DNA from: Trichoplax adhaerens
Taxonomy: Eukaryota > Animalia > Placozoa
Length of the DNA: 64,000 nucleotides
Reading direction: 5' to 3'
Assembly: GCF_000150275.1 (NCBI RefSeq)
Contig: NW_002060963.1
Span: forward strand, 591,262 to 655,261
Part shown: positions 1 through 64,000 of the stretch, piece by piece
Numbering within the stretch: position 1 is the stretch's first letter
Layout of the letters: every line of letters starts with the position of its first letter
Position numbers and translations under genes: made by a program
Notes under the pieces: model-generated
Databases searched by the model: none
Told to the model about the DNA's origin: nothing
What the model saw: the letters and a program-made list of their open reading frames with translations, nothing else

Positions 1-600
1 TGTTGCATCTACTATAACAGCATAAGAGCTGCTAAAAACGACAGCAAGGTACAGATACGAGTCCTCTCTAGAATCAAATCTTGAATTATTATTATTGCGA
101 AAATTAGCCTTTTTTCCAATCTTCTAACGTTGTTCGTAAGAAGCTTTAAAAAGTATATACGTAACATATACACTGTAGTCAGCGACCACTAATATGATAG
201 AATCTATCCTGCTGTGATACTGTAAATAGAATTGTCACTGGTAAATTAATTGACTTCCTTTTTTAGTAATCTGTAGCAGAATTTGTTTCTCCATATTAGA
301 CAGTGAAATCTGTCATATATCTGAATCTTAGACTTGCTTAATGTTAGTATAGTAATTATCTAGTAAGGTAGTACTGTTTGACTAGCCCGGTTCTATAGCT
401 GTATTAGAATGAAGACTGCGGAATTTTTACGGTAACTATAGAAGTAATGCGAAATAAAGTTAGCTTGTAACTTAGGAGAAGAAGCATGTGTATTTCTTTG
501 AGTTCGAACCTATTCACCACGAAAATACACAACAAAGTCCTCAAATTCTAACGTTATACTGTGGTCTAAATACAGTAAGCATAAAGATTGCGCGCGGGTT

Positions 601-626
601 TATAAATCTAAACTGGATCCATTTGA
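601..626 (+). promoter_or_regulatory. TATA-like box plus upstream motif AAACTRGATCMAYTT shared by the F-box/ankyrin paralogs
   Basis: TATAAAT at 601, followed by aaactggatccatttg at 610. Similar motifs lie upstream of paralog starts at ~4290, ~5664, ~8599, ~12807 and ~15050. Confidence 0.4.
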
Positions 627-686
627 ATGCTCTATCATTTCCCATTTTTAAATCGATTTGAAGGCCGTTCATAAAAATCAATAAAA

Positions 687-2813
687 ATGGTGAATGTATA
701 TGATCCTTGTTATTTTCCATTTTTTAGCTTACCGGATAAAATAATCTATGATATCTTTAATTTCTTATACGGAACTGACCTAGCTAAGCTTTGCTTGGTA
801 TCCTCTCAGTTCAATCATTGGATATTTGCTCGAAATCAACTTGCGTGGAAAGATGCGATCTATTCTGAATTAAGTACAAATCCAGTCTTGATAAGCCAAG
901 AAAGTTATCGAGATTTTTATAAGAGAGCCTATTTAGGATTATATCGGTGTATAATCGATAAAGTTTCAGAACGTAAAAAGTTGGGTATGGAACAGAAACG
1001 GAGTAGTGAAGATACGCCCAAATGTGTTTGGAGAAGCTCTTTTCTAGTTGAGAAAGAATATTCATATGGCCATTACTTAAAGCAAGAGAAAACACAACAA
1101 AACTCATCATGCATACGTGCTAATCTAGATCGACAAGATCGTTTACGCCGCTATTTGTGTACTGCAGCAAAACATGGTTACGAAGTTTGGGCAGCTACAT
1201 TATGCCATCAAGGGGCTAATATTTGTGGCCTCTATTTTACTCTTGGTCGTATTCATTTTGATAACTATGAAGATTATTTCTTGTGTCCATTATACTTTGC
1301 TACACTTGAAAATAATGAAAGAATGATTCAAAAAATTATAGAATTAGGAATTCGTTATCAATCGCCAAATCCATACTATATATTGCCATCGAATGATGCT
1401 AGTTTCGCAGAAGAAAATGCATCGGGTGATTATGTGACTTTTTCACTACATTTTTCAGATCTACAAGAAATGATTTGTAAAGTATTAATATGCATAAATG
1501 ATAATGCTGCCTTATTGGAGGCATTTTTAAATTCCTTGGATTTACCATCAATTCATCAAGCTGCAATCTATCAAAATATCGATGAATTCAGTAGATTTTT
1601 CGACTATAGTAGAAATTCTGATCTTAATGACATGGATCATTATAATATGACGCCTATAGTGTATTGCATATTGCTAAATCGAAAAGATATTGTTCGGTAC
1701 ATTTACAACTCAAGGACAGACATCATTGTTGGTCGTCGCTTAGCCGAATCTATTAAAACAGTATCAAGTAGTATTCCATATGATATGTTAAAAATTATAC
1801 GAGAACATGACAATAAATGCTATAAAGCTGTGGTATTTGGAATATTTGCTGATGAGAAAGTTTTTACTTCCGACAGATTTAAAGATGTACTTAGATTGAT
1901 CTTAATTGATCTCGTTGATGAAGATGTATTTTACGCTGCTTTTGACGGAGCTATTTCCTCTGGAAGCAATCAACTAATTAATTTATTAATTTTAGACTTA
2001 TTTACTTTTCTACGGTTATATATAACTTCAATCACTGATGTACAACGTTTATTTCAACAAATTACAAGTATAAGAAAGAAAGTTATTGTCAATCATGGTG
2101 AAACATTGCTTTGGAAGGCTCTACGCAGTGGACATCATGATTGTTTTCGACTATTAATTCTGAAGCGCGTTTCGTTATCTAAGCTTGCTGAAGGATATTC
2201 GGGGCTTCATTCTTTATGGTGGTTTTCATCAAATGTGTTGGCAATTTTACCTAGCAATATGACTGTTACAAGTAATATCAGATACGAACAGTTTCATCAA
2301 TTTCTATTACAGCTAAGAAACCCAGATTTGGATACTAATGCAATTGCTAAAACATTGCTACCTTATAAATTTGTAAAAGCAATTGTAGATTTACCTATAT
2401 ATATATTCCTGGAGCAATCGCGAACTATCGATGCATGGGCTGCCTGTAATACCTTTATAATTGGAATAATGTTATACATTATGTTGTATGATTGGAAACG
2501 TTCAATCTTTGCGGATCATCAACTACAGAAAAGACTGGAAAAAATCAGTTACACGCTATTAGAGAATTTATTGTCCCTGCAGATAAAATATTTTAACATT
2601 AACACTCTTGATAGTAGTTTTGGTGGTCGAGCAACTTTGTTACATATTGCAACACAGTTCGACAATCCAATGTGGGTAAATTTATTATTACAAGCAGGAG
2701 CGAATAGGCTAATTGAAGATAGTCTATCAAAGAAACCAATCCAATATGTTAAAGAAAGTGATAATAAGTGTAGATACTTACTAGAAAATTACCAATCATG
2801 TCCAAGACCTTAA
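687..2813 (+). CDS. F-box + ankyrin-repeat protein, copy A (708 aa, uninterrupted ORF)
   Basis: N-terminal F-box (FFSLPDKIIYDIFNFLYGTDLAKLCLVSSQFN...W). Ankyrin-like units: AAKHGYEVWA, CPLYFATLENN..IIELG, DHYNMTPIVYCILLNRKDIV, GETLLWKALRSGH, TLLHIATQFDNPMWVNLLLQAGAN. Collinear with the other cluster copies. Confidence 0.88.
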   Translation: MVNVYDPCYFPFFSLPDKIIYDIFNFLYGTDLAKLCLVSSQFNHWIFARNQLAWKDAIYSELSTNPVLISQESYRDFYKRAYLGLYRCIIDKVSERKKLGMEQKRSSEDTPKCVWRSSFLVEKEYSYGHYLKQEKTQQNSSCIRANLDRQDRLRRYLCTAAKHGYEVWAATLCHQGANICGLYFTLGRIHFDNYEDYFLCPLYFATLENNERMIQKIIELGIRYQSPNPYYILPSNDASFAEENASGDYVTFSLHFSDLQEMICKVLICINDNAALLEAFLNSLDLPSIHQAAIYQNIDEFSRFFDYSRNSDLNDMDHYNMTPIVYCILLNRKDIVRYIYNSRTDIIVGRRLAESIKTVSSSIPYDMLKIIREHDNKCYKAVVFGIFADEKVFTSDRFKDVLRLILIDLVDEDVFYAAFDGAISSGSNQLINLLILDLFTFLRLYITSITDVQRLFQQITSIRKKVIVNHGETLLWKALRSGHHDCFRLLILKRVSLSKLAEGYSGLHSLWWFSSNVLAILPSNMTVTSNIRYEQFHQFLLQLRNPDLDTNAIAKTLLPYKFVKAIVDLPIYIFLEQSRTIDAWAACNTFIIGIMLYIMLYDWKRSIFADHQLQKRLEKISYTLLENLLSLQIKYFNINTLDSSFGGRATLLHIATQFDNPMWVNLLLQAGANRLIEDSLSKKPIQYVKESDNKCRYLLENYQSCPRP

Positions 2814-4611
2814 GAGTCGAGATGTTTTCTCGTAAGTACTTTTGGTTAAGAATGTTATTGAGTGAATTAGTATTAATATTGTCATTGTACAAGCTAGGCT
2901 TAAAACTAATTTACTTCTAAAGAATCGAGTCAGCAATATATAGGTATCTTAGTAATGTATCATAGCGAACATGAAATTAAGCTTCTTGATTGGTAATTAA
3001 TAGAGTACAAATATGATGATGATGGCTTGACTAGAATAAAAATAATAATTCGATTAAAATTATAGTCATGATTGAATCTGAGCTAAACTGTAAATTAATT
3101 TATTGCGTAAAAACTGTATCGACTATGTATGGCACCATAGGTTTAATTTGATAATGTTCATTATTTCCATTAAATGATCAAAAATTTTTTTGGCTACTAA
3201 TATGGATAATTACAGTAGCTATAGGTAACTGGTTTTTAAACGTTTCATACGCGAAATTATCCATACTATTAAACTCAATTTAGTTAGATATGTTGTGGGT
3301 CGGAGTGTTGCGTATCCCGACCTCAAATTAAAACAAATACTGTACCTGCTAATATATATACGTGATAATTGTCACTTACAGGAGACATTTATAAATTCCC
3401 TGGGTTAACTTCGATTCCTCAAGCTACAATTTGCTATAATATTGATGATTATGGGCGACTATTCGAGTGTAGACAGGATATCTCAATAATTGATCCATTG
3501 TAAACAAAATCACGTCAAAAGTATTCTATCCTGTAAGTTTGATGGCATCAGTTGTTAGTTGTAGGATATACCATCTATAGTCATTTAGATAGAAATATGA
3601 ATGAGTGTATAGCTAAGTTAGTCTTCGAATGTTTGTATCCCTGTACAATTTTAATTATTAATACAGTACTCGTTGTAATTTAGCATTGGTTATATAGTAA
3701 ATTCATTTCTGAGCACCTCAAACGGGAAACCCTTTATGCAATCCATATACGGCAAAATATGTTAATGGATAACTTAAGGCGGGGCAATAATCAAGTAATA
3801 AGAGACAATTTGATTAATTTAAGAAAAATGAGCGCTGCTTGATGAATTGATTAATAGCAAGATTTTAACGATTAACGTTATAATGTGCATCATTAAGAAA
3901 AAGCATAGTAGCAAATTTTAAGGTAGTGGATATCAAAGCATCACAATTATATCAATTACAAGGACTCCTGAAGTTAGCAAAAATGCTTTTATAGCATATA
4001 GTAACTCTGCTTAGTGATTTAAAATAATTATATAATTATGAGATTAAGAACATAATTTGATGAAATTACTATTCCATCAGTAGCTTATACTTATAATTTT
4101 GTACAAGTGTACTTATTGCATATGAACACTAGTACAGTACATACTGATGTTTATGAATGTTGAGCTATCATGGCAAAAGGTAAAGCTCTGATAAATGTGA
4201 GAAATAGACTTTAGTAAGTTCAAGGCTTAACGTATGTCGATGTCTATCTATACTCAGAATATACAAGCTATCCTTCATTCTTTTTGATTAACCTAGATCA
4301 ACTTTGATAAAATATTAGCTTAATGCCTTGTTGCTTCGCTGATGGAGACACTACATTCACGTCTTTTCAAATTCGTACGTAAGGACAAGAACATTTCGAC
4401 AGTCTTATTCAACTTTAGATGAATGCTGCTTGGCTCAACAAATCAGAAGTTTAAAAGTAAACAATTAACTTAATACGTATATAGAAGCTATGTATTTGGT
4501 CTTTTACGACTTTACAGAATCGAATTCATGGATATCTTATCACCTCCCATTTTGAATTAGTTGCTCTTATAGTTCATTTTATAACTGGAATTGAGTCTCC
4601 ATACGACTAAA

Positions 4612-4980
4612 ATGACTGATGACTTGGATTTATTACACTTTCCATTACTTGATTTACCTGATGAGGCAAAACAGTAATTGGTTGATGACCTGCATTAATC
4701 AAACTCTTCATCATTTGATTTACCCAACAAGAAAAAAATGTCTAATGACTTGTATTCATCCTACTTTCCATTATTTGATTTGCCCGAAGAGTTCATTTAT
4801 CACATTTTCACTTCTTGTCCTGGAACTGATTTAGCCAGGCTTTGTATAATTTCTTAGTAGTTTAATTCTTTCATCCAAGCTCGATATCAGCTAGCATGGA
4901 AAGAAGCAATCTTTTCTGAATTAAGGACTAGCCCGATTATACTAAACGATAAAAACTATCAAAGTTTTTATAAGAGAGCT
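4612..4980 (+). pseudogene. F-box/ankyrin pseudogene: 5' F-box fragment with a triplicated start segment
   Basis: Reads MTDDLDLLHFPLLDLPDE..*, then a second degenerate copy, then from 4738 MSNDLYSSYFPLFDLPEEFIYHIFTSCPGTDLARLCIIS**FNSFIQARYQLAWKEAIFSELRTSP..YQSFYKRA. Homology stops at the LTR fragment. Confidence 0.85.
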
Positions 4981-5314
4981 AATACCAGGAGTTTCTGACG
5001 AGACTATAAAAGGCTGGTGCCTGAAGATTCCTTGTTAGTTCGTTAGTCGGTTAGATAGTCAACTAGTTTTTCAATTGATATTTAATTGTAAAGACTATAA
5101 TCTTGGGTGCCAAGATTCCTTCAGTAATAAATGATAGTAAATCTCTGACTATCTCGTCTACATCATCTGTGACGCTATAATTATACCATAGTATTCGGTC
5201 GTTGGAACTGAATTATTTGGTGATATAGCTAAGCTCGCCTCTTTAAGTTAGTAAGTGGCGTTCTACGCAAGGATTGGCGTGTGTAGACTACTTTGTCACT
5301 AGTGGTGTGTGACA
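4981..5314 (+). mobile_element. Solo LTR, 5'-truncated (same family as 8175-8475 and 40515-40933)
   Basis: 5021-5314 is nearly identical to 40640-40933 and ends ...GTGTGACA. Contains TATAAAAGG (~5005) and AATAAA (5126). Confidence 0.8.
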
Positions 5315-5763
5315 TATATTAGACTAGTCAATACTTTTGCTAGCGCTCTAGGGTACGATCTCGTGCTACATTCTAAACCAGCTTGTGACAGTGGCACTGC
5401 ACTAAGGAAAATAAACTGTGCAAGCTAAATCAAGCCCAAAGTAGGCTACATCTTATATGTAGATGTAGCCCAGTAACTCAGGGATGCAAATCTGGCTTTC
5501 ATTTCTATAGATTTGTTCTAATTTCACGTAAAAAGTCTAAAATTGCGATAGTACTAAGTGAAAATTTGTTACAGTACTCACAAACCTCGTCCATTCTCTA
5601 GTAAATGCCCCGCATTTGGTGCTATTGGAATAACCCTGAAGCTGTATTTTGCTCCTTGCGACTGAACTAGATCCAATTTGCGGCTTTCTTGTCATCTTGT
5701 ATTCTAAATTAGTTGCCCTGATTGTTATTTTTGTAAGTGGAACTTAGATTCTATACGATTAAA

Positions 5764-5853
5764 ATGACTGATAACTTGGATCCATCTTATTTTCGATTAT
5801 TTGAATTACCCGATGAGTTAATTTATTACATATTAAGTTTTTTGTTGTGGTAA
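5764..5853 (+). pseudogene. F-box start fragment
   Basis: Reads MTDNLDPSYFRLFELPDELIYYILSFLLW*. The ~60 bp upstream resembles the sequence upstream of 4612. Confidence 0.75.
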
Positions 5854-6199
5854 TCCATCATTTTTTGATGTATTACAGAGTCACTCTTTGTTGAAGTAAA
5901 CTGAAATTTGAACATATTTTTGAATCGATGAATGGTCTTACTTGCTACACAAGCAACGACTAGGCATAAAACTTACATTAGTAAATCTTAGTTTAGGGAA
6001 GGTTTAATTCTTGTAATATTGCGATTAGTAGCGGTTGTGTAGTCTAAAAATAAATTTAATTGTTATTTAAGGACTCAATCTTGATATTTAAAGATTAATT
6101 TATTCTAGTTTTATAAATTTTAGTAATTAAGAATCATGTTAGGAATAAACTGGATGTAATTCATATTGCTAGTTAGTTTTAAGCAGGATTAAACTTCAC

Positions 6200-6640
6200 G
6201 TGATGAAAGTTACACGGGTGTATGATCGAGCATTTTCTAAAGCTAGCGTATCTAAAATATTTAAAGATGAAAATATCTTCAATTCTAACAGTAATAAAAA
6301 CAGGCTACAGTTGATTTTAATTGATTAAACTCGTGAAGATGTGTTTTATTCAGCTTGTCTGGTTACAATCTCTTCTCAAAGCCATCATGTAATTCATTTA
6401 TTAATACAGATTTACCAAAATTACTACGTTATACATAATTTTAGCCACTGATGTCTACCGTTTTTTAAAGCGAATTACACGTACAAAAGAAGCATGTATT
6501 ACCGATCATGGCAGAGAGTTTATCGAGCGATTAAATATAAGCAGTACGATCATATTCTACGATTGACTATAGAAGGCATTCAGTTATCTGTAGACAAGTA
6601 CGATTTGTTATGGCAACCTATGAAAACTTTTTTGCATGAT
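6200..6640 (+). pseudogene. F-box/ankyrin pseudogene, central fragment
   Basis: DNA collinear with ~9840-10290 (IFKDEN..., LTIEGIQLSVDKYDLLWQ), with stops and frameshifts. Confidence 0.8.
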
Positions 6641-8174
6641 AAGAGTTTGTTCTTCCATTTAGTTAAAATGCTATTAATGATTTTCATTTTGTGATTTTTA
6701 TACCTAGCGAGCCTGATTTAATTAAGCATGTTAGACGCGTATCTTTATTTCTATATGCACTTGTAATAAAAGTGTTTCACAAATAACTAACTTAGTCATG
6801 TGGTATTTTCTAAAAGGCTTTTATGGCATGGTTTTAGAAATAGTAGAGCAAGAATTAATTACTACAAGAATCTGGTCTAAAATCTAAAGTATTCCGAGCT
6901 CGAAGTAAAGCGAAGTCTTTTCCTTGAACTTATCTCGTCAGTTTAAACACATTTCGTTAAATTCATTTATGACAACATAATTAACTGCAATTAGACTTAA
7001 GTTATCGAACAGGATACTTTCCCCCAAATAGAATATCATTCTCTTCTTCAATCCGAATCATTCTACTTAAGATATCACTACTCTACAATTAATGTCCAGC
7101 ACATTTCGGTGTTGGGCACCTTCATAGTTACAGTATCTCCAGTCACATCAATTTTGTTGCATAATAGTCTAGTGGCTAATATTAGTCATCAACAAGTTCT
7201 GATGTAGTAGTTAACAGTCATCTAATATTAGCGTCACGATAATATCTATTCTTAGTAACCTAACTATATCCAATAAATCTATCCTTACAATCAGATATGC
7301 AGTGCATCACTACAGGACTGTAGCATGCACACAGACTTCAAATCTTTTTCTTTAACAGATGTACCCGGACGAAGATAAATAAATACGCCAGCTGAAGATA
7401 TCTAGGACTCCCATCACTCGTGTTATAATCGTATACCTTACTTGTACATTTTACTAATTGTTATTTTATTTTCTCATCTATCAGAATACAGTTTAGTGTA
7501 TAACTGGAGACTTTAACTCTAAACGGCACATCAATATTCACCGATAGTTTTGGTTTGGTTCTTCTTGAACCTGTTGCATACGATGATAGCATTAATAGAT
7601 ATTGATATATATTTTATCAGATCCTTAATGCAATTTACTCAATCGATATGCTACTTCACAAGAATCTATTTACTGTTCGAAATACAAGGTAATTATACCT
7701 TCCTTAACATGACAATACATATGAAACAATCAAATACCCTACAGTTTGAATCAGTAGACAGCCTTACTATAATTAATTGGTAATCATGCTCATCGTCATT
7801 AGCATTCTATTCAAGTCTTCGCACATAATTTATTTCAATATTAAAGCCAAAGAAGCATGCGTACAGTACAATATAGCGTGCTTTTTTTTTTAGCTTAAAT
7901 GCAAGAATAAAGAATAAGTTAATAGAATGTAATGAAAATTATACGTTAAGGTTTGCTTTAGAAGGAAATAATAGGTTACAGTATGGACACTGATTGAAAG
8001 ATTGAGTGGTCATAGCATAAAGATGCCAGCTATTATAGTATATGACGACAGTATTCTACTAAGGAATATGGAAGTATATTTTATTATATTAAATCCTACT
8101 TCTATCCCAGGATATGGCATATACTACTGCATATAGCCATGAACTACTAAAGTCTTAGTGGTTCATGATATAGC

Positions 8175-8475
8175 TGTCACACACCACGAGTGGCAAAGTA
8201 GTCTACATACGCCAATGCTTATGAAGAACGCCTCTTATTGACTTAAAGAAGCGAGATTAGCTATATCACCAAATAATTCAGTTCCAACGACCAAATACTA
8301 TAGTATAATGTAGATGAGGTAGTCCGAGATTGACTACTATTTATTACTGAAGAAATCTTGACAAGCAAGATTATAGTCTTGACTATATAATAGCGATAGA
8401 CAAACTAGTTGACTAACTAACCGACTAACTAATTAAAAACTGGTCTTCATTAGAACGAGCTTACGCATCGTAACA
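8175..8475 (-). mobile_element. Solo LTR (301 bp) with 5-bp TSD ATAGC
   Basis: Termini TGTCAC...GTAACA, flanked by ATAGC at 8170-8174 and 8476-8480. Diverged reverse complement of the 5021 and 40515 copies. Confidence 0.85.
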
Positions 8476-8830
8476 ATAGCATACGTAAGTTATAAGTTAT
8501 AAGAAAATACACATAGAAAATAAAAGTATAGTATTAACATATTGACTATAATTATCTACATAAGTCAACCCAGAGGATACACTTACTTCTTCATGTTTAA
8601 ACTAGATCAATTCAAATGCTTGCAAATTTTCTTATTTGTACTGGTCATGTTTAATAGTGTTTAATCCGAAGGTACTAGTAGTGATCAACATCATGTCAAA
8701 GCTGGATTAGTTCTTCAAAGCTGAACTAGTTTGACTTGATTCTTTTAATGTTTCTTCAACCCTAAAAGAATCCTGCCTGGATCTTCTTTATTATATCTAA
8801 CTAACACAATTAAGCTTCTTTACCGATAAG

Positions 8831-10952
8831 ATGGATTATAATTTGGATCAAGATTGCTTTCCATTCTTTAGATTACCAGACGAACTAATTTATAAAATCT
8901 TCAGCTTGCTCTACGGAATCGACCTTGCTAGACTTCGCATGGTTTCGTTCCAGTTCAATGATCTTCTACTATCTGACGATCAGCTTGCATGGAGAAATGC
9001 AATCTATTCCGAATTAACTACAAATCCTCAGCCGCTATTGAGCGATGAAAGTTATTACAACTTTTATAAGAGAGCCTATTTAGGATTATATCGGTGTGTT
9101 GTTACTAAGCTTGCAGAAGATCGTATTACAAGTTTGGATTACGAGGCTTCATTTTTTCTTGAGAAAGAATACTCTTATTGTCAATATCTAAAGGAGAAAG
9201 AAACAACGCAGGAAGAAGAAATGCAACAAGGTTTATCGACCATGTACCGTTTGTATCATGGTTGTAGACAGTATCGCTTAGATTGTTACTTAATTTTAGC
9301 AACTAAACATGGCTACGAAATTTGGGCTAATAAACTATGCCAACAAGGAGCGAATGTGCATTGCCACAAACAAACAATCAGCCCATTAATTATGTCTATT
9401 CGTGAAAATAATGATACTATGATTAAGAACCTAATCGAATTAGGAATCCGTTATCATTTGTTAGATCCACAGTGCTTAGCGCGTTCGAATTCTTATGAGT
9501 GTGTATTTCATGTTATGGAAGTTTGCAAAGTATTAACATGCATACGTCATGATTCTCATTTATTACAGCCATTTTTAAATATTATTGATTTACCTTCAAT
9601 TCATCAGGCCGCAATCTTCAAAAGTATTGATGAGTTTCGGAAATATTTCGAAGATGGTAAATACAGTTATGCTAATCTCAAGCACTCGGATGCTTACGGA
9701 ATGACACCTTTAATGTATTGTATAATCTTAGGTCGAGATGATATCGTGAGTTTCATCTACGGCTTAAAAAAAAAATACCTTCATAGCAGCATTTTAAGTA
9801 AGTGTTGCAAGGCTATTTTAAGTAGAATTGAATTTAAAGTGTTTAAAGTTATACGGGTGAATGATCGGACATAAATTATACAAAGCTGTTATATCTGAAT
9901 TATTTAAAGATGAAAATTTTTTTACTTCTAATAGTATTAAAGACATACAACAACTGGTTTTAACTGACTTAACTCGTAAAGAGGTATTTTATACAGCTTG
10001 CTATGGGGCAATCACTTCTCGAAGCCATCATGCAATTCATTCATTAATGTCAGATTTACCGAAATTACTACAGTTATGCATGCTGTCAGCCACAGATATT
10101 CAACGTTTATTGAAGCGAATTACACGCACAAAACAAAAAGTTATTGCTCACTATGGTAGAGAATTACTTTTTCGAGCGATAGAATATGGACAAGATGCTT
10201 ATATTCTACAGTTGGCTATAGAAGGGATTCGGTTATCTGTGGACAATTACGATTTGTTATGGCAATCTATAAAAATTTTTTTGTACGATCATTATTTGCT
10301 TACTCCTTCGACTGTTATATATAAATTATCACCCATTTCGGCCGTTATAAACAATATCGACTATAGACGCTTTCATCAATTTATATTACGGTTGAGTAAC
10401 GAAGATTTCGATGCTAATAGTACTGTTGAAACATTACAGCTTTATAAATTAGCCAAAGCAATTTCTGATTTACCCATTACTCTGCCTCTAGATGTGTCGT
10501 TGGATAATTGTATAGTTGAAATAATGTTTGAAGTTATGAAAAATGCAGACTTGAGTTGTCCCCTCTTTCAGGACCATCAACTACAGAAAAGATTGGATGA
10601 AATCATTTACGTGCTGTTGGATAAGCTAATACATCTTATTAAAGACTACCATAATATTAACATTTGTGTTAACATAGGTAAGAATGTGTTTTATCAAGAA
10701 ACTCTATTACATCGTGCAGCTCGATATCAAAACCCGGCTTGGATAAGATTGCTATTGCAAGCTGGTGCAGATAGAGAAATTAAGGATAGCGGCCTGATAA
10801 AACCAGTGCATCATGCTGACAAATGGGATAGACATCAAATACCAATGCGAGTGCATACAGACAGGCAAATTCATCACGCTGGTGAATGGGCTCGTAACTG
10901 GGAATGTAGGCACTTATTGAGAAACCTTCAATCATGCCCACTGCCATCATAG
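8831..10952 (+). pseudogene. F-box + ankyrin protein, copy B, split into ORFs 8831-9874 (F-box half) and 9861-10952 (C-terminal ankyrin half)
   Basis: The two ORFs together are collinear with the intact paralogs. Removing 4 nt (TAAA, 9872-9875) gives NDRTLYKAV, matching DNKCYKAV and DFDCYKAV in paralogs. No other lesions seen. Confidence 0.8.
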
Positions 10953-11899
10953 GCGAACTACTGAAAGATTAACAAAGAAATATTGAAAATTAAAAATTTA
11001 ACTAATGAATCGATTCCGTCCTAAAGCTTGATTAACGAAAAGACAATGTGACAAGGATATTTATTAGAGAAATGTGGTATTACGGATTTATTCGATTATA
11101 ATCGCAATGAACACACAATTAAGAACGAATCATTTTTACAGTTTTAAAGATGCCAATTTGCTTTCAACTGCATTACTTAGCTATGCTGCTAAGAAAAATT
11201 GATAAAATGACATACCATTATAAACAAACGAGTGGAAATTATGCCACTATAGTAGCTGTTTCTACCGTATACATTGCCCTATACAGAACACTGCAGTTTA
11301 TTTTAATTATTATTACGAGTCAACTACTACCAAAATGTTATAAAATTTCATAATTTCATGATCTACGTTTAATAGCTTATTTTGCGGAGTTCCATTTATA
11401 CGTGCTCTAGTTTGATTATATCATACTGTCACATACAAGTAAGCTATTCTAATCACTCCGTTAGATTTTTAAACAATTCTCTCTTACTATATTTTCTACT
11501 TTATCAAAGCAATTCTAAATTATCTAACTTATTAATTAGTTCTGATAGCTATTCAGTGGGCATATTTGCTTACCTATCATAATTTATTATAGCTATCCGA
11601 TTAGATCAGATCATTTATCTACAGGGTAACCTAACAGTTTCTTTAAACACGGACTGAATAAATATTACGATTTTCTTCGATTAATTTTTTGGCAATTTCT
11701 TGGTACCATAGCAGACTCTCGATCTTTCGAAACTTGACAGTTTCCAATCATCTAGTCAATTTGATATAATTATTTACATCTTGCTACTACTGATGGTTAT
11801 AAGATTTGGTTTAAATTATGCAATTAATGAGTAAATCGTTAAAAAATCCTTATACGGGTTCCCTCACAATTCCAGTAAATAGCATTGATTATCTTAATC

Positions 11900-12517
11900 A
11901 ATCCACCTTCTACATTTTGTTACAATTGAAAAGAATACTACGATAGTTAAAAGAACAACTCTAACTGGGGATTCCTTATCAACCTTCAAATTTACGTTGC
12001 GCAAATTTCTGATTCACCCATTACTCTACCTCCAGATCTAACCATCGATAATTGTATAATTGAAATAATGTCAGATGTCATGAGTAACAATTGCTTACGT
12101 TGTCCACTCTTTACTGACCAACAACTACAGGAAAGATTGAATAAAATCATTTGAACGCTGCTAGAGAATTTAATGACTCTGACTAGATGCTGTCATTATA
12201 TCAATGCTCATATTAGCACATACTTGTATACTTATCAAATAGACAAGAATGGTCACCATTACGAAATTTTATTACATCTTGCAACTTGATATCAAAACTC
12301 GGCTCGGATCAGACTATTATTGTAAGCTGGCGCAGATAGAGAAATTGAGGATAGTAACCAGAGTAAATCAGAGGACTACGCTGATGGATGGCAAAGTAAT
12401 CTAACGCTATTTTAAGCGAATATAGGCAGAAAAATTGATCACGCTGGCGAATGGGCTCCTAACTGGAAATATAGACACTTACTGAAAGCGTATCAATTAT
12501 GCCCACTACCGTCATAG
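11900..12517 (+). pseudogene. F-box/ankyrin pseudogene, mainly the C-terminal part, most like copy B
   Basis: 12000-12517 is collinear with ~10460-10952 (DNCIIEIM, LLL*AGADREIEDS, HAGEWA, YQLCPLPS*) and shares the 3' flank taggcgaactactgaaa. Multiple stops. Confidence 0.85.
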
Positions 12518-13022
12518 GCGAACTACTGAAAAAGTAATTCAGATATTAAATAAACAGTAAACAGAACTAAGGGATTAATTTCCATTCTAAAGTTCGCTTA
12601 ACGTGATATTATTTAGTAGCAGTTGTCGTAGATTAATACTTTCTAAATCAATCTTGGATCAAAATAATGATCTATTATAAATACGAAATTTTTCAGTAAA
12701 ATGTATAGTCAAAATATTATTAAAAGTAAAATACACTCGGAAGGAGAAAATCCCCAGTGTATTTGTTTAGATAATAATAAGATCTGTATCTACGTCTTCT
12801 TGTCTAATATGGATCAACTTTAGTAATCTTCACTCGTCCTATTCAATTCTAAAAGAATACCATTAACTAATTCACTAATAGATAACAGAGAATAAAAATT
12901 GACGAAATTAAAAAAAATTGATGTTAGGGTCCATTCCTAGTTGTCATTATAATATCGAGATTGCGAAATAAATCTTGTTATTAATTATTTTAACTGATAG
13001 AATTACATTTTTTACAATCAAG

Positions 13023-13210
13023 ATGGGTGATAAATTGGATTTGTCATACTTATCATTCTTTAGCTTACCCAACGCACTAATTTATCACACATTTAAGTTT
13101 ATTCACGGAACTGACTTAGCCAGATTTTGTATGGCTTCTTTGCAGTTTTAATCATTTCATTTTGGCTCCATATTAGCGTGTATGGACATATGTAATCCGT
13201 TCTGAATTGT
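13023..13210 (+). pseudogene. F-box start fragment
   Basis: Reads MGDKLDLSYLSFFSLPNALIYHTFKFIHGTDLARFCMASLQF, then a frameshift to NHFILAPY*RVW...SEL. Confidence 0.8.
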
Positions 13211-13644
13211 AATACTAGTAAATCACCCGTTCAAATGAACGGGAACATATTCTATACAAAGCAATCCATTAAAAGAAAATTTGCAGCTATCTTACTATAC
13301 ATGCTTTCTAGATAGGTACAAAGTTATATACGGTAACTAATCAATAAAACTGATCCTGTACTGGCCCTTTATTCGATTTTCATCTCTAGTCACGTCAACT
13401 ATACAAAAAAATATACAACGACATTTGCCACTTCGGAAAGTATAACAATCACTATAACGTAACTGGCTGACTGCCGATTGCTATAGAGGTCCTTTATCCA
13501 AATTTTTGAATCAACAATTATGCTGCCTATATCCATATTACAACAACTGCATTACTGTTAATTTTCATCAACACGATATAGTACTATTTGCTATTTTGGA
13601 AACTGCCGACGATCAATATAAAGTAACTAGCAGACTACTAATGT

Positions 13645-14232
13645 CTTTACAGGCAAATTACCTCATTTTTCATAAACATTTATACTATAGTACTTATATC
13701 AATTTATAGCCTTGCTAGCAAATATTACCAATTTTTGATTGACACTTATACCGCTCCTATCAATTATAGCCTTGGTAGTATTTACTGCCAATTTTCAAAA
13801 ATACTTATAATTTCTATGTCAATTATAGCCTTGCTAGTATATGCGTATGCTGCAAATTTTTATAAACATTTATACTGCCTATATCAATTATAACCTTTCT
13901 AGTATATACGGCCAATTTTCATAAGTATTTATGCTGCTCATATCAATTATAGCCTTGCTAGTATATACTATCAATTTTCATAAGCATTTATATTGCTTAT
14001 ATTAATTATAGCCTTACTTGTATATACTATCAATTTTCATAAGCATTTATATTGCCTATATCAATTATAGCCTTGCTAGCATATACTACCAATTTTTACA
14101 AGCATTTACACTGTCTATATCAATTATCACCTTGCTAGCATATACAGTACTTCCAATTTTCATAAATAGTTATACTACCCATGTCATTTATAGCCTTGCC
14201 AGCTCATACTGCCAATTTTTATAAATATTTAT
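13645..14232. repeat. Minisatellite, ~59-bp unit, about 10 copies
   Basis: Recurring tttatactgcctatatcaattatagccttgctagtatatactaccaattttcataagca, shifting 1 nt per 60-nt line. Confidence 0.9.
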
Positions 14233-14401
14233 CCTGAACAATAATTGTCTTTTCATAGTCAATAGATAATTCTATAGTGCTTTAAATCTTTTGCTATCTG
14301 AATGTTTTTGTGAAGGGCCTGACAAACAGAACATCAATAACTTCGATATTGAATGGAACTGTATATTAATCTTAGTACTGTGTTTCATACATAGTGTCCG
14401 T

Positions 14402-14426
14402 TATATATATATATATATATTTATAT

Positions 14427-14458
<32 letters not shown>

Positions 14459-14468
14459 ATATATATAA
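14402..14468. repeat. (TA)n microsatellite, imperfect
   Basis: Long tatata run. Confidence 0.9.
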
Positions 14469-14582
14469 CTGTATTTTAGAGAACTATATCTTCAAACACG
14501 AACCCTTGGATCAATACGCTCCTATAAAACGTTTGATATACAGTATATGATCGATTTGGGATACTAAAGTTTCAAGAATCAC

Positions 14583-14802
14583 TGCTTGTAACACCCTACT
14601 AGTAGAACCGAAGGGACTAGCTTGATCAAGAAAAAAACAACAGGCCCCAGTTTGATCGAACAATGATTCCTTTATTGCCAAATTAGGTGGCATATGCTTG
14701 TAACACTCTACTAGTAGAACCGAAGAGATTAGCTTGATCAAGAAAAAAACAACAGGCCCCAGTTTGATCGAACAATGATTCCTTTATTGCCAAAGAAGGT
14801 GA
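14583..14802. repeat. Tandem duplication, 112-bp period, two near-identical copies
   Basis: tgcttgtaacac...tttattgccaaa starts at both 14583 and 14695. Confidence 0.9.
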
Positions 14803-15319
14803 CGTATTGCATTGAACGATGATTCTATTTGTAATATAACGTCTTCAATCTAAATAACATAAGATATATAGTGCTATTCTACAAAAGGAATTAGACAGAG
14901 TTAATGTAAAATTATCCATGTATGAATGAGAAGGCAAGGCATCGTTATAGGAAGAAAGACTCGTATAAATAAATGAAATGTTTACAGCGATCGTTGTTTA
15001 CTGGTTACGATCGAATTGAACAGTGAAGGTAACTTACTCCCTCTTGGCTAAACTGGATCCACTTGGATATTTTTCGGTCGTTTCCATCCTATTTTATTCG
15101 GCATGAATATTACTTATTAAAATTGTAAGAAAACATATAAAATAACCATTCAAATTATCGTCTAATTATCAGCATAACATTGAGACTGCACTTAGTCGTT
15201 TTAAGATAAACTAGGTCGACTTTCATGATCTTTTGTCATGTTATTTTTTTACGAAATAATTTTCAAAGAAAGTTCCTCGTAATGGTGAACAATTATCATT
15301 AGGTTCCTTAACAGATAAC

Positions 15320-17494
15320 ATGGCTGATCAATTCAATTCAGATTCTTCTTTTCTATTCTTTACTTTGCCTAGCGAATTGATTTATAAAATCGTTAGCTTC
15401 CTCTATGGTGTTGAACTAGCCAAACTTCGCTTAGTTTCCTATCAGTTCAATGATTTTATACTAGGCCAAGATCAACTGGCGTGGAAAAAGACAATCTATT
15501 CTGAATTAACTACCAATCCAGAGTTGTTGAGCCATGAACATTATCAAGACTTTTATAAGAGAGCCTATCTAGGAATATATCGGCACGTCACTGATTGTCT
15601 TACAAAACATGATCAACAAACTTGGGGCTTTACTAGTCAGTATGATGGTTATGCAACAGTTTCACATTACATCGAGAAAAATTACTCCTATGGCCAGTAC
15701 TTAAAGGAAGAAGAAGAAATACGGCAAGATGCATCGATCGCAGACATGAACGATTATGATCGACGACATCGTTTATGCTCTTACTTAGGCTTGGCAGCCA
15801 AACATGGCTTCGAAATTTGGGCTAAAAAGCTATGCCAACAAGCAGTTAAAGCAAGTGGTATTCACTCTACTCATTCAGTAGCAACTCAAAATTGTGAATA
15901 TTACTTTATCTGTCCACTCTTTCTAGCTATACTTGAAAATAATGATTCGATGATTAAGGAACTCATCGAATTAGGAATTCGTTATCATTCCCCAAATCCA
16001 CGGTATATAAAACAATCAGACGATGGCACTTTAGGAGAATATTCTTGTAGACTATTACACGATTCAGGAGGGCAAATCATTACTACTCATATTATTTGCA
16101 AAGTAGTAACATGCTTACGTCATGATCCTCACTTATTAAAAGTATTTTTGAATTCTTTGGCTTTACCTCCTATTCACCAAGCAGCAATCTATAAAAATAT
16201 TGATGAATTTAAAAGATATGTCGAAAGTGGTGGACATATCAATCTCAATATCTCAGATAATTACTACATGACACCTTTAATGTATTGTATATTACTAAGC
16301 CGAGAAGATATTATCGACTATATCTACAGCTTTAAGTCAAGTATCATCGTTGGTCATCGTTTGGCAGATCCCATCAGAAATGTATTAAATAGTGTTGAAT
16401 ATAAGGCCGTAAAAGTTATAAGAGAACAGGATCGTGAATGTTATCATTTTATTGTTTCTGAAATATTTAAGGATGAAGAAATATTTACCATCAATAGCCA
16501 AAATGATGCATTACCATTGATTTTAGCTGATTTAATTGATAAAGATGTGTTTCATGCCGCTTGTCGGGGTGCAATCTGCTCTCGTAATAGTCGTGCAATT
16601 TATTTATTAACATCGGATTTACCTATATTGGTGCAATTCCATATGAGTTCTATCGCCTGTAGCCAACATTTATTGACACAAATTACATGTACAAGAAATG
16701 AAGTTATTGCCAGTCATGGTATAGAGTTGCTTCATAAAGCAATAAGATATGGAAAAGATAGCTGTATTCGGCAATTGATTCAAGAAGGTGTTGAGTTATC
16801 TGTGATCGGTGATAATTTGTGGTATGCACTGGAGAATATTTTATCTGCGTTTATAGCCTTACCAAGGCCTTCGATATTTGCAAGTAATATCGAATATAGG
16901 GAGTTCCATCAATTTCAAGTCCAGTTGTGTAACCAAGATTTTGATCCTAATGCTATCGCTGAAACACTACTGCCTTATAAATTGGCGAAAGCAATTGCAG
17001 ATCTGCCCAAGTTTCTGACCCCAAATATTACTGTCGGTAACTTTATAACGGAAATAATGCTACACACAATGTATAGTGACTGGAAACGTCCAATTTTTAA
17101 TGATCATAAACTACAAAATAGACTGACCGAAATTAGCTGTGCACTGTTAGAGAAGCTTCTGGCTCTTAATAAAAACCATAATGAAATCAACGCACGTACT
17201 AGAATGTCTAGTTTCAAGCAAGGAACTTTACTACATGCTGCAGCTCGACTTGGAAATCCGGCTTGGGTACAATTGTTATTGCAAGCAGGTGCAGACAGAC
17301 AAATAGAGGACCTTGCGTTAAGGAAGCCAGTCTACTACACTAAAAAATTTAGTCGAGGGCGGCAGCTATTGAAAACAGAAGGGCAAATTAAAAATCTCTT
17401 AGCGGATATACCAGTTTATCACGTTGTCAAATGGACGTGGGAGTGTGCATCCTTGTTAGAAAATTATCAATCATGTTCACTACCATCAAAGTAG
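15320..17494 (+). CDS. F-box + ankyrin-repeat protein, copy C (724 aa)
   Basis: F-box FFTLPSELIYKIVSFLYGVELAKLRLVS. Ankyrin units AAKHGFEIWA, DNYYMTPLMYCILL, GTLLHAAARLGNPAWVQLLLQAGAD. Confidence 0.88.
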   Translation: MADQFNSDSSFLFFTLPSELIYKIVSFLYGVELAKLRLVSYQFNDFILGQDQLAWKKTIYSELTTNPELLSHEHYQDFYKRAYLGIYRHVTDCLTKHDQQTWGFTSQYDGYATVSHYIEKNYSYGQYLKEEEEIRQDASIADMNDYDRRHRLCSYLGLAAKHGFEIWAKKLCQQAVKASGIHSTHSVATQNCEYYFICPLFLAILENNDSMIKELIELGIRYHSPNPRYIKQSDDGTLGEYSCRLLHDSGGQIITTHIICKVVTCLRHDPHLLKVFLNSLALPPIHQAAIYKNIDEFKRYVESGGHINLNISDNYYMTPLMYCILLSREDIIDYIYSFKSSIIVGHRLADPIRNVLNSVEYKAVKVIREQDRECYHFIVSEIFKDEEIFTINSQNDALPLILADLIDKDVFHAACRGAICSRNSRAIYLLTSDLPILVQFHMSSIACSQHLLTQITCTRNEVIASHGIELLHKAIRYGKDSCIRQLIQEGVELSVIGDNLWYALENILSAFIALPRPSIFASNIEYREFHQFQVQLCNQDFDPNAIAETLLPYKLAKAIADLPKFLTPNITVGNFITEIMLHTMYSDWKRPIFNDHKLQNRLTEISCALLEKLLALNKNHNEINARTRMSSFKQGTLLHAAARLGNPAWVQLLLQAGADRQIEDLALRKPVYYTKKFSRGRQLLKTEGQIKNLLADIPVYHVVKWTWECASLLENYQSCSLPSK

Positions 17495-17859
17495 AAACTA
17501 TTAAATAAATGATTTTTGTAGAAGCAGTCATTAAGCAAACGGTATTTATAACTTGATCGGTTATCCATCCTGAATTAATAGAGCTTTGCTAGATTGACTG
17601 GAAGATAATCAAGCAATTTAAAATTTTACTACGAAGATTATTTAGGAAAACGCGGATCTTAAATTAAACTGTGTAAGCAATCATAAACTAATGATTTTCA
17701 AAGCTTTGAAGAAAATTATCCTCTTTACTTTCGTTGCTTCTATACAATTAAGAAAAATCCCTAATGCAGCCATTCCCTGAAGGAACAAATAAAGTAAAGA
17801 TCTACCTAAATGATACCTTATTACAATCTATAAATCGATTTAAGGTACGGTATTTTACA

Positions 17860-18600
17860 TTCTACAGCTAACTATGGCTTTGAAATTTGGGCCGATGATC
17901 TACTCCAACAAAAGCTGAATCAATTATAGAAATCTTTAGTATTGGCATTCCTATAACTAAACATAGTACCATTAACGAAGAAGTCTCCTTAATTAATCTA
18001 ATCGTCGATTGCCTTTTGCACTAATTGAAAATGATGTTGCAATAAAAATCTAATCGAAATGGGAATTCCTTAATAATTTAAAAAACTACGATATACGAAT
18101 ATAGCTCTACGATTACTTATCGTATTGGTCTTACAACTTACTCTCTATATTCTATTATAAAAGATATTATCAGCAAAATAATAACATATGCAATAATTCG
18201 TGATCAGCATTTATTGTAGACATATATAAAATTCAAGAGATTATCTGTAATCTATTAAGTTGCAACAAATAAAGACATTGATTTATTCACTAGATTCATA
18301 ATACGATATAGATATACCCACGTTAATACCAATATGTTACTGTAGTAAATATTTTACCAAATAGCATAATACTAAATTGAGATGAAATATCTGTTACATC
18401 TACAATTTGAGCGTTAACGTTTTTCTGATCATCATTATCTGGTTCCATCAGGGCTTTAGTAAGCGGTATGAAGTATAGCTTGCTAAAAATGTCACTAGTA
18501 CGTGATTACGAATGCACTGAAGTCGTATATATGATATATTTGTCTATGAAAATTCTTTTTACTGCTATTGACAGTATGTATTACTATTTTCACTTAGATT
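17860..18600 (+). pseudogene. Heavily decayed F-box/ankyrin fragment
   Basis: ANYGFEIWADDLLQQ, ..IENDVAIK/LIEMGIP and further collinear remnants, with many stops. Confidence 0.65.
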
Positions 18601-21439
18601 AAAATGATTATCAATGTTCTTCATAGCTATTCTAATAGCTGCAAGACGATACAGTGTTTGTTAGAGATTTGGAACCAGATTTGAAAATCTAGCTAAAGTT
18701 CCATATAATACTTTGTACTACAAACAGGTCAAAATAAGTAAATTAAGGACCATGTATCTGAAAAATCAGGCTAGTAATTGAATCATTTGAATGTAGACAT
18801 AATGTATATTACCTTTGCTACCGATACTGGAAGTATGCAATGTCTTGGATATTTATTTATTGTTGTTATTCATATGTTTACCCTATAATGATCGAATCTG
18901 CTGTTTAAGGTATACTTATCTCAAAGATAGCTTAATTAAATGAATATTTAATTAGTTTACTTAACTATATTATTTTCGACTTATATTTGGTGGCTGTGCT
19001 GTGACTATGCAAGTGACTTTGCCTATTTGATTTATGTGTTAATATGATTTAAATGTTAATATGGAAAGCTATTCAATATTGATGTTAAATACCGATATTA
19101 ATCTATATTTGGGTAAGAAAATGTTTAAATAAGTTATATTGACATATTCTATATCTAAATTTATACTCCAAATTAGAATAAAATATATCGAATCGTAATC
19201 GATATAGCATTATCCTATACTTGAGAGTTAAACATTAGATTAACATGTGCGTAATAATATTCAGAGTCACAATTATCGTTCACAGTCTAGACGGATATAA
19301 ACGTTCGGTCTAGTCAAACTGAACATAGTTTAGCTATAAAGCATTAATTGTGGAGTTTTATAAAGTTTCGGCAATCTATTTCGTCATGCTGTTCAGTAAG
19401 CTAGCTTTGATTGTTTTTGTCTCTTGGCCGAGCAGAGAGTGTCCGGATGGGTTCATTTTAAATTGGGCTCTGGTGGCAAGAGTAACATTTCCGTTTCGTC
19501 TAATCATTCTTTCTACGATATAATTATTCATTATTGTTTTCGACCAGATTTATAGAAATATGAAGAATAGGTTTACTAACAAAATGATCTATCCTGATTT
19601 GCCACTAAAGCTGTACTAATAGCAGTAAAACTCAGCAGTTATAAATATTGAACAATTGGTAAAGGGTCTCGTTTGATCGACTAAGGAAAAATCTATTTTA
19701 TCCAAATTATTACGAGACAAGTTACTTCGGATAATTAATATCTACAAGTATGTCGAATCAGCTAATAGCGGATAGTATTAATCGTTTTGAAGATCATGCT
19801 GTATCTGATCCTTCTTTTGCTATTACTCCAAACTATTTTCATCTATGCTGTATTTAATCCTACAAATATACTCTCTCCCTGCGTTCAATTAAAGATATCT
19901 ATACCACTGTCTTCTTATTTTATTGTAGTTGTTCCAATTAATTAATATATCAGCTGATGCTACTCAATTATTGAAGCTTTAGTTCAACATAATATGAATG
20001 CTGATCTGTTAGAACTGTTTCTCTATCTAGCTATCTTGTACATTACTTGCTCTTTAATAAGCAATTTGATGACAGTTTTTAATCCACTTTAATCTGTCAA
20101 AATATTAATTAATAAAGTGTACGAAATAGAATAACAGCTGAGCTTGTCGTTTGGGTGGACAGACATTTAGCCTAATATCGCCTATAAATTGCATCCGAAT
20201 CACTTTATTATGAAAGTACTTTAATGTGTCGACAGCCGATTCTGAATTGACTGATTTTTTTCTAAATTAAGTAATATTACATTGTATTCCATTGCCTGTT
20301 GTTAAACTCTATTTGGCAATTATTAGAATTGCCTAGAGTAAATCGTAAGGATCGTAATAAATTGTCTAATGATCTAAAAAGATAAACTCGCGGCTATATC
20401 TGGCCAGGGATAGGTGATACAACCAGTTTCATACGATATAGCATATTCTTACAATTATAATTTAATTTAATTTATTTATTTATATTAAGCTACAATTATA
20501 CAGGGCATAGATTTAATAGCAACTAGGTTGTTTAGCACTACTACGGTGCAATCTAATGTATTGCATCATTATTAAATGGTGCATTAATAATATTAATGAA
20601 ATAAATAACAACCACTATATACCATAATAATTCTGTTGAATTAGTATATTATTCTGTAAAGCATTGTACTTAGGTCCTGGATAGCACCTTGAGTACATGT
20701 AAGTAGATAAAAATTTTAGTTCATTCGGGAATTGATTAAGTTGAGGAACGGCACAGTTCCCATTCCGATATTGGACTTCTTTAATAGAGTTTTTAAATTG
20801 TAAGAAGGTTGTGGTTTTCTTTTTGTATTCTGTGTAAGAATCTAACTGAGTCAGGTAAGTCGTTAATTCCATTACTTTATTATAAGATCAATTTGAAGTT
20901 TAGATCCTGGATATATCATAACTGTTATATGTTTAGGAAACAGTCGGTAGATGGCATAGGGGTGTGGTGTCCCCGCCTGATGATTCGACTTTGGATGATT
21001 GATCAATGTCCGCAAGTAATCTTCGTTTTTTTCTTCTTGGACCTGTTGCATATGATAAAATTTATGTATATCAATTTAGTGTCACAAATATAAAGTGATT
21101 ATACCTTTCTTAGAATGATAATACATATGAATCATTCAATGACATTCTAAGTCAGGAGATAGCCTTAAAAATTAAAAACTCATTTCATACCGTGCCTATT
21201 CGAAATAGTATTTCGCTATCAGCCTCAAAATTAAAAGACACAACGGCAATAAATGCTTACAACGCTAGCTTTACAGTAATATCTCTTCACTCAACTGCAA
21301 AAAGATATTAGCAAAGTAACACATGCATCTATTGTGATCTTTACTTAAAAATACAGACATTTATAAATTACTGTAGTTGATCTTTAATCTATCAAGCTGT
21401 AGCCCGTAACGATATTGACTAATTTACCAGACTTGCAGT

Positions 21440-21690
21440 GTGTAGATATTCAATGCCGTGGATAGTTATGATATGATGCCTATAATATTTGGCATTACGA
21501 TAAATTATTCACTACATCTATATTAAATATTAGCATTTGCTGTTCAACGTTTAGTTTAATCCTTGAGAATTTCATCTAATAAAAGTCAATAGAATGTCGC
21601 TGCATTTTAAAATTTTTACCAGAACATGATTATGAATGTTGCAAAGTTGTAAACATGGAGCATTTACTGATGCAATTTTTATGCTGCTAA
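21440..21690 (+). pseudogene. Heavily decayed F-box/ankyrin central fragment
   Basis: DSYDMMPIIFGI and EHDYECCKVV match DxYxMTPxxxxI and EHDxxCYKAV of the intact copies. Confidence 0.55.
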
Positions 21691-22570
21691 TAGGTATGAT
21701 AACAGCTAACATCCGTTTTAGCTGAGTGAATCAAGGTATTCTTTATATATTGTGTTTATTGGGCTGTAATCTTTTCTCGAAAGAGTCACATAACTTACTT
21801 ATTAAATTCAGACTTATCTATAGTACGAATTAGAAACTCTCACTATCGCCCAAGAAAGAAAATATCAGATTATAGCAATTTGAAAACAGACAATTTAGAA
21901 TCAAAGTATATTTGTGTAAAAGTCTAAATTTTTAACTTTAGAACAGACAACATCGGATCAAAGCACTACAACTATAAAATCTCATATAGAAACTTAAGGA
22001 AAAACTGCAAATTTGAGATAAGCGTACGTGAATATTTTAATAGAAAGAATATCTGCAAAATTCATTGGCACTAGAAAGTTTTATTTTTTTACCTCAAACC
22101 CTTTATGCTGTACAGTATATACTATATAGAATAGAAAAGTCAAGGAATATATCCTTACAGCCAGTGTACAGGTAATTAATGTGCATATTATTTATATTCG
22201 TACATAAAAATATGATAATTAAATAATGCGGCCTATCCATATGGATCAAGATGTTATGTAGCTCTATTAAGATGTATTTTAATATGTAATACTATCTAAG
22301 AATAACATAGGTATCAAACTAACGAGGCTCCTCTCCTCGATAGAAAGCCATCACAGAGCTTTCTCAGGCTTAATGCAAAATAGAACCTATTATGTTTTAA
22401 AGTTCTGGCAATAGTGTTCTACATAAAATGGTAGTATACAGGCTTTACTCTGTTTCGTATGATCAACCTTTATCAAACTTTTGGCGCTAAACTTATTTGC
22501 AATCCTAATAAATCTTCAATTTATAAATACATATTAATTAATAGAGTAACTTCTTTGTAATTGAACTAAA

Positions 22571-24631
22571 ATGGCAGATGAACATACCCTATCTTACTTT
22601 TCAATATTTACCTTACCCAACGAATTGATCGTTTACTTATTTCGCTTTCTTCATGGAGTCGATTTAGCCAGATTATGCATGGTTTGTCGTTGGTTAAATC
22701 ATTTTATAGCTCATGACGAAGTTACATGGAAGCAGACAATCCATGCTGAATTAACGACTAGTCCACTTATGTTAATCCATGAAACCCATAAAGACTTTTA
22801 CAAACGAGCATATTTAGGATTATACCGATATGTAACTGCTTTGGTAATACCGCCATTAGTCAAAGAATTCAACAACAGAGCTAAAAATGCCGATCATCAT
22901 GTAAGAAACTCATATTTTATTGAAAAAAATTACTCGTATGGTCATTATCTAAATGAATATGCACTACTGCACAATACCTCGATAATGGATGATCCTGATC
23001 GATCACTTCGTTTGTACTGTTATTTATGTGCTGCATCTAAACATGGCTACGAAGTTTGGGCTACCAAATTGTGCCAGCAAGGAGCTAAATTAACAGAAAG
23101 CAATATCAGTATCAAAGATTGGGTAATATACGATTGGTCATTTTGCCCATTAGGCTTCGCTACGTATGAAAATAATGTTGAAATGGTTAAAACACTCATT
23201 AAATTAGGAATTCGTTATCAATCACCAGATCCACAATATGTATTACAAATTGATAATAATCTTAGTATTGATTCACCAGTCCAGATAGCTGCTTTAGTTG
23301 CTTTGCGAGGTATTATTTGCAAAGTATTGGTAAGCATACGTGATGAAGCTTACCTGTTAAAGGTGTTTTTAAAGTCTTTAAGTTTACCTTCTTACTATCA
23401 AGCTGTTTTTCAAGGTGATCTCCATGAATTGAATAGACTAACAAGGGATAGTCAGGTCGATCTTGATACATTCGATGATTATTATATGACAGCTTTATCA
23501 TTTTCCATATTAATAGGTCGCGAAGATGTTGCTCGCTACATTTACAAATTGAAAAAGAACGTTTTAATTGGTAATTGTATAGCTGATTTTGTCGGAGTTG
23601 CATTAGCAGATATTGAATTCAAAGTGTTGGAAATTATACGAGAACACGATTTCGATTGTTATAAAGCTGTTGTATTTAATATATTTGCAGATGAGAAATA
23701 TTTTACTGCTAGTAGTCACAAAGATGTATTGCAAATCATTTTATCAGATTTAAATGATGAGAACATATTTTACGAAGCCTGTCAGAGTGCAATCACTTCT
23801 CAAAATAGTCGCATAGCCTTACTATTATTATCAGACTTGCCAAAATTATTACAATTACGTATGAATTCAGTCAATGATGAGCAAGAATTATTACGACAAA
23901 TTGTCTCCACAAGAAAGAATGTGATTGCTAATTATGGGAAAGAGTTAATATTACATGCAGCAGCATTCAGGCAAGGTCATTGCATTCGAGTATTAATTAC
24001 CAATGGCGCTCCATTATTGGAGGTTATAGATGAGGTAACAGAATATTCATGTCAATATTTGGGTTCTTTCATCGAAATACCAAACTACTTTGTTATTGCA
24101 AGTAATAGCAAGTACAAACTACTACATCAGTTTCTATGGCAATTAAGTAATGCAAATTTTGACGTTAATGCAATAATTGAAACGTTACAATTTTATACTT
24201 TTGCAAAAGAAATTGCAGATCTACCTATTTGTCAGACCACAAAACAAGCTCTTAATAAAATTTTACCCCAAATAATATTGCGCATTATGCATTGCGATTG
24301 GAGAAAAGCCATCTTGATGGATAGCCAATTACAGACACGACTCGATAAAATCAGCTATACACTGCTTGAAAATTTGATGTTTCTTAGTCAAAATTATGAT
24401 GTAAATGCTCGTCATAGATGCAATATTCATCCTGGAGACACAGCATTATTCATTGCAGCTAGATCTGGAAATGTAGCTTGGATACAACTTTTTCTTCAAG
24501 CAGGTGCTGATAGGCAAATTAAGAATTATTGCCAGGAAAAACTAATTCATTGCATTGGAAAACCATCTAAAGAGTGTATGCATTTGATAAAAAATTACAA
24601 TTCATGTCCATTACCATCAAAGCCGTATTAA
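22571..24631 (+). CDS. F-box + ankyrin-repeat protein, copy D (686 aa)
   Basis: F-box IFTLPNELIVYLFRFLHGVDLARLCMVCRWLN. Ankyrin units include GDTALFIAARSGNVAWIQLFLQAGAD. Confidence 0.88.
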   Translation: MADEHTLSYFSIFTLPNELIVYLFRFLHGVDLARLCMVCRWLNHFIAHDEVTWKQTIHAELTTSPLMLIHETHKDFYKRAYLGLYRYVTALVIPPLVKEFNNRAKNADHHVRNSYFIEKNYSYGHYLNEYALLHNTSIMDDPDRSLRLYCYLCAASKHGYEVWATKLCQQGAKLTESNISIKDWVIYDWSFCPLGFATYENNVEMVKTLIKLGIRYQSPDPQYVLQIDNNLSIDSPVQIAALVALRGIICKVLVSIRDEAYLLKVFLKSLSLPSYYQAVFQGDLHELNRLTRDSQVDLDTFDDYYMTALSFSILIGREDVARYIYKLKKNVLIGNCIADFVGVALADIEFKVLEIIREHDFDCYKAVVFNIFADEKYFTASSHKDVLQIILSDLNDENIFYEACQSAITSQNSRIALLLLSDLPKLLQLRMNSVNDEQELLRQIVSTRKNVIANYGKELILHAAAFRQGHCIRVLITNGAPLLEVIDEVTEYSCQYLGSFIEIPNYFVIASNSKYKLLHQFLWQLSNANFDVNAIIETLQFYTFAKEIADLPICQTTKQALNKILPQIILRIMHCDWRKAILMDSQLQTRLDKISYTLLENLMFLSQNYDVNARHRCNIHPGDTALFIAARSGNVAWIQLFLQAGADRQIKNYCQEKLIHCIGKPSKECMHLIKNYNSCPLPSKPY

Positions 24632-26423
24632 TTATCCTCTGCTATATAAAAGTCTCTAATTTACGATGTTACATTTACGGCCAATATTGAAATAATGTAT
24701 TTTACTAATGTTATAGATTGAAACTTACAGAGATTAAAAATAACGAACGTGTAACTGAATTTGATCTCTTTAATTTCTCGACTGTAATAACTTGGACTCT
24801 AAATTTTGATAATTTCTTATTGTCAACGGGAAACCGCTAGTACTGACTCTGCATTACTATTAAATATTATCTTCAGTCATAAAATCTCAATTTTATATAA
24901 ATGTAAGCAAATCTATTAATTATTATCTAAGTGAACCTTAATTCATGTTACCAAGATAATATAAAGAATAAGATATCGATATTAACATTGATGAAGATGC
25001 AGATAAAATGGTTAATATTTAATTCCAAGTTGCATCGACTAACCAAAAATAGCATATGCTACAATTGTAAATTAAAATTCTGTAGTAACTGATTATTTAT
25101 AATAATTATTTCATTTACCTTGAAAAGTATATTGTTTACTATTATAGAATATATGAGTGCGGAATTAATAATCTTAGGTATCATGTTTCTATCTCAGGTT
25201 GAGCAATTGGAATCGCTATAATGATCATCATATCACCATCGATCTTGTACTAAATACATAATCAAGGCCCAATTATTTTTGTTTATGTCGGTTAAAATTG
25301 CTGTTTACCACCAGGCATATTGAATGTACGTATCGTTAGGTATAGAAACTTATCTCTGATCTTCAAATGGCTTAATTAATATCCTAATCGCAATTTAATT
25401 TAGGTTCAAAGCCGATTCACTTGCAAAATTAGCAATAATTCATTTGTAATTTCTTCGCAAAGACTGTAATAGATTCCCTTGTCTTTGAAACAAAAACTGC
25501 AGCTTAAAATTATGCCTATAATAAGTACTCGTTATAAGCGTACTTCACGTTGGAAGGTACGTCAGAATAGTGCTCTTTTAATAGGATAATAAAAGTTGAC
25601 ATCAGTAAATTCATAACATTAAGCGGCAAGCTGAGAATAGTGATTTGGTATAACTCAATGCATGTACATGATCTACTACAGCAAGGTCTAGACGAAATCA
25701 ATTACCCACTAAGCGTTTGAAACAAAGTGCCTTAACGTGAGTAATCTATCGTCTAAGACTCGAATCTAAGTTTGGTTGATTAAAGAGTGCTTAGAGTTAG
25801 TTGCTTAGATAGTTAAGTCTACTTTAGAGGAAAGAATCCCGTTTAATTCTTGTGTTACAATCTCGGTTGTGACAATAACTAATAACGTCATGCCTTATAG
25901 TAATATAAGTTTGATACAGCAGCCTTTATTAAAGGAACCATTTATTTAAAGCAAATCATCTGTGATATAATGTAGACAATTATCATTATACAAGATTTTA
26001 ATTCCATCACAATAAATATCAAACACATTAGTAATTTATATATTCATTATAATCTTCATAACTTAATGCTAGGTTCCGTAGGAAATTACGCCTATTAATA
26101 GACTGAGATAAACTAGATACAGCTAAGGATGTTAAAATTAAGCATAAATAATACAGGATAAAACTATTGGATGGCTTGACGTTGAATGAAACTAATAGTC
26201 TAGGTTTAGAAACATGCCGTCAGCGAAGATGGTATGATGAGATTCTAGTAACCAAGGAATAATTGGCTCGGAATAAAGGCAACTAGCGCAATCGGCGATT
26301 AGCTGAGTAATAAGATCGCATTTTAATAGGGTTTCAACGGCATTAACTAATTTATTATTTACTTAGTAGAAAGTAACGGCAGTTCATTTTTATTAGATAC
26401 TAATAGTAACAGTAGTATTCCGC

Positions 26424-28168
26424 TCTATCTAATTCTCTTGTATGAGATACATATTCATCATTTTTTAGAATCAGATAGTGAATCTATAGTAGAATGTTAT
26501 AAAAAGACGATATGAGATTAAGGTAAGGGAATTGCCTAAGGCTATATTTGTCACACAGAAGAAGGTAACATAGGCTAGAATATAGACGATAGTTTACGTT
26601 CTTAATGTTATCTGTATTAGTGTAATAGTAACTAAGATTTATGATAGTAGAACTCTCAACTACTAAGTAAAAGACTCTCCCTTTCTTCTAATCTTTCTAT
26701 GTAATTCAAGATGTGTGACCTTTCGTAAGGATATTACCTTTACTCATCCCTTAAAAGATCGAGGCAGAGTATTTATAAGTACCGTTTAATATCTTCAATT
26801 ATACAGTAGTTCAAATTTGTATAACACTGTATACAAATCCTATAATATTTTAAGCTTAGTACTTCTTTCAGTGGTAACAAATCTTTCAAATCGACTTTGC
26901 ATGCAAACTTTATATATGAGTCATAGAATTCACTTGTTATTTACTAAAATCCCTAAGTATTCTTACATTCCTTCCAAATAATGGCGACGCAAAGATGATA
27001 AATAGGAGCAAAGCTCCCGCAATTCCATTCAGGCATATAATTGGGACTAATGGATTATTGTATCCTTAGGGAATTGTTGCGTAAGTAGGAGTAGAACTCT
27101 TGTAGTTCCATTTAAGCGTTCAAATGGAAATAACAAACTATTGAATCCTTAGTGAATGGCTGCCTAAATAGTAGCACAGCTCTTATAGTTCCATTAAGGC
27201 ATTTAATTAGGGGTCACAAATTATTAAATCCTTAGAGAATTGTTGCGCAGTATTTACTGGCGTATTATATATTCTGAGATATTATACTGCAGAGTAGACC
27301 TCCTCGAATAAATCTTAAAATTTGAACATATCGCTACGTTTGAAAAGCTCTTATCCTTGCAAAATAAATTTATAGCAGCAAAAGTAATATTCTGTTCTAT
27401 CTAATTCTCTTGTATGAGATACATATTCATCATTTATTAGAATCAGATAGTGAATCTATAGTAGAATGTTATAAAAAGACGATATGAGATTAAGGTAAGG
27501 GAATTGCCTAAGGCTATATTTGTCACACAGAAGAAGGTAACATAGGCTAGAATATAGACGATAGTTTACGTTCTTAATGTTGTCTGTATTAGTGTAATAG
27601 TAACTAAGATTTATGATAGTAGAACTCTAAAATACAAAGTAAAAGACTCCCTTTCTTCTAATCTTTCTATGTAATTCAAGATGTGTGACCTTTCGTAAGG
27701 ATATTACCTTTACTCATCCCTTAAAAGATCGAAGCAGAGTATTTATAAGTACCGTTTAATATCTTCAGTTATACAGAAGTTCAAATCTCAATAACACTGT
27801 ATACAAATCCTATAATATTTTAAGCTTAGTACTTCTTTCAGTGGTAACAAATCTTTCAAATCGACCTTGCATATGGAGTTCTAACATGAATTGTAGTGTT
27901 CATTTTGTTATTTACTGAAATCCCTAAGGGTCTTTACATCCCTTCCAAATAATGACAACACAAAGATGATAAATAGGAGCAAAGCTCCCGCAGTTTCCTT
28001 GAAGCATATTATTGAGAATAACAAATTATTAAATCTTTAGGGAATTGTCGCGCAGTTTTCGCTGACGTATTATATATTCTAAGATGCTATATAAGAGAAT
28101 AGACCTCCACGAATATATCTTAAAATTCGAACATATCGTAACGTTTGAAGTGTCCTTATCCTTGCAAA
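26424..28168. repeat. Tandem segmental duplication, units start at 26424 and 27396 (offset 972 bp)
   Basis: First ~480 bp of the two units are near-identical and the remainder is clearly more diverged. Unit 1 has extra internal sub-repeats at ~27040-27250. Confidence 0.9.
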
Positions 28169-29787
28169 AAAAAATTCGAAGGTAAAATAAAAACTATTTA
28201 CGGCTACATTAAATTTTTATGTATAACAGCGTTATGTAATGCGATTATGACTTAGTAGATTATTTATAACTTTACTAAAATGAATATCTATAAAATTATA
28301 CAGTAATAAATGCCCCCAAACTATTCTATCCAGTCTAAAAAATTAAAATCCTCTTAGTTTATAGTCTCGAGATAGAATTTGAGAAGACTTTCCTAGATTT
28401 TTGGAATAGTAGAGTATTAATAGCAACAAGAATCTTGTGCAAGCTATCCTGTCTCAAAGTGAACTGAAGTCCAAGCTCCTATCTTTAGTTCTTAAATATA
28501 TTTGTTGCAATCTATTACAGCCACAAAGTGGGCTATATTCTGGCCTAAGTCGTAAAATGAAACGCTTCTCCTCAAATAGTTAATCAATCTTGTTACTGTA
28601 ATAAGACCACCGAAGTAATACCACCCCAAATTAGCAGAAAGTGAAGCATATAAACTACTTCAATTAATTGAAAATTAGGCGTGGTGTTAAATCTGTTTTT
28701 ACAAGCAAGGTGTCATTACGTTGGAGTTCTTTAATTTACTACCTGTTCAGTAATTCTATCTCTAGGCGTTCCTTAACTCACTAGTCTGAAGAGTACTTGA
28801 ACGCTTACTCTGTCGTGAATTCTGTAAGAAACGGCATTATCGAAAAGTAACGTGCTTTTAATTTACAGTAGCGCCAAGCTTTAGTGTCCAATAAAACATA
28901 CAGGAATTTTACTCAATAAATTGAGCTCTTTATTCGATTTTACCAAGCTTTCCTGATGCCAATAAAGTAAACGTGAATTATTAATACAAGACGGCTTATC
29001 AAAATTTTTAATATTGCTCGCTAACGAAAAGTAACTTAGTCACTACTCATTCTATCCGACGTGAAAAAATTTATCATACGGTATTTGGCCACTTTTTTCA
29101 ATGATGTAATTCTATAGTTATATTAACGAGGTCTAGTATGGCTTGTACATAAATTAAAAACGCCCCAAAATCATAATAAACTATCTTGCACTTCCCTTAA
29201 GTAACTAAAAAAATTTTAGACAATATATCATGTTAATGGACTTCTGAATTTATTGACAGTATTGACTATTCGGTAAAGACAGTTACATGTTTATAATTCT
29301 ATTCATCGAAGGAATAAATTACAAATTAAGGATTGTATTTATAAATGAATATCATGTGATTTCTGAGTACAGAATGAGTTGACTATAATCATCTCAAAAG
29401 GTGAATGTCAATCTGCATTGTTATCGTAAACTAATTAAATCTATCATTGTAGTTGATGAATAAATTATCTGTTGCCTTCTTGTTCTTCATGAATAAGATG
29501 AATGTATGTTATTATCTTTGAAAATTAATGGTATATGCTAATAAAAAATTTTAGTTTTATAGCATCGTAAGCTACTTTAATTATTGAAACAAGTTACGAT
29601 AATGTTTTTAGTGATTCGATAAAATGTCGATATTTGAAAATTAAAAATCATTTTTAAATCTAAGGCATCCATTTAGTTACATAATAACCATGAATTAAAA
29701 TGATATTACTGAAAAAAAATGTTCAAAATTACTGTCTTTAAATTAACTGAAAATCTTAAAATTTTATCTTTTTGTGACGATCCAGCC

Positions 29788-29973
29788 ATGAAAGCATACA
29801 TCTCTTTGATTGCCCTTTTGTTCCTCGCTGTCATTGTGGCAGCACGCAACATTCATGAAATTTCAGATGAAGATATTGAAGAAGCAATGAAGGTATTAGA
29901 GTTTGCTGAAAATGAAAAGAATGCCGCTGATGAGGAGAATGATGAAAACGAGGCTGATTCCGATCTACCCGAC
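29788..29973 (+). CDS. Secreted prepropeptide, first coding exon (signal peptide + acidic propiece)
   Basis: Pyrimidine-rich acceptor-like ...tccag|ccATG. MKAYISLIALLFLAVIVAA is a signal peptide, followed by RNIHEISDEDIEEAMKVLEFAENEKNAADEENDENEADSDLPD. Canonical donor GTAAGT at 29974. Confidence 0.75.
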
Positions 29974-30249
29974 GTAAGTGTCCATACTTATAGTGAAAAC
30001 TTCGAGTTACTTTGCAATAAGCGATTAATCTACCCCTTGGACGTGTTATGTTGTATCACTCCTTGTAGCTGTAAACTTTAACAGTAAAAGTCAAATTTCA
30101 TAACATTCCTAACAGTACTTAAATTACAGCAATCGATGCTTGTGTACACCTGCGTACTGACAATAGCCTGTTTATAGCACCCTATGTCCATTAACTGTGC
30201 GTACACATTCGAAATTCAGCATGACTACTAATTTAGAAATTATATTAAT

Positions 30250-33200
30250 CAGCTGACTTTAATTATATTATCTACAAATATATGCCGAGTGATACTAGTA
30301 TAATTTTCAGTAAGTTAATTATATATAACCTATACATAACTTGCTGAAAATAATAACAATTGCGTTTATATATGTCAATCGCTTATATAACTCCAAATAC
30401 GAACTGGCAAAATACTTTACAGTCATTTCAAAATAACACAAAATCTATATGTACTCGTACTCTAACTACCGTATGTTCGTATATTAAGTGTATTTATTAT
30501 TATTATCATCGTGTACTTGTGCCATACTTGTATGTTTATATATATTACTAACTGTAAATAATTTTCTTAAACTCACATATATATCAATGGATATAAACGC
30601 TTCCGACAAATCTAAATTGGACTAGATCGTAAGTCTATATTAACGTATTATTTTAGATTACATTTGTACAATATTAGACTGAATGGCAAATAACTGATAA
30701 ATTATTTGCCAATGTCTGTATATTTCTACATAGCATACTGAAAATAATAAGTACGTTAACAAATTTCGATTGCCTATATAACTTCAAATGTAGTCTTACA
30801 AAATAGTTTACAGTCATATGAAGATAACACATAATCTGCATATACTCGTACTCTAACTACTATATTTATATTCCGTGTATTTATTATCATCGTCGTTGTA
30901 TACTTGTATTGTACTTGCATGTTTAGATATTACTAAATAATTTTCTTAAACTCACATATCTATACAGTCGATTTGGAAACTGTTGGAAAACTACAATCTA
31001 ACTAGCAGGTAAGTTTTGTTATTAAAGACTATTTAGATTACATTTTTACAGTATTTGGCTGAATAAGAGATAAGTATAATCAATAGCTTGCTTACCAAAG
31101 TCTGTACTACTGTATTTATATTACGTGTGTTTCCAATTACCATCGTTGCGCATTTGTGCCGTGCTTGTGCGTTTGTGTGTCACTAAATAATTTTCTTAAA
31201 TTCATATATCTATGCAATCGATATGAACTCTTTGACAAATCCAAATCGAATTAACTAGAGGGTAAGTTTATATGACCGCTTCTTTAGATTATATTTGTAA
31301 AGCATTTGACTAAATTACAAAAAATTGATAACTTGCTAGCTAACGTATTTATATTTCTGTATAACTTACTAGAAATAATAAGAGCTACCTATACATATGT
31401 CAATCGCTTATATAGCTCCATATGCAAACTTACAAATTATTTTACAGTCATTTTAAAGATAATACAGAATGTGTATATATATTCATTCTCTAACTACTGC
31501 ATATATATTTCGTGCATTTATCATTATCGTCGATGTGTCCTTGTACCTCACTTTTACGTTTACTTAGTACTAACTATAAGTAACTTTCTTAAACCCACAT
31601 ATCTATACAATCAATACGGACTCTTTGATAAATCTAAATTGAAACAATTAGAAAGTAAGTCTACGTATATATTAACGTATTATTTAGATTACATTTGTAC
31701 AATATTTGACTGAATTACAAATAATTGATTGATAGATTATCATCATCGTTGTGCATTTGTATCGTACTTGTGCGTTCATGTATTATTAATTATCTATAAT
31801 TTTCTTAAATTCACACATCTATGTAACTGATATGGACTCTTTTGGTAAATCTAAATCGAACTCAATAGACCGTAAGTTTACATTAGGATTTTGTTTAGAT
31901 TATGTTTGTACAGTATTGTATCGAATTACAAATAACCGATGGCTTTCTTGTCAATGTTTATGTTTCTATATAACTTACTGAAAATAATAACTCCGTTTAT
32001 CACTTCAATCGGTAGCGTAACTGAGCATAAGAAGTAGTATATGGTTATTTTATACGTAATCCAGAATCTATATATACTCGTACTCGAACTACTATATTTT
32101 GTATTATGTGTATTTATTGTCATCATCGTTATATACTTGTGCGTTTATATATCACTAAGTGCAAGTAATTTTTAAACTTATGTATCTATGCAATCGATAT
32201 GAACTCTTTGGCAAATCTAAACCGAAATATATAGCGCGTAAGTCTATATTACGTTCTATTTAGATTACATTTATGCAGTATGTGACTAAATTACAAATAA
32301 TCGATAGCTTGTTTTTCAATGTCTGTATGTCTACACAAACCTACTGAAAATAATAACAACTATGTTAGTACATGTTACTCGGCTACATAACTGAGCATAC
32401 TAAATAGTATGTGGTTATTTTATACATGATACAGAATCTGTATATATTTGTACTCTAACTACGGTATTTACGTTATGCGTATTTATTGTCATCATCGTTG
32501 TGTACTTATGTGTTTATGGATTACTAACTATAAAAATTTTCTTAAATTCATGTATCTATGCAATCGATGTGAACTCTTTGGTAAATCTAAATCGAAATAT
32601 ATAGCATGTAAGTCTACGTTATCGCTCTATTTAGATTATGTTTGTGCAGTGTTTGACTAAATTACAAATAATCGATAGTTTGCTTTTCAATGTCTGTATT
32701 TTACACAAACTTACTGAAAATAGTAATAGCTGCGGTAGTATATATCACTCGGTTACATAACTGAGTATACGAAATAATATGTGGTTACTTTATACATAAT
32801 ACAGAATCTGTATATACTCATACTCTAACTACTGCATATATTATCATTGTTGTGTGCCTATACCGCACTTGTGCATTTATGTATTACTAACTGTAACAAT
32901 TTTCTTAAACTCATATATCTATGCAATCGATATGAACTGGCAAATCTAAATCAAAATATATAGCGTGTAAGTCTACATTAACGCTTTATTTAGATTAAGT
33001 TCGTGCAGTATTTGACTAAATTACAAACAGTCGATAGCTTGCTTGTCAATGCCTATATCTACACAGCTTACTAAAAATAATAACAACCGCGTTAGAACAT
33101 GTAACTCGATTACATAACTGAGCTTACGAAATAGTATATGATTATTTTATACAAACTACATAATCTGAAAATGCTCTTACTCTAACTACTGTATTATCAT

Positions 33201-33700
33201 CGTTGTGCGCTTTTATCGTACTTGTGAGTTTACGTATTACTAACTGTAAATAATTTTCTTAAACTCACATATATGTTAATGGATATGAATTTTTTTGACA
33301 AATCTAAATCGAACTCAATAGACCGTAAGTTTAAATTAACATATTATTTAGATTATGTTTGTAGAGTATTTGACTGAATAACAAATAATTGATAAATTAT
33401 TTGCCAATATTTGTATATTTCTATATAAATTACTGAAAATATAACAACTGCGTTTATACATGTCAATCACTTATTTAACGCCTCATATAATCTTATATAA
33501 TAGTTTACAGACATTTGAAGATCGTACTTATGCGTTTATGTATCACTAACTATATGTAATTTTCTTAAACTCACACATCTATGCAATCGATTGGACTTTT
33601 TTAACAAAATCTAAATTGAACTTAATAGAGCGTAAGTCTATATTAGCGTTATATTTAGATTGCATTTGTACAGTATTTGAGTGAATTACATATATATAGA
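30250..33700. repeat. Complex tandem array, ~360-390-bp unit with shorter deletion variants, about 10 units
   Basis: Anchor aaatctaaa...atttagattacatttgtacaatatttgactgaattacaaat recurs near 30608, 30990, 31237, 31630, 31848, 32214, 32584, 32942, 33300 and 33608. Confidence 0.9.
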
Positions 33701-34079
33701 TCAGTAGGGCAAAGATTTGCTATGAACGTAGCGTTTACGCTCAATAAATAGGCATTTTATCCATCTAAGTCTAATCTAAACCTAAATACCAGCAAATTTA
33801 GTGTAGTTTTAGTTTAGTTAACATAGCATTTACGGCCTATAGAAGCATTAAGTTGTAACAATTATATCAGTATATAAAAGATAGTATCACATTGCGCTAC
33901 AAATGTAAAGCATCCTAGCTAGACGCTATAACTTTGATAGCTGAAGAATGTTCCTATTTCGTTTTCACTATGGTAGTTTAATAGCCTCGCTGCTACTACA
34001 CTAAGACAATACTAGGCTGCTATAATCATTAAAAAGGCTTTATATTGCTAACATTAATTATCATTGTTGCTTTATATAG

Positions 34080-34153
34080 GAAAAAACATCAAATCTAATG
34101 ACTTCAAGCCAAAAGTAAAAACTGTAAAAGTGGTCGATAAGAGCAGATTGTAA
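34080..34153 (+). CDS. Candidate terminal exon of the prepropeptide gene
   Basis: Branch point tgctaac plus ttgttgctttatatag acceptor ending at 34079. Phase 0 reads EKTSNLMTSSQK* (to 34118). Phase 1 reads the cationic KNIKSNDFKPKVKTVKVVDKSRL* (to 34153). Confidence 0.4.
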
Positions 34154-35119
34154 AAGTATATGTTACAGTAAGCTATTAGTTGATAGTTATAGTGCTAAAA
34201 TTTAACTTACATCTAGACATTAAACGATGAATTAGCGAATAATTGGATACTGAAAACGGTTTCTGATATCTTTCAAATTTTAAGCAAGCTTCTTTTTTCA
34301 TATCGATTCACTTCAATTAATTTAGGAAACGATGGTATAAACTAACTACTCATATACTCGTATAACACGATTAGAGGGTAATTTTTCAATACTATCAAAC
34401 CTACCTTGCATTTGTCATTAATTTAAAGCTGATCGTGCATTTTAGGCCTAAACATTAAGTGTTACGAATAAATTAAAATAAAACATTTCCAAGCGGTACT
34501 TATCAATACGTTGTCTTTCTTTATCAGCTAATTTCTGCTATTAGCTTAAAATTTTAAACCATGTGTCGACCTTGATGACACAGTAATTTTAATACTAGTG
34601 TCACTTAAGAGGAATACGTCTCAAAAATCATCCAAATTCAATTTTATTCTTTAAAATTCATGTTATCACTGTTACTAGCAGAAATTTGCTTATGATCGAA
34701 GTTTTATCGCACAAATTATACTTGGTACTTTGCTTTCTAATCAAATTTCACGTGACTGGTGTAGTACGGTATTTTTATATGTCAAATTTCGATTACTAGT
34801 AGCGTATATGACTAATGAACCAATTTATATTTTAAATGAAGTAGTCATAGCTTAAAAAAGATCATATTCAGTTAGTTTGACAAAGATATTTACTATGTAG
34901 ATCGTACAGTAACTGCAAATTTACAAAACCATTCTATAGTAATACAAAAAACATCTAAATTGTATACAGTGGTACCTATCCGGCATTTCCTAAAGCCATT
35001 TACCTGATGTAACTTACAAAATTAAGGCAAAATTATACCATTGATTTTGTAATGCCCGTTTACAGTAATGCAATAAATAAAAATGGAACGTTAATTATTA
35101 CTGTATGCCCAATACTGCA

Positions 35120-36895
35120 TACGTACTTGCCTACTGCAAATACTTGATAGAAAAAGGATATAAAACAATAAAATTTTCATCATATGATGATGCATATCGT
35201 CCTAACGACAAGAACGCTTATGATGTTGCTTAAGTTTAATAGCCAAACATGCTTATAAAATTTGGACTAATAGACTATGCCTGAAAGGAGCTAGTGTTGG
35301 AGGCACCCACTTCTTAGTTGTTATGCCCGAACCATACTCTGTGCCTCGACTTCGCTTCGGTCCAAATCACTATAATTTCGTCTTTCCATTATGTTTTCCT
35401 GCATATGAAAATAATCATACCATGATTAAGAACCTTATTCAATTATAAATTCCCTATCAACGGTCAAATCCACATTATATATCGGTAGCCAAATTTTAGC
35501 TCTGATATCTTTAAAAGAGAAGACGAACCTTGGTCAAACCGAAATCCTATCATTTGTAAGGTGCTAACATACATCCGTTCTAATCTTCGCTTATTGCACG
35601 CATTTTTAGCTTTCTTGACTTTATATCAAATTCATCGGGCTGCGATCTCCAAAACTTTAGATGAATCCACTAGATTTGTTAAAGGCGGTAGAAATTTTTC
35701 GTGCCGATTTGGATTCTAAGGACGATTATGATATGACATCCTTAATTTATTGCATAATATTAGGTCGGGAAGATATTACTGTACTTGCTCGCTGTATGGA
35801 TTAAGGAAAGGACTTCATGTGGTTGGTTTAGCTCATGTCTTAGCAACTGCATTAAGTAACACTACATTAAAGGTATTAAAAGTTATGCAAAAACAGGATT
35901 ACTCATTCTATAAAGCTATTGTATCTGAAGTATTTAAAAGTGGAAGTACCTTTACCACTAAAAGCAAGAAAGACGTACTAAAATTGATTTCAACTGAATT
36001 AATTGAAGAAGACGTATTTCATGTAGCTTGTCTGGTTGCAATCTCGTTTCCAAACAGTCATACTATTGATCTGTTGATATCAGATTTTCCAATACTATTA
36101 AAACCATGCATAAATTTCGATCTACGGTATCCAACATTTCCTACCGGTAATTGCACTTGCTAGAAAGCAAGTCATTACTAATCATAACGCAGATCTAGTT
36201 TTAGATGCATGCAATCATATGGATATAATTATGATTGTACTCGACAATTGATTATAGAAAGTGTTTAATTATCTTCGAAAGGACACATCTTTTCTTAATA
36301 ATATACGGTTTAGATGCCTTACTTTATTTAATACGGAATTTTTGAAAACTGGGATACTTATAAAGAGTTTCATCAACATCTATTACAATTAAGTAAAAGA
36401 GTTCGATGCTGATATTATTGTTAAAATGTCACAACCTTATAAACTTGCAAAAGCATGTTCAGATCTACCAATGTTGCTAGCCCCAATGTAACTATCGGCA
36501 AAGTTATCATTGCAATGATGACGATGATTATGGTTTCAGAACACGAAAACTTTTCCTTTACTAATTAGCTTTTACAGAAACGACATGATGAAATAATTTA
36601 TGCACTGCTACAAAATCTAATAGACCTTCTTAGAGACGATAATACTATCAATAGTTGTCATGGGTTTGAACCATTTAGTCAAGAAATTCTATTACACGCT
36701 GTAGCTCGTTTGGCGAACCCATCTTGGGTAAAATTATTATTGCAAGCAGGTGCAGACCGGCAAATTGAAGATCTTGAGGGGAATAAAGCAATCCAATGTA
36801 TCAATCTATCATTCTTTGCCGAAAGAAAAAAAGTAATGGCTCCAAGAATGCTCATATTTATTGACAAGTTATCAATCATGTCCGCTGCGATCAAC
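35120..36895 (+). pseudogene. F-box/ankyrin pseudogene lacking the F-box end, otherwise near full length
   Basis: IAKHAYKIWTNRLC, AYENNHTMIKNLIQL, FYKAIVSEVFK, LLHAVARLANPSWVKLLLQAGADRQIEDL, LLTSYQSCPLRS. Many stops and frameshifts. Confidence 0.88.
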
Positions 36896-37549
36896 GTCAA
36901 CGATTGCAACCACTAAACAGTAACCCAGTAGTAGTGGATCTTAAGTAAATTATTATTACAACTAATGGGCCGGTTATCCGTTGCAAAACTAAACGGCATA
37001 TTTTGATTGACTGAGATAAATAAGTTATCTGTATAAAATGATTTACGATGATATCGATAATAATCAATCTCATGAGTGCTATAGATATGCAGCAATCCAC
37101 GAATAATTTTTCTAAGCTTAGAAATGATCATTCTTTTGTGTTGTTTCAATATTATGCGGAAAACTATGTATCATGCCTATGCACCTATATGAGCAAATAA
37201 AACAGAAATAGACCTCAATGTTACCAGATTGCAACTCTTAAATTGATTGAATGGATATTTCTATAGTCTGCACCAAACCATGGTAATTGAGATTCAACTA
37301 GCAAAAATGTCATCAGATCTAAATTATGCAAAATTTATAATACTTTCACTCTTACAACTTTAAAAAATATCTTTAGTTCCTGTCATATTTTAATATAGTA
37401 CGCAATGCCACATTTAAAAATAATGTTGTATTACGTTGAAACTAATCTAAGGATTTACAGTCAACATCGAAATTTATCTGATATGAAGAATGCTTATTAT
37501 GTACAACTTACAAGTTATGGCGTCATGCCTTTACTATTTTTAAATAAGA

Positions 37550-38110
37550 CATTTTATCACATTATTCTATCGTTAAATCCGTCTACAAAGTTATAATCTA
37601 CGATAGCACTACATTATATCGCCATACTATTATTAAATAAGCTGTAAAATCAGATTACGGTGATAGGCAAGAGTACATTATCTCCATGCTACCATTAAAT
37701 CTATCTTTAAAGTTATAATCTGCGGTAATATTTTATAGACGTACTATTGTTGTTAAATAAATAAAGCAGCAAAATCAAAAATTATAATAGAAAAATGTAC
37801 TTTATAGCCATGCTTCCGTTCAATTCGTCCAATGAAGTTATAATCGGTGGTAGTTCTTTATCGTCTTATTATTACATCATTAAAATGAAGCTGTGAAATC
37901 AGAAGTTGCGATAGACAAAATTACTTTATCGCCATGCTATCGTTCAAGAGTACTTCGTAATTAAAATCGACAGTAAGGATAACTAGGGCACTTTACGATT
38001 ATGCTGTCCTCAAACAGGACTGCAAAATTAGAACGACAGAGTACTTTCTCGCCATGATATCAATAAAAAATGGCGAATTTAGAATCTACTATTGACAAAA
38101 GTACTTTATC
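37550..38110. repeat. Degenerate tandem repeat, ~124-bp period
   Basis: aagttataatc at ~37588, 37710 and 37836; recurring gtactttatcgccatgct. Confidence 0.65.
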
Positions 38111-40514
38111 ATCATCCAGGATTAGCCAGGTTATTTACTCTATTTCGTTAAAATTCTTCCCAGGTGATAATAGTGTCTCAGTATTATTCAATCATACTAA
38201 AAAGATATTAACAGTTTTCTTCTTGATTTTGTGCTTACTGTAGTCATTAGTCTGAAAAAGTACACTTAAATCATAATGAAGACAAAAGCTAGTTAACAAA
38301 TACCTGTCAAAGACTGTCACGAAACCTATAAAAAAAATTGCCTAAGGAATGAAATAAACCTCGATATTGTAAAATGAAATTGAAAACACAGCAACAAAAA
38401 ATAATGCAGACATTTTTATCGTGATAAATAGTCTTCGTTAATATTGGGTACTTGTAACTTAGACAATTTTTTTTGAAAGAAACGATAGAATAATTTAGTT
38501 AGATATTCAAGATGAAATTTAATTGACCATGTTGGTAATATTTGTGTATTAAATTATGGGATAAAGTACATTAAATAATATCATCTTATTGCTTCTAATC
38601 AAATATCATATCTTGAGCAATTAAGGTCATGTCTAATGCAGGATGGCGATGTTATGATCATAATATCCCTTTGTTACTTTAGAATATCTTTCTTTCATCC
38701 TTCATTATCCATAGAAATTTTAAAATTTTATACTATTATAGTTAGAATATCGATTCTAACGAACGACTAGAGTTGGACTAGGGTATCCTTTAATTCATGA
38801 TAGATATTTTTCATTCGTTTTGGATTTATTCCATGGTGCTCTTCCTTTGTTTTCAATGTAATTTAACCTTTAATTAATCAAGACTTTTATGTTTACCAAG
38901 ATCAATTTAAAGATTTATACTTCTCCTAAATTTGAAAGCGATTGGACAAAAGTGGTTATAACTGGCTTAGACATAACTAAAACTGATCCATCTACACTGA
39001 AAAGGAAATTAAGTGGGAAATACTTTCGATCCATTCTATGATTGAAAGCTCATTATCAAGAATAATATGGAAAGCAATGATGCAGATGTTACCTTAGGAT
39101 TAGCTAAACAAGTTGGAAAGATTTTCTTTTTAATACAATAACATTCAAAACCATCTGTTAAGGTGACAATAACCTATAAACTAAGAGACGTAGTAGTTTT
39201 AATTTTGCTAATTCAATAGATATTTAGATTCTTTAAAGAGAATAGATAGTTTTTTATCTTGCTGTCAATGCTGTATATAATGGTACCTTTTAGAAAGGTA
39301 AGAGAATCAGATTAAAACTACCTCATGATCTCTTTGGTATTTTGCTTCGTCGTGGCAACCTTTGAAGGGTAATTTCTCGTCATTCCTGACCTATTTGACT
39401 ATTGCTAAAAGCTTCTTATGTTTTGTTTCTAAGGTGAAAGTGCATAATGTAATTAACTATAGGAATGAGAATTTACAAAACAGTGCAGTAAAGTATAAAT
39501 GAATCGAATTCATTCTATTGCATGTTTCGCTTGGTTATAAGAAATTTGCGTGAGATATAACATGAATGACTAGATCGATAATTTGCAGTCTTTTAGTTTA
39601 TTCCTCTATTGATTTAGTATTGTTAGGGTTACGCTTGAATGTATCTCAATTTTGGTGCATAAATTTCTTGAATAAATTCTAATACTGACCAAATTACGTT
39701 AATAAGCGTTGGTTATTGAATTATGATGTTAATTAGTAATTATTAGGGCAGATATACTGCACAAAAATGGATTACTTGGTTAATCATTGACACTATTTTG
39801 TACTGTTACACTAATAACTTGATCACGTATTTTTAAGCTTGAATTTTTTTCAACGAATGACTTGAACAAATTCAATAGTAATGTGATAAAATTATAAACT
39901 ATCGAATATTTGAACTTGATACTGTACTGTGGAAAAATTTAACTATCATTAATAAATCGAATTCAATTTTTTTGCTGTAAATACTATACTGCATTACTAT
40001 GCACCAAGGATATCACCTCAATATTACTGGACTAGAGAAACTATCAAAATTGCACAAAATAGTCTATTTTTGCAATTCCCAATAGTGAAGAATCTGGTCA
40101 TTTACAAAATCAGCTTATTTATAATTAATTAATTTGCCATTATAATCAGAAGTTAATATTTGATGTGGGATAGATGCTGGTTGTAATATTTCATTAAGAT
40201 GGCAAGATAGAATATTAGTTTTGATGAATATTAACAGGCAAAGAGTCTCAAATTAAGGCCTGATTAAAATTCGAAATCAAACCATATAAACAGAAGTTAA
40301 TGTTAGATTTAGTATATATGGTGGTAATAACATTACATTACAATGGTAAGTTAAAGTTACAGCTATCGCCTCTAAAATTGTTCACTAACAACACATGGCT
40401 GTTTTAACGCCTAAATGCAACCCATGACACACTAGTCACTCATATCTAGCAACGCTATCTTACTTTTGATTATAAAGTATCGAAGCGATATTAAAATTAA
40501 AATAGATACATTAC

Positions 40515-40933
40515 TGTTACGATGCGTAAGCTCGTCCTAATTATTGAGTAATATTAAATATTGTTTGTGTGGATTGACGTTTTATTAATTGTCATTTCTT
40601 CATATAATTTGTTTAATCTTTGATTAATATGATAATGCACTGAAGATTCCTTTTTAGTAAGTTAGTCGGTTGGATAGTCAACTATTTTATCAATTGATAT
40701 TTAATTGTAAAGACTATAATCTTGGGTGCCAAGATTCCTTCAGTAATACATCATAGTAAATCTCTGACTATCTCGTCTACATCATCTGTGACGCTATAAT
40801 TATACCATAGTATTCGGTCGTTGGAACTGAATTATTTGGTGATATAGCTAATCTCGCCTCTTTAAGTTAGTAAGTGGCGTTCTCCGCAAGGATTGGCGTG
40901 TGTAGACTACTTTGTCACTAGTGGTGTGTGACA
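40515..40933 (+). mobile_element. Solo LTR (419 bp) with 5-bp TSD ATTAC
   Basis: Termini TGTTAC...GTGACA, flanked by ATTAC at 40510-40514 and 40934-40938. Homologous to the 5021 and 8175 copies. Confidence 0.88.
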
Positions 40934-43900
40934 ATTACCTACCTTGCATTTATGAAGTAACAATTTCTATTGAGTACATGATTTTATTATATATAGACAC
41001 ATTGTTATACTATTTTACCGTAGGGCTTAAATCAAGATCAAAGTCTGTAATTGTCAATAAACATACAATAGAAATTGAATCAGTTTCATAATATCAAATG
41101 ATCAATTAAAAAAATGGATATAGAAACTTTCCGCCCATGAGCAATTCACAGTAAAAATGTTTTTTATAGTCAAGAAATATATTGATATTCATATTTTACA
41201 TTTACTTTCATTAAAGTTTATTTTAAGGTAGGAATTTTAGTAATAGTCGAAATACCCAGTATGATGGTAGTACCTTGAGCTTAGAAGTGAAGTTGAATTC
41301 TTAATTAGTACCGAAATTACTAACATGTGCTATAGAAAAATGCAATGTTCGCGTAGTTTTACATGATTAATTGTTCGTGCTCCAGCACTGGTTTCACTAC
41401 AAACATATAGCAATCAGACTAGTACCAATTTTTTTGATATGATATATAAGCATTAATAATAGATATGTAACAGATACATTACTAACTCTCCACCCGTGAA
41501 ATAATAATTTCTATTGAGTACATGATATTTTAATAGTATAGTTGAAGAATCTGCATATCTTGATACTTACAATAGTGCTTAAATAAGAATCAAGTTTGTA
41601 GTACTGAACCATTAGTTAGAATGCGGAAATGCGTTAATGTCCTATTGAAATATTTGAAATAATGACCTAACAATAATTATAAACAAGCAACAATAAATTG
41701 ATATCTTAGCAACTAGAAAATTTCTATGTCTGGATGAACAAGATTACAAGATTTGCTAAAGCTAAATAAATATCCATGATATCATAATACTTTACAAAAG
41801 TACGTCGTCGTATAATAGAACGAATGTATGTATTTTATATAGACGTTTTGTTCACCTAGCTAAGTTTTCAGTATGAATTAGTTCTACAGTTAATGATATA
41901 TTGATTATATTAATAACTTTCCATAATCGGAGCGTAATTTACAATAACAAGTCTAATTATTTCAGATAAATAAGTGTTTAAGTCATAATTTATCAGTCCT
42001 AAAACTACCGCACCAGAATAGATAAGATTTTGCGAATTTTATTGATACTAAATCTATGTTTGGAATACCTAATCGTTGTTATTTTCAGAGCTCAGAAAGT
42101 GTGCTAGACTGGCTAGTCATTAATACATATTGATCATCATGTAATATTACAAAGCGATCGCAGGACATATTAACAATTGATTGACATTTTATTAGCAGGA
42201 AAATTGTTATGCATGAGCGATCGAGTGCAAAGATTATAATTGTAAATTAATTTTTGTCATTTTTCAATACTCTAAAGATCTGATTTTGATATAATAAAAT
42301 ATCAAGATGATGAATTGACAGATAGAAAATTTATGCCGAAACTAATAAATTTATGTAACTTTACTGGCATTCGTTCGATCTACGCTGGGAATAAATCAAA
42401 GAAGTAACTTTATAGAGTCTTTATTAGTTGCAAGTCAACTTGATTAGTAAATAACTATCGTATCCATGATAATGTGAAAATACTGAATGAGTATAAAAGA
42501 TAGTAGCAATATCTTGACATTTCTGTCAGGTAGACAACTGTTATGCTTGAACTATCGAATATAAAGGTTTACAGCTGTAAATAGATTCTTACAATCTTAT
42601 AATACTTGATAATATCTGACTTTAGAAGAACAGCGTAAATAGAGGATAAATTGACAGGCAGTAAACTTTCAAGTTTGAAGTCATCAATTTACGTTTGTTG
42701 TTTGATGTCCATAATTAAAAACAGAAATAACTTATGTGGAAGGTTTACTAGTTACTAGTAGATATCACTAATTTTGTAGCTGTTTATACTAGTGGATAAT
42801 ATGCATCAATAAGTTATTAAAGGATATCGTGTCAGGCAGGGTAATTTTATAGCTGAATGAAGAAGTTACGTAAATTTAATTACGTTAACCTAAACATCGA
42901 GCATATAAAAGTTGTCAATCCTAGTCGATATAGAAGTCCACATTTTCTTGGTTGCATAGCTTGTAATTAAAGTCGAGATTAGACTTTGCTTAATGACTAT
43001 CAAATTAAGCATCATCGTTACTAAATAGATAACAAAGGATAAGTATAAAATAATCCAGCCCCTAGCAACATTAAAGCTCATCAGTATGCAATCATACAGC
43101 AGGTCATTAAATGATGTCGATTTATTTTCCGAGTGTTACTTACGTTATAATGATCAGTATATTATATACAGCATAGTAACCAATTTTATTTGCATTGCAT
43201 CTGTTCATTTCTTATTATTGAGAGATATTTACAAATTAACAAATACAATTGTAATAACAAACTGGTAAGAAGGAATGCAAAGTTCATTTTTTTCCATCAT
43301 GATAATCAAATCCTTGGTCAACCTTTTTATTCTGCTACATTCGTTACAGTAATACAGAATACATATAAGGCGGATGCAATAATTGACAATGAATCTATTC
43401 GTCCCAGATCTATCGCCATGGATGGATTATACAGAATCTATGTTGTATTCAATTTATCAATGGATAAGATATTGATTTATAGGAAAATTGCGTAGTTATA
43501 CTTTAAAATGCTAGTAATAAATTACCGTAGTTACCGTAGTCTAGAATATGCATATAAAATGGATACTGTATGATAATTATAAAATGAATTCAATCAAAAA
43601 TTTCCATAGAAATAGGTGGATTGGTAATTAACCAGTAATATAAGACCTTTCATTATCATTGAAATTTTATGGTTCAACTTTAAAGTCATTAATAGCTGAC
43701 ATGTACAATTTCAGCGATTGTAAATCATGGTAGACATTATTTCCTTAATTCAAATTTCAATTTTTCATGAAAATTTTGATAGGCAAGAAAGCAGGCATTC
43801 ATGTCCATCCTTCTTTGTTTCTTTTTTTTTTATTATTTCATGAATAACTTTGTATATATACATAAATAAATGGAATTTGTGGATTGTAAATAGCTCTTAA

Positions 43901-44049
43901 TAAATTGCTCCCACGTTACCGAGAAGTATCACTAGAAAAGGATTCCTTTTCTGGCTCGCATAGAAAAAAGTTTCTTGATATTGCAATTGCTTGGATACAA
44001 TTTACTACCGTTTACACGTAAATAATCATTCTGGGTAGAACTTAATGCT

Positions 44050-47000
44050 TTTACCTACGTCAGTTCATAACAAAGAATTGGATAGAAATTCAATATACTC
44101 GCTAATTACACCAATTTACATTCGAACAACATTTTACAGGAAATCTTTTCGCTTATACTATTTCAACCGCCAATTGTCCGATGTTTTAAGTATTGACAAA
44201 GTTGTAGAGCTCCTCCTCCACTCAGTTGCTATGTCAATATTCCACCGAAAAATTTGTTTGATTAAATCGATGACATGGAAGCACTAAAACATTGACATTA
44301 AATAAATAATCAATGTAAAATGAGTAATACTTTATAGTCCTGCTGTGGGCAGTTAATAGCTATGTAAGGAGAATTTTACCATCCTGGTGATGATTGCTGT
44401 GATAAGCATATTGCAAAGAGGCTTGTGGAACATGACAAAGTAATCCAATTTTTATTTTAACTTTTCTATTTTTGACTAGCGCAGGTGATACTTGCATGAT
44501 AATCGCCAAATTGTAGTCATGTTCTGTACAAAGAAGAAATAATCGATTTCTATTGTAGCTAAATTAGAGCTAGAACAATCAACAAACAAATAAAATCAAC
44601 ACCATTAAATTATTTTCTCATGTCTTTTCAATTCTCTAAAACAATGAGTGAATCAATTTGAAGAGGCTAAAGTTCTTGTTATCCTAGTCTATTTAAGCCA
44701 TTCTTCCGTCTCCAACCAGGAATCTTTTGATCCTATTTCATTAGGATATTTGTTATCATACCTGGTACTGAAAATTTATGCAATCCTATTTGCCATTAAA
44801 CCAGTGGAGCTTATTTTATTGGCTATACTCGATAGTATCTCACTCTTTTTGTCAAGTTTTAGATGTTGGCAAGGTGAATCAATTGGAAAAATTTTTGCCA
44901 CATCATCCTTTCTACCATCGTTAATCTTAAATTTTATCAAGGTGAAGAACTAGCTACAAGGTAAATGCTCCAAATAAATCTTTTCACTTTTAAGTAGCAA
45001 TTCTCTATATTCCATCATTGAAAAAATAGTAACGACACTGAGAGATCATCGTATCATGCTATAACTGTAGGGTCAATAATGAGATATTACAACGATTTCA
45101 ATCTTGTATAAACTAAATAAAAAACACAGCAACAAACCATCATGCATTCCAAACTTGTCAAGCACCATTAGACATACATTGAGGTGGTTGAAGTGATCCA
45201 TTTATTGATTCTTTGCAACTTTTTCTTATCCATTTATTTAACGACCATAAATAGCTTAAATAATGAAATACAATTTGTGATTGCATCAGGACTGCAGGGT
45301 TTTTTTGCTATCGTGTTCGAGATGGCAGAAGAAGCTTGAGTTATATAAATACGGATAGAATGATGATGGTCTAGATAGAGGTAGATTAGAAATGGATTCT
45401 TTCGGCATTTCCGTTATCACTTACCGAATCTCATCTGTTATCAACTACGTTGAAGGATTGTTACTCACTTTGATTGATTGCGTAAAAAGATTATGGTCTA
45501 GAATGGAGTAAAGAGTAGAATTTGACGGAATTCTTTTCAATATTTCGTCTTTTGAAGATACTATCTCATTACTAATCAGGCTCTATTAGTTAATTATTTC
45601 CGTCTTTAATGGAATAGACTACAGTTTAAAAGCAATCAGGGCTACAAGATGGTTCAATATTTTTGATTTCATGGTAATAACACGATCGCTGTATTCTAAA
45701 AAGATAGGATCTCACGATGGGCTCATCATGTACCACAGTAACTTTCTAGGCTCAATGAATGCATGATTAATTTTTATTATAAAAGTCTACGCCACCTAAT
45801 GTAGTCATCATTTAGACAGGATCATTCCATATTAATAATACATTAATCTACTCTCCCTCTCGATTCAATTTCCTTTGCATTCAAGCAGTACGGTAAATTC
45901 GTTGAGTAGTATTAGTAACTTTCTCTCCTCAATACAGTATAAAAAGAGTCCTATTATTCAAAATTGATTCGATCTCCTTGCAACCTTGTTATCCTTTCGA
46001 CAAGATTACGATCTGATTGTGGCTGCTGGTAGAATTGGATCAAGATTCAGTCCTATTTTTATCGCAAGATTTTTAATTTCAAATTGTCCTTTCCAATTAG
46101 TAGATAGACATGAGTTTGATTACATTACATTAGCCTAGAGTACTTGCAATATCTTCTCTACTAACATCAGTAATTACAGTCAGGAAACAAGAACATAATT
46201 AGATTATAACATATTATCTAAACAGTGAAATAGAATAGAACGGCATTTTATAACATTTGAATCATAGAGACAACATGTTTGAAAATTGCGATTGTTATTT
46301 TAATGATGGCCACGAGACAATCCAATCTCGTTTCCGACCCTCTGCCTTCCTTTTCGTGCAGTCAAATAAAATGTGCCTAAAATGATCGCTAGGATCATCG
46401 TTTTAGAATACCTGAGATTACAATCGTTAGGACTGTAAATCCCTTTTTACCACTTAGGGATCGTCTTTGAATAATTGTTAATCTATTCCTTGACTCAATA
46501 GCAAGGATCTACTTTACCTTATTTCATTAGAACGAATTATAAAAGGAATATTCTCAAATACTTTAGCAACGAAAGAGTCGCGTATATCTAATCGTTCACC
46601 TCAACCACATTATAGTCTATTTTTTGTCCTAGTTCTTTTTCAGTCATGACTATCTACTTTTCCACTTTTTAACAAGGAAATTAATTTTACACCCATTCTT
46701 TAAAAATGAATTATTAAAGGAATATTCTCATTTATTTTAGTCGATGATTATTTGTCCCTTTACTCCATAGAAATTAATTTTATACCCATTTGTTAAAAAT
46801 AAACTATAAATGGAAATACTTTCAATTATTTTAGTCAACGAAGGAATCATGCATATCGAATAATTTATTTCTTCCGAGCCATATCTTGCTATAAATCATA
46901 TTAGTCACGACTGCTTAATTCTATTACCAGATGGATGACAAATTCTTCATTCGTGACTTTCTATACTTCATAACAAAGAAATTGATTTTACAAGCATTTG

Positions 47001-50000
47001 TTCAAAAACGAACTATGAAAGGAATATTCTCCATTACTTCAATAAACGAAACAATCATGTATATCGATGAGTCCATTATTTCTAGTACTATCTTGCTACA
47101 GATTATACTCTTATTAGCCATAATATGCTTCATTCTATAATCAGATTGGTTCTTCCTTATTCAAGATTGTCTATCTCTTGACTGTATAATTTAAAAAAAT
47201 CAATTTGACATCATTTCATAAAAATAAATTATAAAGAGAACATTCTCAGTAATTTTAGTAAAAGAGACTATTCCACAGATTAGTTAATGACCCCGCTTTA
47301 TTCTCAGTGTGATCTTGCTATTAATTTTATTAATTTATGTCTACTTAATTCAATTATCAGGTTGAAGATAAATTTTTTTTCTTAATCGATGACTATCATT
47401 ACTTATAAATTATTCGCTCGAATAAGCCATGATATTTATTAATACACAGTTTAACTTGATTTGCTTGATTTATCCCTACTATTTATAATGCAACCTGTAC
47501 GCCCACAGCATATTCTGATATTGTTTTTGCATGGAAGATACAATCAACTCTGACACAGCACTACTTAAATTTGTTTCTATACACTTAAAAAAATCAATTT
47601 CTTTTCATGTGGATCATCCATGGATAGTCTTTCTAATTTCTCACATTACAATACGAGACGATTGAAATAATGGCTTGATTCTAAGAAGGAAATCTCTCAA
47701 GCTTATTTCTGCGCTGCTTTATGCTATTCTCCACGCGATAGAATAGAACTACTCTAACTCTAACAAGAAAAGGAGATCAACTTTCATAATCCATATTTCC
47801 GATCTCATATCGTAATATTAATCTAGAAGAAAATAAGAACAGAATCTCCGTAAAAATCTCTCCTATTCTTGCTACATAGTACTTGTCTAATTTCATATAT
47901 AAATGTTAAAAGAATGATTTACAAGCTATCTATTAATTAAGGGAACAAATGCATTAGAATTAGTTTTCAGTCAGGTAACAACTTCCTTCATTAATGAAAA
48001 ATTAATCTTGCCTATTCAAATTTCCTCCATGTCTACAAAGCAATTTATATTATCAAGCGAAATTGGCTCATTTCAAATCTTTCTCATCCGTTAGCTTCAT
48101 GTTAGCCAAGAACAATATTAATGTTGGGGCAATAGAGAATAATAATTCGACACAACTAAGCATTGGTAAAATTAATGTCTGGTTGTTTCTCCATTGAGTT
48201 TTTCATGTTATTCTATAATAGCAGTAGTTTACTCTTAGACAAAGACCAAGATATGGAAATGAATTAAGAGTCAAAACTTACTATTTCTATTTTTAAATGA
48301 TTGATATCGATTCTGATACAATGTACTTTCAATTGCGTATAAAAATAGAAGTATATAATTGAGATGGACATGAGCAATTAAGGTCTGCCCATTCCTTTCA
48401 GAAACAATCATGATGATTTAGAACAACAAGTACATCATTTGGCAAGGATAAAGAGTTCAAATAAATAAATTGCTATCATTAATGATATCGGCTAATTCCT
48501 GTTTAATTCTGAAAAAAGTAGTTTCATCCGGTCATCTAAGAAATGAACAGCGTACATTAGTAAACTGATGTTGAATAAATAATCTTATTTTTACTTGTCA
48601 TATCTCTTTATTTTATACTGACTAGAAAGTTTCATAAGGATAGTTGGCTGGTATTTTTATTTCAAGATGGAGATATATTTCTATTCGTCATCAGATTGAC
48701 CCTTCTGATATAGAGAAATCGACTGTAATAAAGTTATTTTTAAAGGTAGTCATCGTCACTTTCATAACGAGCAGAAAGTACATGAGAAAAGTCGATAGGT
48801 AGCGATATCCTTATTCTAAATATGAGTGAGCATTTTCTTAGTAACGTGACAAAATATCATAGAAAAAAGTACAACTCCTAGTGATCACTTTTATGGTGAG
48901 AAGAGAATACCAGAGAGAAATCGGTAGGAATTCCTATTCTACACGTCAACAGAGTTACTACTTTCGCAGTGAGTTTAATGGCGTGGAAATGTCGGCTGGT
49001 ATTCTTATTCTAAACGGAGCTTGCACATTCGTAGCGAGTGGAGGGCCATGAAAGAAAATGTCCGCTGGTATCGTAATCTAATGGTAGAAATTTATTTCTA
49101 GTCACCATCTAGTTAACCCTACCGACATGGAGAGTAAGGCTGGTGAAAAGTTTACATTGAGCATAGGTCGCACTTTTGTAATATCGTCCTTCTGCTTCTA
49201 TTACTAAATAAGATCAAGAGCAGAGATTAAATCGGATTAAAAAAGTTCAATTCATCTTGTGTTTGAAAGTTGTCTCTTCATTTGCTTGTTATCCATATTG
49301 AGAATGGAGGATCTAATCTTGGGATAACCTCAATTTCTACTAAGCTATTTAAAATGATAATTTCGGATTTACGCCTAAATTACACAATCATTGTACCAAC
49401 TTGTAAAGGTCTACTTTAACATTTCTTGGAGTGTCCACCTCCTACATATCCTTCATGATTAAAGCTTTCAATTTCTTGCTACAATATGTAAAGTAACATA
49501 AACTACGGCTTTTTCGAAGGAAAGGGATCGAGCAATAACTTGGTCATCATCGGTATTATGTGTAAAACAAATCTGGCTATTCCATTCATGCAATACCCTC
49601 GTCTTCCTTGAAATAATATTAGTTTTTTTATTGGTATCTGTTCTAAGAGTATAATCTGACATTACTCAATTAATTGACTTCATCAGTATCACTTTGTATC
49701 ATAAATTTTAATGTAGAGCTACCTATACAAGGAAATAATGCCAGGTGGCACGCTATTTTTCTAATTAATAATCTTATACCGGTTCTGAGTGTTAAATACT
49801 CTTGATTGAAATTAATTTAATTACAAATGTTAGAACGCTTCCCACACAGAGTACAGTATTAAAGCTGCTATGCATATCTGCAGCCATCTTAGTTTGCAAG
49901 ATATCCTGAGATGTAGGGGAGAGCCTCATGTAAGCATTTCCAGATGGACTTACTTTGTCCATCACGGATACCCATTATAATATAACATTCTGAAGGAATT

Positions 50001-50230
50001 CAAATCACGCAATATAATAATAAATTGAACTATTGAAAATGATTAATTATCATCATCAGTAATAAAATCCAGCCTAGGCTTACATTGGATTATAAAAGAT
50101 GTTGACAATATTGCTGTAGGTACACCTGGAAAATTTCTTTCATGTTGTGGATAATGGCCAAGTTTGATTTTAAAGATAACCAATTATCATGACTCGAAAT
50201 AATGTTAAAGCAGCCTCAGATTTAGAATAT
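44050..50230 (-). pseudogene. Possible decayed multi-exon Roco-like (ROC-COR) / death-domain gene
   Basis: Minus-strand remnants in the expected order: FRVMIIGY (~50180), IAALILYS/VGSVL (~49850), KVILMKSI (~49680), FIYLNSLSLPNDV..W..PSQLY (~48400). Death-domain-like NLAIKIGLN (~46060) and DIATEWRR...SEKISCKMLFECK...LCYEL (44060-44240). Several pieces have AG/GT borders. Motif recognition by eye only. Confidence 0.33.
46500..47400. repeat. Degenerate tandem repeat
   Basis: Variants of aaaa(t/c)gaattataaaaggaatattctc...ttttagtcaacga at ~46530, 46705, 46798, 47005 and 47222. Confidence 0.6.
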
Positions 50231-50739
50231 TACCTATATATAATAATCACTCTTCGCCTTTAATTGTAAGCGAAAATCTTTATTCAACTTAAACGGAACT
50301 TCTTTCACTCTATGGCAGCCATTTGTGCCCTTATATAGAAAACAGTCATGGTGATTTTGAAATCTGCTGCAAGATATTTCACACCAAAGAGTAAAGGCGA
50401 ATCATCAATGTCTTACTTAGATTAGTGGCATTTTTTGCAAATACTAGAAATTAGATACTGCTGATTGTTCACACAGTTAATCGCTTTTATATGCAGCAAC
50501 TGTTTGAACTACAAAGATTTGAATATCAATAGGAAATAATTACTTCAAGTTTTTACCGTATGTCTGATGGCAAAAGAAATTGTTGGTAAATTTCTGGCAT
50601 AAAATAAGTTCTTTTGTGCCATGAATTAACCTAGTCTAAATTTGACGAACGGACATCCTATTCCCTAATATGATTCTCTAATGGAAGGACATTAATGATT
50701 CTATATTTACTACAGCACCGGCATGTAAAGAATTCAAAG

Positions 50740-51380
50740 AATAAGTTCTTCTGCAGTTGTAGCTCTCTTTCTTGATATTGCTTTCTGATCTGAAGGAAAT
50801 TATTGATGGTTCTATTTGCGCTCGAAAAATTGCTAAATGAATTCCTTCATATCATGATTCCTCAAAGCCTATCTTGATATTACTTTCTGATCTACAGGAA
50901 AGAAATGATGATTCAATTGAGTAAGAGTAATTCAATAAAGTCTTTCTTGATATTACTTTTTGATGAACAGGAAACGAATGATGATCCAATTCGTGACTGA
51001 AGAATGGATCATCAAAATCTTTCCTAACATTACTTTCTGATTTAGAGGAAACGAATGACGATTCAATTCGTGAATGAAAAATGATTCATTAAAGTCTTTC
51101 CTGACATTGCTTTCTGATCTGCAGGAAAGAATGATTTGATTCATGATCAAAAAATGAGCCATCAAAACTTTTCCTAATATCCTTTTCTGATCTGAAAGGA
51201 AATGAATCATGATCGCATTTGCAGGCAAAGAATAGCTAAAATGAATTCCTTCATCTAATAAATCATCAAATCAAGTCTTGATATTACTTTCTAATCCGAA
51301 AGGAAATGAACTGAGGTCCAATTCGCGCGTGAAGAATTGCTCAAATGAATTCTTTCACGTACTGAATCATCAAAACCCAT
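50740..51380. repeat. Degenerate minisatellite, 70-105-bp units, about 7 copies
   Basis: Recurring cttgatattactttctgatct..aggaaa..aatgatgattcaatt. Confidence 0.8.
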
Positions 51381-52574
51381 CATCCTAAGACTGAAAGGTC
51401 ACCAACCTTACAAACTATACTATTCTTACACTTAATATCCGATTGCAAATGAAATCAAGAACAAAATCGTTTACAGCGGAATCACTTATAAATGTAAACA
51501 AAGACAAGAGGAAACATCAATCCTTCGATCCGTTATTACCACCACCATAGGATTTAAATCCTTCTTGGCTTATTTTATATGGTACTTAACCTTAACATTA
51601 TTTTCTGACGTAAAGGAAATCAACCATAATAATTAGTATAGTAAAGAATTACTTCTAGAGAATACATAATGTAGGAATAACTTCCTAGCTTAGGCATCCG
51701 CTTTATTGAAGATTTGAACTTTAAACGTGACAATATTTTTTGATAATTCTTTGCAATAAAGATATTCCGGTATAAAATTCTTAACGATGATTCTCTTATT
51801 TTAACCACCATATCCTGTGAGTCGGTAACTTGACTTATTTGAAATCAATCATTTACTGCCATTTCTTATTAGCTTTTACAATTAACACCTCATTTTGTCA
51901 TAAGTCTGTGAAAGTTTCCGACATTGATCATTGTTTTGCTTTGCTTAACAAATAAATTGACATTACATTGCTGTTTGTAACAACAACAGCATCTTTCTCG
52001 GCTTAAAGTTAATCGATACCGCAGTAACTTATTGATCTGATTTCTGTAGTTTAACCGAGAATTCTTATTAGATCAGTGTTCCTTGACAATCGAAATGGCA
52101 CTTGAGCATCCAACCTCATAAAAATCTCTATCCTCTATCCTGTGATTTTTCTTTTTCTGACACAATGAAATCATAAACACTGGTAAGGTCGATTGAGCAT
52201 ATTACGACAACACGAATTGTTTTCTTGTTCTTCTTCTACTCGCTATTTTACTGCCACTCATTAATTATGCTAGAAATTGAAATATTGACAGTATAATATT
52301 TCATTTACTTTGATAAACATGGCGACTAGACCGTAACTAGACCAAAGCTCAACATCAACAGTAAGTAAAAGGACCGAATCGAGTAGTCTAAGTTTTATCG
52401 AACCATAACAACTATAGTATAATGAATTTATTGTGAGTTTACTACGATATACGAAATGGGCAACAGACCGCATCAAGTAATCGAAAGGTTTATCAAAGTA
52501 AAACAGCTGCTGCAATATACTTAATTTATTATAATTATGATAGGAAAAAATGGGCAATAGGCTGTATAGTATAA

Positions 52575-53440
52575 TCTAAAGCTTTGCCAAAGTAGCCTTT
52601 GACTAAACCTTTACTTTATTTCATCAATATCGTAACAAATTAGATGATTCTATAATCTTATTTACTGACTCAGACTAAACTTTTACACTATTTCATCCAT
52701 ATTCCAACGAATTAGGCGGCTCTATAATCTTATTTACAATTTTTGGCTCAGTTTTTACTCTATTTTATACATTTTGTAGCCAATTAGAATAATCATGTTT
52801 ACAAACTTTGACCAAACTTTTACACTATTTCATCCATATTTCAGCAAATTAGACGGTTCTATAATCTTATTTCCAAACTTTGACCCAATTTTTGTGCTAT
52901 TTTATCCATTTCGGAGCAAACTAGAATAATCTTATTTACAATCTTTGATCAAACTTTAACATTGTTTTATCCATATTTGAGAAAATTAGGTGATTCTATA
53001 ATCTTATTTACAAACTTTGACTAAACCTTCACCCTATTATATCTATTTTAAGGCAAATTTGATGACTCTTAAACCCTATTTTCAAACTTTGACTAAAGTT
53101 TTACACTACTTTATCCACTTCGTGGCAAATTAGACAATTTTATTACCTGATTTCCGAACTATGACTACAACTTTTACACTATTTCATCCCTATTTCTGTA
53201 ACTTAGGCAATTCTGTAATCAAATTTACAACCCCTGACTAAACTTTATACTATTTAATCCATTTTATAGCAAATTAGACGATTCTATAGCCTTATTTCCA
53301 ATCTATAACTAAACTTTTACGCTATTTCATCCCTATTACAACAAATTAGATGATCCTATAATCTTATTTGCTAACTTTATGATACGGTATTTCGTCAATA
53401 TTTCTGATAATTAGACGAATCTACAATTTTATTTGCGTTA
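52575..53440. repeat. Minisatellite, ~57-66-bp unit, about 13 copies
   Basis: Recurring aaactttgactaaacttttacactatttcatccatatt..gcaaattagacgattctataatcttatttac. Confidence 0.9.
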
Positions 53441-54649
53441 TTTCGACGCCGTTAGTGAAGTTTTCCATGTTGATTAAACAACCGATGCATTCTGCAATGA
53501 GAATGGACTAAAAATGGCAGCATTAAAGTTAGACCAATATTTATCGTTGCTTTGAATACTTTGTTGTGATGACAACATTAATAGCTGTCCTGTGGTGAAC
53601 GTTCCGGACTTTGATAAATCCAGTTACAGAAAAAAAGGAGATAGAATGCATTTAGTCAAGATTATTATTTTCAATGTATCAACTGATCACGACTATTTAG
53701 AGCCTTAAAAGGGTTATTTGTGTTTATTGTCTGGAAAGCCAATGTATCTTTTACTCTATTTCCCTCTTCAATTTTTTAGTGTCATTTTGATTGACTAATT
53801 AGTTCTACTTAGATGGATTCGAGAAATCTATTGAAAGAGTAGCCGAGCGCTATATCTGCACACAGTACTATCAATTATTTAATCGATGTATCCTATAAAA
53901 TACCTCTCATTGGTAAGCCGTAGGAAAGAAGAATAAAAAAATTCTCTATCTCTAAATACCATCATTCTTCACCCAATGTCATTTAAATCTTGAATCTCTG
54001 CTAAAGTAGTCGGAAGTATTTTATTTATTGAGACTTTAAAATCATAAAATTAATTCATGACAACTATGGAGCAAATTCAATGCTTTTAGTATGCGCAGGT
54101 ATAAAAATAAGACGAGGATTGGATAGGAGTAAATAGAACCTCTAGAAGAGATTTGAAATTATTCCCAATGCTCGCCGAAATGACTGGCGGACATGTAGTA
54201 AAATTTATATTTTCATGATAGGATAGCAACAGCTCCATCTCATCTTTACTACCATTAGTATATTTTAATTTCTGAAAGCACTTGTATCACGAAAGTATTT
54301 TCGTTACGTATACTTTATTTCTATGTTACGTTCTATATATATTTATATCTCAAAAATATTTTACGGTCTCCTTAAATGTAATTTTAGTGGTTAACAGTTG
54401 ATATCCTTAATTTAGGATTACATAGGCTAAAATAGTAATTGCCAACCAGCTAGACTGGATTATATCTATCACCTTTAAGGTTTAAAGTACAATTCCTAAG
54501 TTTAAAGGAAATATCTTAGTAGGATAGCTTTATATATATCTGTTAAACTATTAATAAGTATTAATTATTCTAATACTGTTACAGTAAATTTAATAGAATT
54601 AGACTGTATCGAATTTGTACAGATAGAATCTCTTTGGAGTATTAATTTG

Positions 54650-57250
54650 ATTAATTTCGAATAGACGTGGTGACTTGTTTAGCTAAACCGGTTTTAGGTC
54701 CGAAACCTATATAAACGGCGAGTTCGCCGACAATAAATTAGATTGCGATTTTCTAGTAAGTCTTGAAGGTCTCCCTGTGTTAAACCCTATCTGCCTTGGA
54801 ATACAAATTGTTTGGTATTCCAAATAACAATAGTAAAGGCTAGAAATCTCTCTCTCCATCCTTGTTGCAAGTTAGGGCTATTCCTAGCTCGTAACAACTT
54901 GCAGGGGGTTTATGAATTTATAAATGGTGTTTTACCCGAGAAGAAAATAACAACTTCATCGCATTTGTCCACCGAATCTCTAGTATAGCACAAATTGGCT
55001 TTTATACTTACAAAGAATATTTCTAAATTATAGTTACCCTTTACTTTTCTCTTTATTTTATCCAAAATGGCCAAAAAATATTCTTAATTAACTTATATTC
55101 TCATAAATGATTGATATATTATGATAGAGCTACTTTGCTAGCTCATTCTTCTGATTATAGATAGGATTACTAGACCTATTTTTACTCTTTGATGCTTGCA
55201 CTAAACTATTCCTTTCGTACCTATAGCAACTCAATTGCTATGAGCATACATTCAATCACGAATGGATTTCCAAGCGATTCATAAATTCATAAATGATATC
55301 CTACCCGGTGAAAAAATGATGGGTTCGTTTTAGCTCTTCCTTTCAGTCGGAACTCTAATATAGCCTACATTGGCCTTATTACTCACAATACAGTCATATT
55401 CACAATTATGTGATAGTCTCCATTGATATTTTTCTTCATTTTATAGAGAAATGGATAAATCATATCCTTGATTAATTAATTTATAGAGTCATAAATGATT
55501 CATACTCTAAAGACTGGGCTACTGCGTTATCTTGATTCTCTAATACCATATAGTATTTCTGAGCGTATTCATTTTATCCTTCATAAGGTTCTTTAACTAA
55601 CACGCTCCATTTGTATTGCATTAACACATTACAATTTAATTAGAATTATTCACTGGATGGCTATTAACTTATTAGAGTAAATGGATGACAATAACTCTCT
55701 TTTCTTTGCTCCTGAATCATCCTAAAATCTCTAATACACTCAAGAGTCTTGAAAACTATAGTATTGAAATAATTATTAGTTCTTCTTTGCGGCTAAAATG
55801 GTTATTGCTTTTTTATTTTTGTTCCATGTTTAAGAAAGTAAACTTGATCTATTAGATAAGTATTTCGATTGTGCTTTTATGACATTTACTCTTTCCTTCC
55901 TTCATTTCTGCTGGCAAGGCGGCATTGCTTTCTTATTGAGGATTGATAATTTGATATTCCAATAGGCATTTAGATGGATTACCTGCTAATTTAAATGAAA
56001 CGTTGACATTGGTCGATTTTGACTTTTAATCGTGATTATTATGATAATACCCAAAGTCTGTGCTCCATTACTTTTACATTTTAGCCATCAAGGTGAATAA
56101 CGTAATCTTAAACATGCAGACTATATTTGCTACTATGGGCTTAAAAATATACTATAGTGTGGTAGTTCTAGCCCTCCCAGTATCTAGCGAGACTCAAAAG
56201 CAATTCTTTGAGATTTTGTAATATTTTATAATCATCTAAGTAACTAATAACAACCTCTAACATTATTTACGTAGACATCAATGTTTTTCTTCAGGCATTC
56301 AAGGTTATGGACTTGATCGCTAATGTATATCACTGCGTGAGTTTAGGTGCGACCTTGCGTTACCTTGCAATTAATATAATATTTCTATTTCTAGTGAGAA
56401 TCAAAGTGAGTGCAATCTAGCAGTATCGGCACTTTCAATTACCAATGTCTTTAACGACAAGTTACTGGCTAGGGAGACTATTAATGCTTGATCAGCTCTA
56501 TCGAGAAACTAACAATGAGTATATCATGATTCCATGATTCGATTTAACATTTCGAATCTTAATGGCAATTGCAGGAATAATTAGCCTATCAAATCTTGCT
56601 ATAATCTTGATATGTTGTGAACGATATTCTTCTTGCTGATTTCTATTTTCTATAATCAAGAAATAAAATCTTATTCACAATTAAAAAATCATCTTATGCT
56701 CTATTTATACTAAGAAGTAGGGATAAAATTGCTATCATAACTGATAGAATTGATATGGTCATTATTACGAGAAAATTAACGGTCTTGTTTGTTTTACTTT
56801 AGCAGCTGCTAAAAAAATTAAAATTGGATTTCAATAATCAAATTACTCTCAATTTGTCCATTTGTTGTAATGCCATTCATTATAATATACAGATAAATAT
56901 GTATAGTATGCAAAAGCAGATTTATATGATAAGAATTAATGTAAAGGAAATCATTAATATTTTATCATGATTGTAATGAAATAATGATGGGCCAGTGACG
57001 TCAGAATTGGGAACGTTTTGTAATTTTTTTTTCTTCTCTATCACAAATATAATTATAAATGTTTTATTACATAAATCATCATGATAGCAATTACGCAGAT
57101 GGTATTCCATCATTTTATATAAATTATTGGAATTATCCTTTATCAACTATTTCTGTGAGAGAATAAGTTGGAAAAATTCACTCTAAAAAAATGACGGAGA
57201 GCATCCATTTAATATGAATAAGAAAATTCGTAATCGTAAGTAGAATAGTT
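54650..57250 (-). mobile_element. Decayed non-LTR retrotransposon, probably RLE-type (R2/NeSL/R4-like)
   Basis: Minus-strand remnants in order: LNGCSPSFF; IEKK..NVPN..HWPIIISLQS..KIL (RT WRPISL-like, ~57000); VAPKLT and LGGLELP (GGLGLP-like, ~56170); LINQG; LEFRLKGRAKTNP; LNVCS*QLSCYRYERNSL (zinc-knuckle/RHN-like, ~55230). Followed by a hairpin-rich 3' region. Confidence 0.5.
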
Positions 57251-59916
57251 TAATTGATCTTTATTAGAAGTATTTGCTTCTGAAGTAAGAAAATAACTCT
57301 TAGCCATCGTTTATGAGCATTGGGAAATATCTATAGTTAGGTATTCCTATTCCAACGATTTCTAAAAGTAAGATCTTTGATGCTGTTGTTAAAGGGCTCA
57401 AATAGTAGTCGAGATATCGATTTAGCAGTCGATTGCAATATACTACCCAATCTTTAATAGAATTATTTGCATATAAATAAAAAAATAACTTATGTCCATC
57501 ATTAATAGATGTTGAAAACACTTTTACAGCTTTCTTGTTGATGGACACTAGTAGTCATTTGGAGATGATTTTTCTTCATTTATTTTATTATTACAGTTTT
57601 TAAAAATGGGCCTATCGTTTGGTAGTGCAGCATAGGTCTTTCTCTAATATTAAAGCCAAAGATTTTTTTATACTGATTTTATTAATAAGATCAAACAACC
57701 GTACGCTGCAAAGAATTATTTTTTAATGTTAATAGAAGCCATAGAAGATGATTGTCCTCATTCAGTAGTTAAATTGGGTCTTTAGTTTAGTTAGTTTAAG
57801 TGGACCTTATGTATGATTTTGGAGAGAAAGTTCTGCAAGGAATGCAGACATTCAAATTTTTTTTGATTCTTTAGAGCTGTTAAGAATCGATTTCCTGACC
57901 ATTTGCTGTAACTGTTAAGTGCCAAGAACGGAACTGTATAATTCTTCACAATTTACTGCTTACAATTTGTGAATATTAATGCCAGACACAACGTAATTAA
58001 TTTTTTCTTTTGTTTTATTTTTAATGACAAATATAAGAAATATGAAATTCATTTGGTTATGCATAATTTGCCCTAAATTAATGTGTTGTATGAGAGCAGC
58101 GCAAGTAAACGGTAATAAAGTAAATTCAAAGGAAAGCAATTAGGTACCATATCGATTAACTAGTTCGAGGATAAAAATTATTGGTAACCACTCTCGACTA
58201 ACGATGACGGCAAATAAATAGACTGGATGAATGAATTGTTTCTATCATCAATACTGAATAAGCAAGATTAAATTTTATGACCATTAAATTTATCCATTTT
58301 ATAGAATACAACTGTAAAGGCATACACAAAAGTATAATGTTTGATTTAAAGCTTCTCTCTTCTATAATTCAGTTTGCAGCAGCTATAAACGCTAGCTATA
58401 GCAATATCACATAGGTTAAAAAGAATCTTTGCATTTGTATTACTCGCTATAACTATTGTACAACTAACATTGGTATCTCTTGATTTAGTTAGCAACAGCC
58501 ATTCTTCAAGCCAAGGAATCAATTTTTACTGATTGAAGAATATTCCGCCCTATCATTGGTGCTAAAATCTATAGTAAGCCATTGAGACTATGATTAAGTT
58601 ATTTTCATTATCAAAGATCGACATTATTTCAGCTTAATATTATCGATTACCTCGAAGGAAAATCAACTTAGAAGTAAAAGCATTGATATTTTAGACATCC
58701 AATTAATCATCTTGCGAGCGAAAACACTGTTACCACGTTGAAGTCTTCCAGCTAAATAAAAAAGCTCAAGCCTTTCGAACAGCCGATCCTTCGAAATCAA
58801 TAGATTTAACCAAAAATCTTGCCGTTATTATTATTCAATAGAAGATTTAATCTATGCTATTGAATAATTTCGATTACATTTCTTCTTTAGCTGTATTTTA
58901 GAAGCAAGAATTTGAGCATTACTAGTTCCATCCTTGGAAATAGTCCATGTCATAGAATTAATCAGTTTTTACTAAGTATCTTAACACTATTTCTATTCAA
59001 ATTTGAGAAACAATTAGATTCAATCAATAATTTCCTATATTCAATCGACGTAATACCTCTTCAGTCAGATTGATTTAAAATAATTTACTGGATTTTTTGT
59101 ATCTTTTACTCAAGATTGCATATCAATTATTCAAGCCATATTAATAACCACAGAAAGAATTTTTTCATCTTTCATTAATTATCATCATCAATCTTTTACT
59201 ATTGTATTATTTGTGTAGGCAAGCCTACTATCAAATAGACTACTCATAGCATCAAGGCAACTGTGATTATACGAGAGCATTAAGCCAGAGCAAGATTAAA
59301 GCAAGATCGAAAATCTCTTCTTCGCATCGAATTGAAACGAAAAAGATAGAGCTCTATTTATGTTTCTTCTTTGGCTCATGAATTTATCATACGACCTTCA
59401 ACTATAAGCAAAATTCAGGAGCTGTTTTTCCATCAACAATTCAATAGTTGAGCAAATTAAAGTGGAAAAGGCCATTTTAATGACAAGATCCGTATTCATT
59501 AAAGCTTTATAACCATTCTTTCTCTCTCGAGAAAAATAATTATATTTATTCTCCGTTCGAAAAAGGATTTAGATCAATTGCCTAGCAGTCATATATCCAA
59601 TTTTAGTTTGAAAAATCATTCAAGGCATTCAATTGGGTCTATATACGTATTAAATAAAGCCTTAAAGCCTTTAGAGACAATATTTCAATAGAGGAAACAA
59701 CATACACTCCAGTATTACGAAGAATTTCATTAATAATTTAGCAGCTATTTATCTTTACTGACAAGGAGCGAATTGAACTAGTTAATTACATTTTAGCCGT
59801 TAATTGATCAATATTTCGAGAGAATTATTATTTCTTCAACGGGCGTCATTCGAATAAACTAATATAGCCTTTCCTACAATATTCCAGCCATCTAGAACTC
59901 TTACTACAGCTACAAC

Positions 59917-60897
59917 ATGAGTGACAATAATCAAGTATCAGCTAGCAATATAGTCTGGATTATTATTGGAGCTCTGACATTAATAACCAATAGTGTAATC
60001 TTAGCTTTCCTCCTATCTCAACGCTCACTACGGAGACCACCTTACATCGCGTTATATAGTCTGTTAATTAATGATATTGCCTTTGCAGTGGCCTACGTCC
60101 TGCCATACTATTCCAACAGACCTTTACAACTTGAAATCCCTAATTGGTGTATCCTCCTGCCGCGTATTGGTCAATCGTTATTTCTGAATATGGCTTTGCA
60201 TATATGTTTCTTAGCTATGATACGTAGTATCCAAATTAATCGGCCATTTAGAGCGATTGAAATTGTTACAAGAAGGAACGTATTAAGTATCTGCACAATC
60301 CTATGGTTATGCTCACTATTGCTGGTATTTATATCAGCGATTAATGTTGATCGCCTACAAATAGAGCATAACCATACGCTAAACTGTAGCCAACAGTTTA
60401 TCATCACCAACGATATTGAGCTAACGTATAGCTTAATAATCTTGACGATTTCCTTGTTTGTATTGCTGTTCTTGTGTGCAGTTTATTACCGAATATTAGC
60501 GGTGATAGATTATCATATGAAAAAAACTGCGCTTAGATCATCCATGACGGACATAACTATCAAAGATAGGATTAGTAAATTTATAAATAAGCGTAAAGCA
60601 GTGCGGCAGGCTCTTTGTGTTTTTAGTTTATACCTTATATTTTTGGGGCCTTTCTTAATCACATTAGGTCTGTCTTATATTAAGCCGTTATACAATGCGG
60701 TCATGACAGTTTATCCGAGTTTTCGTTTCTTGGCCTTTTGCTATCCTATAGTTTTACCTTTTATCTATATTGCATTTGATAATGAAATTCGCAATGCTAT
60801 TTATAAGCGTGTCAGTCGAAAATCGGATAATCAAAATACTCCAACTACTGATCAGACTCTCAATGAGTGTAATTTAACCAATATTCTCTCTTATTAG
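59917..60897 (+). CDS. Rhodopsin-like (class A) orphan GPCR, intronless, 326 aa
   Basis: Seven hydrophobic segments. TM1 Asn (ITNSVI), RSLRRP then TM2 LLINDI, Cys at TM3 start and in ECL2, DRY position IRS..I.RPFR, TM4 W, TM6 KAVR..FLGP, TM7 LPFIY then F..EIRNAI helix 8. Confidence 0.9.
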   Translation: MSDNNQVSASNIVWIIIGALTLITNSVILAFLLSQRSLRRPPYIALYSLLINDIAFAVAYVLPYYSNRPLQLEIPNWCILLPRIGQSLFLNMALHICFLAMIRSIQINRPFRAIEIVTRRNVLSICTILWLCSLLLVFISAINVDRLQIEHNHTLNCSQQFIITNDIELTYSLIILTISLFVLLFLCAVYYRILAVIDYHMKKTALRSSMTDITIKDRISKFINKRKAVRQALCVFSLYLIFLGPFLITLGLSYIKPLYNAVMTVYPSFRFLAFCYPIVLPFIYIAFDNEIRNAIYKRVSRKSDNQNTPTTDQTLNECNLTNILSY

Positions 60898-62884
60898 CTT
60901 CTCTTTATATCCACTATTAGTCATACGTATCAAGGATAACCATATTATCCTATCTTCAATCATAACTACAATGGATGGTAGTATGAACCATTATTCATAT
61001 TTCGTAACTGCATTAAACTAATGCTGAACTATTATAATATTTGCTAGACTGTTAACCGACAAACTGCTACACTATTCTATCACCTCTACCGGCGGTTTGA
61101 TGTATGACTTAGTCAATACTAATTTTATATTTACTTATTCGATATTGTTAACTTATCGTACGATTTATTGTACACTATACTTACTTATCTATGCGGTGAA
61201 GAAGATATTAGTGATTACTCTCAGTATCATACAATCGTAAAATTCTTTGTAAATAACATCGATCAGTCTTTCGCTTCTGCAAAGACCAAAGTTGCTATAT
61301 TAGCGAGTAACGACTGATGCGAAACTAAATTTCGGTTGTATGGAAATGTGGTAATAACATCAGAATGAGGATTTAGATGATTCTAATTATGTACGTATTA
61401 CTGATACCTCGAATCTGAATATTACGAAATCTTTCATGAAATAATACTATACAAATTGACTATGTATACCTTCAATAAAATTTTTGCCTTATGCTGCATA
61501 AAGGGCTTTGTAGTGTACTATATTTAAATGCGAGGTATAATTTTGCAAACAACACTCGAAAGCAAAAGGTAAAATAGACGTTAATTAGGTTTTACGTAAA
61601 ATAAATTTATTGTTTTAAATTGGAATGCATATTAAATCGATATGTTCTGGTTAATGGCACTACAGAATCAATCAAATTGTTGTAAAAATCTACAGATACG
61701 TTTTAGTTGGATAATTTATTATTTGAATAATTGTTCCGAGATCTATCATTCAGGAATTTACGAGTACACGTACCATAATATAGTTAATTCTGCTAAAATT
61801 GCAGGCCAGATTATCTAAAATTGTAAAATATGCGTATAATCAAAAGCAGTCGCAAATCTCCTAGTGTACAACTTAGGAAGTTATAAATTACAAATTCCAT
61901 AATAAACTTAAGCTACTAACATTCGCCACTAAATGACTTATGATGATCATGATGCCTATCAACTCTGCAAACAAGCAAATCAATGACTGAACATATACAG
62001 GAAGCCACTACGAATAGTTAGTTTAATCTAATACTTTATTGTATAGCTGTAATCCAAGTTGCATATTGCCACGTAATTAATTAACTACCGATTACTTAAC
62101 TATGATCCTGCTACTATGAATTTACTTCCCCAAAATCACAAATCCTCTCCAGTATAGACAACCTCACTCGACTTAAGCAAAACAGTAAAGTTGCAACCCT
62201 TCTGGTAACTATCGATTCCATTCTAGGCTTAAAATAAAACAGTTACCTGTGAATAGCACGCTTACTAGGTGTACTGAAATTCTAAAGTTAGACCGCATAA
62301 GTTGGAATTTAGCAATGAGTGAGGATCATTCCACTACGTTTAAATTCTTCGTATTTCGTAGGACTCATTATTTCATTAATAGCTAATACTGAAGACTTGT
62401 AGATGGTTACCAGATAATTTATTAAATAGTACCATATTAAATGAAAGCAAATTAAAAACAAGAATTAAAATTAATGAATTTAAGCTGAAACTGAAACAGT
62501 ATCACTTAACCTATTCAATCAAGTGTAATACCGCTAATCACCAACACTTCAAAGCAACATTCGGATAAAGTAAAATATCACGCTAGGTATGAAGACATTA
62601 TCAGATACGAACATAGTATAGGAGAGGACATGACAGACAACAAAAATATCTTAAGAAAGATACCTTGACTCAATTAAATCAGACCGCAATTAAAAAGATA
62701 CTGAGAGCGAACTAACTTAGCTACTGCTACTATGGCTTTTACGGCCGGATAAACACATTTGTGACCAGCACTTGATTACGTACGTACAGGCGATAGAAAT
62801 TCTCATCAAGCTAATTAAACCATACTAAAAGTTAACATCAGCGGTAATCATTAATGTTGAGCAACTACACAAATAACAAACACG

Positions 62885-63155
62885 TTAAGGAGTAAAGCTA
62901 AGAGATTTTGATGCAGCTTGAACGTGGAAGACAACAATCGCAACTTGTTGCTCTACTTCACCCCAATTACCATTAGTTTGAGCCATGAAAAATGAATCGG
63001 TAATACCGGGAAATTTAGCTCCTCCATAAGTATTGAACATACTTGGAGCGAAAAGGATGTGTTTCTTAAGAGGTCGGCCTGGTAATCCAGCTGGATTAAT
63101 GAAAGTTTTGTCCAGTTGCATTAATCTATTATTGACGCGTCTCCTAAGCCAAGGT
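62885..63155 (-). CDS. Glutamate carboxypeptidase II/NAALADase-like (M28), last exon (TfR-like dimerisation domain)
   Basis: Acceptor tttgtag|. Reads PWLRRRVNNRLMQLDKTFINPAGLPGRPLKKHILFAPSMFNTYGGAKFPGITD...*. Confidence 0.92.
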
Positions 63156-63278
63156 CTACAAAATATACGCAATGTTTACATTGTTTAAGCTGAACGTTTT
63201 ACATTTTAAAAGTACTGAGAAATTAATTCGGTGAAATCAATACAGAAATCCATTATTGTATTTTACGTTTAAACTTAC

Positions 63279-63360
63279 TGGTCTTCCCTTATCGTCTTAA
63301 TAAAGTTAGAGAATGTATTAGCTGCAACGGTGAAATTATTGATTGCAGATCTCAAGTTAT
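63279..63360 (-). CDS. GCPII-like internal exon
   Basis: aatgtag| (D)NLRSAINNFTVAANTFSNFIKTIRED(Q) |gtaagt. Phases 1 and 2 fit the neighbouring exons. Confidence 0.85.
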
Positions 63361-63476
63361 CTACATTTAAAGACACGCAAAAAAGTGATTTCTACGGTTA
63401 TTAGATGGCAAAAACACCAAGTTGTATTTCGAAGCTAAATCACCATGGATATATAATGTCAATTATAAATTATTAC

Positions 63477-63732
63477 CTAGCTTGATGTTACGTGCGTTTA
63501 AGTTGGCTTCGTACGCACTAGCTAACTGGTTAAAATAAAGTGTTAAGGTTTTAGCATATTCAGTCACACTCATACGAAGGATTGGATCGTCAGCTTGAGC
63601 TAAAGCCAAATTGCAACAAACTCGGGCTCCAGCTAAATGGTATTTAAAGTCAGGATCGATAGTCTTCTTTAGGTAATCGTAAGTATCATAAATAGTATGA
63701 TAGGCTGGATAGGAAGAAACTGGGTAGTAACC
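63477..63732 (-). CDS. GCPII-like internal exon (peptidase domain, YHT motif)
   Basis: atgcag| GYYPVSSYPAYHTIYDTYDYLKKTIDPDFKYHLA...LADDPIL-like ... |gtaata. Confidence 0.92.
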
Positions 63733-63821
63733 CTGCATTTAAAGACGAAAAAGACAAGAAATAAAATTTTGATATAGCGAAGACAATATCTGAATGCAAT
63801 GTGATTATAACTTCGACTTAC

Positions 63822-63912
63822 GCTATCGAAGTCGTAGCTAAAATCTACAGATGACACTCCGATTCGTTGCATAAATGGTGCATAATCACTTCCAGCTCCC
63901 AAGCTTCCAACG
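63822..63912 (-). CDS. GCPII-like internal exon; gene continues beyond the window end
   Basis: ctaaag| VGSLGAGSDYAPFMQRIGVSSVDFSYDFDS |gtaagt. LGxGSD motif of M28B peptidases. Confidence 0.92.
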
Positions 63913-64000
63913 CTTTAGCATAAAGAGAAGTAGTTAGTTTCCATTCCTCATTTGTATACAATACCAAGCTATAAAGACTAGATCAATGATAGCATCCGAT

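Follow-up and report, generated by a model that had tools for sequence, protein, structure and literature searches.

An old tandem array of F-box and ankyrin genes in Trichoplax adhaerens, probably encoding SCF substrate receptors

An old family of putative SCF receptors

The F-box and ankyrin (ANK) genes arrayed in tandem in the genome of Trichoplax adhaerens are, in our judgement, probably an old and slowly turning-over subfamily of SCF receptors, rather than a fast arms-race repertoire. The array would have been born long ago by repeated unequal, and partly incomplete, tandem duplication, which probably predates the split from the lineage carrying the sequence P0162 (see below), and would since then have evolved slowly under purifying selection while shedding copies. 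Judging from sequence and from structural models, the proteins most likely hand substrates to an SCF ubiquitin ligase via their ankyrin arm: by docking on Skp1, the F-box would connect the protein to the Skp1-Cul1-Rbx1 ligase, and the ankyrin solenoid would grip a substrate protein to be ubiquitylated, in a scheme following the logic of the ASB and FEM1 receptors, wired to Cul1 instead. We found no literature description of this F-box and ankyrin family, whose 13 genes account for roughly 30% of the ~45 F-box loci of T. adhaerens, an animal that ranks among the simplest. If its members are indeed SCF receptors, no other lineage-specific group would contribute as much to ubiquitin-ligase specificity in placozoans, and the family would be an obvious starting point in the search for placozoan-specific regulation, possibly including the control of intracellular symbionts.

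Organization of the array

The window analysed here is a 64-kb stretch of T. adhaerens H1 (scaffold C1394:591262-655261). Copies were mapped with a profile built from four intact copies and compared with the six-frame translation of the window; gene A scores 1211 bits, and the map of the array obtained with tblastn agrees with that from the profile search. Three intact genes, one frameshifted gene and about 10 remnants (one badly decayed near-full copy and about nine shorter pieces) are present in the window, every one on the + strand, which bears out the “about 12” same-strand copies or fragments counted in the first-pass annotation (3 + 1 + ~10). The same annotation gave all copies an N-terminal F-box, which proved too generous: an F-box is present only in copies of full length and in three fragments of the N-terminal end. 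The array also starts earlier than had been described, upstream of the window.

The full-length loci follow each other head to tail in the order U, A, B (a pseudogene), C and D. The fifth full-length gene, U (TRIADDRAFT_61261), is located 1.6 kb upstream of the window (-3666..-1633), as is a C-terminal scrap at -1058..-921. Gene A (687..2813) is an intact single-exon F-box and ankyrin gene coding for 708 aa. Downstream of A we found a tentative weak remnant at 3295..3485 (profile positions 240-304; two colinear matches, iE 0.069 and 0.44); a broken N-terminal (F-box) fragment at 4738..4980 (profile 1-81; iE 1e-9 and 2.5e-13), which is 56% identical to A by tblastn and has two internal TAG stops; a short N-terminal fragment at 5764..5844 (profile 1-27; iE 5.4e-7); and a mid-gene pseudogene fragment at 6176..6613 (profile 349-496; iE 8.7e-10, 3e-4 and 9e-3) with frame shifts and internal stops. 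Gene B (8831..10952), a full-length pseudogene with ORFs of 347 and 363 aa, is followed by a C-terminal pseudogene fragment at 11765..12514 (profile ~549-689, the strong part being 11993-12514, with one extra weak match at profile positions 150-169). The DNA at 12239-12538 is 75% identical to the 3′ end of B (10674-10973), and the fragment is weakly covered by RNA-like contigs. Another N-terminal (F-box) fragment, at 13023..13148 (profile 1-42; iE 5e-12), is 58% identical to D by tblastn.

Gene C (15320..17494) is likewise an intact single-exon F-box and ankyrin gene, and its 724-aa protein is identical to a T. adhaerens entry on scaffold C1394. Two weak colinear remnants, both tentative, lie downstream of C at 17855..18563 (profile 153-384; iE 0.021, 4.4 and 0.061) and upstream of D at 21452..21825 (profile 304-432; three matches); in the latter, the spacing of the matches in the DNA equals that in the profile. 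Gene D (22571..24631; 686 aa), also an intact single-exon F-box and ankyrin gene, has downstream of it a tentative weak remnant at 25628..25719 (profile 576-603; a single match, iE 1.4), 61% identical at the DNA level to the matching block of other copies. The last copy on the map is a heavily decayed near-full one at 35206..36893 (profile 152-689), composed of eight profile segments in three frames, with at least 14 stops (14 + 3) and 30-36% identity to A, C and D by tblastn; the profile search detected no F-box part in it. Birth and death of copies, as initially proposed, is visible in the cluster.

Gene C is transcribed as an unspliced unit (14740..17652, +), represented by a 2913-nt contig from RNA run X20, and contigs matching this unit, with no joints, are also present in RNA runs X19 and X15. 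Over most of the neighbouring intergenic interval (12.5-14.5 kb) the RNA depth is zero, although every bin has coverage in DNA run X2. The expectation that intact copies are expressed is thus confirmed for gene C, the copy that was examined.

Protein architecture and the SCF machinery

The encoded proteins are ~690-725 aa long and consist of a canonical three-helix F-box at the N-terminus, a helical linker and a ~550-residue degenerate ankyrin solenoid, with a family signature, W..I..ELT..P.L...E.Y..FYKRAYLG, in the linker helices. As predicted, Pfam finds F-box-like and Ank domains in every full-length copy. With the F-box models PF12937 and PF00646, F-box-like scores are above the 24.3-bit cut-off in U (35.7 bits), D (31.2), B (26.6) and most dispersed paralogs, and below it in A (21.2) and C (20.2), the F-boxes of which align residue for residue with those of the other family copies. 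In 13 of 13 paralogs, the F-box keeps its hallmark L-P pair and its hydrophobic core positions unchanged. When a profile of the 13 N-termini was compared with PDB sequences, the best match was FBXO31 (7.5e-9), followed by AnkB (2.1e-6), Skp2 and Fbw7.

The model of the N-terminal part has a moderate overall pLDDT of 66, with values of 80-86 for residues 11-80, and its top Foldseek matches are nearly all F-box chains of SCF/Skp1 complexes. It superposes on those chains with an RMSD of 1.1-1.7 Å over 36-48 residues, and on the F-box and linker of Fbw7 at ~3 Å over 72-89 residues; the Foldseek E-values are weak (best 5.6e-3) because the F-box domain is short. In the C-terminal body, Ank_2 reaches 44-55 bits in A, C and D (cut-off 27.3; 1e-13 in A), and Pfam misses most of the repeats because of their degeneracy. 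The AF2 model of D is all-helical (pLDDT 83, pTM 0.83), and Foldseek matches it to ankyrin-1 and -2 and DARPins (probability 1.00), and also to FEM1B/C and ASB11. Pfam scans of the family proteins gave no match to SOCS_box or PRANC. The proteins are accordingly laid out like SCF substrate receptors, as originally suggested, which shows in the Pfam domains, in the profile matches to FBXO31, Skp2 and Fbw7, in the likeness of the N-terminal model to Skp1-bound F-boxes, and in the ankyrin body.

The C-terminal and POZ parts of Skp1 are found at C1411:5813323-5814326, in a gene that has at least five short exons in Trichoplax, and cullin matches occur at five or more genomic loci. Since Skp1 and cullins are both present in the genome, the putative role of the family as SCF substrate receptors is well founded; its proteins would bind Skp1, act within a ligase and capture substrates.

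FBXO-class SCF receptors share with the family an N-terminal F-box of ~45 residues, which starts with L-P and forms three helices, followed by a linker and a C-terminal binding domain; FBXO31 is the closest match in sequence, and the F-box and linker of Fbw7 are the closest in fold. They differ from the family in the binding domain, which is WD40, LRR or the beta domain of FBXO31 instead of a ~550-residue ankyrin solenoid, while the family genes, unlike those of the FBXO class, lack introns and have expanded in tandem in placozoans. To our knowledge, none of the named FBXW, FBXL and FBXO families of animals joins an F-box to a long ankyrin solenoid. In ASB and FEM1 proteins an ankyrin solenoid likewise serves as the substrate arm of a cullin-RING ligase, but their box, a SOCS box in ASB and a VHL box in the ankyrin/TPR proteins of FEM1 type, is C-terminal and engages Elongin B/C with Cul2 or Cul5, whereas the N-terminal F-box of the present family would use Skp1/Cul1.

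Distribution of the family

A repertoire of such receptors had been proposed from the array, and the genome-wide count yields 13 intact single-ORF F-box and ANK genes, with nine paralogs dispersed outside the cluster. The family is known only from Trichoplax and from Logan/ENA sequences that are probably of other placozoans. For U, and for four of the nine paralogs outside the cluster, the Logan/ENA sequences contain a single best match apiece, at about 60-74%. Judging by sequence, these single best matches are probably orthologs, likely from another placozoan, and the absence of orthologs implied by the first-pass annotation does not hold for these five members. P0162, which is 61% identical to U, is placed within the cluster as the sister of U (support 96/98), but a Trichoplax-only clade also passes the AU test (p = 0.086). 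Orthologs of A, C and D in other species were not found by sequence search.

Age, turnover and selection

The paralogs are 41-52% identical. Region-wise NG86 estimates, which were made on 4-5 saturated sequences, give a dN of 0.39 and a dS of ~1-1.3 in every region. The pattern of a conserved F-box beside diversifying ankyrins, expected at the outset, did not emerge at the level of whole regions: dN is 0.30 in the F-box versus 0.39-0.41 in the other regions, and dN/dS is ~0.35 or less throughout, which is an upper bound only because dS is near saturation. Rapid turnover is equally at odds with the identity and dS of the paralogs, and with the array being syntenic in Trichoplax sp. H2, in which the gene order is identical (TrispH2_005598-005603). 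Two of the four kinds of observation named beforehand as evidence against a diversifying defence system were made here, at the resolution attainable.

Between H1 and H2, the proteins differ by 10 residues in A (TrispH2_005599), one in C (TrispH2_005602) and eight in D (TrispH2_005603). Per residue, in a protein-level comparison, the change is 1.4% in A, 1.2% in D and 1.3% in pseudogene B, and this equality could reflect relaxed or diversifying selection on A and D; clustered replacements are seen at 305-335 in A and at 427-432 in U. Among four runs, the variants of gene C comprise four synonymous and three nonsynonymous changes.

These figures bear directly on the first-pass view of the array as rapidly diversifying SCF receptors for proteins of symbionts, pathogens or viruses, acting in innate defence. 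Trichoplax does harbor intracellular bacteria, and the ankyrin proteins of these bacteria may act as effectors, as has been suggested (PMC6879607), but a paper on placozoan immunity is silent on F-box and ubiquitin. The tandem expansion with its many dead copies, and the ~30% share of F-box loci, would fit such a view; the age of the paralogs (41-52% identity, dS ~1-1.3) and a gene order common to H1 and H2, with B broken in both, speak against it. Similarly, A and D change between strains at the pace of pseudogene B, with some replacements clustered, and A, C and D have no orthologs found outside Trichoplax; on the other hand, dN varies little along the protein with dN/dS not exceeding ~0.35, the variants of gene C are more often synonymous than nonsynonymous, and U and four dispersed paralogs have single best matches (61-74%). 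We therefore consider this explanation unlikely, and a rapid, diversifying and defensive array is not supported; nor did the analysis turn up any tie between these genes and immunity. The pseudogene-like replacement rate of A and D, together with the lack of A, C and D orthologs found outside Trichoplax, leaves some room for a narrower idea, in which relaxed or diversifying selection acts on the younger members (A, D and perhaps C), and these serve as placozoan-specific SCF receptors that capture symbiont or virus proteins with their ankyrin solenoids. This is quite improbable; if true, it would mirror the F-box/ankyrin effectors that Legionella and poxviruses deploy against their hosts, the animal here taking the opposite role.

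The Caenorhabditis fbxa/fbxb and plant F-box families, for which a role as innate-immune adaptors has been put forward, resemble the array in their lineage-restricted expansion, tandem clusters and many pseudogenes. Those families have hundreds of members, quick turnover and positive selection in the substrate domain, whereas the present family has 13 members with old duplicates, a uniform dN/dS of ~0.35 or less, and at least five members with a single counterpart each. Expectations of an arms race are lowered by an array that is old, constrained and largely common to strains.

It is also rather improbable that the proteins are not ubiquitin-ligase receptors at all, with an F-box that is degenerate or repurposed (e.g. 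in Skp1 sequestration or non-SCF complexes), ankyrins serving as a plain scaffold, and some “intact” copies perhaps drifting towards loss. The F-boxes of A and C do fall under the Pfam cut-off, but the L-P pair and hydrophobic core positions are invariant in 13 of 13 paralogs, no region has a lower dN than the F-box (0.30), and the modelled N-terminal fold is like that of Skp1-bound F-boxes. While strain-level change in A and D is about as quick as in pseudogene B, and dead copies are abundant in the cluster, ORFs of ~2.1 kb are still open in a stop-prone genome of 31% GC, and gene C is transcribed.

Relationship to bacterial, viral and fungal proteins

The domain order of an N-terminal F-box followed by ankyrins is shared with AnkB of Legionella pneumophila (PDB 5k35), a bacterial protein of ~170-180 residues with few repeats, the likeness of which to the family is confined to the F-box. 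Poxvirus ankyrin/PRANC proteins are comparable in forming multigene families and in combining ankyrins with a Skp1-binding F-box-like motif, but the order is reversed, with N-terminal ankyrins and a truncated PRANC box at the C-terminus as opposed to the N-terminal F-box found here; their likeness in the Atlas is that of generic ankyrins, with no relative of the family in IMG/VR. F-box and ankyrin proteins of fungi (Ascomycota) match the family in their two-domain make-up, with Atlas feature scores of 0.94-0.97 for clusters that bear the name “F-box domain-containing protein” and have Ank domains, but are shorter (215-568 aa), the likeness being one of language-model features only.

A horizontal origin of the family, by which an effector-type gene of bacteria (similar to AnkB of Legionella) or of a giant virus entered the placozoan genome and spread there, would account for the lack of introns (13 of 13 members are single long ORFs, while Skp1 and cullin genes have many exons) and would agree with AnkB being the second-best PDB sequence match of the N-terminal profile and with the listing of poxviral ankyrin clusters (0.92-0.93) by the Atlas feature search, but it is highly unlikely: the GC content of 31-33% equals that of the rest of the window, the best F-box matches (FBXO31 and Fbw7) are eukaryotic, AnkB superposes poorly (rank 40), family-specific motif scans found no relative either in the genomes of 185,579 bacterial and archaeal species or in IMG/VR, and a whole-library profile search returned, past the family members, only generic multi-repeat ankyrin matches. 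Any such transfer would be ancient, since members have probable orthologs, likely in another placozoan.

The broken gene B

Gene B is split by a single frameshift near 9866-9872, so that profile positions 4-366 and 367-689 are found in two frames, and it forms the longest branch in the cluster tree. In Trichoplax sp. H2, B is likewise represented by two annotated pieces, of 317 and 363 aa, the first of which has an earlier stop. Its initial description as “recently frameshifted” is thus correct as to the one frameshift, but “recent” can be kept only in a relative sense, as H2 shares the split. The public model TRIADDRAFT_61263 (669 aa) omits the residues around the frameshift, and public gene models for B therefore mask a pseudogene.

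Structure of the F-box/ankyrin array

The array was mapped by tblastn with the long ORFs and by a six-frame search with a profile of four intact copies; the two maps agree, and all family matches in the window lie on the + strand. Three genes are intact: A (687-2813) encodes 708 aa, C (15320-17494) 724 aa and D (22571-24631) 686 aa. B (8831-10952) keeps its full length, but one frameshift near 9866-9872 breaks it into two ORFs, of 347 and 363 aa. At 35206-36893 lies a decayed, near-full copy in which the F-box part is missing and at least 14 stops have accumulated. Clear profile or tblastn matches mark N-terminal fragments at 4738-4980, 5764-5844 and 13023-13148 and a middle fragment at 6176-6613, and a C-terminal fragment at 11993-12514 is 75% identical at the DNA level to the 3′ end of B. 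Weak remnants were recognized as colinear series of profile matches at 3295-3485, 17855-18563 and 21452-21825, and at 25628-25711 as a profile match not forming such a series. The count of about 12 copies proposed in the first-pass annotation is thus borne out. The array begins before the window, as a fifth full-length copy, U (TRIADDRAFT_61261, 687 aa), is located upstream of it at -3666 to -1633, together with a C-terminal scrap at -1058 to -921. Because N-terminal scraps are found upstream and C-terminal scraps downstream of intact genes, the array probably grew and decayed by unequal, often partial, tandem duplication. The window, located at C1394:591262-655261 of the Trichoplax adhaerens H1 assembly, is 31-33% GC and contains few long ORFs. 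The largest of them are identical or almost identical to hypothetical proteins of the strain Trichoplax sp. H2 (~100%), and one matches TRIADDRAFT_61261 of T. adhaerens.

Domain architecture and predicted fold

In each full-length copy, Pfam detects an F-box-like or F-box domain at residues ~13-55 together with several Ank models, the F-boxes of A and C scoring just under the gathering cut-off. The N-termini of all 13 members of the family in the genome begin with L-P and share a signature extending through the linker helices (LP.E.I..I...L.G..LA.L..VC..F...I.....LWK..I..ELT..P.LL..E.Y..FYKRAYLG). A profile of this region compared with PDB sequences matched FBXO31 best (7.5e-9), ahead of Legionella AnkB (2.1e-6), Skp2, Fbw7, FBXO3 and others. 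Modelled with AF2, the N-terminal 140 residues reach a pLDDT of 80-86 across positions 11-80. Nearly all of the top PDB matches of this model are F-box chains of SCF or Skp1 complexes, with an RMSD of 1.1-1.7 Å over the core and of ~3 Å over 72-89 residues to Fbw7 when the linker is included.

Past residue ~140, the body is predicted to be one long degenerate ankyrin solenoid, since the full-length model of D, built from an 18-sequence family alignment, is all-helical (pLDDT 83, pTM 0.83), its Foldseek matches are both extended ankyrin solenoids (ankyrin-1/-2, DARPin fusions, tankyrase) and cullin receptors built on ankyrin repeats (FEM1B/C, ASB11), and a PDB sequence search returned ankyrin repeats only. 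The "dispersed ankyrin units" noted at first reflect the fact that Pfam detects only the best-kept repeats. Neither a CaaX-type lipidation motif of the AnkB kind nor a transmembrane segment could be assigned to the family: the conserved C-terminal cysteine of the NYQSC motif is not at -4 with aliphatics in most copies, and a hydrophobic insert at residues ~585-605 occurs in A and not in the other copies.

Family size and distribution

About 45 loci in the genome match the F-box-like model, and 13 of these encode both F-box and Ank domains in one long ORF. The 13 comprise U, A, C and D in the cluster and nine dispersed members on contigs C1402 (two), C1409 (two), C1412 (two), C1413 and C1410; five other long F-box ORFs (L014-L018) proved to be unrelated to the family. 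When 1.84 billion representative proteins were searched with a profile, the hits were mostly generic multi-repeat ankyrin proteins, alongside ~15 true family members, all of them either from Trichoplax or from Logan/ENA data, the latter likely belonging to other placozoans. Several of these relatives are the best and single match of one Trichoplax gene each: P0007 of C1402b (70% identity), P0029 of C1412b (74%), P0093 of C1409a (66%), P0012 of C1409b (68%) and P0162 of U (61%). The more distant P0079 and P0114 both group with C1413. Identities of 61-74% are consistent with what we take to be the divergence between placozoan genera. Orthologs of C or D did not turn up in the homology searches, and a search specific to D (residues 1-135) recovered U and A alone. 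Atlas searches returned only generic ankyrin and F-box clusters lacking taxonomic resolution.

Age of the duplications and selection

Cluster paralogs share 41-52% identity. They have been subject to long-term purifying selection, with a dN/dS of at most ~0.35, given that mean dN on the codon alignment is 0.39 and dS is ~1.0-1.3 (NG86); the ratio is an upper bound, as dS is near saturation. The F-box has a dN of 0.30 and all other regions 0.39-0.41, so that at the region-level resolution of NG86 there is no sign of the conserved F-box beside fast-evolving, diversifying ankyrins that had been anticipated.

The cluster forms a single clade in the tree, with C and B as sisters, followed by A, and P0162 is placed within it as the sister of U (support 96/98), which puts the cluster duplications before that species split. 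Uniting all Trichoplax copies in one clade lowers the log-likelihood by 6.3 units, and the AU test does not reject this arrangement (p = 0.086). Because of this p value, and because orthologs of C and D were not found, we regard a timing of the duplications before the split from the P0162 lineage as probable rather than settled. A direct duplication of ~530 bp, with copies at 26405-26935 and 27377-27905 that are 92-96% identical and 970 bp apart, arose much more recently than any duplicate of the F-box genes in the window.

Gene order is the same in H2 (TrispH2_005598 to 005603). In that strain B is annotated as two proteins of 317 and 363 aa, with the first half further truncated; since H2 also carries B in two pieces, the break is common to both strains, and the frameshift is not an assembly error. 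Databases nevertheless list this pseudogene as an intact F-box protein, because its JGI model, TRIADDRAFT_61263 (669 aa), skips the residues around the break.

Comparison of the H1 and H2 proteins shows replacements at 4/687 residues in U, 10/708 (1.4%) in A, ~9/676 (1.3%) in B, 1/724 in C and 8/686 (1.2%) in D, and three dispersed paralogs differ by 1-4 residues. Per residue, A and D have therefore changed at the rate of pseudogene B, which is 2-10 times that of C, U and the three dispersed paralogs. Some replacements are clustered, at residues 305-335 of A and 427-432 of U. Among four sequencing runs, the variants within C are four synonymous and three nonsynonymous, which points to constraint. 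The rate in A and D may be due to locally higher divergence, to relaxed constraint or to diversifying selection; of all the observations, only its equality with the pseudogene rate leaves room for the idea of a diversifying array.

Transcription and SCF components

In the RNA-seq runs X19 and X20, contigs extend over 14740-17652, and in X20 a single contig of 2913 nt comprises the whole C ORF with ~580 nt upstream and ~160 nt downstream, without any joint. Neither run has depth across most of 12.5-14.5 kb, where the DNA run X2 covers every bin. From the joint-free contig and this RNA-silent, DNA-covered control region, we conclude that C is transcribed as an unspliced mRNA. Read mapping covered 6 kb around C, and the expression result is that of gene C alone. 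X15, a run of uncertain type, has the same coverage pattern, and its low-depth contig reaching from inside B to 12716 suggests that the B pseudogene region is weakly transcribed.

A 59-bp tandem repeat (13667-14236, 9.4 copies) is located just upstream of the apparent 5′ end of the C transcript, and a 112-bp tandem duplication (14583-14801, 95% matches) lies at that end; both may be associated with the promoter or 5′UTR. All four runs have contig breaks at 13212-13289, where the flanking sequences differ and DNA depth climbs from ~40 to 105; this short multi-copy element is probably a dispersed repeat.

The genome contains a Skp1 gene with several short exons, each of at most 65 aa (C1411:5813323-5814326), and cullin matches at no fewer than five loci. 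Skp1 is found again, with identical scores, on the small contig C1191 (6911-7913), a duplicate that probably stems from redundancy in the assembly or from an unplaced haplotype rather than from a second gene.

Predicted function and relation to known systems

In the proposed mechanism, the F-box would bind Skp1, bringing in Cul1-Rbx1, and the ankyrin solenoid would present the substrate for ubiquitylation, following the receptor logic of ASB and FEM1 proteins, but on Cul1. The first-pass annotation had interpreted the array as a diversifying set of SCF receptors acting in defence. For the predicted products, the receptor part of that interpretation has good support, short of proof, in view of the sequence and fold of the F-box, the modelled solenoid and the SCF components in the genome; the diversifying defence part is unsupported, as the paralogs are old, dN is nearly uniform and the gene order is shared with H2, findings that include some which the annotation had itself named as counting against it.

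Judged from sequence and model, the family would belong to the FBXO-class F-box proteins, displaying every feature of that class that could be tested. It appears in none of the papers found with locus tags or with Trichoplax combined with F-box and ankyrin, and is an undescribed member of the class. It has no SOCS box, which distinguishes it from ASB proteins, and it differs from PRANC proteins in its opposite domain order and in having no PRANC match. Nematode and plant F-box families are large and fast-evolving, whereas the placozoan family is small, old and constrained.

Legionella AnkB has the identical domain order and an F-box that is a good sequence match. We consider a horizontal origin of the family very unlikely, because the likeness ends at the F-box, the fold match to AnkB is poor, and no bacterial relative was found in the genomes scanned. 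In that scan, motifs of the four-copy alignment found no bacterial or archaeal relatives in the genomes of 185,579 species, and the same motifs found no viral relatives in IMG/VR; both are limited negatives, the searches being pattern-based.

Neighbouring features

Between 25.7 and 35.2 kb, profile and tblastn searches detected no family-like sequence. A 120-aa ORF at 29719-30081, outside the F-box family, has a signal-peptide-like start and an acidic stretch. It is followed by a 370-bp tandem repeat (31764-33465, ~4.7 copies, 77% matches), likewise not of the F-box family, with related copies reaching across 30.3-33.7 kb (30300-33750). About 23 kb downstream of the array, an intron-free 326-aa ORF on the + strand (59917-60897) contains a full rhodopsin-family 7TM domain (PF00001, 1.1e-17) and is, by its domain content, a predicted single-exon GPCR gene.
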